Origin: Amoebophrya sp. A120
Taxonomy: Eukaryota; Protista; Dinoflagellata
Direction of reading: 5' to 3'
Assembly (NCBI GenBank): GCA_905178155.1
Contig: CAJINV010000001.1
Span: 11,887,832-11,951,831 of the forward strand
Length of the DNA stretch: 64,000 bases
Below, one piece after another: positions 1-64,000 of the stretch (position 1 is the first letter of the stretch; the number at the start of each line of letters is the position of its first letter). The notes under the pieces are model-generated. The model searched no databases, was not told the origin of the DNA, and was given only the letters and a program-made list of their open reading frames with translations. The position numbers and the translations under genes are program-made.

Positions 1-182
1 GCTGCGGCCCCAGCGGGCGGAGAGACAACAAGCCTGAGAACATACGTTTCGTACTGGAGCAGGTTGGAAGCATATTGGAAAAATCGGCAGCAGAAGTGGC
101 CGAAATCGTTGCAAGAAACGCAGAGAGGATTTTCAGTGATGACCTATCAACTTCTAGCCCCGTGGATCGGGGAAAGACATAA
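1..182 (+). CDS. 3' end of a TatD-family DNase (partial, frame 3; not in the ORF track)
   Basis: Frame starting at base 3 reads CGPSGRRDNKPENIRFVLEQVGSILEKSAAEVAEIVARNAERIF..., stop TAA at 180-182. This matches the TatD C-terminal pattern (GP..RNEP.NI..V...IA......EVA.....NA.RLF). Confidence 0.7.
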   Translation, partial: CGPSGRRDNKPENIRFVLEQVGSILEKSAAEVAEIVARNAERIFSDDLSTSSPVDRGKT

Positions 183-559
183 ATTACGAAGAGCTTTGCG
201 CTGCAGAGTTCTTGTTCCCTACTGGATGCTAGTGCACCAGTTTTCGTCAGAGGCATGATGGTGTGTTCATCCGCTGGACATTTTATTTTTTGTCTGTATT
301 TACGCGCGCCTTGATTCTTTGTTTTGTCTTGTACTGGTGGTGGGGAGGAAATGAATTCAAATAGAGATACATTACAGCAAACGAAATCGCGGGGAATTCT
401 TTATCGTTTGGTCGTCCTGATGGATTTTTCAACAAGCTATAACTCGTCCTCTCTTTACTCATTTTTTGTTTTTGAACTTTTCACATCGGTTCTGTTTTCT
501 GTTTTTGATGAGCGCATATGAGTATCCGCATGCTTCTGCTTTAGTCTGATAGCCCGGTA

Positions 560-3500
560 ATGGTAAAGATAGCATTGCGGTGCCGGATGAAACATCAAGC
601 GTGTAGGTGGTCGGTGGTTCTTTGGAGCTGCCTGCTTTTGCGACCAGCGGCCGCGCTACCAGAGGTTGCCGTCTGTCTTCGCGGCGTCCCGGGCTCCCGT
701 CGGGCCTTGAAGCATTGGCACAAGTATGTCTGGCCCTCTCTTGGAGGGGAAGAGAATGTGGATCTGTTTCTCGTATCGCCGATCCAGAAGCAAGTTCTGC
801 AGCGGCACCACTGCCTGGAGTTTCCAGAAGAAAAAGCCATCGAGAAGAGGTTCTACCTGTCGCTCCACGACGGGGAAGACGAGGCGACCACAGGGGGCTT
901 GGAGGTGAAGAAAGATGAACTTGAGTCAGATACTAGTACAAAAAAGCTAGAGCCGCACTGCGAAAACCGTGCTATCCCCGTGAAAGACGCTTTTCTGCGC
1001 AACGACGTCGATATGGAGGCGTTTCACGACGAGCACACCCCCGCCTGGCGGGCCTATGCTTTTCCGCTCATGTTCGAAGCGGATTCGAAGCTGCTCGGGG
1101 GGCTTCCCTTCCCCGACTACGACCAATTGGCGTTTCAGGAGAACTACCAGGTGCTCCGGCAACCGACCCGCTGGCGGGATTTGTCGTGGAAGCTGGAGAA
1201 GCATGAGCGCAGCCACCGAACCTACCTGCGCCGGTACATCAAGGCGGCGCCGCAATTTTTCGACCTGTGGAAGTGCGAAGAAATCATTTCCAACTCGGAA
1301 GTGTATGCGAGGAATCACAAGAAATACAGTCATGTGCTTATTACAATGAAAAATCCCCTCACCCCCGAACCTGGGCGCATTTGTATTGCAAACCTTTGCA
1401 AATGAAACATTCGCCCTCTTGCATCTATCAGCATCACAGATTTCGAGTCGTGAATCGAAAAAAATTGTATTGCGCAAGATCCCAGCAAGAGCGGCGCTTG
1501 TCATGCGAGCAATGCGATATACGCCTAGACTCTGCATCAGAAAGATTCATAGTCCTTTCATGCATGACAAAAAGTTTTCATTTGGAAACTTTGCATCACA
1601 AATTATTGCAACTTGGGGGGTGAGGGCATTTCTCATTGTAATAGTGCTAATCTCGCGGATGGACTTGTTCTTCTTCGCGCCCCACGCGAACATATCAAAT
1701 GTAAAAATGTCTGGGTCCTCTGGAAGAATGCAACTTGTGATGCTGCATTTAGATTCCAGAAAAATCTCTATTGCATGAGTACCAAAGGCAAGGCAATTTT
1801 TGCTACGCGGAGAGGGCATTTGTAATGCGGAATAGACATCAAGAAGCTCTCAAAAAATCTGTTGTGCTAGGGCATGCATCACAGACATCAGGGCTCATGC
1901 AAAACGTGCATGACAAGTGTCAGAATCTTCCAGACCCAGACACTTTTACATTTGATAGAACATCCTACCCGCGACGCGGGGCCTGACGTTCGCGAACTTG
2001 GGCTACGACTACGAAGAGCCCCGGATGGCCGCGATCCGGCCCTACCGGTACGGCTGTTTCATCCCGCGGGGAATGGACTGGGTCACGGGCGTGGCAGATT
2101 TGCTCGCTTTGTGCGACCGGAAAGCGGCGCGCGTGTACATGAAGGGGCGGCTCGATCTCTTGAAGCAACCCACGCAGTTTTTGGAGCTGGCGGACCTGGC
2201 AAGGAAGAGACGCGGCATCTACAACAGTGAGCTGTTTTTGGCAGATGCGTTGGAACTACACCAAGTACCGATTCAGCGGTACGAGGCGGCGTTTTTTCGG
2301 TCCTGCGCGGTGCCGGTGGACTTCGAGAAAGAGCTGTTTGTGAAGGAGTACGACGTGCTTTTGCTGAGTGAGGTGGAGGATTTGATGCTGGAAAAAGAAA
2401 GACTCAACCCAGTTAGTTCTACAAGCGAAGTCGCAGGAACAATCGATGTTGACTCTCCGTCGCCAGAATCTACCTCCAATCTGGAAGTGGAAGAGCAAGA
2501 ACCTTCTGAAGCGAAAGCAACAGCAATGCGGAAGCAGCCTGCACAAGTAGAGAAGAAAAAAGTAGAAAAACCTACCGACCTCCAGACGACCATAGCGAAC
2601 CGCAAAGGCTACAAGAATCGGTGCCGAGTTTGGAGCGAGTTGGGGGTGGCCGGAAAGTTTGAGGCTCCCCGGCCGCCGGAAAGCCGGGTGGAAAGAGCGC
2701 GGGACTTTTGGCACATTTATTTAGTACCGGGGAAGCTGCCGCACGAAGTTCTGGGGAAGATGAAACAGCAGCTGTTTCTGTGGAAGGAGCATCAAATTGT
2801 GCCTCAGTACATCTCCACGGCGAGGTTCGACGTCGACTCGCTGATCAGGCACTTCGCTTTCAACAACACCAAGGTGGCAAGCTATTTCGCGCACTTTTAT
2901 CACGAGTTTCGGAAGTTTGCGGTGTTGGACAAGAAAAGCGGACAACCTTTGAAGGTGCAAGAGCTCGCTGCAACGACAACATCTACCTCATCGGCGTTGC
3001 TGGACGAGAGCAGCAGGAGGACTACAGATCATTCATCTATTCCGGAGGAGTCCTCAAATGAAGATCCTATAAAAATCGCTCTCGCCGGCCGTCGCACGCA
3101 GTGGAAGAAGTCCACTCTTCGACAGAGTATGCACAAACTCACGAGGAAGAAGGCGCCGAAATTTGACCAACATTCCCTGGAGAACATCACCCAGCGGCTG
3201 ATGTACTGTGGCGCGGACGTGGGGGAGCGGTTTGAGCGTCATTTGCAGGTCGCGGCGCCGCACTTGGAACCGCAAGCGCGGTTCGAGCTAACCGGCTACC
3301 CGGGCGCGAGCACAAAGGGGCAAGCGCTTTACTTCGGACCGGCAAGGGAGGGCCAGCAACTGGTTTCGTATTTCTACGCAAACGCGATTGAGGTCAATAT
3401 CAAGGCGGTGGTGTGGGACAACAACATTTTGCTGGAATTCGGGAAGGAGATGCTGCAAAGGTATTACGATGCCTTGCTCGAGGAAAAAGAAGGGCAAAAG

Positions 3501-3929
3501 AATGCTGTCGTAGAGCCTTCAACATCCGATATTGGAAATGGCACGGATGCAGCGACCGAACGAAAAGCCTTTGAGACCGCGCTGATCGGGTCGGGCACCA
3601 GTCAGGAGGTGATAGACAAAGTGCTCGCAAAAGGCGGAGATCTGGACACCCTGGTACAGGACCCGCGGACGTACATCAACGAAAGTCACTGGGACGGCAG
3701 GACCGGGAAACTGGTGCAAGACACCCGGATAACCGGCAGCAAGTACCGGGAAAAGGTTTTTGTGTCGCAGAAAATAACGGAGGAGGACAATGTGCTCCAG
3801 TCGCAACTGATGGGGCTGTGGGACTACTTGAAGTTGGCAACGACCGCAACGGATCGGGCAAAGAAAATAGCGGAACTGGGAAAATTGTTTCCTTTGTTTC
3901 ACTTTCCAAGCACGAGATTTCACGTGTGA
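560..3929 (+). CDS. Secreted or membrane-anchored glycosyltransferase-like hypothetical protein, about 929 aa; exons 560-1338, 1649-1692, 1963-3929
   Basis: Hydrophobic N-terminus followed by VAVCLRG. Removing two introners joins ORFs 560 and 1998 in frame, giving YSHVLISRMDLFFFAPH...CFIPRGMDWVTGVADLLALCD, similar to the R.D-L and G..D..A motifs of uncharacterised GT-like families. Function is inferred. Confidence 0.6.
1339..1643. mobile_element. IR introner, family A (305 bp)
   Basis: TIR TATTACAATGAAAAATCCCCTCACCCC / GGGGTGAGGGCATTTCTCATTGTAATA; TSD GTGCT at 1334-1338 and 1644-1648; removing 310 nt restores the frame. Confidence 0.93.
1693..1957. mobile_element. IR introner, family B (265 bp)
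   Basis: TIR TATCAAATGTAAAAATGTCTGGGTC..TGGAAGA / TCTTCCAGACCCAGACACTTTTACATTTGATA; TSD GAACA at 1688-1692 and 1958-1962; removing 270 nt keeps the frame. Confidence 0.93.
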
Positions 3930-4426
3930 GATGCGATTCGCAGCAGGCTGGGCATGATGTCTGCGAACAGACTTCTGTATGCCTCTCTGTGTAAAAGTTC
4001 TTGATGTAGTTGCCACAGTGCGTCATCTAACTATGAGCAGCCGTATCTGCTGCCAAGTATTTCGATTATTGAAATGTGTAGAGCAAAAATCGAGGATGTT
4101 CTGAAAATGATCTCCGAAGATATCATTTGATCATGTGCGATCCTTCGTGAAGCTGCTGCTCCGATCAAATTATGCTGTTCGTTGAAAAGATCCTCCGAAG
4201 GTGTCGATCGTGAAAACAGTGCAAGAAATTCACGTTCTGATCAAAGTGAAACATCTCGATCCAGATCCTCATTCACATCTTCATCCGTGCAGGGCAAATC
4301 AATGGTACGTTTGAAAAGGAAGTTCTCCTCGAGTAGCTAGAAATTTTCACGACATCCGCATCGCGCTTTATACCAACTAACTATCTACCACGACCTACTT
4401 CTTCTTCTTCCTCCATCATTTTCTAA

Positions 4427-6260
<1,834 letters not shown>

Positions 6261-8484
6261 CAGGACATCGTGCAGCTTTGCAGCGAACGACATTTGCTTC
6301 AAAAGTTAGAAGCTTGAACGCTTTTTGAGCGAAAATGAATAACATCATTATTAATGAACTGCAAAAGAAAAGTTGCCGCTTTGCCTCTGTGCTGTTCGCG
6401 ATTCTCATGCAGATTTATACCGGTGACAGATGTAAAAAGAAGAACAAGTCGGTCTCTAGTATTTTTGCGAAGAACAAAGCGAGTCATGATCAATTTTTGA
6501 GCACTTGAAGAACTACACCGAGAGCCAGCAGCAAAACTCGATGGTCGGTCTTTTTTTTTCCACTCTGGCCTGAGCGGCTTCTGTTGATTTTTTTTTTTAT
6601 TTGTGAAGCAGCAGGATCAGGACAAACACAAAGAAACTTTGCGATCACACTTAATACCCAAAAACAGGATTCAAGATCTTCCCCCTCTTTAGATAGTATC
6701 CGACTCATTTTAGAAAGTTCCCGCAGTTGCATCGTATTTCTAAAACAAAGTTATTTGCATTTTTAGTTCTCGCTGACTATCTTGATCGCTTATAACTGAT
6801 CTAATACCTTCGCTCCAGCAGGACTTTTCTCTCGGATGAACTCGGTACGTATCTCAGCACCTAAATTTCTCGACCAATGAGAAATTACGTTTTCCAAAAA
6901 CGCTAAAAAAATGATCTTGAAAATTATCTATTACCCGCAGTTACGAATGATTTTTTCAAATCTCCCAACAACGATCCCAACATATAGTTCCGCGACCTGA
7001 ATGTTTTGATCTTTTGCAAAAGGTAGTACCCCGATCCGTAAATCCAAAAAACAAAATTGGCGATCTTAGAGCAAAAATCGCAGGAGCAAGACCGCGCGCG
7101 CCCGATTCGGTTTTGGTATTGTAGAAAGTATCGCCTAGAAGTAAGTACTCTATTGATGAAAATTCGAGGCAAGTGTCGCTCGATCGGCAATATATAGTAG
7201 CATTGGAATTGCTCCTTTCGCGCGCAGACTTCACGAGAAGACTGTCTGAAGCGCGGACGCTTTTCCTGGGCTTGCGAATCGCGCAACCCCGCAAAGAACC
7301 CTGGAGAGAGTGGTCGAATCTAGCACCTCACTCTGTTCGTTGCAACGACGACCGGAATCAGAAAAATTCTTGATCAGAGCAGCGGTGCGCGCGCGAGAAA
7401 ATTCTGCAGTTGACGGTGCAATAGTCAGCTGGAACTTACTAGTTGTATAGAACCGGAAATAAAGTATAGAGAAAACAACATCATCACCACAAACCAACCT
7501 CACAGTCAGTGTTGCGACAAAGCTCTCCGGTGGGAGGGCCGGAAGAAGAAGAGAATCTGGCAAGATGTAGCGCTAGAAGGGCGCCGCGCTCCAGAATACT
7601 GACAAAAAAAAATAAAAAAACCAAAAAAATCATTTATCGAAAAGAAGTGAGGAGAGATATTTAGTAAGAAGTCACAGATACTACACTACGTAGTTGTGAT
7701 TTATTAGTAAATCTATTACTGGATATACTTTCTCGTTTTCTACTGAGAAAGCCAAAACTTTCTATACTGTCCGTAGTGATCCACGGCTTGCTGTGACAAA
7801 CTCGACGCAAAGCGGTGTGTCATAACAGACGAAGTGGTTCGCAATTACAAATCGATTGTAATTAACTCTGCTGACGTTTGAGTTGTACCGTACCTGAGAT
7901 ATTTTTACGAGATTCTGACGACACCGCGACTAAGAATTGAGTAGATACCTTTGTACGACGACATTATTATATCCTGCATACTAACTATCCCTACTTCCGA
8001 GTTATTACCGACAAGTACTACAAAATCAATTTCTACGAGTTGTTGTTGGCAACGAACACTGAAATCGAGTATAGTTCCAATAGTATAGCGAAACGGTAAA
8101 AAATCATGAGGCCACGCGCCGCGTCAAATCGACTTTGACGATCCGGGCGCACCACCACGACCCTTTACCACGTAGAGCCGATTTTGGAATAACGAACGAC
8201 ACGAAAAACCACCACATTGGACAATACACCCACGAAAATAATCAAGACCACCACCACCGCCGAGCGGTTACTAGCGAAAAAATCTAATACAGCTTTACTC
8301 TCGGAGTAAAAGACTACAAATCACCGACGCCGGTACCCCCGACGCCAACAACTACAGTCCCCGAAAATATTAAAACTCGAAGGTGGAAGTAGAAAAGCCA
8401 AGAACATCATCATCCTCTTCGCGTCGATCTTCTGTTTATTTTGCCTTCCCCCGAGAACCAGACCAACAACGCCCTTCGTGCTCG

Positions 8485-11400
8485 ATGGAGAGTGATCAGC
8501 CTCCGATTCTCGCGCAACTAAAAAAAGACCACAGTCGCACCTCCTCCTCCCACGACCAGCTTGAAGACGACAACAGCACGCGCAATCATGTCCTGCTAGA
8601 GGAGGGGGAAACGACGACATCAAACGTGGAAGCCAGTTTCGTCGCGAGTTCCAGTAGCATATGCATTGCAAAAGTATCGTATTAGTATAAATTGCATCAC
8701 AAATTTTGGCAAGAAGAAAAATGGAATTTGTAATGCTGGTTTACATGAGGAAGGAGATTTGTACATGCATATTTGCAATTACTACGAGTACGATACTTTT
8801 GCACAGGATATAGCACGCCCCAGTCGGCCGACCCGGAGACGACTGCAAGCATGAATGTGGGCGATCTGATATCGACAGGAAAAATCCCCCCTCCCCATAT
8901 CAAAACGGAATTTCTGATGCTGGATTTGTGTACACAAATCAGCTTTGTATTGCAGAAAGGCACTCCGGCCAGATCCCCACACTAGGCACGGGTGTATCGG
9001 TCTACTTGTTCAGCATGGCAAACGGCTCCCCTTTAGGCCCAACAGCATGACAAATCGCTCCCATAATGGAGCGGAAGCTTCTGCCCTTGTCTTCTTGCAA
9101 TACAAATGTGATTTGCGACCTCAAATCAGCAACAGGGTGAGGGACCCCTGACGGTTGGCCACGCTGCATGTTCTGGGACCACGCAAATTCTAGCCTGCGA
9201 GGAGGGGGGAGCGCGCAAAAAAAAGGTTGGCCTACGGATATCAGGTGGAACTAAGGCTCAAATCAGCAACACAAATTTTCGCAAACATACCTTTACGATA
9301 TGGGGAGGGGGGATTTTTGCTTTTGATATCTGACCGCGACGACGACCACGAGCAACGGGCAGGAAACAGCGACCAACGAGGGGGGTACTACGACCAGTGC
9401 TGTTGCTACAACAGCTATGGGTGCGCAGCCACACGAACCCAATGCCGAAGTTCAGCAGCTCAACGTCTCCGGCTCGTCCTCTGCAAGTATGAGCAGTAGT
9501 ACGGGAAATAACAATTTCCCCAACACCGTTTTTGGCAATGCGTTGCAGCAAAAGCCGGAAGGGGAAGCAGCACCGGCAGTACGAAACACAGAACCACCGC
9601 CGGCGCTCGGCGGAACTGCGGATGCACAGTAAACAGAATGATATTTTGTGGCTTCTTGATGTTTTCGCTGGTTTTTTTCGGTCTCCTGTGTCTTTATTGC
9701 ATGAAACAGAATCATAGATCGGCGCTCGCACTGCGTTTCTTGAGCACATTGGGAATATTAAACGTATTACGTTGTTGAATATCAAACAATTCCAGGTCTA
9801 CATTCGCTCCGCCACCACGGACGCAGTCGGAGGGAACTGGTTCAGGTCTCCAGGGCATGCTTACGAACTTCCTGCTCATGGTACATTTTTTTTCTTATGC
9901 AGCCTCAGTTGGCTCTTCTTGTTGAATGATTACGCTGACACTACAGTTCCGACCTAAGAACTACTCTACGAAATTTCAACGCAAAAATATCAAAACTTCC
10001 CAAATTCAGTCCGGCGGAGGCTCCAAAGCTGCAGATCCACCAGCAGCACCGCAGCAAGTGTCGTCCTCGCAACCCGCAGTGGTACAACAGCCTGCTACCC
10101 TGACCTCAAGCGAGCAGTCCCAATCGAAGGAGACGATTTCTGCGGACACCAGTGCCAAGCCCGCCGCCGCGGAGCAGCAGACAAAGTCGAAGAACAGCAC
10201 GAAGCAGCCGACTAGCAGCTCCTCCTCGAGCTCGTCGAGCAGCGGAAACAATAATGCCAAGAACAAAAGCGCCGCGGTTCCCCCCCTGCAAAATGCCTCC
10301 ACGACGCAAAAAAAGCTTGGAACCGACAACACGCCGCCGGTGACGAGTCGGTCGAACGAAACGTGGACCGGGAACAAACTGGAGATAAAAAACCACATAG
10401 ACGAACTGCGGGCCGAAATCCTAGAGGAAAGGGCGCTGAAAAAGTCAAATAGCTTGACGGCCTTGCGCCAGCACAGAAATCGCCAGGAGGAGCTAGATGG
10501 TATTGATAGGGGTGATTTTTTGCATGAAATTCTACTTTGTATAGCATTTTTGATTGTCCGAGTCTTGTTCGTATCTATTCGGTAGTGGTCATGTGGTCCT
10601 GAGTATTAAGCATTCTTTACTCGTCGTCGCAGATACTTGTTTCAAGGAAAAACCACCACCCCAAAAATAAATCAACAATTACAGACCAAGAAAACCCCAT
10701 CCGCGTGGCCCGCTGTGAGTTGAACGCGATTCAGATGCGCCCGGTGGTGAATAGTGAGCTTTCCGTTTATGTTTCTCTGAAGGACATCCGGAACAACCGG
10801 CACTGGGAGGATAAACCGCTGTGCACGCCGGTGATCCCAACAGGGTTGGAGGAGGACAAGCCCCTCGCCGACGAGGAGAAACCGGTGAAGTACCGGTGGA
10901 GCCGTGGCCCGGTCATCGCGCCCTGCGTGTACCACAAGCACAAGACATCCATACTCCGGGACACCAGCAAGACCTTTCAGTTCTACTGCAGCCGGGAGTG
11001 CTTACACAGAGGGTGGCGCTCGCTTCCCAAAGAGATGTGGCAGGAAAACCCGATGAATTCCGCCATGGAGGACCAAGAGAAAACCCAGGAGGAACGGCTG
11101 GCACAGAAATTCCGGGAGCAGCAAAGGCTCGACTGGGACATACAACTCAAATCCGACTGGGAAACCATCTCGGAGGGCAGGACGTATAGTCCCAGCATCG
11201 AGGACATCAACCGGCCGCTGAGGTAATATACTAGCTTATGGGATTTTCTACTTTTAGTAGCGAAGGTATAAAAGGAGTCGCGCATGCTACTGCCAGGCGA
11301 ATCCTCCCGTATGTCCAAAATTAATGTTGTTGTGCAAGAACGTCTTCGCGTGTATGAGCAAAATGAATTTGACTATGTAGTATCGTACTTTCATCTCACG

Positions 11401-14400
11401 ACCTTCATATGATCCCACAGGTTCGAAGTGATTCCGCTCGACAAGGAAGGCGAGGCAGTGGAGAAGTTCGCCAAATCATGTACCACCGGCACCGTCATTC
11501 CTACCCCGAAGGAAGCGAGAACGCGAAGAATGTTGTCCTTTGGGGGGTCCTTCAACGCGGCTTTTTTGAACAAACAGTTCAAAATTATGAACTGGAACGT
11601 GCTCGCCGACCTCTACGCCACCGAGGCCCAGTACCCGTATTGCGAGAAATTTGCGCTGTCCTGGATGTTCCGCAAACACCTGATCATCAAGGAGATCAAA
11701 TCCATCAACGCGGACATCGTCACGCTGCAAGAAGTCCAGGAGGAACACTTTTTCGAGTGGTTCAAGCCGAATTTGGAAGAAGCGGGCTATGAAGGTATTT
11801 ACTATGTATAATTTTGGGATCTTTGTATCTGGTAGTCGCAATAAATTATGTGTTTGTCGCTGGATGAAGAACGCAATAATTATGCGTGGTTCAACTACAT
11901 TCGCTCATTTTTTGAGTTTGACATCTATGAATCAATTTGCACCCCTCCCAGGCGTGTACCAGCAGAAGAAGCAGAAAAACCCGGTGTTCCACCGAGGGCG
12001 CTACGCCGTCGAGGGTTGCGCGACGTTCTTCAAGAAGAGCCGGTTTTGCCTGCGCGAGAAGCGTATGAAGTGTAAAAATGTCTGGGTCTGGAAGAGTGTT
12101 AAACTTGTCATGCAGGTTTTCCATGACCCATGAGGTCTGGAATGCGGGACCTAGCATGACAGAGTCTGTGAGGTCTCTACTATGCCTATCCTGCATGAGA
12201 AACTCCCTCCCAACTTGGTCGAAATTGGACAGCATTTGGCCTTCATGCAACACAGATTTTCGCACTATTCGGATTTAGCATGACAAGTTGCAATCTTCCA
12301 GACCCAGACACTTTTACAATCCATAAAGCGCACGGTGGAGTTCGATGAAGAAGCACGATCGGTGTTGGAGAACGAGTCCATGCAAGCCCGGCTCTCGAAA
12401 GGTATCATTTGGGTTTTATTTCTTCTCTGCGGGTCGTTTGGAAAACGAAAAGTTATAAGCAGGATGTTGTATGATTTTCCAACTTTATAATTCATCAAAG
12501 AAAGCACGCCAGCAGTTCATTGTGCAGTGATGAAAATTGTTCACCACAATAAATAAAAATCCCAGGCAACATCGCTCTAATCCTGATCCTGGAAGACCTG
12601 GTGCAGAAGCTATTGTGAGGAAAAATCCCCCCTCCCCATATCGAAAACCCATTCGTCTGAAAATTTGTGATTCAGATTTGAGGTCACAAATCCTGTCTGT
12701 CTTGCGGGAAGGCAAAGCCAGAGAGTCCGCCGCATTATGCCGGCGGTTTGTGATGCTGTTGGGCTTACAAAGCCGACTTCTGTCATGCTAGTCCCCTACG
12801 TCAAAACCTCTCGACGGAGGCTTAGAATATGCCTGCAGTCCTCTCCAGCACGACAGACCTGATTTGTGTACGCAAATCCAGCATCAGAAACTTCGTTTCG
12901 ATATGGGGAGGGGGGATTTTTCCCGTTGATAGAAGCCTGACATGTCGACCCCCGACTTCAACCTGCACCCCAAAGACGGCTTTCCCCGGGTGGGCCCCGG
13001 CGGCGGGCACACCGTCGGCGTCGTGAATACGCACATCCTCGCCGATCCGGAGTTCACCGACGTGAAACTGTGGCAAGGACAGCTACTAGTGAACTCGCTG
13101 GATCGCTACTACCATGACGGGATGCCGCTCCTGGTTTGCGGCGACTTCAACTCGACCCCGCAGTCGGCTGTGTATTGATCGTTATTTGCAATAGAGATAA
13201 AGATTTTTCTCGTCGCACTTTCTCACCTCGGAGCTTTGATTCTGTTCTTTGCATGTTTTTGACACAGCAGGAGCAAACAAACCATGTTCATCATGTTCAA
13301 CAACTACTTAAAAACAGGTACGAGCTGTGGCACGACGGCCATGTCTCTCCTAACCACGAGGATCTTGACCGGCCGGATATCTGCGGTTTGCTCGCCAACC
13401 CGTTCATTTTCAAGCACGACTTTCGCTTGATGAGCGCGTACGAAGCCTGCAGTGGAGAGGTACAGACATAGGATTTTACGGTTTTATTATGCTTTCATTC
13501 TTACCGGGGAAACAGACATCGTTATTACTTTACTTGATTCAAAAATGCGTAAGACTAAGAGTCAGAAAAAGAAACACCAAGACGTCATGTGGTTCTCATC
13601 GCGTTCATGCACCACAGCTTCACAAAAATCCTGAATGTTGAAAACACAACAGGAAGCGCAATACACGAATTACACGGAGGACTTTACCGGAACGCTGGAT
13701 TACATCTGGTTCACTCCGGACAAAGTTGTCGCCCTCGCCGTGTCAGCGGTCGACGATGACACCACGCTGCAGCAGGAAACCGCGCTTCCCAGCTCCACGA
13801 GGCCGTATTGATAGTTTTTTGTCGTCAAACTCGATATACAAATTTCGATGTTGATCATGATTGGCGTTCGCGTCGCATGATGTTGCGTAATGTTCTTTAC
13901 TACCGTCATAGATTGATTGTTTCATCGTGAACTTTGCACCGCATAATTCACTGGAACTAACTGTGCAATCAAACAACAGGTCCGATCACATTTCCCTGGT
14001 GACCACGTTTATGTTCGCAGAGCCTCGGACGAAAAACGCCATTGCGGACAAGCAAAAGGAAACGATGACGGAGCTGCAAAAGAAAAATAAGGCTAAATTT
14101 TCGAAGGCATACGAAGAAGCGTACGGGTATTTAATATACAATGTTTTTTTTATTTTCTGTTCCGCTAAAGGGCACACTGCCAACATCATCAGTTCTTCTG
14201 GTGTAGGAGCGGCTTTGGTGCTAATATTTGGAATTTTTCTCCTCATGCAAAACGTCGACGGCACTGCTGGTACAGCGGAAACATGGGTTGTAGCAAAACG
14301 AAATTACTTACAAAAAACAGGTTCCAATCCGCGGAAAACTTCTACGGCGGTCCGGAAGCGTCGCATTACTATGGCTACCACAACCAGTACTGGGATGAGA

Positions 14401-17400
14401 GCCAGATGTACCACTACCAGCACCAGGACTACAATGAGATGAACGCGGCTTACCAGCACATGAACTATAACGGCGGAGCGAACGAGTGGTACCCGATGCG
14501 ACCAGCGTCTGGCGGGCCGATCGACAACACGGGCGGCAACATGCTGCACAACATCATGGGCGCTGCTGGCAACGCGAACGCGGGTCCTCAGGACATGATG
14601 GGAGGAGGGGGTCCGGGTGGTAAGCGACAAATGCCACTAGGCGGGCTGAATCCCGGTGGAGCTGACATGGGGCAACAGATGCAGTACGGAGGACCACAAA
14701 CCGGCACGACGTCGGGGGGACTCGGAAACGCGGATTCTAATACCTTCCAACCGCAGCAGACCAGCGCGATGAACTTCACACCGCCACGCGATCACGGTTC
14801 CACGGGCCACACGGCACAGCCGTTTTCGCCGGGCTTGGTCCAGGACTTTGTGAAAACGGACCAGTTGGCGGTGAACGAATCGCTGATGAGCGAGGAGGAC
14901 ACGAACATCCGGAGACCCTTGTCCGCGATGGAGTTGCGGGGCGGGGGTCAACAACCGCGGGACCAGCAGGGCGCTGCGAACTCGGACTTTGGCGGCTGGC
15001 CGCAGCTCAACGGGAATGCCGCGCTCGGAGGTCATCTCATGGAGACGCCGAACAGCAGACAAGGCCCGCCGGGCTATTCCGACGAAGAGCAGCAAGCCTG
15101 GGCGAACAATATGGCTATGGGCAATGGACAGATGATGGACCAATCGATGATGATGCAGAATCCGCAGATGCTGCAAAATCCGCAGATGATGCAAAATCAA
15201 TCGCAGCAAATGATGGGCGGGAATCCCAACATGGCGTTTCAAGCCAACCAAGCAAACGCTTGGGGGCAGCAGCAGGGAGGCGCAAACGACATGCAGATGC
15301 AGATGGGAGGTGGTCCACCGCAGCCAGGGTTGTCGCAGCCACAGCCGCGCGTCGCGCAGCCGCAAGGCGCGAACCCCTTCAACAACACAAGCATGTCTGA
15401 CCAAGAGATGCTGCGGAACACGATTCTGCAGGAGCAGCAGTCCGACTCTGCGCACGGTGTCGAGATGGGCATGTTTGGTCAGCAACAGAACATGGTGAAC
15501 GCGGCGCAGCAGAGCAAGCAACATCCTTCAAACCAACAGACGTTTTCTGCAGACTCGCGCATGAATGAGCACCTCGCCCGGCAGATGAACGACCAACCCG
15601 CGCAGCCGCAGACGTGGGCCGCGACGGTTTCTGCCGCAGTCGCGAGCACGCAGCAGCAACAAGCAGCTTCGCAGCAGGCAAATATGGCCGCTCAACAACA
15701 GCAGTCCGATGGTGCCACATCAACATCGCAGCCGCAGAACAACAACATCCCACCGCCAAAGCTTTCCATGTCATCCGTTCCGCCTAAGGTTCCGCCTCCA
15801 CCGCCGCCACCACCGCCGCCGAGCTTGCCACCGTTCATTCCGAGCGGAAACTTCTCGGCGACGTCCTCAGTTGGCGAAAACGTGAAGCCGGAATTCCGGG
15901 ATATGCTGCCGCCCCCGACGTCACACCTTCCGCAGCATTTGATCTCCTCCGGCGACAGCTCGGCGTCGAACAGCGGCCAGCCCAGCAAGGGCGCCTCGGG
16001 CCAGCCCAGCGCCTCTAGCTCGCAGCCGCCGAACATGAAGGGGGCCGGGAAGATGAAGCCGACGAGTCCACCAGAATCGAGCTTCAACGGCGGCGGGGGT
16101 CTGCAGCGATTGGGGTCCTCTTCCTCGCGGTCGAATTTGCCACTAGACCAGCAATCCGAGATGTCAAATCGGAACAGCAAGGAATCGATGCGAAACTCCA
16201 GCTACCCAACCGCGACTGCATCCACGGACAGCAAGCGCGCGGTTTACGACAGCTTCAACCGCCGACAGCCCTCCCGCGGCTCCGCCTTGCCCCCGGGCTC
16301 CGCGGGGTATTCCGCGCTAGCGGGGAACACCGGCGGGGGTGGAGAGAACGGCAATTCTGCCACTTCTAACACGCAGAATGGTGGCAAGGGTCTGACGCGG
16401 AACTACGGGTCGCGGGAGCACCTGCACCGTCCGACGGAACCCGGCTCTCTGTTTGAGGGGAGCCACAGGAGAGAACCGGTGCCGGCATCGTCCTCTTCCT
16501 CCAGCCATCAGCAGTCGCCGCAAGAAGTGACAGACAGCTGCTGTGCAAAGTCGCCAGAAGAGAATTCCGAGTTTATCCTGAGTAAAAACGTACCCACACC
16601 AGAGTTGTAATGCAAATCTGCATGCTGAAAATGTTTCTCATGCGGAGCCCCATGAGAAGCGTTTTCTAGTCGTGTTGTGCAATTTGTCATGCTCCAATCA
16701 GCATGGTATGCTAGATATGTGATGCTGCTGAGCTAGCTCAAACAGCACTACACTACGAATCCAAATTTGTCATGCAAAACAGCCAAAACTTGTGGACTTG
16801 TCTAGCCGATTCCCCATCTTGACTATGGTGTGGGTACGTTTTTACTCAGGATAGAGTTTCCGTGCGTGGAATCCCCGCCCTTCCCCAGCCCGGACAGCGA
16901 ATGGACCACGTCTCCTTGCGATAATGGTGGGAACGGGACATCAAACCATTGGAGCCACCAGCAGAACACGGGAAACAGCGCAGCTTCTAGCAGCAGCTCT
17001 TTCACGCTGAATGCGTCTAGCGGAAAGAAGGGGCCCGCGGCGGGCGGCGCTTCCTCGACGTCCAAAGGAGGTTCATCTGCGTCCGGGGCGCAGCAGCTAC
17101 AGCTGCACGTCGGGCAGACGGCGCGGGCAAAAGGTAGTTCAACTGAGGGAGTTGCGACGGATTTTGCCGGGGGCGGGCAAAGCCAGCAAATGCAGCTGAA
17201 CATGGTCGGTGGTCAACACCAGCAGTTTGGAGGTTCCTCACAACCGTCCTCGCAGCAGCCATTTAACGACGGACCCCCTCCTGGCATCCTGGTACAGCAG
17301 CCGCACAGCTCGTCCCAAAGTACCTCGTCTCCCTCGCACCACATGGACGCGCAGAGTGCCGTGAATCTGCAGCAGTCCGGTGGTACGCAAACTTACCATC

Positions 17401-18448
17401 AGCAGACGCCCAATTCGTACAGCGACCGACCCACGCCGCGCAACCTGTACAGCCACTTTTCGCAGGAGGACGACAGTAACTCTGTTGTGCCGCAGTCGGG
17501 CGGGGACCAACATCAGCCGGGGAACAAGGACAGTTGGAATAACAAGCAGTACAACCACAAACAGGAGTCATCAACATCCGCGGAACCTTCCGGTCTGAAA
17601 ATCGGTACCAAGCCGTCTGCGCCGAGTTCGCAGCTGACGCCGGCTTTGAGTCAGGATCAGCAGCAGAGTGGCGGCAGTCAGCAGAGCTCGACCGCCGGCA
17701 GCAACAGTGCCGCGCAGAACAACATCGGTCCTCCGCCGCCCATGCTGAACATCGGTTTCGACCACAACAGTCTACCGAAGCGCCCACTGATTTCCGTGGA
17801 CCAGCACTGCAATCCGGACGTCGGGCCTCCACCGGGCGTGACGCCACCGAACTTCGGCGGGGGTGCGAGCAAGCAGTTCGGCCAAAACATAGCAGGAGCT
17901 GTTCCGCCGTCGAATAGTACTAGCGCAGGTCCGCAGTCCGCACAGCAGCAGAATAAGGGGGCCCACAACTTTCCGCTGAATTTCCCCTCCGGGCCACCAC
18001 CGCCGTTGCCAAGCGGGTTCTTGAACCAAAACTCCGGAAATAATTCGGGCAGCAACAATCCGAACCCAAGCATCCACCCACGGGTACCCATGCCGCGCGG
18101 GCCCCCGGAGCAAATTCCGACGGTCCCGGTGTCGCTGCCGAAGGTGGACACGCCTAATCACACCACGTGGAACACGACCGCCGACCGCAGCAATGACCGC
18201 TCGTTTTCTCGCGAGACCGTGTCGGTCGCCGCGGCGCGAGGTATGAATCCTTTGTGGTAGTGACAGCTGCCATGTGCTAGCTGCGCTTTGCCATGATGTG
18301 CTATCATCTTCGGAAGGCAAGCCAGTGGTGTCTCCGGATATTTGTACGCATAACTCCTGTAGGTGGTCAACAAGCGGCTGCCGCAGAGAAGAACCCTCTG
18401 CAGGGCGCACCAAAAGTAGACGGAGGACGCTTGCGGGGCGGCAAGTAG
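8485..18448 (+). CDS. CCR4: CCR4/CNOT6-type EEP deadenylase (no LRR seen) with long low-complexity N- and C-terminal extensions; multi-exon with 4 introners. Start (8485) and last exon (18363-18448) are tentative
   Basis: IMNWNVLADLYA..QYPYC..ALSW..RK, ADIVTLQEVQ, EGCATFF, NTHILADPEFTDVKLWQ, VCGDFNSTP, YTNYTEDFTGTLDYIWF, PSDHISL. An upstream Cys/His segment (YRW.RG...C..H...FYCSREC...W) resembles plant CCR4a/b. Phases checked by hand across GT-AG introns and introners. Confidence 0.85.
8870..9328. mobile_element. IR introner, family C (459 bp, carries a nested insertion)
   Basis: TIR TATCGACAGGAAAAATCCCCCCTCCCCATATC / GATATGGGGAGGGGGGATTTTTGCTTTTGATA; TSD TCTGA at 8865-8869 and 9329-9333; removing 464 nt joins MNVGDL to T-ATTTTSNG...MGAQP in frame. 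Confidence 0.92.
9120..9271. repeat. 122-bp insertion (9135-9256) flanked by a 15-bp direct repeat CTCAAATCAGCAACA, inside the family C introner
   Basis: Repeat copies at 9120-9134 and 9257-9271. Removing 137 nt gives 322 bp, close to the 321-bp sister element at 12611-12931, which has a single copy of the homologous site. Confidence 0.8.
12064..12325. mobile_element. IR introner, family B (262 bp, opposite orientation to 1693)
   Basis: TATGAAGTGTAAAAATGTCTGGGTCTGGAAGA...TCTTCCAGACCCAGACACTTTTACAATCCATA; TSD AAGCG at 12059-12063 and 12326-12330; excision gives CLREKRTVEFDEE. Confidence 0.93.
12611..12931. mobile_element. IR introner, family C (321 bp, opposite orientation to 8870)
   Basis: TATTGTGAGGAAAAATCCCCCCTCCCCATATCG...CGATATGGGGAGGGGGGATTTTTCCCGTTGATA; TSD GAAGC at 12606-12610 and 12932-12936; excision gives LEDLVQKPDMST. 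Confidence 0.93.
16574..16853. mobile_element. IR introner, family D (280 bp)
   Basis: Perfect 28-bp TIR TATCCTGAGTAAAAACGTACCCACACCA; TSD GAGTT at 16569-16573 and 16854-16858; removing 285 nt fuses ORFs 14283 and 16830 (EENSEFPCVES). Confidence 0.94.
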
Positions 18449-19434
18449 TCGGGAGAACTGCTGCAGCCAACCCGACATCATAGCCAGAACACGCGACAGA
18501 GCCACATCAATTTTGTCCACCTAATAGGTCGAGTCGAGAGTGCTTGCAGTCGGAAATAAGCGGTGTTGGAACATCCGAATCGAGCATTGCGACACGCCTG
18601 TTGAAAGAACCCAAGACGCATGATTTCGCACGACCGGGGTAGATGGATTCTTCATCGCAGAAGATGGAATCTGCCGAAGTTGTGTCTGCGGTCTGCTCTT
18701 GTGACCCGAGGGACTATTACAACTACGATCAAATTGTAACCAAGACATCATTCGATGTTGTTTGATCAGAGGCGACGATTAGCACATCATTCCGATCATC
18801 ATTGTAAAAGTAACCCTTTTGACAACTATAGCCTTCAAAAATCCATTAGGCATCACGTTCTAGAAAAAACTTTTAAAAAAATTTTCAAAAAAAAAGCGCT
18901 GAGACCAAATCCGACGGCACTGAATGTTGTTGCCTCGGATTTCTGTGTTTGTGTATGGCGGGCACGACTGTTGCACCTGCTATGCGCGATAATTCAGTTT
19001 TTCAAGTGTTCGCGGAAATAGTCTTTGTTTCGTCAGAGGCTCGCGCGAATTTGCTGGTGTACGTAGATATAATTATCCGTGTGTGGTCAACTTCAACTGG
19101 AGGGAGAGGAAAAGAACAAGCAAAGCCGAAGGGCAATGAGAGAATTAATGATCTACTGGCCTGAATCATCCAAAGCTTTTCATCTTTGTGTAACTGGGAC
19201 GGAAATCACTACGCCTACCAAAGCACGTGGATCTAGAAAGAGCAGGTCATACGTATTACCTATGTTTGTTCTAGGCCGCGACTACTTATGCTGTTTGTCT
19301 CAGCGTTTTTGTTTGTGTCAGCACACTTTTTCGCGCCACTTCTCATTTTCCGACTTTTTCGTCCAGTAGGCATGCATAGAAGGCAAAGAAAGTTGTTCGA
19401 CCTGTTTGATTGATCCACAACGCAACTCTTGAAG

Positions 19435-21267
19435 ATGTCGCAGAGAGCAAGGAAGAAACAATCGTTGGAGCGGTCAACGCCCAGTTTGTCATCCAGTAGC
19501 TCAGAAGAACGGAAGAGCGTCGAAAAGCCAGTTGCAGACGACGAGAGCAGCGGGGATGAACTAGTGATGGCGGTCGGGAAGACGAACAAGAGACCGAGAC
19601 TCCCATCGAAAAGCGAAGACAATATGGTGTTCGCGAAAAATGCAGTTTCGAATGGTAAAAAAACAGCTGCGGCGGGTGCCTCCCCCAATTCCGCCATGAA
19701 AGCGAGTATGAAAGCGGCTCCGTCGTCTGCGAAGAAAAATGCGGCTGCAAATTACGTCCCAGACTCCTCAAATTCAGGACCTGCTAGTCGTGCCGGCAAT
19801 GGCAATAACTCGGGATCTGCGTCCTCCAGCTCTTCTAGCAGCGGAAACCAGAGGTTATTTCAACAGCAACAAACCAATCAGAAGAAGCCAGTCGCGGTAC
19901 CAAAGAATGTTGACTCGCAGCCTCCATTAGAAGCTTCTCCCGAGGAAGACAGCAATGACAGCAGCGCAGTAGGCGGGAACAATTTTCAAAACGGGAACAC
20001 CGACAGCCAAATGAGCAGCTTTGAGAACAAGACTGGCCGGTCGGCTGCTACTTCCTCCCAGCAAGTGATGAAAAAACAGAACTTGTACGGTGCCGCGCAG
20101 AACCTCTACTATACCTCAAAGGAATATTTGGATCGATTGTCAGAGGAGCAAAGACTCTTGAAGAGAAAGCGCGACAAGTTTGTGTACCGCGAGCCCGAGT
20201 TTATTTCTGATGCGGAAGTGGCCGATGCGGAGGCACAGAACGACATGAAATCCGCCTTACTGCTCTCCCCGCGCTCCGCCGCCCTGCGCGGTTTGACAAA
20301 AATCACAAAGCACAACGGGCGAAGCGGGAAACAGGACTTGATTTCAAGAATTCTCTGCCGTTGGTGGTACTGCTCTCCGGTTGTTGTAGAGAGTGACGAA
20401 GTGGAAAAGGAAAAGCAAGCAGCTTACGCGACGCAACAACTGGAGAAAAACAAGTTCGCGAAACTTTCTTTCGAAGATTTTTACGAGAAAGTGCGGAAGT
20501 ATGGATGTGTCAGAATCGAAATCGACAAAGTTGAAATAACTTGTAATGCAGAAAATGGATGAAAGTTGCAACCCAGTTGCCAAGTGGCGCATGACAAATT
20601 TGGGTAGAGCCGAAATCCAGTCTGTCATGCTGTTTGGGTAAGGAAGCCGCCTTTTGTCATGCTACTTAAGCAGCTCTATTTCTACCCCGAAACAGGCGTA
20701 CAATCTGCCCCCCTTGCCTACTCTGCAAGACAGGCACTTTCTGCGTTGCATTTTATGCATGACAAACTATTTCAACTTTGACGATTTCAAAGCTGACAGT
20801 TCCATAGGGAGCCCGCAGATGATTTCGACGCGGAGCAGGCGGCGGCGGCCGAAAGTATCGCCGGAGATGGTAGCAAAAGCAAGAAAAAGAGTGGAAAGAA
20901 AAAAACGAAAGCCGAGCTGAACAAAGAAAGGCAAGAGTTCGAAAAAACGCTCGTTCACTTCGTCTACGAGATGGGCGACTTTCCCGGCGTGTTTCGGAAC
21001 TTCAAGGGCGACCTGTTCGACTTTCGGAAACCGAGGATGTGCTACAATCTACTGGAGAAGAAGACGGAAGCGGAGCTGAAAGTCCTACTGGAAACGGGGT
21101 TGCGGAACCAGCGATCCGCGTTAGAGGAAAAGATGGAGAAGAACAAGTGGAGCTTTCCCTACGACACGGACCTTTGGGAAGATTTGACCAGGCAGCTGGA
21201 CGAAATTGTGGCCAGTATCGCACGGGGAAAGACAAAGAAAAAGACGGAAAATAATGGAAAGCTGTGA
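19435..21267 (+). CDS. Hypothetical protein, about 506 aa; exons 19435-20499, 20812-21267
   Basis: Low-complexity N-terminal half. C-terminal globular-looking segment (RILCRWWYC...EMGDFPGVFRNFKGDLFDFR) is joined in frame after introner removal. Confidence 0.75.
20500..20806. mobile_element. IR introner, family E (307 bp)
   Basis: TATGGATGTGTCAGAATCGAAATCGACAAAGTTGAAATA / TATTTCAACTTTGACGATTTCAAAGCTGACAGTTCCATA; imperfect TSD GGAAG (20495-20499) / GGGAG (20807-20811); removing 312 nt keeps the frame. Confidence 0.9.
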
Positions 21268-21714
21268 CGAGCGAACACAGAGACTGAAGTACTATGTGAA
21301 CCAGATGTAGGAAAACTGTTAGCGCAATACGGCTGTCTCATAGAAGTAGAGAAGATTTGTGCGTGGAAAGAATGTTTTCCGACGGAGCTTACTTCCTTGT
21401 ACTGATCGATGTTCTAGTCGTGTACTCCGGTAGCAAGATGGCAGAGATCTTCTTCAGAGGGGAAAACTACGCCGGAGAGAGACTGGAAGGTGGTCAAAAC
21501 TTAGAACACATCCTGGTAAAAATCTTCTTCGTCATTTTTCTGATGCAGTCAGGCTAGTTCGTTGTGAGGTAGAAGATCTTGTAGCTTGTCTGCCTATATT
21601 TTTATGAACCACCTCTAGCGACACGACTGGAACGGATTTCTAGTACCGCAAAGTTCGTATTAATAGCGCTGCATGGACACTTGTTGCAGACGAAGTCCAA
21701 GAGCAACTCAAAAG

Positions 21715-24700
21715 ATGGCGAGTACTGCTGCTTCCTCCTCCAAGGCTAACAACAAGCGGCCGCAGAAAAAGGGGAAGCAGCCTCAGGATCCAGAGGCGGA
21801 CAAGTTGTTTGCGAAGTTGCAGCAGCAGGAGCTGCGGAGACAGAGCAGACGCGAAGTGGAGGAGGAGGACGACGAGGAGGACGAGGAGGACAGCGAGGAC
21901 GAAGATTACGGCTGCGAAATGTTGAAAAGTCACGTCAAATTTGAAATCTTTAGTTCTTCGCAACTGTTGACATGGGAACGTGAATTATTCCTTTCACTCT
22001 TGTTTGTAATCGTTCAATGTCCACCCTCTTATTGGGAATTTGCTTTCTGCAAGATCAAGTGTTGACTTCGTGACTCGAGCATTTCGCTAGCATAAATCAG
22101 AGTCCTCCGACGAAGAATCCGAGTCAGATGATGACTCAGACGAAGAGGAGGAGAGCGACGTATGAAGGTGCACAACTTCTCCTCCCCCTCATTTGTATGG
22201 CATCAACAGCATTACAAACACCAGTACAGGCGGACACTGTGCATGACAAGTTCATGCGCGGCCAAGTGTAGTACTGTTTGGATTTCCTGAATTTGTCATG
22301 TACGCGATGCCACAAGGGAGCAAGTAGATTTGGGTTTTTGCATGAGAAATTAGGGGGGACTTGTGCACTGTGATACGACGAGGACTCCGACGACGAGGAT
22401 CCGGACGAGACATATATCAAATGCAAATATAGTCTGGGTCTGGAAGATTGCAACTTGTGATGCTGTCTTCGGATTCGAAAAAAGGCTGTATTGCATGACC
22501 AGCAACAGGAGCCCAGTTTGTGTTACGTGCAGAGGGCATTTCTGATGCGGAATAGGCATCAGGAAGTCCTCTAAAAATCTGTGATGCTAGGTCATGCATT
22601 ACAGGCGTCATGGGTCATACAGGATATGCGTGACAAGCCTGGCAATCTTCCAGATCCAGACGTATTTGCATTTGATAACATTCGCGCGATTGCAACGCGC
22701 CGCGACAAGGAAATACAAACAGGAACAGAAGGCCGCCGAGGATAGCAGCGACGAAGACGAGGACGACGAGGATGACGAAAGTTCGGAGGAAAATAAACCG
22801 CCGTCCGCGAAAAGGCGAAAAGTGTCCGCAGTGGTAGAGAAGGAGAGTAAGGCCAAAGAAGCGTCAACTGCGAAGAAAGGAGGAAAAACCACCACGCCGA
22901 GGCTAGATCCGCAGAAGAGTCCGGTTCCGAAAGCGAAGGCGAAACCAACTACCGGGACGAGTAAAGCGGCCACGCCTGTAGTCGCGGCGAAGGATGCGAA
23001 GTCCGTTGGGAAGGACACTGCATCAAAGACGGGGATATTAAAACCGAAATCCGAGCCTTCGAAAGGAAAGAAGGACAGAGTTTTCGAGGAAAATGACGAA
23101 AGCAAAAAGAAAATTTCCAGTCCAAAGCGCTCGCCGTCCGTATCGCCTCAAGTACTAAAAGAGAAGCCAAAGAAGCCAGCGCCGAAACAAGCATCTGCTG
23201 CGCCATCGGTCGTGGCGTCGGCGCCAACATCGACAGCAAAAAAGCGGAAAAGGTCGCCACAGAAAATCACTATCACCGAACAGATGATCGAAGCAGAACG
23301 CCGCTGGTGGCTGGAGCCCGGCGCCTTCGAGCTGACCGAGAAGAAGTGGAACTCGCTGGAACTCATGGGTTTTGTTTTCCAACCGGAGTATGTTCCGCAC
23401 AACGTGCCCTTGCTGTATGAGAAGAAGCCGATCTACCTTCCTCCCCAAGCGGAGGAGATCGCGACCTGGTGGGTGTCGGTCATTGGGTCACATTATGAGA
23501 AGAGCAAGATTTTTCGCAAGAACTTCTTTGCCGATTTCACACAAACCTTAGCTGCGGAAGCGAAGCTGGTCAAGGCAAAGTTTGCGCTGCCGCCCGCGGG
23601 ATCTGCTGCTAATGCCGCTAATTCTTCCAGCAGCTCTACCGGAACATCAAATGGACACGGCAAGCAGGCGCAAAGCAAAGAAACGCTGCACGAAGCCTAC
23701 TGGTTCCCGCTGCCGAAGGAGGTGGAGAAATCTTTGCTGAGCAAAGAGGGGAAGGCGGAATACTGCAGCTCGCTGCTGACCGTGAAGGACCTGACAAAGT
23801 GCGATTTTTCCAAAATTCACAACCACGTGATGCACCAGCGGGAGAAAATGAAGGCGAAAAACTCTAAGAAAAAAGAGGCCACTCCGATGAAAAAGCAGAA
23901 GAAAAAAAAGAAAGCAGACAGTAGCAAGGATGAAGACGAGAACGCGGATCTCGATGCAGCGGCACAGGCTCATCTGTCCGGTCCGCTACCGAAGTACTGC
24001 CTTTTGGACAAGGCCCGTGAGCCCGTCGGGAATTTCCAGTGCGAGCCACCAGGTTTGTTTCGCGGGCGCGGGCAACACCCGAAGCAGGGGATTGTGAAGC
24101 CCAGGTGCATGCCGAAAGATGTGTGTTTGAACTTGGATCTCAACGCCGAGCCGCCCAAGTGCAGCATCCCTGGGCACTGCTGGGGGGACATTTACCACGA
24201 CAACACGGTCTCCCTGCTCGGCTCCTTCTTGAACAAGCAAAAGTACATTCAAGTTGCCACCTCCTCCGCCGTGAAGATGCAGCCGGATGCGTTGAAGTAC
24301 GAGAAAGCGCGCAAACTGCACAAGGTGATTGAAAAAATTCGCAAGGACTACATGAAGAAAATCCAGAAAACGGCAGGAGCGGAAATCACATCCGTGAAGG
24401 ACTTCAACCACCGCTTGTCCACCGTGCGGGAACATTTCGGCTACACCGGCCGGAACTTCTCTGTGGAAGAGCAGAAGCACGGTAGCAATCCAGACGCGGC
24501 GGTTTTTGTCGGGTGTCAGAAGCAGACCGCGTTTTGCGATTTCCAGTATGCGGTGAAGAAGGGGCAGCAGCTCGGTTGCGCGGCTTATCTGATCGACAAA
24601 CTCGCTTTGCGCGTCGGCAACACGAAGGATGAGGACGAGGAGGCGGACACGGTTGGGTGCACCACGCTGCGCGTCGAGCATGTCATTTGCCAAGGGAAGG

Positions 24701-26169
24701 TTGTGGCGCTGAAAGAGGAGGAGCTGAGTAGTTCTGTTCTCCCATCAGACCAAAACCAACCGCTGCCAAACAGCGATGAAAAGAACAATCCTCGCAGCAG
24801 CGCGAACGCGCTCGAGGTCCCCTACAATCCCGTGGAGGACATTCGGCAAATGTCTCGGGAGCACAGCAAGGAGGACGTGCAGCCAAGCCCCTTACACGGC
24901 GCGGAGCCGGTCTTGCGTCGGAGCGCTGCCGTGCGCCAGAGCTTCGACGAGAAACTGCTGAAGGAGCATCTGGAGTACCGCTTGAAGTTTTCCTTTCTCG
25001 GGAAAGACTCCGTCCCGTACGAAAACGAGGTTTTGGTCCCGGAGGAGGTGTACAACTGCGTGCAGCAACTGCAGCAGCGGAAGAAGAAGAAGGACTTGCT
25101 GTTTGATTTGATCGACAGTAGCGATCTAAACGCGTACTTCAAGGAGTTTTTGCCGGGATTGTCCGCAAAAGTTTTCCGCACCTACAACGCATCGATCACG
25201 TTGGAACAGGAACTGGGGAAATTCTCGTGGGAAACGCTGAAACAGGAATTCTACCGCAAGCACCAGGCGGAGACGGCGAAGTTTGATCAGGTCATTTTCA
25301 ACAGCACTGCGAAGAACAAAAGTAAAGAGGATTTGGCGATTCTGAACGAAAAATTGGAGCAGTTGTACGAGAAGCAGAAGCCGCAGCTACTGGTACATTT
25401 TTACAACCAGGCGAACCGGGCGGTCGCGGTGCTCTGCAACCACCAACGCAACGTCGCAGCGACGCACGAGGGGCAGATGGACGTGCTGCAGCAGAAGCTG
25501 GATTTCTTGAAGGAGGAAATCGAGTTTCTGAAGGACCACATGCGGGAATGGAAGGGGTGCAAGTCGGAGGCGGCGCGAAAGAAGCTGTTGAAGAAGTCGG
25601 AGCAAGGGCTGCAGGACCTCCACGAGCAGCAGAATATAGCAAATCAGGAGAAAATATCAAACGGGTTAAATGGAGGTGATAATTCAACATCGCCGAACAA
25701 GCAAGGTGGAACTGGAACAACTTCTGCAGCAGGAAAAAAGAAGACCCAGGAGTCGCCCTCCCGAGAAGTCAGTTCTCCCGCTGTCGGCGCCGCGGCCGCG
25801 GGAAGTAGTGCGAAGAGAAATGCAAAGAAGAAGAAGGAGACACAAGAGCAACAAGCAGAAGCAGCGGCTAGTACCGCCCAGCAGGTGAAATTTAACCTGA
25901 AGTCCGTCCCGGGGAAGCTGGAGTCTTGCAAGGAGAAATTGCTTTCGCTATCGCAGGTGCTGGTCCGCACGGAGGACTTAATGAAGCGGCGGGAGGAGAA
26001 CAAGAACGTTGCCTTGGGCACGTCGAAAATCAATTACATGGACCCGAGAATCACGATCTCGTTTTGCAAAAGGGTAAATCTAGAGGTCAACAAGGTGTTT
26101 AACAAGGCAATCCTGAGCAAGTTCCCCTGGGCCGTGGACTGCGACCAGGACTTTGAATTTCAGCAGTGA
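21715..26169 (+). CDS. TOP1: DNA topoisomerase IB, about 1258 aa; exons 21715-21910, 22101-22160, 22381-22414, 22683-26169
   Basis: KWNSLE, EPPGLFRGRGQHPK, KYEKARKL, LIDKLALRVGN, ADTVGCTTLRVEH, FLGKDS, LSAKVFRTYNASITL, ANRAVAVLCNHQR, and catalytic GTSKINYMDPRI. First intron (21911-22100) is read as GC-AG. Confidence 0.96.
22161..22375. mobile_element. IR introner, family F (215 bp)
   Basis: TATGAAGGTGCACAACTTCTCCTCCCCCT / AGGGGGGACTTGTGCACTGTGATA (imperfect TIR); TSD CGACG at 22156-22160 and 22376-22380; excision continues the acidic tract EESDEDSDDED. Confidence 0.9.
22415..22677. mobile_element. IR introner, family B (263 bp)
   Basis: TATCAAATGCAAATATAGTCTGGGTCTGGAAGA...TCTTCCAGATCCAGACGTATTTGCATTTGATA; imperfect TSD ACATA (22410-22414) / ACATT (22678-22682); interior is colinear with 1693-1957. 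Confidence 0.92.
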
Positions 26170-26712
26170 GAAATCAGCTGCCGTGAAAGTTTTTTAGATC
26201 GAAACCATGACCGACGTCGTCGGAGTCGACGTGTGGGCGAAAAATTGTGTCATGTGTGAAAAATAAGAGATTTTCAAGCGTAGGCATACTGATATCTAGT
26301 AGTTTGTCGCGCATGTTGCGCAGACAGTACTTGGCGCGGCTGCACGTGTTTTCTATTGGGGGTTTGTGTTTGTCGGTTCGTGTCTTCTGTCGCTGGTCAA
26401 CTGAAAGAGGATTTCGTTTCAGCAACATCAGAACCTCTGCAACAGGGTTCGGTCTTCTACCACTTCTACCATCGTCTTAACTTCGTGTGAGCTGCCATCT
26501 GCATCTCGTGTGCAATGTCCTGAAAAGTAAATGCACTGCGGGTTCGGTCGTGATTATGTCGTGATCGTCTTTCTATTGCGAAGTGTGCCTAAGTGAGGCA
26601 GATGCCGATTTTTTTCTTTTCGCAGTTTGAAAACTGAGCTTCAGTTCCAAAGTAGTTTAGACGCTTAGATACAGTATTTTTTTGAAACTTTCGCCAAGGA
26701 GGATGAATCAAC

Positions 26713-29700
26713 ATGAGTCTCTTTTTGAGCACTCGCAAGCGCGGCGGAGGCGGGCGCCCTTTTCGATGGCGAGACCGCGGCACAGATGAGACGCGATCTG
26801 TCGCCGGTGGAACGCGGAATGCCAATGTGCCTCCGATCCTGTTTGCACCAGAGTTCGACGGCGCAACTGGTGCGGAAGAAAACCGCGATGAGTTAGACCC
26901 GCCGACAGTTCGAGAACTTGAACCAGCTGCGGACCCGTTGCAAAAGACGGTAGTGAAGGCCGTGCGATTCGCGACAGATCTAGTTTCTTCGCCGTCAGAA
27001 GTAGGGGAGAGCGTGCCTGTTGCAGCGGTGCCGGACAATATTAAAGCTGCCTCGGATGGTGCAGCTCCACAGTCAGCCATTGTAGTCACCGGACTGCCAG
27101 TGGATGATCAGAGTAAAAACGAAGACTCCTTTCTCTCAGCTTTCCAGAACGCCTTTGGAAAGCAAGACTTTTCCAAGATCCACCAAAACATTTTCGGCGA
27201 GGAAAAGAAAGCACGTAATGAGCCTGTGAAGGCGAACGCGGACGCTGGCGAAGCTGCGGAAGACGAGAAGCCGCAAAGTACCAAAAGTGTCGGTGCACAG
27301 TGGGATGCGCATGCCGATCAAGGCACAGGCACTGCCGCAGCTGCTTTCTCGCAGCAGGCAGTGGCGGCGTATAACGCTGCGTCAGCACACGCAGACGATC
27401 ACAGTTACCACTACCCTCCGGAGTCGGTTGAGGTCCAGGGTACGGTGGTGAAAGACCCAAATACGGCTAGTAATAATGCAGCGCAATCGTACGAACAGGT
27501 GGTCTATCCCGGTTATGCAGGTGATACGGCAGACGCAGAGAAGCCGCAGTCTACTGCCGCTGCAGAAGCTGTACAACCCCCCACCGACTCTTTCTTCTCC
27601 GCATTTCACAAGATGGTCACCAGCCCGTTTCGCAGCAGCAAGCAGTTCCCGGCCGATGTCACCCTCCTCCCGTCGACGCAACGGAAACGCGAAGCCATCT
27701 GGAGCCCCGATCGGCAATTCCGACGGCGTAGTACACGGCCGGAGGGGAAGAGGGGCCCAATCCCGCACTGGTCGCGCAGCGGGGTGAATTTCGCTTCCAG
27801 GGTCGTCGCTCCGAAAGTGTTTCCGCAGTTAAAGCAGACGGTGCTCGATCAGCTCGGACATGATCTTCATGAGAACAAACAGGAGGAAGAGCTGGTTGTG
27901 GTTTCGCAAGGACCTTCGCAGTGGCAACAGGGAAAAGTTTTGGTGAACAGCGGACTGGAAAACGCAGGGCTGTTCTACGCTCCGAAGACGTCGAAAAGCC
28001 GGTTTGAAGAGCACCGGCTCAACCCCCTGTTTGGCGGTCGAGACGCTATCCACAAAAACGACGAGGCGGGGATTCTGAAGAGGGCGGTGGATATTTTCGT
28101 GGAGCGCAGCGCTGCCGTGATCAAGAGTTTGGACGAGGATGAGGAGTCGATCTACAGTCTGACCGAGGACGGTACGAGACGGAAGAGAGGGAAACTAAAT
28201 CTTCGCGACGATGCAGGAACTACAGATGGAGCAGATCAAGTACTGGGCAAGAAGAAATACAACGAGGAGGACTTCGAAGATTGGCTGAAGGCGAAGAGTG
28301 CTTCGCAGGCAATTATTATACAAGAAAAAAACGTTGTTAGTGTAAATTTGTGTTGCAGAACATGCAACAGAGTTACACCTGTCATGCCAGACAGCCATGA
28401 AGCCCTCTTTTCATGTGTGTTTTGCCGTACAAGCCACGCATGACAGGTTTTGTCTGTCATGTAGAGCAAATTTGTTATGCTGTTCCTCAAAGAAAGTTAC
28501 ACTTACACGCTTTTTTTTCTGGATAATTATGGATGCGCCGGGCATGATGGACTTCGAAAGGGCGCAGCGGAAGTACGAGCGGGACGTGAAGCGGACCTGG
28601 GACGGCATCCTTCGGGGGAAGATTAGTGACGGCAAACTGGAGAGTACGGTGACGGATTTGGTGCGAAGGGGAAATGAATTGGAGGAAGCGAAAACCTCAT
28701 CAAGCGGCAAGAAAGCGGGAGCTGTTGCTTCTGGTGGCGCTGATGTTGAGAAGGGCAAGGGCAGTGTCGATGCGGCGAGGAAAGCGGTGACGAAAGAACT
28801 TGGCGGTGCCTACTCTGGCAAGTTGTTCACTGCGACGGATGAGCCCAGCACAGCTATAAGCACGGCAGGCACTCTTTCTTCTCCTCCTAACGAACAGAAG
28901 CCACTAGGAGCTCCTACGCAAGTTAACGCGCCAGAGCAGAAATCGTGGGCAGCCTTTCTCCCCGACAAAGACGAAACAAGGAGGAATCAGGGACGAGAGA
29001 ATGGGCTTCTCACCGACGCAGAGCGCAGGCGTAGGTTCCTGGAGTGGCAAGGCCGTGGAGACTTCGAAACGGACGCAACGGCTACTCTCGGCCCGTGGCG
29101 CAATATGGTGGATAAGCAAAGGCGAAACGACCCGGATCCTTTGTTTCAAAACCAAAGCGCGGAACCGCCGTTCGACGCACAGGACGCGGCTTTGCAGGAA
29201 GTACGACGGGACATGGAGATAGCGAGGTTGGAGGAGCAGCGGCAATCTTTGAGGAAGGAAAGAGACCACGACCAAGGAAGTAGAGGTTCTGTTACAGAAA
29301 AGGCCCAGCCTGCTGCAGTTCCCCCTCGCTGGACGGCTGAAGAAACCGCGGATATGCAACAGGTAGTGGAGAAGCCGTATGTCAGAAGTAGTAGAGAATC
29401 CGTGGTTTCGAAATCTCCGACGTCTCCGGCGCGCAGTCCTAGTCCGGTTGTGCAGAAAACATATGGCAATGGGAAATACTTTTTTCTGAAAACTTTTTTT
29501 TTTTGCCACATATAAATTACCCGTCGCGGTGAGTAGATGGCTTTTTGCCGGCAAAAATCGACTGCGTGGCAACAGCGTCTGCAGTGGTATCCTGAGCTCG
29601 CTAGCCTGACGGCAAGAAGAGTACCGCACTCGGGGCTCACTGCGTCATGGCTTTGGGTCCGGCGTGGCCGGCGTAGATGTCGGAATGCCAGCCCCTACAG

Positions 29701-31715
29701 TGCTGCCGCTTTAATGAAAGCAATACGCGGGCAGCCCAAGGCCGGACGTGCTGCGGGTTGGAGCCAACAGCAGGCCCACGCCCCAGCAGGAGAAACAGGC
29801 GCCCGCGCGCAATTTCAAAATAATTCAAATCCATGCGCAGCAGCGCTGACGACAGTGATGCCAGGGCCGCGGCGCTCCTCCGGGCCTGGGTCTCGGGGTG
29901 CGGTTCTTCGCCCCAGCCTGCTTTGCCAGGAGGCTAGCAGAGGTCCCTCCTCGGCTGCAAGTCGAAGTCCTCGGGGGTCCCCCCAAGGGGTCCTTCAAAC
30001 CCCCCCCCCCTTTTGGGGCCTTTGCCGAGAGCTACTCCCCATTGATATCTCCACGAAGGGGGGTCCCCCAAACCCCCCCCCTCAAGGGGGGGCCCGGCCG
30101 CGCTTTTTGTTTCCGCAAGTTTGCGGCTTTTGCAAAAATGTGTCTGGAACACTGACAGCGCGAATTCGGCCAAGACGGGGATCTGTACAGCCTGGCCCGG
30201 AACAAACCCAAAGGCGCCGAAGTTCTCAGCCTGATCTGTATTTGTCCATTGGGGCACTTCGAAAGCTGGGGCGGGCGACGTCTAGAGGCCACGCGCGTTT
30301 CAGACAGCCGCATCTAAGCGAGCCATTCAGAATTTCGCTGACTTACCCTGAGCCTCCGCCCCATACACAAAGGCCGCGGTGGGGGCATTGTGTGTCAAGT
30401 ACCTTGCAGCCAGAGCGCCAAGGACCGAATCCATGGCCGCGGCTACTCCGGAGGCCGCATCTCTTTTGCGTCCCAGGTAGCTAGCTAAGTACCAAGAGCC
30501 GTCTACCCGCTTAGACAGATCTATTCTGCGCGTGCCCGCTTGTATGCCTATTGAGTGCCGTGAGTGTAAGATCATATGTGGCGAAAAAAAAAGTTTTTTG
30601 AAAAAAGTATTTCCCATTGCCATAAAACAAAATCTCCGACGTCTCCGGCGCGCAGTCCTAGTCCGGTTGTGCAGAAGAGAATCCGCCGCGTCACGGCGGA
30701 TCGACAGTGGGTGAACAGTCCGCACTTCCATCGGTCTCCGGACGGGAGTCCAGCCGATGGTGCTCGCGGAGTGCTGCACTGGGCACGAGACGCCATGACC
30801 AGCAGCAAAAAGCCTGATGGCGATTCTTTGTCTCGAAGCCGGCTAGACGCGAGTAAAGCTAGTGTAAGTAAAGATTCGCGATATCTGCTTACACACAGCG
30901 AAGGAATGCAGCATGGTCGTGGCCACCATCACCACCACCACCATCACCATCATCACAGGGAGCATCACCATCATCGTCGTGACGACAATATTCTGAAGCA
31001 GGTGGAGTGGACACTGTCTCATCGCACAAAGAAAGAGATGGAAGACGAAGAGATCAATGACTTACTGCAGCAAGATCAGCGCACCTTCTTTGGCATGGAA
31101 ATGTCTGCGCGCGTCGACGCCTCGTTAAACGAAAAGGATTGGCTGCGGAAAGAGTGGAGCTATCGGTTTCCAAGGACTTCTACACCTAGCTTCGGTGCAG
31201 GCGGCTCTACGAGTGGAAGACCGTCGCATCGTGAGCAGAAATTGTCCGGCACGCTGAAAACTCGGGCGGGGGGACCCGCACCCCCGATTGTTCCGGTTGA
31301 TGATGATGCGAAGGCGGGAGAAGCGGAACACGACGCCTGGATAGCACCGGAGCCGCAGAATGGTAGAAAGCCCAGAATCGTTGACAAGAGCGTGCAGTCA
31401 CCGCCACAGAAGTCGCCAGACCACCAGAATGCCCTGGCTTTTCTTCCCTCTCCCAAAGATTTGCGTGCAGCTTTGCGCGCGGTGAGGCAGGAGCTGCTAT
31501 TGCAGAATCTGGAACGAGGTAGTAGTTCATCATCCAGCAGCTCTTCTTCCAGCTCGAGTAGTGCTACGGGGGAATCGGCAACCGAGACTACTGAAGAAAG
31601 CATCGACAGCTCGGAAATATCGCGCCTTGCGAGCAAGATCGCGGACGAGGAAATGAAAGAGATGGAAAATGCAGAAGAAACAGTAGGAGGAGTCCTCAGC
31701 GACGCGGAGACTTAG
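26713..31715 (+). CDS. Hypothetical low-complexity protein, about 1206 aa, with poly-His and poly-Ser tracts; exons 26713-28316, 28531-29461, 30630-31715
   Basis: Three ORFs in different frames (26713, 28397, 30576) join in frame when two TIR elements plus one TSD each are removed. Confidence 0.75.
28317..28525. mobile_element. IR introner, family G (209 bp)
   Basis: TATACAAGAAAAAAACGTTGTTAGTGTAA / TTACACTTACACGCTTTTTTTTCTGGATA; TSD ATTAT at 28312-28316 and 28526-28530; excision gives SQAIMDAPGM. Confidence 0.9.
29411..30676 (+). repeat. Perfect 47-bp direct repeat (29411-29457 and 30630-30676) bracketing the large introner
   Basis: AAATCTCCGACGTCTCCGGCGCGCAGTCCTAGTCCGGTTGTGCAGAA occurs twice and encodes KSPTSPARSPSPVVQK. 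Confidence 0.95.
29462..30624. mobile_element. Large foldback-like IR introner, family H (1163 bp)
   Basis: About 50-bp TIR TATGGCAATGGGAAATACTTTTTT...GCCACATAT; TSD AAACA at 29457-29461 and 30625-30629; degenerate inverted matches continue inward; excision is in frame. Confidence 0.9.
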
Positions 31716-32061
31716 TTCTTTCGCTGGCGCGGCTTCTTCGAGGCTTTGGCTTTCATGCACTTCCACGTCGTAGATACAAATGATCCTGGGATGAATATCT
31801 GCAATGCTCAAGCTCAACGTCGTTGATCGTAAGTTGTTCGCAACCACTCCTCCTCGTCGTCTTCATCGTGGACTAGAATCGAGTCGTCTTTCATCTCGCG
31901 ATGAATCGTGAATGCCCTGGAGTTCGACGACATCGCTTCGCCTTGCAAAACTGCCCCCTCGATGATGTAATCGAGAAGTGTGATGCAGGAGTAAGACAAC
32001 AATAGTAGAGGCGGACTTCGATTCTAAAACAGATAAACACACGGAAGTTAATTTTGACAAA

Positions 32062-32946
32062 ATGGATTTCAAGGTTGCGGAGAAGAATCTTCTCGGCGCT
32101 GCCGAGGAAATGATGTCCCCGAAGCGCCAAACTTTCCAGCACGGGGACCACGAAGACAACACCGATAGGGATCACAATAAAGCCGAACCAGAAATAAGCA
32201 AAGAGAAGGAGCTGCAGGAGCGGCACAAGCATTGGCAGCACGTGGAAAAGAATGAGCAGGATGGAATTCACCACCGCAAAACCGTCCTGGACGGGGACAG
32301 CGACGCCTGGCACGAGGAAGACAGTACGGAGCAGTCGGACGCGAATTCCGACCAGATTCCCTTACATTCGAACAGCGAGGGGTCGGACCGGGTCGTTCTG
32401 CATTCCGCACTGCAATCCGACTGCGACAGCGGGTTCGCGTCCCAGGACGAAAAGCTGGAACTGGACAAAAACCTCGGGATAGCGACGCACAAAATGGCGC
32501 TATCGCAATTCACCCGGCAGAGCGCGGAGTATGTGGCGCACCTACACGACGGGGAACTTGTTGACGTGCAGAAAGCGGTCCGGGAAGCGATGAAAACAGA
32601 TATGGAAAAAGCCTTAGAGCGGACTTTCAAAGAGCTGAAAATCGACAAAAAATACCGCAACCCCCCGCCGGAGGAGGAAGAAGTAGGAGAAGCAGGAAAA
32701 AGCAGAAAAAAAGTGTCGTTTTCGACTGGTAAGAGCGGAAAAGCAACAGCAAAGGCGAAAACGAAAACCCCTGAGCCCAAGGCTGTAGGTGTAGCTGCGG
32801 CTGCGGAAAGCAGCGACACAGCTACTACAGTCGATGGTACACGGAGCAGGCGACCAAAGGCAAAAGCAAAGAAGAGAACTAGTGCTGCTTCCCGTAGTGC
32901 ATCAGTAGGGAAAGTAGAAAAAGATGACCAACAGGACGATACTTGA
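32062..32946 (+). CDS. Hypothetical protein, 294 aa
   Basis: ATG-initiated ORF with coding-like GC composition, in line with neighbouring genes; no recognisable domain. Confidence 0.65.
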   Translation: MDFKVAEKNLLGAAEEMMSPKRQTFQHGDHEDNTDRDHNKAEPEISKEKELQERHKHWQHVEKNEQDGIHHRKTVLDGDSDAWHEEDSTEQSDANSDQIPLHSNSEGSDRVVLHSALQSDCDSGFASQDEKLELDKNLGIATHKMALSQFTRQSAEYVAHLHDGELVDVQKAVREAMKTDMEKALERTFKELKIDKKYRNPPPEEEEVGEAGKSRKKVSFSTGKSGKATAKAKTKTPEPKAVGVAAAAESSDTATTVDGTRSRRPKAKAKKRTSAASRSASVGKVEKDDQQDDT

Positions 32947-33291
32947 GGGCCATGTTGACCGACCAGCCAGAAATCTGTGATTGAGCAGTCGCAAGAAGAT
33001 CCTTTTTGACGCGATCGATCTTCGTTCCTATGTATCGCTTACCCTGCGCTGTTTGTTCTACCTTGCTTTTCATGTTTTTGACTCATGCCAAGGCTCTTCT
33101 GTCTCAATGTAGATCCCCTGTCTGTCGTCTCAACGCAGGTCCGATCATGGTGGTGGACGGTTTCTCAACGCACTCGTTTGTTTGTCGTGGCGTCAACATG
33201 ATCTTGTCGACAGCAACTGATTGATCTTTCATCACTCTCGTTCGGTGACAAGAAGTTTGAGAAATAGGTGCTAAAACTTTTTGACGGTCCG

Positions 33292-36060
33292 ATGGATTAC
33301 CTCCGCAGCTGCCCCTTCGGTTGTGCACGTGCGAGAGAGTTCTCTTCAAAGTTGTCGAATCGCCACCCCTTTATTTTGCGATCAAAAACAAATTTTACGT
33401 TCTCCCTAGCTAATCCCATTCAAAGGAGTTACGATGCCCCCAAGAACCAGTGCAGACCCTTCAGCAGCGTGCCAAAATTCAACTGCTACAAAGTTCTCAA
33501 GGTTTCTGCTTCTGCGTCAAGCGCGGACATCAAGAAGGCTTACATCGAGGAGGCAAAGAAGCACCATCCAGATACCGGCGGTAGTGCGGAGCAGTTCAAA
33601 AAGGTGTCCGAAGCCTACGAGGCCCTCACAAAAGACAGGAAGGGGCACGACCAAGTGCACGAAGGGACGAGGAGTAGTAGTAGTTCCTCAGCAGCATCGG
33701 GCGGTGGAACATATGATACTAAATCATCCTCCTCCACCGGGGGGGCTCAAAGTAGAGGGTCATCTTCTACGAAAAATCCGTTCGACTTCAATACCGGCGG
33801 TTTTTCGTCGTCCAGTCGGCCAGATTTTGGGTTCGACTTCCGGAGTTACGACAGCAGGTCGGCGCCAGGATCGTCCGGCAGCTGGTACAGTGATTACGGG
33901 GTGCACGAGGCAGAGGGGTACGAAAATCCTTTTGACAACTTCGATGTGTATGGAGCGAAAGGTCGTTGGGGCCGCAGCGGTGCTGCGGGTCGTTCAACAT
34001 CCGCCTCGTCTTCATCAACGAGAGACAAGAAGCGGCGGAGCAGCGCACCGGGATCCGCGTCCACGTGGGGCGCGTCGCCAGGATATAATGGGCAGAGTTC
34101 TTCGTGGGGGAGGGGGAAGAGAGGTAGCTCTTGGAACTACCGGAATAATTTCGATGAAACTGCTTTCTACGACGAGGACGAGTACGAGGCGTATGAGGCG
34201 TTTATGCAAGAGAAAATAGCCCGGAAAGCCGCGAAGAAGGCCGAAAAACGACGGCGGGAGCAGGAAAACATGCGAAAAATGTACGAAGATTTCGGAGCAG
34301 CTGTCAATGGGGAAAACGAGGATGTTTACGAGGAGTTCGAGATGTATACAAGGAGACCTCGGGGCAACAAGAAGCCTGCGGGCAAAGTAGATAAGGGCAA
34401 GGAGGAGGACGCGAAGACCAAAAAGGGTCCGGCCGAGAAGAGCGCGAAAGAGCCTGATTCTTCTCAAAAGTTCGGACGTGACAAAGCTGAGGACGGCGCG
34501 GAAAGGCAAAACAAGGAAAGTCGGGGGACCACGAAGGAGTCATCTAATGCGCGAAAGCCAAAAAGTGAGAAGGTTCGAAGCGCGTCTCCGAAAGAACCTG
34601 CGGGGGACAAAAAACCTGCATCCGGTTCAGAAAAAGTCGCAGCTGCACCATCGTCGAGCTCTGCCAGACTTGACCAGCCGTCGCTGTTGCGTGTGAGCTG
34701 CTCCGACTTCCCTCGTATCGCGGGGGTGTACCTGCGACTCACTCGGCTTGCGAAAAAGCATTGGCAGGTGTTTGAGAAGCTTCCCGATAGAATAGCGTCG
34801 GATGAAGGTTGTGCCCCTCGCACTGGCCATGAGCCGTGTTTTTTCAACCGGTTTGTGATGCCTCCTTCGAAAATCGAAAAGCAGTCGCAAAACTCTGAAT
34901 CGCAAGGAAAAACGCAGAAGAAAAACGAGAATCTGGTTTCCTTCTTTAGCACCTCGCTTCTGCAGCACCAGTGCGGGCCACGGAGTCAATTTGTTGGTAC
35001 GGACGAAATTGCTGGGAGCGCTTCCTCTCGATCCACCGTGGCCGAGCGACAGCTCCAGTATGTACAGGAGATCGTGAACAACGAGAGCACGGATGATCAT
35101 GCTGGTATTCTATTCCGGCTGCATCACACGGCTTCAGGGAAAAATCTGTCTTTTTGCTCCCTGGGTCCGTCGTGGGTGACGGGCGAAATCGTTCGTGGAG
35201 CGTATCGCGTTACGAGCAAATCAGAAGGAAACCCGACGGAAGTTCAGCTGATGATCGAAGACGAAAATGCCTGCGAAAGCGCGTCAGACCCTTCGCAGTG
35301 GTCACTGCCAGCTTTGGACTTTTTCCTGCGAAGCAGACATCTGTTGACAGAGGACGCGAAATTATCTCTAAGGTCGGACTACGAGGGTATGGTTTCCACG
35401 TTTCTCGCAACGACGCGCCACAAGGTGTATGAGTCGTCGGAAGCGGCGGGAACAGGGGGCAACAACACACAAAATGCGAACTCCGCTGCTGATGAAGAAG
35501 AACGCTGTAGCAGTGATTTCTCTTCTTCGACAGTAGAGGACGATTCTTACGACGGAAATAAATCTTCTCCCGAGGTAGACGCGGACGACAGAGAAACCCA
35601 GGAGCACGAGCAGACCCAGTTTGATCCAAATGCGTGGCAGAGTGACCACAACTTCTGCGGTTCGACGCATATACCTAATATCGACGAGGATGACGCTGAC
35701 ACGCCCCGGCACCGCAATTTCCGGGGGAATGGAACAGCAAAAAGTCAAACGGAGGACAAAACAAAGAGCAAGGCGAAAAAATCGTCTCCAACCTCCTGGA
35801 GACGACATGAAAGTAAACTAGGAAAAAAACAGAGCCACTCTCAGGCGAACAAGAGTAGTGCTAGGGCGCACAGCTTCGTTGATCACCATGCCTATTCTTT
35901 CTTCACCATTGACCCGTATACGGGAAGTGCGCGGAAGCACCGTCGGAATCCTATGGTCGTTGTCCCTCGTGTGAAAGGGTCGAACCGTACCCGCGATAGG
36001 CGGGGCAACTTGAACTGCAAGAAGAGGCAGCGGTCTCGGTACGATTGTTACGATTGGTGA
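33292..36060 (+). CDS. DnaJ (J-domain) protein, about 920 aa, possible organellar presequence; start uncertain
   Basis: YKVLKV...AS.ADIKKAY...AKKHHPD.GG..EQFKKVSEAYEAL (HPD motif), followed by a G/F/S-rich region; the N-terminus is R/S/F-rich. Confidence 0.85.
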   Translation: MDYLRSCPFGCARAREFSSKLSNRHPFILRSKTNFTFSLANPIQRSYDAPKNQCRPFSSVPKFNCYKVLKVSASASSADIKKAYIEEAKKHHPDTGGSAEQFKKVSEAYEALTKDRKGHDQVHEGTRSSSSSSAASGGGTYDTKSSSSTGGAQSRGSSSTKNPFDFNTGGFSSSSRPDFGFDFRSYDSRSAPGSSGSWYSDYGVHEAEGYENPFDNFDVYGAKGRWGRSGAAGRSTSASSSSTRDKKRRSSAPGSASTWGASPGYNGQSSSWGRGKRGSSWNYRNNFDETAFYDEDEYEAYEAFMQEKIARKAAKKAEKRRREQENMRKMYEDFGAAVNGENEDVYEEFEMYTRRPRGNKKPAGKVDKGKEEDAKTKKGPAEKSAKEPDSSQKFGRDKAEDGAERQNKESRGTTKESSNARKPKSEKVRSASPKEPAGDKKPASGSEKVAAAPSSSSARLDQPSLLRVSCSDFPRIAGVYLRLTRLAKKHWQVFEKLPDRIASDEGCAPRTGHEPCFFNRFVMPPSKIEKQSQNSESQGKTQKKNENLVSFFSTSLLQHQCGPRSQFVGTDEIAGSASSRSTVAERQLQYVQEIVNNESTDDHAGILFRLHHTASGKNLSFCSLGPSWVTGEIVRGAYRVTSKSEGNPTEVQLMIEDENACESASDPSQWSLPALDFFLRSRHLLTEDAKLSLRSDYEGMVSTFLATTRHKVYESSEAAGTGGNNTQNANSAADEEERCSSDFSSSTVEDDSYDGNKSSPEVDADDRETQEHEQTQFDPNAWQSDHNFCGSTHIPNIDEDDADTPRHRNFRGNGTAKSQTEDKTKSKAKKSSPTSWRRHESKLGKKQSHSQANKSSARAHSFVDHHAYSFFTIDPYTGSARKHRRNPMVVVPRVKGSNRTRDRRGNLNCKKRQRSRYDCYDW

Positions 36061-36666
36061 AAAAGTACTAAGTTTTTGGCTCAGAGGAGAAAATGAAATG
36101 AATCAGAACTGAAAGAAGTTCAAAGACGCCACAACATAGGTTCCTAATGAAAGAACAATTATGTCGGCTTTTGCTGTTTGGCAAGAACCTTAGTGTGCCC
36201 AGTAGTGTCGGTCCTAAAAATAGCCCTAACATTGGAAAAAAAAAAGTAAGCCAGGAATAGCTTATTCTCGGTTCTTTCAGTGCATGTGCATCTAGTATAA
36301 CATCTCGGTTTTCTAAGTAGATTCACTTCTAGCCTCGTGCTTTCGGTCTATTTGCCTCGTCCACATACACCATTCGTTTTTTTCGTCCAACGATTATCGG
36401 TTTTCTTTTGTTGATACGGTATTGCAGTCGCGCTTCTTTTCTGCGATCGTTCATGTCGTCTGCGTTAAAAATTTTCAATCTTGCGACTTTGCTACCAGGT
36501 ACCCCCCAAAATATCTGGATCACTACACAAGAAGCCTATCCCATATTTTCCTTTGCGCGCATTATACACGAACTAATTCGTTTAACTGATTTTCGACTTT
36601 CCCGCACTGTGACTGTAGTTTTAGCCTCTACATTCCTCAAGTCCTTTTTGAAATCGCTAGCCACAA

Positions 36667-39600
36667 ATGTCATCTTCAGAGGAGGACCTCGAGGACGATA
36701 TTCCGGAGGAGGGTGGCCATAAGATCTCCCGCGCTACTAGCGGTAGCGCCCAAGAGCGGGACAGCATAGGCCTTACGGTCGTACCAACTTCGAAGAAGGC
36801 GAACGATTTGACTGCCAGCGGTGGCTCATCGCGGAAAAAGCCGGTACCCGTGCGAACTGGAACCGAGGATCTCAATGCCGACGTGCCGGTGGGTAAAACC
36901 ACCGCCGCTGCGGCTCCAAAGCGGCTCAGCATCCCGGAGGCCGAGACCGTGAAGCCAGCAAGGCCTATGCCGAAGGGTAGCAGTAGTCCCGCTACGACCG
37001 CGAAGAGTGAAACACCAAAACCAGCGGCAGCGGAGGAGAAAAAGACCGAGGAGAAAAAGATCACACCAACGGCAGCAGTGGCAGTTTTGCCTGCAGCTAC
37101 CGTAACGTCAGAAGCTTCCGACACCGGAAAAAAGCTACCGACCCCGAGCGATGCCACCAGCACCAAGCCCGCACGGCCGCCGCCAAAGAGGAAGTCTGAA
37201 TCGGACGAGAAATCGAAACGAAAATCCAAAAAAGAGGACGATAAGGAGAAATCCAAGCGGAAATCAAAGAAGGAGGACAACGATGCAGAGGGGACCGCTC
37301 CGGTGAAGAAAAAGTCCAAGGAGGCATCAACGTCGGAGAAGAAATCTGTCAGGGTCGACGACAGCAGTAAAAAAGAGGACGGCGAAAATAGTAGACCCGC
37401 GCGGCCCGGACGGCCGGGGGCGAAGCCAGCTTCAAGGCCCAGCGCGGGGATGCCGACGGTGCAGAAAACAAAGACCGAGGGGGTTTCAACCGCTGGTGGC
37501 GCCACTGCGGACAATGAGGAAAGCAACGAATCCGACGGACTGCAAAGCCACCCGCACAAGCAGTCGTCCGTGATGCATTTTGACGAGATTCTGAATGCTA
37601 GCGACGCGGAGGAACCGACGTCGTTCGCGACCGCGCGCGACGAGCAGGCGTGGCTCGAAGCTCAGAAGGCGAAAGAGGATTTTTTAGCCTCTATGGGTCG
37701 GTCGTTGAAGTCTCCGACCGGGCCCCGGGCCTCGGAGCAGCTGGAGGAGCGCAGCGCGGGGGTGGCGACGCTTGGTGGGGCCGTGGACGGGTTGGATGAC
37801 GAACCCGTCAAAATGCCAGTTCCCGAGCACGGCCCGGAAGCGGTCGGGAAGGACGGCGAAGAGGCGAACGGCGAGGACTCTGCGCCCTCGGTCAAGCAGG
37901 CCGCGGCGGCGGTGAAAGCGACCATCAGTTCTATGGCGGACGGCGACAGCGACGAAGCCAGCCACTTGCCAAAACAAGCGGCGGCAAAGCGGCCCGCGCG
38001 ACCCGTACCAAAGGCATCGACTAGTACAGCAGCAACCAGTACTAGCACAGAAACTACAACTGCAGAATCCAACGAGAGCCGTAGCGTCCCCCCTGCCGAT
38101 ACCAGTCAGGTAGCATCGATCGGGAAGAGACCGCCGTTCCGGCCGAAAACAAGAGCGTCGACCGTGCCAAACTTTGAGAAGGCCGGGACGATGACGACCG
38201 ACGGGGACGGAGCCGCAACCACCGACCCATCCAACCAGGCAGCGACATCCACACTGCTGGAAGAGGAGGACAATTCGGATTCGCAGTCCGAGGCGGAAGA
38301 CAGGAAGAAATTCGTGGAGAACCTCGACGGGGACCCGGACCGCACCAAGGCAGACCTGCAAATCTTCCAGAAGAAAGCACAACAGATGGCGCCAATGGAC
38401 GTGGACGCGCAGAACATTTTGTTCGGAGACAGCACGTACGAACGCGAGTTCAACGGCGTTTTCTCCACGGCGCAGGACCGACACAAGGAAAAGCTGCGGG
38501 AAAAGAAGGACCATTTGAAGCAGTGGGAGGAGCTACTGATGGAGAAGCCTCTGCTGGACTTGCTAGAAATGGAGTCTATGTTTGAACCGAAAAACTCCGA
38601 CTTCCCGAACGAGGACGCCATCGTGCGGACGCCGATCAATCACAGCAAGTTGACGTACACAAAGAAGAAGTGGTTCGGACTGGTGCAGAAGGAGAAGGAA
38701 GACACCAACGAACACTACGGACTTGCGGCCATAGGAACGCCAATTTTGCAGAAGAACGGGGGCATTAGAGTATTAAATGAAGTTTATTTCTTTTTGCAGC
38801 GATCTTCATCTTTTGTTCGTTTTTCGTTTTGTTCAAGAAGGAACTCATCACGTAGTAGCTCTTGTCATGCAAAGACGCATATGTGTTTTTCCAAAATTCA
38901 AAATCAGGGTGACTTGAGCGGTTATTTCGAGTTCGACCTGGACGACGCTTTTGTTCCCCGTATAGACGACTTGAAGGGCACCGGTCCCGACCGGAACGCC
39001 ACCAGAAGGTATGCCTTGGAGGTGATGGGCAAGTGCTTCAAGGTCGTGAAAGTGCAGCAGCGCGGGAAAACGGGCAAGCGGTATTTGCAGTTTCGAGAGG
39101 ACGGGATCGTCTTCTTGAAGCCGAAATCTTCCGAAGAGGACGACCTGGAGCACCACCGCATCCCCTACGGAAACATCAAGGAGATATTCCTGAAGCCGCA
39201 GGTATGAATTGCAAAAATGTCTGGGTCTGGAAGATTGCGAGGTTTGTCATGCTGATCTGGCATGGCCCTTAAATCTGTATTGCGTGGCCACAAACAGCCT
39301 CTCTCGCCTGTCATGCAAAAACGCAGTTTCTCATGCGGAATACGCAGCACAGAAGCACGAAGCAACTTGTCGTGCTTGGCGGCGCATTACAGTGCATTTG
39401 TTATTGACTGACTTGCATCACAAGGTTCCAGACCCAGACGTTTTTGCATTTCATAGCAGGGCAAGAAGAACGAAATGAAGGAAGCGAGAAGTACCGCCAT
39501 GCGGTGTGTGTATATGGAAATCGAAACTCCGGGGGCGGAGAAGGTGAAAACCAGAACTGGGAGCAAGGAAGAGAATAACAAAAACCTCGCGGTACCACCA

Positions 39601-40542
39601 GCGTCGCCGGGCAACAATCCGTCCGGCGCCAGTGCGGTGACGGCTCTCTCGGTGGTAGCGAATGTGACCAATTTGGCGACCCCCAGTTCTAAAGCGGGGG
39701 GAACCCCATCTAGTTCCTCAACTTTTGGTGCTTCGGAGCCCGTGCCGGGGGTCTTCCTCTGTTTCCAGAACATGAAGGACGCGGAGATCGCCCTTTCCGC
39801 GCTGGTCTGGTTGATCAAAATTGGTCCGTTGCGCGGTATCAAAGTGGCGACGGATGACGACAAACCGAAGTTCGTTAAGGGCAACGAGGTGCGGAGAGAG
39901 AGGCCTCGGAAACTGATGGCGGCTGGCTTTTCGCGGAAGCTCTACGCCGACATGACGCACTACTGCGGCGAAGTTTCGCCGGAGGGCAAGCGCCACGGGC
40001 GGGGGGTCATGTACAGTGAGGGCTGCGTCACGACGGGGTACTGGAGGTACGATCTGCAAACCGGCCCGGGGACGGAGTTGCATTTAGACGGAACGTCATT
40101 CACGGGGATGTACAAGGAGGACAGAAGAAACGGCTACGGCATGATGCAGTGGGACGGCGGGGCGGAGTACCAGGGGGTGTTCGTCGCGGGCAAGGCCAGT
40201 GGCGCGGGGATTCTCATCCGCAGTGACAAGAGTTACTACGTCGGGCAGTTCGACAATGATGCCATGCACGGCCAGGGCGAAATGATCTGGGCGGATGGAA
40301 CGAAGTACATCGGCCAGTTTCAGCAGAACAAGCGGCACGGCGTCGGGATCATGGCGTGGGCCATGGACAGAAACGAGCAACAGGTCGACGCGGAAGATGA
40401 GGAGCAGCCCAAGTGGAGTCGGTACTACGGCGAGTGGGTGCGCGGGAAGCAGGAGGGAATTGGAGTTCTGTTGCTGAAAGACGGAACGAAGTGCCCCGGC
40501 GTGTTTCATGCAGGGCAGTTGACAGACTGGCTCGATACGTAG
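36667..40542 (+). CDS. MORN-repeat protein with a PH-like segment and long disordered N-terminus, about 1159 aa; exons 36667-38769, 38908-39201, 39460-40542
   Basis: About 7 MORN repeats (Y.G.F......G.G.....DG) at the C-terminus. FKVVKV..RGK..KRYLQF...GIVF...RIPY.NIKEI is PH-like. There is an in-frame, stop-free 138-nt GT-AG intron at 38770-38907. Confidence 0.85.
39203..39455. mobile_element. IR introner, family B ends (253 bp); forms a canonical GT-AG intron at 39202-39459
   Basis: TATGAATTGCAAAAATGTCTGGGTCTGGAA / TTCCAGACCCAGACGTTTTTGCATTTCATA; TSD GCAGG at 39198-39202 and 39456-39460; excision gives FLKPQGKKNEM. Confidence 0.94.
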
Positions 40543-41165
40543 GGAAATTGTGCGTTTCTTTGGATTGTTTTTCGATTTTGTAAAACTCGTCTTGCAAAGC
40601 AAGAGCATATTCACACATAGCGATCAACTGTGTACTTTTCACAAATCGAAACATGATGTCGTGATATTTTTTTTCCTGTATTCGAAAGTGTGTTGAAAAG
40701 AACATTTGACAAGGAAAACGAAATCAATGTGTACTCTCATCCATCTCTCGAGCGTGTTCCACGGAATGGATTTTCGTTCTATCTTTGCCTGGTAAGAAGT
40801 TCGGCGCAATCGTTTGCCGTCGCTTGTTTATCGTATTGGGAAATCCTTTCTTTTAATCGTGTGTGTCGTTATTAATTTCCAAGGTCGCGCTCACCTTTGT
40901 CGTGTCTCGTCTGGTCTGCCTTGGTTTAGCTGAGAGCAGAGCGATGTCGACTACTTGGCTGATTTTGGTTTGATGTCGTGGACGAAATCGTCGTCCCGAG
41001 AGAGAACAAAAGTGATGAGAACCGGCTTGATGAAGAAAGGTCTCTGGCACGTACTCCCGTAGCATTTTCACTGCGTCGTTTCTGTATGTCCTAGAAGGGA
41101 GCAGAGTTCTTGGTAGCTGCGGCTGCAGTCCAGGCGTATTCGTGCTTTACCAGGCGAACCAAATT

Positions 41166-44100
41166 ATGGTGCAACTGAAAGTGGGTACGCGGCCCTCCAG
41201 CGGGTCGACGGCGAAACTGCGGACCGTCCATGCAGCCCCTATGCCCGGCTCCGCGGTCCGGGCGCGGCAGCTCAGTCGACCCGGAACGGCGAATCGTGCG
41301 GTGGTGTCAAGTACGATGTTGCCACCGATCGACATCCAGCCGGGACAGGAGGACGTTAACTTCGCTGTTGGAACTACGGTTGAACATCACCAGGAGCCGC
41401 TCCACTCTGGTGAGGAAAACGCGTCTCGAGAGCTGGAAGATTCTTCCGCAGGCAGAACCAACCACGACAGGTTTTTCCTGGCGGAGGACAGCCAAGACCT
41501 CGATCAGAGCGCCTCCTCCGCGAGCCGACACCACAGCTCGACGCAGGAGAGCCGGCCTGGGACGCACAGAAAGAAGAAAAAGTACATTATCGAGAAACAA
41601 ACATCTCTACGCGAGCTCATCGGGGACCAGGCGGTGGTCCGCCCGGATTCCCGCGCATCAGAGACCTTCGAGCAGCTGTTCTCACCGGAAATCGCAAAAG
41701 AGTTGTACGACGCGCTGGAATCGGTGCAAAGGTTGACTCACGACAGGGTAGCGGATAGCGAGTACCGGATTTCCAAATTGCTGCACCAGAGCCCGGCACT
41801 GCGGCAGCAGCTAGAAGATACGGTGGTGAATCAGCGCGCGGTCGGACACCAAGCGGGCCAGCAGCGAAACCAGCAGGACATGTTGAACAAAAATGCGTAC
41901 AATACCCCACCGGACTTGTCACGGCCAGGCACTGCTGCGTTTGTCACTTCCAGTGCAGACGAGGGGGTAGAGATTTTCGAAAATCACAATTATGACCAAC
42001 AGATTCCTCACGACGGTCGCGGACCGCTAGATGCCGAGCGGTCTTTCCAGGAGCACTTGTCGCTGATGGAGTACGACAAAGATCCCGCACAGAGCCAGAT
42101 CGTACCGGTCACACCAATGTACGACCCTGCAGCACACCAGCAAAGTTTCCACACCGCCTCCATCATTGCGACGCACGCTGCGTTGCGCGAGCATTTGACT
42201 TCACGTGGCGGGAAGAGCAAAATCCAAGCGGGTGAGACCACGGAGCTAAACTTGGACCCAGTCGCGCTGCAAAAGTACAGCATCCCGGGTGGTGGCATCG
42301 AGTGGGACAAGGTTGAGAAATTGATGGGCACGGAAGCGAGGCTGCGGCAGAAGCGGCAGCAGGAGTTTCGGGTGAAAAAAACAACCGAGCGGAACCGAGC
42401 GCTGAAGATCCGCATGAAAGCAGACTTGGAACTTGCTGCCAGCAATGCGGAAAAGCTCGGAGCGACCGACGGCGCCGACATCCTCCCGAACGTCGTGCAA
42501 GATGAGCGGGTGAAGCGTATTGAGAGGCCAGCGAGTCGGAATCGTACCTTCACCACGGAGCGCCGCGAGGTGCCACGGTTAAACAAAGTCCCACTTGCAG
42601 AGGAATTCCGACGGAGCGATTTAGGTATGAATATGGTTGCGATGGTTGTATTTGATATCGCCTCTATTTGGAATCGGCGATCTTCTTTCGCACTTGTGAA
42701 TGAGAATGACGTTAGCAATGAGATCGAAACACACACCTTGCAGGCTTCGCGGAACCGCGCCTCGTCCGGCAAATGCACGGCGTGTTTTCGCCGAAGAGCG
42801 CGCCGTACTACCTGCGCAAGAGCACGGCGGAGGGGGAAACGACTGACGAAGAGTGGCAAGAGTTCGCGCCGCGGACGGCTGCTAGCGAGCTTGCGCCGCC
42901 GAGGTTGGTGCGTGCCGGGCGTTTTGTGGACCATTTCCCGCAAGGGCCGCAAGATTTAGTCTTGCAAGGCTCCGGGTGGAAGCCGCTAGTACAACAGCAG
43001 CCACTCGCGATACCACAGATAGCAAACAACCGGGCCGCTGGAGCTGGAGGGCCGAGTACTCGAACAATGACCGCCCCGGCGCGGCAACTGAACACGACGA
43101 AAACGGAGATGATTCAAATCGCCCTACCGCCCGAACCGAGGGCCGTGCACTTCCGCGAAGAGGTGTCGCAGGAATTTCCGTCGATTTCCTCCGCGGCTCC
43201 GTCGCCCGCGTCCCCGGAGCTGCCCTTCAGCCCGTCGCCGCAGAAGCCCTTAGGTGCGCTGAATGCAGGGACGTCGCCGAGCACCCTGGTTGCGAATGCC
43301 ACGCCGCTTGGCGCCGTGCGGAGTCCGTCGAATTCGCCTGTGAAAAAGCCCCGCGCACGGCCGGCTTCCAGTCCGGCGGAAGGAATGAGTCAGCAGTTGC
43401 CGCCGATGCCGATGTATCCGCAGGAGCCTGAGGGAGTGGGTGTGGAGCTGGAGATCGTTCCCATGCAGAGGCCGAGGAGTAGCGAGACGCCGCCGCCGCG
43501 ACGTCCGAGCACCTCCCCCGAGCGCCCGCGTTCTGTAGACGAGCTGGCACAACCAAAAAAGCGGCCGAGCACCGCTTTTTCGGAAAGTCTGTTGTCCGCA
43601 CGGGGAGAGACGAACCGGCTGCACTCAGCTCGGGGACACTACGAAGAAGCGCTCGTGCAATCGGTATGCCATGTGGACTACGTTGCATAGGTCGATGAGT
43701 GTGATGAATGTTTTTCTGTTGGCAGAAATTGTGTTTTTTGCGCAGCAAGATGGGCTTTTCAAAATAAAAACAGATGACGCCTCAGCGGAGGGAAATGCTA
43801 ACGCCCGGGAGTAGGCTAGATCGCGGCGGCTACAGGCCTGATATTCCAGCATTGAAGCCAAAGGAAGCACAACTGCAATGGACCAAAGAGTTCTTGGAGG
43901 ATCGCGGCGAGTACGAACTTATGTTTGTCGTAGTTGTGCTTACAGAGACTGAAGTAGTTGTGAATCGGAGTCAGATGCTAGCTTTTGTGCTCAGCTTGAT
44001 ATAGAATTTCCGTTGCTCCCTCCTGCAAGTGTGAGTTTTTCCAAATCGAATCACCCACTAGGCCCGTGGTAGCCGAAGTAGACCCAGACCCAGGCTCAAG

Positions 44101-45352
44101 CGCCCCGATGTCTCCGACCACCTCTGCCATCGATCGCAGCGTGGAATTCGAAGCTCCGCCGCAAGCGTCGCTCTCCGACGTGGACAAAATGTCCGACCTG
44201 CCGGTACCTGCACAGGAAACCGGATCGGAGAAGACCAGTCCCCGGTCGCGGCACTCGTCTTCTAAAGAGGGGTCGAAGCAGGGCTCCCCCCGGCCGCCCC
44301 AAACGTGGATCGACGCGGTCAACTCGCGGGGACCCTCGCCGCAGGATATCGACGTGGCGAAAGAAATCATTTTGAAGCCGGTACTGGACCGCGCCGGCGT
44401 GACGGAGGACCCAGAAGTTGGGGATGAGGAAGCTGTTGCGGAAGTTGTAGAGCCACGGCCATCCACGCCCAGTAAGGCACTACAGTCAGCCGCTAGTTCC
44501 CGACCGGTGAGCCGCGGGACCAGCGGAACGCCCTCGCGCCCGGTCAGTCGTGCCGATTCCTCCCGTCCGATCAGCCGTGGCGAATCGCAGGGAAAGCTCG
44601 TCATGCACCCGCGACCGGGCGGCGGCTCGCAGCGGTCGACACCCGTGAATTCTCCCCGGCGGTTGTCCAAGGATCGAGCTAAGGCGTCCCGCACGGTGCA
44701 AGATTTGGAGGAACTGGAGCGATTGGAAAAATTGGCACAGGAACAAGACTACTCGATCGAGTTCCCGCACCCGGAGAAGATGGAAGTCTCCATAAGTACC
44801 GAAGAAGGGGCGACGTCCGTGCGTGTACAGAAGATCCGCTCCATGGTGCTCAAGGAAATTCAGGAGAAAACGAAGCCAACGAAGCTACTGGAAAACGTCA
44901 GCCGGGACAACAGTAAGAGTCTTGGGGCGTTTTTCGTTTTCAGTCCTGATTGTTTTTGCTACGCCATAGTCATGTGCACCTGTAATGCTAACGGACTTTT
45001 CTCAATAGTTTTGAACTCAAAACTCACAGTCGGCCTCCCGGACAAGATCCACGACTACCTCTCGTTTCCACTGTACAAGCGTCAGCCGAACCCGGTGGAT
45101 CTGGAGCATTCCGTGGAAATGGACATTTGGTACCTGCTTTTTGCAATGGCGATAATTTTTGTACCGTTGTGCTGCTTTCTCGGATATGAAGCATGCTGTT
45201 ATTTGAACAGACTGCTCAAGATGAATATCACAAACGCAAACACTAGGTTACGGAAGGGCTGGAACCGCAAGGAAAAGTGGGAGATCAAAACCGATCCTGT
45301 GGACAGGTTTCTGGCGGGCGCGGGGCAGGGAAAATTTCATCGGACCCGGTAG
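41166..45352 (+). CDS. Hypothetical protein rich in SRP[G/A/V][T/S] motifs, with one C-terminal TM helix; about 4 GT-AG introns (42625-42743, ~43664-43773, ~43911-44060, ~44913-45029)
   Basis: ORFs 41142, 42773, 43774 and 44066 are linked by AT-rich GT-AG introns (first junction verified in phase). Hydrophobic IWYLLFAMAIIFVPLCCFLGY lies near the end. Confidence 0.65.
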
Positions 45353-46125
45353 GGAAAAGCATACAGAGAATAAAGCACACAAGTTGTTCATTGCAGAGAA
45401 TACAGCCAATGTTCTTATTTTCATTGTCACGAAGCTCTCGGAAAAAACTAAGATTTGACGCGAGAAGCAACCTGCTGCGCGAAAAGACGGATCAAAAAGC
45501 GCACGGTCAACAGTTTCAAGATGATGTAGATGTTGCAGCAAAGAAAGACTACATTAAGTAAGTACTTTACTTGATACTTCACCTGGCAGAGTCGGGATCA
45601 CGGGGACACAAATTGAAGTAACTCCTCGTGAGTACAACTGGTATTTGTGTCCCAAAGTGCTGAGTTTTAGAAGGTTGCGCTAAGGATTTCGGTATTCATT
45701 GCAAATGGCCCTGCAGAGTTTGCGACAAATCGTGAAATGTTGAACTTCTCCAGAAATCGCTTGGCAGAAGTTTATCTTTGCAAAGACCCATTGCAACAAG
45801 GTTGCTGACAAATCGTGAACAAATCGCACAAAGTCGTCTGGGAAAAATCGGAAAGATGTCGGCATCTTTCAAATTGGACGCGGTTGATTAGTTTATCTTG
45901 TCGATCGCCGAGCATCTATCTTGACCGTGAGTCCTATTTCGGTGCGATGAACCAGGATCAATTCAAAGATCAACGTCAACTCAATAACGAAATCTAAAGC
46001 TTTTCGAAGCAATAATAAAAAACTTTTCGAACCAAGCCACAAGCAGTTCTGCCCTACTCCCAGTCGAAATTAAAACACGAAAACGCGCGTGGATGTGTCC
46101 GAGTTAAGTGCCGACCGACTACGAC

Positions 46126-47481
46126 ATGCCTTCGCCCGTGCATCCGTCCATTGGACTTCCGGGTGTCTCTAAGGGGTATGAGTTGCCGACGTTATTGCAA
46201 TGCCCCGCTGGGACGTTATCTCCTGCTCCAGAAAAGCAGGCCGAGGCGCCAGGTCAACCTGAGAAGATCTCACACCCTCCGCCGGCAGGACAACACCCCG
46301 CTTCTCCGTCGCGATGTGGACCGGAGTCCCGCCTCGCCCACCTCCTGCGGAAGCACTTCGCGGAGCCTCCCAGCGCCCAGTCCTTCGCCTTCAACGTTTT
46401 CGAGCACTATGTTGAGATGTCGGCCGCCATTGCCGTGGCCATCGACGCCTACCTGAGCGACATGCACTCGCTGCTGTTCGTGACGCTCTTCGGGCTCATC
46501 CTTCCGCCGCTCTGCCACGCGATAAACACGTACTTCGTGCTCTCTATCGTGAAAAACGAGATGCCCGAACGCGAAAAGCTCTACGAGTCCTTCTTCGCAG
46601 CCCTGAATCTGAACCGCTTGCGGGAGGCGCGCAGGTTTCTGAAGGGTCAAGCGCCTATCTGGAGTCTCCACTTCAAAGACCGCCTTGGCAACCTCACGCT
46701 GTGCGCCATTCCGTCGTGCATCATCAGTCTCTCTACCCTCATGCGCAACGTAGGTGACTTCAACCGCGGGCTGGTCGTTTTCGAGCTGATATTCGTTTTC
46801 GTGATGTCGGCGACACAGGTGCAGGTAGTGCACACGTGCCACGGACCACCGGGCAACATGCAGAAGTACCGTGTGTGGGGAATAAAAACTGGAGAAGATT
46901 CTCTTCCGTCTGACGGCGCGGGCAAGCTGCTCTGCCACGCCCTCTCGGCTTTCCTTATCGACGTTTCTCAGGTGGCCTATCGGCTCCTTCTGCTCACCCT
47001 CCTGACGGTGTTCTGCGGCTGGTCCGCCACGGTCGCGGTCCTCGGCGTGTACGCGATCGTCACGACCTTGTTGGTACGGATCGGGCTGTCGCTGGTGCCG
47101 GCTTATCTCGGCTACGTGGACATCATGAGCTGCATTACAGGGCTCGAGACGGCGCTCTACGACTACTGCTGGCTGGAGCCGGTCCCCGTGTACTCGTTCT
47201 ACAGCGAGGCACACTTTCCGCTTCGCGCACTACAGGCAATGGTGATGGTGTGGCTCATCCATCTGAACTGGACAGATGCGGCCGTCGCCGATTTGGACGA
47301 AGATGTCCTCGGTCTGACTGTCGGCCTGGCTGCCGTTTTCTCTGCTTTATATTTTGCGTTGTACCCGGTCTACATGTACGGCGTCAACAGGCATCGTTGG
47401 CGCGAGTCGAAAACTCGAAGAGACGAATTCTTAGCTACCATGTACAAAAAGCGGGTCGAAAGACTACAGTCGAAGATTTAG
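46126..47481 (+). CDS. Multi-pass membrane protein (about 8 TM), possibly XK-related/scramblase-like
   Basis: Intronless 451-aa ORF with many hydrophobic helices. Weak resemblance to XK-family segments (AIPSCIISL, YRLLLLTL, LRALQAMVM). Family call is tentative. Confidence 0.6.
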   Translation: MPSPVHPSIGLPGVSKGYELPTLLQCPAGTLSPAPEKQAEAPGQPEKISHPPPAGQHPASPSRCGPESRLAHLLRKHFAEPPSAQSFAFNVFEHYVEMSAAIAVAIDAYLSDMHSLLFVTLFGLILPPLCHAINTYFVLSIVKNEMPEREKLYESFFAALNLNRLREARRFLKGQAPIWSLHFKDRLGNLTLCAIPSCIISLSTLMRNVGDFNRGLVVFELIFVFVMSATQVQVVHTCHGPPGNMQKYRVWGIKTGEDSLPSDGAGKLLCHALSAFLIDVSQVAYRLLLLTLLTVFCGWSATVAVLGVYAIVTTLLVRIGLSLVPAYLGYVDIMSCITGLETALYDYCWLEPVPVYSFYSEAHFPLRALQAMVMVWLIHLNWTDAAVADLDEDVLGLTVGLAAVFSALYFALYPVYMYGVNRHRWRESKTRRDEFLATMYKKRVERLQSKI

Positions 47482-48161
47482 GAGATGGATATTTATTTTT
47501 TACGATCACACTCACAGTCACAATGGAATGTGACACAGACATTCCACCTGCATATCAATAACGAGGACAAGTTATAACGTTCTGGCTTCTACAATCTACA
47601 TCTACTAAATTAATTGGCGGTTTTCGTTTTTTGGTTTGATTTTTTTGTGTAATGCTAGGCCTAGGCTTATCCTTATGTTTCAGAGGTCAGAGGAATTGTG
47701 ATCAGCTCGGATAAGAAGGTCAACAAGAAGTTTCAAAAGAACACCAAACAGCAGGAAGTAGAAGCAAATTTCGGTGTCGGTGTCGAGCGTGTAGGTCTCT
47801 GACAGTCGATTTGTCGTCCTTGTTCCTGTTGCCGTTCCCGGGAGTGAAAGATATCATCGGTTCCGCCACTGCATTGATTGATTTTCTTCCTTCGTGCCAT
47901 GCATGGCGTGTCGTTGCTCAAGTGAATTCGCCAAATTGTGTTGCAAAAACTCTTTGTCGTGAAAACCGGTTCGTTGCAAAACCGCCATAAAAATCGTGCA
48001 AATCCGCCAAATTCGCTTTCGTTACGCCAGTGAAGCAACATCATTCTGTCGTTCCGACGTCGACGTTTCCGAATTTTGGAATTGCAGAACGGGGACCTAA
48101 ATAGAGCACTGAAAAGCAATTGATAATTTGGAACAAAAGCTAAAAGTGAGACCGTGTGAAA

Positions 48162-48704
48162 ATGCCGGTGCGCAAAAACGATGCGAAGCGCGTTCACGCT
48201 CCGCGCCCGGTAAAATTGAAAAAGGGCTTGTCCAGTAAGCCCATTGCGACACTCGGTAACGGGGAAGCACAGCAACACGAGAAGCTCAGCCTGTTCGCTG
48301 TAGAACCTCTTCAACGAAGCGATCTTGTGAAGTGCACGGGATACAAAAAAGCCGTGACGACGCTCTACCATGCCACCAGTGAAAAAAGTGCAGCGAGCAT
48401 TGTTCAACAGCAACGGCTCTTCGGCGGAACGCAAGGCAGTCTCGGGGGCGGTATTTACCTTTGCAAATCGCCTGTCGAGGCGAGGATGCGACAACGCGCT
48501 GTCGGCCAGGCTAAAGATGCCGTGGTCTTGGAATGCACGGTGAAAACTGGCAATGTGGCGGTTGTGCGATCGGGCAAAAAGGTGGACGTGGCGAAGTTGA
48601 AAGCGTTCGGGTGCAGCACCGCTAAGGAGGAGGGAAAAGATGTGTGGATGGTGCCCAGTTCTAGTTGGAATAAGATAAACGCAAATCCACCGCTATCACG
48701 ATGA
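48162..48704 (+). CDS. Small PARP-catalytic/Gig2-like ADP-ribosyltransferase, paralog 1
   Basis: TLYHATS..A.SI....L..G..G.LGGGIYL......AR.RQRAVG....VVLEC.V.TG; basic N-terminal tail. Confidence 0.75.
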   Translation: MPVRKNDAKRVHAPRPVKLKKGLSSKPIATLGNGEAQQHEKLSLFAVEPLQRSDLVKCTGYKKAVTTLYHATSEKSAASIVQQQRLFGGTQGSLGGGIYLCKSPVEARMRQRAVGQAKDAVVLECTVKTGNVAVVRSGKKVDVAKLKAFGCSTAKEEGKDVWMVPSSSWNKINANPPLSR

Positions 48705-49514
48705 GAAGGCCGTGCAAAATCCTTCCCCGAAGATTTTATCGTACTTCTCCGATTCTGATTCATCGTCGTGGTGAGGAATAGAATTCGGTGGACCAACGCA
48801 GAGTACATTACTCATATCGGTTTCGGAGTGTAACAGTTTTTTGTAGAATGAACGGAATGAAATGACATACCAGTGGTCAATTGTTGATTGTAAGCAAACA
48901 AAAACTGACTCAGCCCTTCGTTTTTTTTGTTTCCGAATTTGAAGTAAACAAGTTAGTATGCAGCAAACTCCGGAGCACCAGTCGAGAAGCTGTCCTTCTG
49001 TGTTATGTTGACTTCCTAGTGACTGTGTCAGTCTGCAAGCGTCGGTTTTCAGCGGAGCTCAGTTGATAATGTCAACAAACTCTGCTACCGGTGCCGCATT
49101 GAGGCTCTGTTGCTGCGTTTCAAAATGTCGTGCTTGGGCACCCTGGTATGGCAACCAGGCGTTCTACTTCGGCGTAATAATAAATCAGTGGCTTCCATGG
49201 ATTCAGTTTCAGGGGAGATATTTTTCGGGAACGGTTGTTGTAGCCTATGGATCGGTTTCGGGAAAACAAAGAAAAAACAAAAAGGGAACGCATCGCAAAG
49301 TCGGGGCCCAAAGCCATTTCATCGTTTTTTTTCGTAAAGAAATGAAATGACTCATACACAAGAGTTCAGCATGAAGAACTGTAGACGTCGTTTAGAACAA
49401 ACAAATAGTCGAAGGCAGCGTACTTTTAGGAGGTACTACTCCTCATTTTGTTGCTCGTTTCATCATTCGATTCCTTCGTGTGCGTCTGTCTCGCGTTACC
49501 GCAGGAACAAAATT

Positions 49515-50027
49515 ATGCCGGGCTGGGGAGTTCGTAAACAAAATCAGAAAGTACGTGCGCCGCTCTCCGCGAGACAACGACAGGCAGCGCCGGTCAACAA
49601 CGCGAAACCCAGCAACAATGCGTGGCAACCTGTTACGCCATACGATGTCGCGGCGGTTTCGCAGGACATGGGGTACGTGACGCTTTATCATGCGACATCT
49701 CCCCAAAACGCCGCGCAGATTGTCCAGTCGCAATGGTTAAAACCCGGCAACGGCGGGGAGTTAGGTCCCGGAGCGTACTTCTGCGCGGACCCAGATAATG
49801 CGAGATTTCGACAGCGCGCAGTGCCGGGGAAGGGGTACGCAGTAGTGCTCTCTGCACGGGTAAAAGTCGGCGCCACGGCCTGTATTACAAGCGGCAAAGT
49901 TGTCGACGCGGAGTTTTTGCGCAGCTTCGGCTACGGGAGCGCGAAAGTGTACGAGAAGGATATCTACATGATTCCGGGGTGGGGCAGCTGGCAGAAGATT
50001 ACAAATATCATGTATCACACCGGGTAG
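49515..50027 (+). CDS. Small PARP-catalytic/Gig2-like ADP-ribosyltransferase, paralog 2
   Basis: TLYHATSPQNAAQI....LKPG.GGELGPGAYF...AR.RQRAV.....VVLSARVKVG. Confidence 0.78.
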   Translation: MPGWGVRKQNQKVRAPLSARQRQAAPVNNAKPSNNAWQPVTPYDVAAVSQDMGYVTLYHATSPQNAAQIVQSQWLKPGNGGELGPGAYFCADPDNARFRQRAVPGKGYAVVLSARVKVGATACITSGKVVDAEFLRSFGYGSAKVYEKDIYMIPGWGSWQKITNIMYHTG

Positions 50028-50743
50028 ACGGGGCGCGCCTGGTTTTTTGCCACACATCTTCATGATCCAAACGAAAGACATAAGCAATGTCAGTGTTGCC
50101 GCCGATGTACATAATTCTGTGAGAAGCGACACAGTTTCTGTACTAAGGCAACAACGCAGTTGTATCATGTTGGGAAAGTCATTCACTGTAGTACTGTGTA
50201 GTTGGTCAAATCGTTCATTTACCCATTCAAATGCACTACTGTTTGCGCACTTGCTAGGTTTTCGTTATTTTTCCTTGAGAAGCTGCAACGTTTCTGTCTT
50301 TTGCTGTGTTCTCGTCCAACGATACTGCGGAAACTTTTTGATTTTGGATTTTGTCTGTCGGCGTGAAAATTCAAGTAGTGGTGATCCCATAGCACGGGAA
50401 GCAGCACAAGCATCGGTTTTGGTTCATCCCCTGAGTATAAAAGATCAGTCGTTTTGCGTCCTGCTTCTGTCGGTTCTTTGAGCAGTTTCAAGACAACATC
50501 AGCATGTAGTCTATCGGATCAAGATTGGTCGCTTCATTCCCGAAAATATTTTGGATATCAATTCTTTTTTCGAACTAAATCAGTGCCCCGCCCTGCTGGA
50601 CAGAAATTGACGCACCCACCAGAATATCCCCCGAAGAATTACATATTCATACGGCATTTCAATTTTCGTAACACGCAAGGAAAGATTGGTATTTACAGCA
50701 ACATCTTACTTTACACAAATCTACAGCGAGTACACACAGCAGC

Positions 50744-51430
50744 ATGGTCTCTTTCCGGGGGAAGAAGAAGGGGCAACTGCCCAAGGTGCCGTCGCGATTG
50801 TCTGTGCGAAAACAAAATAACAAGCCTTGGCGTGGTCAGCCGCAACGGAAATCGGAACAACGGGACACAAGGGCGAGGCTGCGGGAGATGGCACGCGAGA
50901 AACTTAGCGGAAACGAAAAAGCGAGCGCGATTGCCGGAGAGCCCCTATCTCACAAGAATGTGATGAGCTACCAAAAAGTTGTTGGATGGAAACGGCTGTA
51001 CCACGCCACCTCGAAGGAACGTGCTGGGAAGATTGTTCTTCAGCAACGGCTTATTGCAGGAGAGGAGGGATCGCTGGGAGGGAACATTTATCTCTCGGAA
51101 AGTGCCGAAGAGGCCAGGCGGAGGCAGAGGGCAGTGGGGGACCACTCCAAGGCTGAAGTTCTGGAGGTCACTGTGCGGCTTGGGTGGGTTGCCGAAGTTG
51201 AAACGGATACGGTAGTCACCTCTCAGTGGCTGAAAAGATTGGGCTGCAATTCTGCCAAGGAGTACGGTGTAGATGTCTTTTGCATTCCCGACGAAAGTGG
51301 GGAGTCCGGCGTCAAGAATATACGGTTTGCTCCGGAATACAACGACGATCTGAAAAACCGGCGATCAAGCTATTACAGTGAAGGGCGCACGTCGCTTTGT
51401 TCCCGTTTTTCCAGTCGTTCGTGGTATTGA
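50744..51430 (+). CDS. Small PARP-catalytic/Gig2-like ADP-ribosyltransferase, paralog 3
   Basis: RLYHATSKERA.KI....L.AG..GSLGGNIYLSES.EEAR.RQRAVG....VLEVTVRLG; K/R-rich N-terminus. Confidence 0.78.
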   Translation: MVSFRGKKKGQLPKVPSRLSVRKQNNKPWRGQPQRKSEQRDTRARLREMAREKLSGNEKASAIAGEPLSHKNVMSYQKVVGWKRLYHATSKERAGKIVLQQRLIAGEEGSLGGNIYLSESAEEARRRQRAVGDHSKAEVLEVTVRLGWVAEVETDTVVTSQWLKRLGCNSAKEYGVDVFCIPDESGESGVKNIRFAPEYNDDLKNRRSSYYSEGRTSLCSRFSSRSWY

Positions 51431-53118
51431 CACGCATTTTTCTGTGTGATTTCATGCACTCATTTTGTTGAACATGAACTTGCGCTATTGTTAAAACCGA
51501 TGGTCGCGCACGCACTTTTTTTGACTTCTGATGCAGTTTCTTTTATTGACGCTCGAGATATGTACTTGATTTCGCTACTAGAAATGCAAACGGAAGAGCT
51601 AGGTCGATCGTGCTCGTGCAAATGTGCGATTGTCAGAACTCGCATGGATCCTCGATGTTCAGTGTAGGCACGCAACAAAATTAAAAATGAAATTGAGTGT
51701 TGATTTCGAGGAGATTGAGAAGAGTGCAGCCTTGTTGCAAATGGAATTCCGTCTTATTGTGTGAGTATGAGAGAAAAAACAATGCGAGACACCGCTCGCT
51801 GGCGCAAGCGCAGCACCGCAGCAGGTGTACTCACAGATAGAGAGTGTCGCTTATGGAAAAAAATTGTCATCTTCGAGCTACTACTGCTTATAGGTGGACC
51901 ACTTCCGCTCTGTTGTTTCTGTCTGGTTTCAAATCAAGGCAGCGTCAGAAAAATGGGCTCGAACCACAAGGGCGCGACGATTTTTCGTCGCCCAAACGAT
52001 TCGCAAAAGCCGCACACACGACCGATTTTCCCGCACGATCGGAACCAGGACGTTACTAATCCGATGCGGTGGGGCTCGGCTTACTTGAATCGTATACGAT
52101 TGTTTTTTGCAATTGTGTAGTTGCACTCTTCTTCAGGTGCGCTTTTGTCTTTGGCTTGCATCCAGTTCACTATGAAACCTCCTCAGGTACCGCAGCCGCG
52201 TGGGATAGCGGGCACTACATGGGTCCGGGGTTTGAGACCGAGTCGGGGCGCGATATGGAAATTCCGACCAACCACCGGCCGCACAGACACGCGCCCAGTG
52301 GTCAAATCCCTCTGCCGGCAAAGTTTCAGCGCTAGGTTCGGAGAAGAAAGCAGTGAGGAGCGCATCTATGTAAAAACAAGTTTTGTAAAGATTGGAACTT
52401 CATTGAAATTAAAACTCCTCTGCGACTCCAAAATGTATCGAGCTTGAAGAAATTCGTAATGTTGATTGTGGATTGAAAATGAACTATGTCCAATGAGAAC
52501 TACCGTAGCTGGGCTTTGCTTCGGCCAACCAAGAAGATAATTGCAGAGGTATTGACTTGCCAGGAACGAGATGCGAAAATTGCTCCGCTCCTTCCTAAGA
52601 TAAAAACGATCCCGATCTGATCATGAAGATCATGTTGGTTGATGATGCGTTTTCGTTTGTTCCGAATCATTTTTTCGCTCCTCGTCTCCAACTCGGATGA
52701 TAGCAAACCACCAGTCCTATCCCCATGTGGCTGCGGATGTACATGTGGCTATTCTGACACCATTTTCGTAGTTCTGATTTTCGGTTTCCGATCGAGCGCG
52801 ACCGGCTCTACGGACGAGCATGCATCATTCGCGTGATTTTTTCTGCCACACAAGTTTTTCCCCACTTACTTTCAAAAGCTAAGTTTCCCCTATGCAAGCA
52901 GAACGAATTCTAATTCTTGTGTAGGATTAGATCGATATGCAGCCAGAAGTTCCACTAAGTCAAAGCTTAAGCTTTCGATAAATGATGGCTGTGGAAGGTG
53001 TTTCCGAAAGATCTGCCGAAGCAATTTAGAAGGTGTGACTTTTTAGATTTTGTTGGACAAGATGGATCATTTCTGATTTTTTCCGTTCTGCTATCCACTG
53101 TTGGAGCTGCACTCCAAG

Positions 53119-56100
53119 ATGGCTCCGGCGAGTTCTCCGACGTCTCAGATAGACCCCGCGGAGGCGAGGCAGCGCTTCTTGAAATTTTTCCAAGCCCTGC
53201 AACTCGCCGACGGGCTTCCGCCGAATGAAGCCGCAAAAGCTGCTATTGACGCTTCTAAAACTTTGAGCAAGCCTACCCCGGCCCTGCCATCGGGGCGAAA
53301 TTTTCCCAATGCCGAGGAGCTTGTGAAAAGGTTCGCCAGTGCGGCGAGTGCGTCATCAAGGTACAACGTGAATATTGTGTCCTGCTGAACTAGAAAAACT
53401 GAAACAGCTGCCTCTGCCGGATAGGGTTGTCATTTCCCCGTGCAGCAACTCAGTGAAAAAAAAAAGTAACTGAAATTCTTACACATCAGCGACGACAAGC
53501 CTGCGCTGACCGCAGCGACCTGGGAACAATTCGCGGAATTGTGGGGCGATTTCTTCTGCGCAAACCAAATACTGCTGCCGAAGGGAAAGCCAGCGACCGA
53601 GACCGACCCTAGTGTGGATTTGGATCAGCTGCAGGCTCTGTACCAATTGATTGAGAGCGCGGAAATTCCGAAGGAACCAGACGCGATGGACGTGGATGCG
53701 GAGGGGAAGGAAAAGACCTCCCCAAGAGCCGCTTCCCCCTCGGAGATGGTGGTTCGACACCTCGGCAATCTGTGTAACGCGATCTCAAAAGAGAATGTGG
53801 CCGGGGTGCAGCGGGCGGTGGATGCGAAAAACAAATCCAGCTCCTCCTCCGCGTCTCCCAGTGGCGGACCCAGCGCCAGCAGCAGCAGCAGCGATTTGCT
53901 GCACCCCGGCGGACAGCAGGCTGGGGGATCATCAAGTTCCACTGCAGTCGGCGGGCCGGCAAGTTCACCAGTTGCAACGGGCGCGGATTCAGCGGTAGAA
54001 AATTGCATTAGCAACTCGGACTCCCCTGGTGAGTTGCGCATTTTGTTCCTGATTTTCTTCCACCCTTGCCTCCAAAATCCGGATCGAAACGAAGACTCGG
54101 CTAAGTTGCTGCGCGCCTTTCGAGGGTTGTCGGAGAAGGGAAAGGAAATTCTCGCAACGTGGCTTGCAGACTTGGATATCGCAATGCTCCGAAGCCAGCT
54201 GCAAACAATCCAACAGTATAGAAGCTTTTGTTTTTGATGACGTATTCACGTGCGATCAACGAACGAATAACACACGAGCACTATCATGTGGAAAACCACA
54301 ATTTGCTGAGTTTTGCGATTCAAATCCCTCAGGTATCTAAGCATCACTTTCCTGGACATTTACCACGAGGAGGGCGCGGACGACGAAAACGCGCCGGAGC
54401 ACGTGTGGGACATGTTTGTCGTGAAGAGTTCGCAACTGTGCAAGAACGCGCTCTCCTACATGGAGCTGATCTGGAAGGCGAACCAAATAAGGATAAAACG
54501 GCGGCGGGAGTACCGCAAAGAGGAACTCACCAAGGGCACCGCCGCCATGCTATCCCAGAGAAAAAAGCTGGCAGGGCATATTTGTAATGCAAAAATAAAT
54601 AGACAAAAAAATCTGTATTGCATGCCCTAAACAGCATGCTATGGCCTCGCCTATGACAGATTTTTCTGTGTGTTTATTTTTGCATTACAAATCTGACCTG
54701 CCAGCTTTTTTCTGTGGGATACATGCTTCGCTCCGTGTCCAAGGGCATGGGCGCGACCGGGGGGGAGGTTTTGCCCCCGGAGGAATTCCGCAACGACGCG
54801 ATGAACGACGTCGACAACGTTCTCCGCCACGACTACTACCACGCGGTGTACTTTGAGTTTTACCAAATGCAGGACGAGGACGAAGCGCTTTCCACGAAAC
54901 CGAAGCCAAAACAGGCGAAGTCACTCCACGATATCAGCGAGAAGTCGGCCCTGAACACCTACACTTTCGGGCTCCTCGAGCACAATTTCTGCCTGGACGC
55001 GAACAGCAAGTGCCGCCTGCTGATGATCTCCACCGCGGACCAACAGCGGCACGAAACCCGGCAGGAAATCTTGTCCCAAGTGATGCAGGGGCAGAGACGG
55101 GTGAATCCGTATTTTACCTTGAAAGTCCGGCGCGACAATTTGATCCAGGACACGTTGATGAAGCTGGGCGCCGCAACCCCGTCCTCGTTCCGGAAGCAGC
55201 TGAAAGTGGTGTTCGAAGGGGAGCAGGGGGTCGATGAGGGAGGCGTGCAAAAGGAGTTTTTCCAGCTGTTGCTCGACCAATTGTACGACCCGAATTACGC
55301 CATGTTCAACTACAATCCCGATAACAAGACGTACTGGTTCAACCTCGGGTCTTTCGAGAACAACCTGCAGTACGAGCTCTTTGGGACGCTGCTCGGCATC
55401 GCGATCTACAACCACGTCATTCTGGACATCAGGTTTCCCCTCGCGGTGTATCAGAAACTGCTGTCGGACGACGCAACCGGCCGGGCGAATTTTACGGTGG
55501 ACGATCTACTGGAGGTCTCGCCAGACATGGGCCGCAGTCTACTGCAGTTGCTCGAATTCGAGGGGAATGTGGAAGAGGTATTGAGGTTGTTTTTGTTGAA
55601 AAAATACATTTTTCATGCTGCACGTCGAAGGATAGGTAGCTTTGTCTTTGTGAAGGGGGCAGTGAGAGTGACGTTTGGTACATGACAGAATGATGTTACA
55701 TCACGACCGCACATCAGACCTTCTGCCGCGACTTCGTAGCGAGTTACGAAAGCTTTGGTGCGGAAATCCAAGTGCCACTGAAGGAGGGCGGCGAGTCGAT
55801 TCCGGTCACGAATGAAAACCGTGGCGAGTTTGTAAGCCTGTACGTCGACTTATCAAATGCAAAAATGTCTGGGTCTGGAAGTATGCAAGATTTGTCATGC
55901 ATGTTTCTCATGACCCATGATGCCTGTAATGCATGACCTAATATCGCAGACTTTTAGAGGGCTTCCTGATGCACCTTCCGCATGAGAAATGCCCTGTCCG
56001 TGTAGCACAGATTGCGCCCTTCTTGCTGGTCATGCAATACAAATTTTTTTCAGAGTCCAGAAACAGCATGACAAGTTGCAATCTTCCAGACCCAGACATT

Positions 56101-56795
56101 TTTGCAGTTGATGCGACTGGTTCTTTAACAAGAGCGTCTTTGACAAGTTTCGGTCCTTCAAAAAGGGTTTTCTCAGGTGTTTCCAGCCGGACGACAAGGA
56201 GAAGTCACGTGTTGTGCAGGGACGTACAGTTTTTTTTTGGTTTCGTGCTCTCTGTTTCAGTTTCTTTTCATCCGCTGCGGGGGCCTTGCGCATGATCAGA
56301 AGCCAATAACTGAATGGCCATACAAAACTTTCGATTCTCGCATGGTCACTACAACAACAAAAAAATTATTCAACAGCCTCCGGCCAGAATCTTTTCCTAT
56401 CCCTGTTCCGTGCATCGGAGCTGGAGCTGCTAATTTGCGGCAATGAGGTGCTGGATTTCGCGAGTTTGAAGAGCAACACCATCTACCAGGACGGGTTTGA
56501 GTCCGACAGTGACACGGTCGCCTGGTTTTGGGAAATTGTGTTGGACGACTTCGTGGAGGAGGAGCGCAAGTCCCTTCTCTCCTTCTGCACCGGCTCCAGC
56601 CGCGCGCCGCCGAAGGGCCTCGGCGCGCCGGAAGCGAAGCTGACGATCGGCCGGCAGGGCCCGGACTCCGAGGCGCTGCCCACTGCGCACACCTGTTTCA
56701 ATCATTTGCTCATCCCCGAGTACAGTGATAAGGAGAAGCTCCGGGCCAAGCTAAAGCTTGCCATCGCGAACAATCAGGGATTTGGGTTAATCTGA
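53119..56795 (+). CDS. HECT E3 ubiquitin ligase (UBE3A/HERC4/HECTD2-like); 4 GT-AG introns and 2 introners
   Basis: PYFTLKVRRDNLIQD, KQLKVVFEGEQGVDEGGVQKEFFQL, LLGIAIYN..ILDIRFP, IPVTNENRGEFV.LYVDW, ELELLICG, FCTGS.RAP, catalytic LPTAHTCFN.L.IP.Y, and terminal GFGLI. Confidence 0.94.
54551..54721. mobile_element. IR introner, family J (171 bp, mostly one hairpin)
   Basis: About 65-bp TIR TATCCCA[G/C]AGAAAAAAGCTGGCAGG.CA.ATTTGTAATGCAAAAATAAA...AAAATCTGT; TSD CATGC at 54546-54550 and 54722-54726; excision gives TAAMLRSVSK. Confidence 0.94.
55851..56113. mobile_element. IR introner, family B (263 bp, reverse orientation; last base A>G)
   Basis: TATCAAATGCAAAAATGTCTGGGTCTGGAAG...CTTCCAGACCCAGACATTTTTGCAGTTGATG; TSD CGACT at 55846-55850 and 56114-56118; excision restores the HECT motif LYVDWFFNKSV. 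Confidence 0.94.
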
Positions 56796-57978
56796 TCAAT
56801 GTATTCGTGGCGGAACAGGCTACACCTTGAAACAACTTTTTTGCGGAAAGTGATGATAATTAAACAGACAAGTCTCAAAACCCCTTCTAGCAGTCCCTCC
56901 CTATGCTAGCAAGATGATGATGATGGTTCATAGCAAGAAGCATTCGACACACTTTATGCAACCTTCCGGAATTCACATCCAAAAAGAAGAGATAGTATGT
57001 TTCTTTTGGAGTGTGAAAATCCGAGTTCTCGATTCAGTCAATCTCCTGATGAATTTTTCAAAAGCAATACAAGACAGAGAGTTAGAAGCGACATTCGTGG
57101 AACAGACACAGGAGTAGCCAAGTATCGCCATTTCGAACCAACGACAGTGTAGTTTGTGTTCCTCGCTAAAGAGCCACGACGTGAAGCAACGTTGTATAAA
57201 TACACCAAGCGCGTGAGTATGAATTCAGCTTTCGGAACATGCACTGCCTGAGAATCTCGGTCTTCGATGAGTCCGTATGAGAGATGCACTGCAGCCTTTT
57301 GGAATTTCGGTCCTTCTACTTTCTTCGTCCACATACAGAAACTTCTATTTTTTCGTACAACGCCAACCAGTCCAAGAGACGATATTTCGTTCCGTAGTTT
57401 TTTCAAACGCGCACGTCCTCGTCATCTTTTGATTCTTTTCATGTACAACTGTAACCCGTGCTTATGTATAACACGAACCACTTGATGCTTTCGCACCAAT
57501 TCACATCAACAGGGCAAACCCGTGCTTTAGGACCCCCTACTCTATTTATCCTAGATTAGGTGTGGTTCCCCCGGCCAATACTTAGTGTTGTGACCTTTCC
57601 AACGGAGGTGTGGAGGAAGAACACTATTTAGTTAAATGCTTTTGTGCAGCTGTAGTCTTGCATTTTTTTACCATAAAAAACTGTGAACTCTCGCAATAAT
57701 CCTCGCTCGATTCATGTTTTTTTTGTGACGTCTCTAGTATCAGGAGGAGCTACTTCTTTACTCTGTGTATGACTTTGATACAGAACGGAAGGCGGAAAGA
57801 ATTCAATCATTGACAGACTCCAAAAATTCAAAAATCACAACATAGGTGTAGTTATACGAAAAAATAAACAGTGATCGCCTATTTTTTGTTCGACGACTTG
57901 TGTCGAATTTAAACTGCTTGGATATTGGGTCAACACAATATTTGGTAGTATTACCTGAGTCTTGTGAACATCATCATC

Positions 57979-60900
57979 ATGACGGCGGTGATGCCAGCCA
58001 ACACGCAGTCGCCCCTGCGGGTTTTGCACGTTGCGGGAAGCGGCTGTGATGACTTTTACTTCAAGGTATAAAATTCAGCTGGTGCAAAAAATATCATCAT
58101 CTCTTTTTCATCCATGATTGAAGAACAATGAAAATCCTTACGCTCCCATACACCAGCTTACAGCAAAGAGAAAATCACAGTCATTTGTCACTCTTCCAAA
58201 AATTTTTTCTTCTCAGGTTTCCTTGTTGTACTCCAAGGCAGCTTGGGTGTTCCCGAAGGAACAGGTGACCGCGTACTACGCGATCGGGTGCCCCGACGGG
58301 TCCTGGTTTCTCTTCGAGAATGACGTTTCCAACATCGAGGTGGAGGATTTCGCCTGCTACCTGAAGGAGCACAACCAAACACAGCACGACAAGCGTTTGT
58401 CCAAGACGGACACCCGCGCCAAGTCGCGGAGCAGTAGCGTGATCTCGACCACCGGCTATTATAATGAAAAATGCCCCCACCCCGGAATCTGCAGAAGTTT
58501 CTCATGCAAAGTTTCCAAATGAATGCTTTAGCTTTTTGCCTTGCATGAAAGGACTACGAGCCTTTCTGATGCATAATCTAGGTGCGTTAGGTGTCTTTTG
58601 CATAAGAGATCCGACTGCGGTTGGGCTCCTTCGCAACACAAATCTGAGCGATTCAGCATGGAAAATTTGTGATGCCGATATATGCAAGACGGGAAATGTT
58701 TCTATTGGAAAGGTTTGCAATACAAATGCTGCCAAGTTCTGGAGTGGGGGCATTTTTCATTGCAATACCGGCAGCGAAGCGTGCAGCACCACTTGTACAT
58801 CTAGCCCGAGCGTGGTTTCGTCCGACTTAACCCCGCACCAACAAGAACAAGCGAAGAACGTTTTAATCCAGAAAAAAGCGAACACGAAGGATTTGCTGAA
58901 GACGAAGAAGAACCTGATCCTCGCGGTCGGGTCGCTCGGGGAGTTACTCGCGTTTCTCTCTACCGCCAAGCAGACCCAGAATTTAGATGTCGTCGTCCCG
59001 CACATGTTTGACTTTCCCGGCATGACCAGTTACCGCGCGCTGTTTGAGGATATGCTCGGGATCTCCGTCTGCGGGCCGGACAACGTGCACAACGTGGTCG
59101 CGCAGGACAAGGCGTTGACGCGGTCCGTTTTGCAGGAGGTTCCGGGCGTGAAGATCCCGAAGGGGCAGACGTTACGGATCGTGGAAAACACGAATGTTGA
59201 GATGAAAAACCTCTCCCCGGTGGAGCAAGCCGTGAAACAGCAGCTCCACATGCAGCCCCCGTTCGTCGTGAAGCCGGCGCGGGAGGACAACAGCCGGGGT
59301 GTCGGGCTGGTGAAGAAAAATGACTCGTACGAAGCGATGCTGGCGAAAATCGAGATCGCCTTCTCCTACGGCGACACGGTGGTGGTCGAAGAGTTCATCC
59401 CCGGGCGCGAGATGCGGGTCGGGGTGATCCAGGAGATGGCCAAGAACGACTTGAACGAGGACGAAATCGTGACCAAGCCCATCCCGGGGATGGTCGAGTA
59501 TTTCATGATGAACCCCGACATGCCGATCCGAACGGAGACGGACAAACTCACCTCGACGGACAGCAACAATAACGATAATGAGGAGAAAGAAAAAAAGCCG
59601 TCGACAAACAACTTTGTCCAGACGAAATGCGCGCGGACCTTCACTCCCGAAGTCTCCCCCGAGTTGCGCGCGAATTTGGAAAGGCAAACGGCCCTGGCCT
59701 TCCAGGCCCTGGCCGGCCGCGACTACGGGTTGTTTGACTACCGTGTGCATGAAGAAACCGGGGAGGCGTACATCATTGAGTGCTGCTCGTTCTGGAGCTT
59801 CTCGCCGATCTCCGCGATTTCTCTCCTGTTGGAAAACTCCTACGGGCCGAACAGTTTTCAGCAGGCCGTCATGAATGTGTGGCAGCTGTGCGCGATCAGA
59901 ACGCAGGAGATGCGGAAAAACGACTTGGAGGTCGAGGAAGTCTTCGAGGCCCAGAAGGAGCGGTCGAAAAACAGCTCCTCTGAGATTGACGAGGAAATGG
60001 AGGTCGAGCAGATGCTGTTGAGCCCGGATAATTCTGGTTCGGGTTCGACTGAGTTGAGCTCAAACTGCTTGCGGGCCCGCTTCACGCCGCTAGTTGCCGA
60101 CGATGAGAACGATTGCGTCTTCAAAACGAGCACCAGTGGAAACCTGCACGACCATTCTCCCGTGATCCGCTTCAATATCAACAAGAAGCTGGAGCTGCCG
60201 GAGCTGCCCTGCGACATCACGAGCCGCGAGAACACGCGGACGGGTGACGTGCAGCAGCTCGCCAACACGATTGCGGCCGTGAATTTCGGTGCGAATTTCT
60301 TGAGGAGTGTGTGCACCGAGGAGGTAGTACTGGACCGGCTGCGGTGCTTCGTGCACATCATGCTGCTGCTGTTCCTCTTGCCGGTATCCTTTTTGTACGC
60401 GGTGTACAATTATTGCCTGGTTTCCTTCGACGAAAATTCCGCGCAACACCTTTCCTTCCGCAAAATGAAGAAGCTGATGGCCCGGAGCGTGCGGAACAAG
60501 CAGGACGGGGAGAAAATCACGATTTTGGTGACCGGGGGGAAGATGAGCAAAGCGTTGCACCTCGCCCGGTGCCTGAAGCGGGCGGACCCGAAGAAGATCA
60601 GCATCGTTCTCGTGGAAACGAAGAAGTACTGGGTCTCTGGCGCGCGGTTTAGCAACGTGGTCGACCACTTCGAATCCGTCGCCGATCCGGTCCGGGAAGA
60701 CGCCGAGCAGTACCAACGGGACCTGCTTGCGTTGTGCGTGAAGTACAATGTGCGGTTCTTTGTGCCCGTCAGCAGCCCGGTGTCTTCGGTGCATGATGCG
60801 AGATTCGGGGAGACCTTCCGGCAGTCAACCCACCAATACAGCTGCAACGCCCATTTGTGGAACAATTCCGACAAGAACCACGCGTGCCTGGACCACAATT

Positions 60901-61976
60901 CGTGGTCGCAACTGTTGCTGCACCAGAACCAGGCGGTGTGCCTGCGCCCGGAGCTGTGCGAGCAACTGGACAACAAACACACTTTTGCCGAGTTCTGCAA
61001 CAAAAACAAGCTTCCCGGGATTCTGCAGTCCTTCATGGTGAAGTCTGACGACGAGGTCTTGCGGTTAAACGACAAGTTGCTTTTGGAGAAAGAACAGAAT
61101 ACCAGCAGCAACAAGACCTACGTGCTGAAAAACCTGACCTACGACCCCATTCACCGCTTGGACTTGTTTCAGCTGCCCTGCAGCGACCAGGAGATGCTGG
61201 AGGACTATTTGGAGAAGGTCCGCGACGACGGCAACGCGATTAGTGCCACGGAACCCTGGCAGGTGCAGGAGTTCGTCGCAGACGGTGCCGAGTACTCCGC
61301 CGCCTTACTCGTCCGTGGCGGCGAGTGCAAGATGCTTACGGTTTGTGAATCTTCCGCATCGCAGTTGAACTACGCGCATGTCCACGTACCGGAGATCGAG
61401 GACTGGGTCTACGAGTTCTCAGCGAAACTCGGCGCGGATTGCTGCGCGCTGATCTGCATGGACTTCATCTTGGCGAAGGCTTCAACTACATCGGGGAAGA
61501 GTAGAACGGTGCATCCGCTGGAATGCAACCCGAGGCTGCATTCCCAGTGCTCCGTGTTCAGTACCTACAAGATGCAGAAGCAGTTGGGTCAGGCTGTGTT
61601 GGGCATTGTGCCGAAGCAGGCAAATAGCAGTCCGAAGAATTCTCCTGTGTGTGGGGGAAAACCGAAGCAGGTGCTGCAGCCCGACGAGCACTGCCGCCAG
61701 CTGTTTTTCCTCGCGAACGAGGTGTTGAAGGTGATTCCGGTTTGTGTGCAGACCAGCATGGGGCTGCGGTACGGAAACAGCACGTCTCTGACCGACTTCG
61801 TGCACCGGATGTGCACGGAGCAGGACGCGGACTGGGACCCGGCCGATCCGCTGCCCATGCTGTTCCGCAACCACTTTCAGCTCCCGCTGTTGCTCTTCTC
61901 GACGCTGTTGAGCACGCGAGCGTGGAAGAAGTGCGACTTCTGCATCGGCAAGGTGGTCGAGACCGGCGGGGATTAA
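57979..61976 (+). CDS. MysD (D-Ala-D-Ala-ligase-like) - MysC (ATP-grasp) fusion for mycosporine-like amino acid biosynthesis, about 1176 aa; exons 57979-58065, 58217-58456, 58773-61976
   Basis: N-terminal half: LRVLHVAGS..DDFY..VS.LY, PDGSW, DVVVPHMFDFPGMTSYRALF, VVKPAREDNSRGV.LV, EEFIPGRE.R, PIR...DKL, YGLFDYRV, SFSP.S (MysD pattern). C-terminal half: TM segment, then ILVTGGKMSKALHLAR, LVETKKYW.SG.RFSN.V, PVSSPV, YD..HRLDL..LPC, PW.VQEF, CESSASQLNY, ECNPRLHS, DPLP....HFQLPLLL, DFCIGKVVETGGD (MysC pattern). Confidence 0.9.
58457..58767. mobile_element. IR introner, family A (311 bp, opposite orientation to 1339)
   Basis: TATTATAATGAAAAATGCCCCCAC / GTGGGGGCATTTTTCATTGCAATA; TSD CCGGC at 58452-58456 and 58768-58772; interior is the reverse complement homolog of 1339-1643; excision gives ISTTGSEACS. 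Confidence 0.94.
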
Positions 61977-64000
61977 AAATGGGATGTTGGGAATCTTTTG
62001 TAAAAAAAATGCGAATTTGAAATTTGGTACCACATGCAAATGAGAATGGATGTTGAACCTGCAACTGCAATTTACAGAATTTGACTAACATATGCAAGAA
62101 GAGCAACCACAGAGATAGTTATCCCCTGCTGCTGCCCAACAGCGTGTAGTTATATCACCTGCGTCAATTGATTGTAAAAGCTACACCGTCCTCGTTGAAC
62201 CTGAACATGTGCATCAAACTTCTTACACAGTGTGAAGTAAAAATAGCTCCTCCATTTGATAAGCATGCTGCGCTTGTTTCAATGAATTTTTCTGGTCGAA
62301 AACACAAAACGGAAAACTAGTGTGAAGTGGAAAAAAGCAAAGTCGTAGTTACAAGTCCGCAGCGAGAAGAAATCTTTATTGAATTTGTTCCCTACTTTGC
62401 GCATATAAGTACGATTTACCGTTTCCCGAGAAGTACTCCCTTTCTTTACAACTTTACGATTTTGTATGTGCAAGACTACAGCTCTTGTTGTGCTATTTTC
62501 GGTAGTAGTTTAACTTTGACACAAAAAGCATTTGGAACTAAATACCCTACGGATATGTTTGAGTCGAACGATCTGCGAAAGGAGGACTACAATTATCGAC
62601 ACGCTACTACGACCATATAATCAAAAGCAGGGAGGTTGCGAGAACTGATCGGTATGCGCATCTTTTCTGCATCTACTCTTTGCATGGTTATACTGGCTGC
62701 CAGTACTTTTTGGGTTGTTTGACAAACGAAATAAACACCCTCCAGAACCTCGGCATTACTCCTTAGGAAGTCCAACACTCACTGGTTACTAGTAGAGGGT
62801 TGCACGGTCCGATCTATGTGAACTGTATCAAAAAAAGTATGTGGAGACAATCATGTTTGTGCTCTTTCCAATATCGAATACTCACCGTTTTTGTGTCTTA
62901 AACCTGCCAATTTCTTTTTCTCGTTTCACAGTACTCTTATTCAGTCGTAGTTCTTTATCCGAGAGCCAAGTACCAACTAGAAGGTTGCAAATATTGATGA
63001 AGGCGAGAAAAATACACTGCAGCAGCAGAGCAAGAAATTAAGACAACAAGAAAGACTGCTGTACGATGAAGAGTATCTCTGTAGCTGGGCTTGCATTTTA
63101 TCGTTTACTGTTTCTGCATTACACTCCACCAAGTACTAAAAACGAAGTAGCCCCTTTTTTCCCAGCAGATCGTGAGTCCGTTTCGCAGTGTGCAGCGTAT
63201 CTTTGACGGGACGGGGTCTACCGAATCTGCTGGAATAAATATCAATCTGAGCTGTGTTTTCGCCGTCATAGCAGGAAATTTCTAATATTGGGATCGCGAT
63301 GAAATGAAACGCTACGAAGAGAATCTAGATGAAAAAAACGAAACTTCAAGTAGTGGTTCTAGATGCAAGAAAGAGTAAAAAGCTAACTCATGCCTGTCTG
63401 TCTTCTCGCTGAGCCCTCTTCCCTTGGCGGTTGATGGAAAATCGAGAGAATAGCTTGGTATGACAGTTGGCCATTTGCACCCTGGGAATCAAATGGTTAA
63501 TCGAGATTTGAGACGCAAACTGTAACTTTATTGGCATGTTTTTACACGGCATGGTTGTAACCACGTACGAAAAATAAAAAGAAACCAAAGCGAGGTGTTG
63601 AGCTTTGGCATAGCAGCTTGCTTCATCTTGATGGACTTCACGGTTCGTGATGTTCATGAATCGCAATTTCCGTGAACACACGAATCGCAAAATGACGGAA
63701 ATGAATCGGTGACATTTTGGTCGAGGAGCCCCATCGTGCGGACCTTTTCACATCGGTTGACCAAGAAAAGACATCGGCCATCGTCGCACACAACGCACGC
63801 GCAACATCGGTTTTTTTTACATGCTCGAAAATCGTCAAGCACAAGGACAGGCTAGCAACATGGAAAAATCGTATTGATTCGCACGAATTTTCGAAAGGAA
63901 AAAGCAACTCAATCAATCGTAGCAATCGTACACACGACCAATCGTTGCAAGGCGGAAGCAACCCCTTTTTGTCGCCCAAACGGTGATTTCATGTTTCCGA

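Follow-up and report, generated by a model that had tools for sequence, protein, structure and literature searches.

Why a single octamer, GCATNACA, recurs both in introner families and in some canonical introns of Amoebophrya sp. A120 is the question raised by a 64-kb stretch of its genome (the window). A first-pass annotation proposed either an intron-definition protein binding site shared by the two intron classes or a transposase subterminal motif, which would make some canonical introns decayed introners. Repeated introns of A120 number about 29,850 and fall into 1,954 families (PMC7789003); neither a transposase nor a splicing route is known for them. Farhat et al. 2021 report that A120 introner inverted repeats start with TAT-N7-AAA, are accompanied by direct repeats and go with non-canonical splicing, and that 15% of canonical introns carry direct and inverted repeats (PMC7789003).

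The octamer in the window

The window holds 53 exact copies of the octamer, compared with 6.1–7.8 in Markov simulations of order 1–4. The 15 short TAT..ATA introners (4,035 bp) contain 43 of these against a dinucleotide-shuffle mean of 1.2 (maximum 7), which bears out its reported presence in nearly all introner families, while the 26 canonical introns of the window contain 4 (0.9 shuffled, p ≤ 0.017), exons 3 (3.0 expected) and intergenic DNA 3 (1.9 expected). A wider motif of 12 bp, W-GCA(T/A)N-A(C/G)A-RR, has the octamer as its core, and the octamer is a real feature of short introners. Rfam gave no match anywhere in the window, and a TOP1 exon is 100% identical to an A120 protein. The elements and motif-bearing introns are listed below (signs give the strand of each site; elements are listed unstranded).

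1339..1643, introner A1 copy a (A1a), TSD GTGCT; octamers 1431+, 1499−, 1562+, 1593+; inward sites at +44, and at 44/75 counted from the 3' end
1693..1957, introner A2 copy a (A2a), TSD GAACA; octamers 1736−, 1821−, 1876+, 1908+; inward pairs 44/75 and 43/75
4794..4801, minus strand, octamer in canonical intron 4716–4904
5213..5220, minus strand, octamer in canonical intron 5205–5353
5545..5723, plus strand, canonical intron with two variant sites face to face (5583− and 5696+)
8660..8810, non-canonical introner of family K, TSD TAGCA; octamers 8694+, 8729−
8870..9328, introner family B copy a (Ba), TSD TCTGA; octamer 9045+ plus five variant sites
12064..12325, introner A2b, reversed relative to A2a; octamers 12106−, 12154+, 12278+
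12611..12931, introner Bb, reversed relative to Ba; octamers 12749−, 12781− (32 bp apart)
16574..16853, introner of family D, TSD GAGTT; octamers 16606−, 16685−, 16718−, 16768−
20500..20806, introner of family E; octamers 20542−, 20589+, 20623−, 20655−, 20757+
22161..22375, introner of family F, TSD CGACG; octamers 22209+, 22241+ (32 bp apart)
22415..22677, introner A2c; octamers 22456−, 22580−, 22596+
28317..28525, introner of family G, TSD ATTAT; octamers 28380−, 28438+, 28473−; inward pair 33/64
29462..30624, TAT..ATA element L (1,163 bp), TSD AAACA; motif-free, low-copy, appears spliced; internal negative control
38863..38870, minus strand, octamer in canonical intron 38770–38907
39203..39455, introner A2d; octamers 39245−, 39309−, 39384+, 39415+; its TSD GCAGG creates a GT-AG register (39202–39459)
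44981..44988, minus strand, octamer in canonical intron 44913–45029
54551..54721, introner of family J, TSD CATGC; octamers 54583−, 54682+, both +33 from their own end
55851..56113, introner A2e, reverse orientation; octamers 55893−, 55925−, 56066+
58457..58767, introner A1b, reversed relative to A1a; octamer 58668−; variant sites +44 from both ends

All motif positions given by the first-pass annotation exist, two of them displaced by one base (20655, not 20654; 22241, not 22240). It had described usually 2–5 copies per 170–320-bp element, often on both strands; both strands are indeed used (19 on plus, 24 on minus in the short elements), but the range is 1–5 copies and 151–459 bp. The 1.16-kb element, said to lack the motif, has an exact count of zero. 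Six sites had been assigned to ordinary GT-AG introns, of which 4794, 5213, 38863 and 44981 hold; RNA contigs show intron 38770–38907 to be GT..AG, and at 80% likeness it has a single copy. Sites 8694 and 8729 lie instead in the 151-bp introner K, which is high-copy in DNA contigs; the length of the RNA contig fits loss of 156 nt, the element together with a single TSD, rather than of a 160-nt GT-AG intron. A third site in this element has an extra base at 8763 that is absent from most related contigs.

Element ends, removal from RNA and breadth

The 5-bp TSD is exact in 14 of the 16 window elements and has one mismatch in 2. A terminal inverted repeat starting TAT-N7-AAA with a short direct repeat characterizes the 16 elements and a logo of 247 elements, except that one end reads CAT and that E, F and L are without the full A-tract. 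The direct repeat is here a strict 5-bp TSD outside TAT..ATA (57% GC), and these ends and the TSD are common to all families. Being short, non-coding and high-copy with TIRs and TSDs, the short elements have the properties of MITEs, or non-autonomous TIR DNA transposons. They share TAT-N7-AAA repeats, direct repeats and removal from RNA with the elements of Farhat et al.; we found no mention of the internal motif, its spacing or its phasing in the text of PMC7789003, and the strict 5-bp TSD is resolved here. The introners of A25, by comparison, have TTA ends.

Exact length accounting (7,993 nt) indicates removal of K, Ba, A2b, Bb and D from contigs of sequencing runs only guessed to be RNA (the RNA contigs), Ba and Bb being removed from a single contig in opposite orientations; a raw RNA run gave no coverage of the stretch. 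Element L appears spliced by one low-depth contig joint, and its copy number is low (depth 110–443 versus 45), compared with up to 22,900–136,000 for bins with motif-bearing elements. Insertions into exons occur in both orientations (D 16:16, B 8:8). Pfam gave no transposase family for the ORFs in L or in another element of 1.1 kb, four further elements longer than 480 bp had short ORFs only (by ORF inspection rather than a Pfam scan), and the longest element within 387 kb of loci was at most 1,104 bp. L showed no conspicuous repeated motif of its own.

In a second assembly, 133 of 137 elements picked without use of the motif contained it. Families are otherwise alike only in 15–45-bp local matches, yet the motif is common to them, and the top shared 6-mers over 12 families are every one a piece of it. 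Motif density is similar for exon-placed (12.3 per kb, n = 199), intergenic (11.7, n = 12) and intron-placed (12.9, n = 8) elements. Among metagenome loci outside JACKZZ01, 14 of 157 had only 0–2 PWM sites scoring at least 13 and were left out; 15 loci from a pattern scan of viral contigs had no such site and were read as chance. The locus L095 was ruled out as an orthologue of 1338–1789, since TSDs and exon differ.

Spacing, end phasing and conservation

Fixed spacing and end phasing, both missed in the first-pass annotation, are the main clue to what the motif does. Same-strand copies are typically 31–33 bp apart; when each family is represented by a single copy, 13 of the 46 same-strand pairs fall at 30–33 bp against 1.6 expected (p = 0.0002), and the best spacing period is 10.3–10.4 bp. 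In 10 of 12 families, one end or both have the first inward site at +33/34, +41–45 or +55/56 from the TAT end (within A2 the modes are 42 and 33), giving the near-end, inverted and helically phased arrangement of a subterminal array. RNA hairpins between paired sites are not general (mean z −0.69, 16% of 122 below −2). The motif likely behaves as a double-stranded DNA site, a candidate binding site needed for copying to new places.

Over 208 copies, core columns are 6.0% non-consensus, compared with 29.9% in the interior and 32.6% at the N position. Descent from one ancestral element with a repeated, functionless unit would account for the TAT..ATA ends and 5-bp TSD of all families and for the degenerate motif words kept by masked elements. 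It is, however, largely refuted by a core five times more conserved than its neighbours with the N position free, and the pair spacers are unrelated in sequence between families yet still 31–33 bp long; we regard this explanation as highly improbable. In older copies, defined by a TSD or TAT mismatch (TSD mismatch rate 4.5%), private changes rise from 2.3% to 3.7% in the core (p = 0.0008) and from 8.3% to 10.4% in the interior, about the same rise, as selection during copying rather than after insertion predicts.

These features suit the transposase-subterminal reading of the first-pass annotation: inward end-phased sites, 31–33-bp pairs, lineage-level conservation and post-insertion decay. 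We therefore favour, with a probability of about 0.6, a cis-site for mobilisation of short introners, bound by a candidate transposase or a partner. One protein would grip two sites on the same helical face, three turns apart; terminal pairs would place the transposase complex on the TAT ends, and the complex would cut with a 5-bp stagger. The binder may be a transposase, for which the TA ends and the 5-bp TSD suggest an integrase-like type, or else a partner serving all families, and a binder common to all would leave the inverted repeats free to diverge beyond TAT-N7-AAA. Several observations weigh against a mobilisation site: no transposase was found in the elements searched, and L is repeated without the motif; pairs also lie mid-element, the first site faces outward in families K and 9, and indels are not clearly suppressed in pair spacers (2.9 versus 3.6 per 1,000 bp elsewhere); and even between the most similar copies, change is lower in the core (1.2%) than in the interior (3.3%). 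Farhat et al. likewise report finding no transposase in A120, and they argue against transposase-mediated mobilisation (PMC7789003).

Known transposons offer partial parallels. A120 introner family 38 is annotated with a TIR, 'Ginger, 5-bp TSD, TA/TA termini' and LTR-element-like ORFs (Gozashti et al. 2025, PMC12130899); it differs in being about 810 bp with coding remnants, the comparison with the window elements being by annotation, not sequence (PMC12130899). IS3EU/GingerRoot elements, as described in PMC10045372 and PMC6839031, likewise have TA..TA termini, TIRs and GC-rich target duplications, but they have their own 6-bp TSD and an integrase-like transposase, where we find a 5-bp TSD and, in the elements searched, no transposase, and those descriptions mention no subterminal motif. 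Repeated short sites inside the ends recall the Emigrant MITE and Lemi1, with cooperative binding in Emigrant (PMC1636448), and site spacing that follows helical pitch recalls the TnsB sites of Tn7-like CAST ends (PMC10201428). Each of those accounts concerns one transposase–element pair with binding shown (PMC1636448, PMC10201428), whereas the introner motif is known from sequence, is common to at least 12 families whose TIRs are unrelated, occurs mid-element too and recurs in canonical introns. We did not find it described in the literature searched, including by exact-word search, a search that covered neither logos S24–S25 of PMC7789003, files 13–14 of PMC12130899 nor bioRxiv supplements.

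Canonical introns and the competing readings

The result that the first-pass annotation said would refute its proposal, a lack of enrichment in canonical introns relative to composition-matched intergenic DNA, was not obtained: in 90 canonical introns we counted 29 octamers on both strands where shuffling gives 3.0, an enrichment of 5.8-fold relative to intergenic DNA. Of their same-strand pairs, 5 of 9 are at 32–33 bp (p = 5e-5), and the flanks of the sites agree with the full consensus. Under the mobilisation reading such copies would either be left over from old insertions or be put to use by the same protein, but intact pairs without end remnants are poorly explained as neutral relics. The 20 motif-bearing introns show no TIR, TSD or A-tract remnant (ATA..AG end 0/20, A-tract 0/20), which leaves an origin of canonical introns from decayed introners unproven. 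Weak signs of relics are a GTAT start in 13 of 20 motif-bearing against 26 of 70 other introns (p = 0.04) and likeness of spacers to element spacers (p = 0.03, 0.35, 0.06, 0.59 and 0.10).

The same introns bear on two further explanations. A host DNA-binding or chromatin protein could read the 32-bp pair in both intron classes, marking introns and perhaps assisting co-transcriptional splicing, and introners would carry sites because they exploit it. We consider this unlikely, though the canonical-intron excess, with the same pairs, consensus flanks and no end remnants, favours it, as do the undetected U1 snRNA of A120 (as reported in PMC7789003) and the action of IHF, a host protein, on CAST ends (in the account of PMC10201428). 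It sits poorly with the 70 of 90 canonical introns that lack the octamer, with L, which appears spliced without the motif, with core decay in older copies and with sites phased to transposon ends. In its fullest form, to which we give a similarly low chance, one host protein would mark both intron classes on DNA through three-turn pairs, in an organism where U1 snRNA was not detected; the many introner families, whose ends are unrelated, would hijack this protein both for movement and for splicing without GT-AG.

Alternatively, UGUNAUGC, perhaps PUF-like by resemblance, would be an RNA signal, either a splicing enhancer or a branch-site helper, found on both strands because elements insert both ways round. 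There is a mild sense-strand bias for TGTNATGC in canonical introns (21:8, p = 0.024) and in exon-inserted elements (101:64, p = 0.005, mostly family A2), which also tells against a mobilisation site, and the site at 44981 continues into a branch-like GCTAAC. However, the opposite word is enriched in canonical introns too (8 versus 1.5) and forms 2 of 5 pairs, the bias without A2 is 53:39 (p = 0.17), D, the most asymmetric family, shows none (10:14), and a sense copy is missing from 23 of the 199 exon-inserted elements. Positions are scattered at no fixed distance from splice sites, and about 20% of sites have a T in place of the presumed branch A. The motif is neither sense-strand specific nor in most introns. 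Given L, which appears spliced without it, its unfixed positions and the 70 introns lacking it, an RNA form of the proposed intron-definition site finds no support as a requirement; we consider an RNA signal improbable.

One motif pair across families with unrelated ends is a concrete bait for questions of mobilisation and splicing, through which the A120 transposase and splicing route become directly testable. The motif also hints at a way in which a single mobilising system might act on many TIR variants, and it is a marker for locating old introner-derived introns.

Elements, gene models and motif in the window

We delimited 26 canonical introns and 16 elements in the window, the latter with a TAT start and an ATA end (one end is ATG) and surrounded by 5-bp TSDs, exact in 14 cases and with one mismatch in 2. 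The 16 gene models are all on the + strand, and a TOP1 exon matches, at 100% identity, a protein that carries the label Amoebophrya sp. A120. Features named in the text are as follows.

Named features of the window
8660-8810, introner K
8870-9328, introner Ba
12611-12931, introner Bb, reverse to Ba
28317-28525, introner G
29462-30624, element L, 1,163 bp, TAT..ATA ends
39203-39455, introner A2d
48162-51429, three short intronless genes in tandem with common YHATS-like and RQRAV motifs, which look like paralogues

Removal of ten canonical introns and five elements (with one TSD each) from the gene at 7696-18894 leaves 7,993 nt, the length of one contig from sequencing run X2, which is only presumed to be RNA; five internal positions match too. 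Intron 18241-18362 is kept in the X2 contig and split in contigs of run X4 (likewise only presumed to be RNA), possibly reflecting alternative or slow splicing.

The exact octamer, the core of the wider motif, occurs 53 times in the whole window versus 6-8 expected. The 15 short elements account for 43 of these (shuffle mean 1.2) and element L for none; canonical introns have 4 (0.9 shuffled), and exons and intergenic DNA have 3 each (3.0 and 1.9 shuffled). A matrix of 82 sites gave the full consensus W-GCA(T/A)N-A(C/G)A-RR. Octamer coordinates in the first-pass annotation were correct to within one base, but sites 8694 and 8729, which it assigned to an ordinary GT-AG intron, are actually inside introner K. 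Tandem or palindromic arrays with GCATGACA on two unrelated metagenome contigs (L049, 3826-4041; L167, 228-299) have flanks at odds with the matrix and were taken for chance look-alikes.

Recurrence in a second assembly and conservation of the core

Scanning 17 of the 64 parts of the metagenome collection with a family-free pattern (two octamers and an end) yielded 157 loci, 143 of them on JACKZZ01 contigs, which hold the same families as the window at ≤97% identity. A motif-blind finder based on TAT..ATA, an exact TSD and TIR, which recovered 12 of 16 window elements and had 0 hits in reversed sequence, identified 245 distinct elements in 387 kb. Among elements not matching the search pattern, 133 of 137 carry the octamer (360 octamers in 36.5 kb) and 135 carry at least two matrix sites. 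One metagenome locus (L031, 505-1608) is an element of 1,104 bp whose ends are E-like; it has four octamers and an ORF of 238 aa, for which a Pfam search returned no hit.

Across 208 copies from five families, the non-consensus rate was 6.0% in core columns, 32.6% at the N position, 29.9% in other interior columns and 10.2% in the terminal 30 bp; family K, with no pattern-selected copy, showed a like contrast (core about 4% versus 18%). For dating, 18 of 373 full-length copies with ≥3 TSD mismatches were dropped and 347, in families of at least six, were analysed (TSD mismatch rate, 4.5%). Taking TSD or TAT mismatch as a noisy proxy for age, private core changes numbered 74/1,976 in mismatch copies versus 129/5,660 in perfect copies (p = 0.0008), and interior private changes stood at 8.3% in perfect and 10.4% in mismatch copies; restricted to non-selected copies, the rises were +1.6 and +1.1 points. 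Because mismatch copies gain core changes alongside interior ones, the core is maintained along copying lineages yet seems unshielded after insertion, although redundant sites could hide host selection on it. In the closest copies, core change (1.2%) is still below interior change (3.3%). Within the best-supported 40 of 121 rows, 39 positions distinguish window copies from related contigs; a single one falls on a core base, and there the decayed version is window copy Bb.

Canonical introns and the motif-free element

A small gene finder trained on the window reproduced 22 of its 26 introns exactly, shifted 4 and added 4 spurious ones. Of the 96 introns that it predicted in the second assembly, we excluded one with an element inside, six resembling TIRs or elements and 25 lacking a GTA donor. 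The remaining 64, all predictions and none RNA-checked, make a set of 90 with the window's 26. These hold 29 octamers in 14.6 kb versus 3.0 shuffled, in 20 of the 90 introns, with both strands enriched (21 versus 1.5 and 8 versus 1.5). The motif's reported presence in canonical introns holds up against intergenic DNA, at 5.8-fold enrichment (16 octamers in 47 kb intergenic; p = 8e-9). Five of nine same-strand pairs are spaced 32-33 bp (p = 5e-5) and another one 64.

Introners do have a way to become canonical introns, since the TSD supplies a GT-AG register in 16 of 206 exonic insertions (A2d is one example) and DR and IR are reported in 15% of A120 canonical introns by Farhat et al. (PMC7789003). 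Among canonical introns, 5545-5723 looks most like a decayed introner, with a 16-17-bp inverted repeat (5575-5592, 5692-5708) centred on two facing variant sites. In the window, 13 of 24 canonical introns have a GTAT donor, so G plus the introner TAT end yields the commonest donor, and A-rich rather than pyrimidine tracts precede many acceptors. Within canonical intron 14127-14320, the short stretch 14162-14190 sits in a weak inverted repeat and has further copies outside this intron, with breaks in the DNA contigs at this point and a bin depth of 193 versus about 48.

Element L appears to be spliced despite having no motif: one X4 contig, at depth 2.5 and with 36 letters to its short side, jumps exactly 1,168 nt there, a loose end in X2 is consistent with this joint, and the surrounding gene reads through 1,208 codons after removal of L and G. 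The X4 joint could also come from an empty allele in that sample. L is low-copy (depth 110-443 versus 45 at 80% likeness), bins with short elements reaching 22,900-136,000 (90% likeness), in a single comparison of summed contig depth, not copy number. Its length is near that of A120 families 103 and 135 in Gozashti's table (about 1,180 bp; PMC12130899). Directly repeated stretches of about 47 bp (29410-29456 and 30630-30676) lie on either side of L outside the TSD, and peptide KSPTSPARSPSPVVQK therefore occurs twice in the protein. The G/C-run at its centre (about 29970-30100) is its most repeated part in DNA contigs.

Site geometry and the proposed role of site pairs

When each family is represented by a single copy, 13 of the 46 same-strand pairs lie 30-33 bp apart versus 1.6 expected (p = 0.0002), and the best period of site spacing is 10.3-10.4 bp; the larger second-assembly set peaks at 31-33. 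In 10 of 12 families, the first inward TGTNATGC is placed +33/34, +41-45 or +55/56 from one end or from both. Families K and 9 show an outward-facing site at +34/35 or +43, and in family A2 the distance to the end has modes of 42 and 33. Mid-element pairs occur as well, in either direction. We saw no clear deficit of indels inside pairs relative to other positions.

We infer, with a probability of roughly 0.6, that the site pair is a DNA binding unit of the mobilising machinery, in which the protein, its binding and the requirement for the motif are all presumed. Common ancestry alone is very improbable as the source of the motif. Blastn finds only 15-45-bp hits between families, the most widely common 6-mers over 12 families are every one a part of the motif, and pair spacers are unlike from family to family. 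An RNA signal is improbable, if less so. The motif presumably resembles a PUF-type site. Exon-inserted elements with a sense-strand excess of TGTNATGC-type sites outnumber those with the opposite excess (101:64, p = 0.005), which speaks against a pure DNA reading; this bias comes mostly from A2 (48:25), with the others at 53:39 (p = 0.17) and D at 10:14. Exon insertions run both ways round (A2 35:18, D 16:16, B 8:8, G 11:8, K 11:8), and Ba and Bb, in opposite orientations, are both removed from the same contig. The strongest competitor, though itself unlikely, is a host DNA-binding protein that marks introns. Neutral decay does not explain well the intact pairs in canonical introns, where a search of motif-bearing introns saw no element end remnants, and host use of these pairs is therefore possible.

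A120 introners (PMC7789003) and subterminal arrays in transposons (PMC1636448, PMC10201428) were already known; our search of article text and part of the supplements turned up neither the motif nor the 32-bp pairs nor the canonical-intron occurrence. Farhat et al. (PMC7789003) detected no transposase in A120, and none was found in the element ORFs tested here. The TA ends, with A120 introner family 38 of Gozashti (5-bp TSD, TA/TA termini; PMC12130899), point to a putative integrase-like mobilising enzyme. IS3EU/GingerRoot elements are described with a 6-bp TSD (PMC10045372, PMC6839031) whereas the elements here have 5 bp, and we therefore did not place them in that group. Under the mobilising-machinery reading, a transposase complex that makes the 5-bp stagger would be held in place by two sites which share a helical face and are in phase with the TAT end, and splicing would be served by the IR hairpin.
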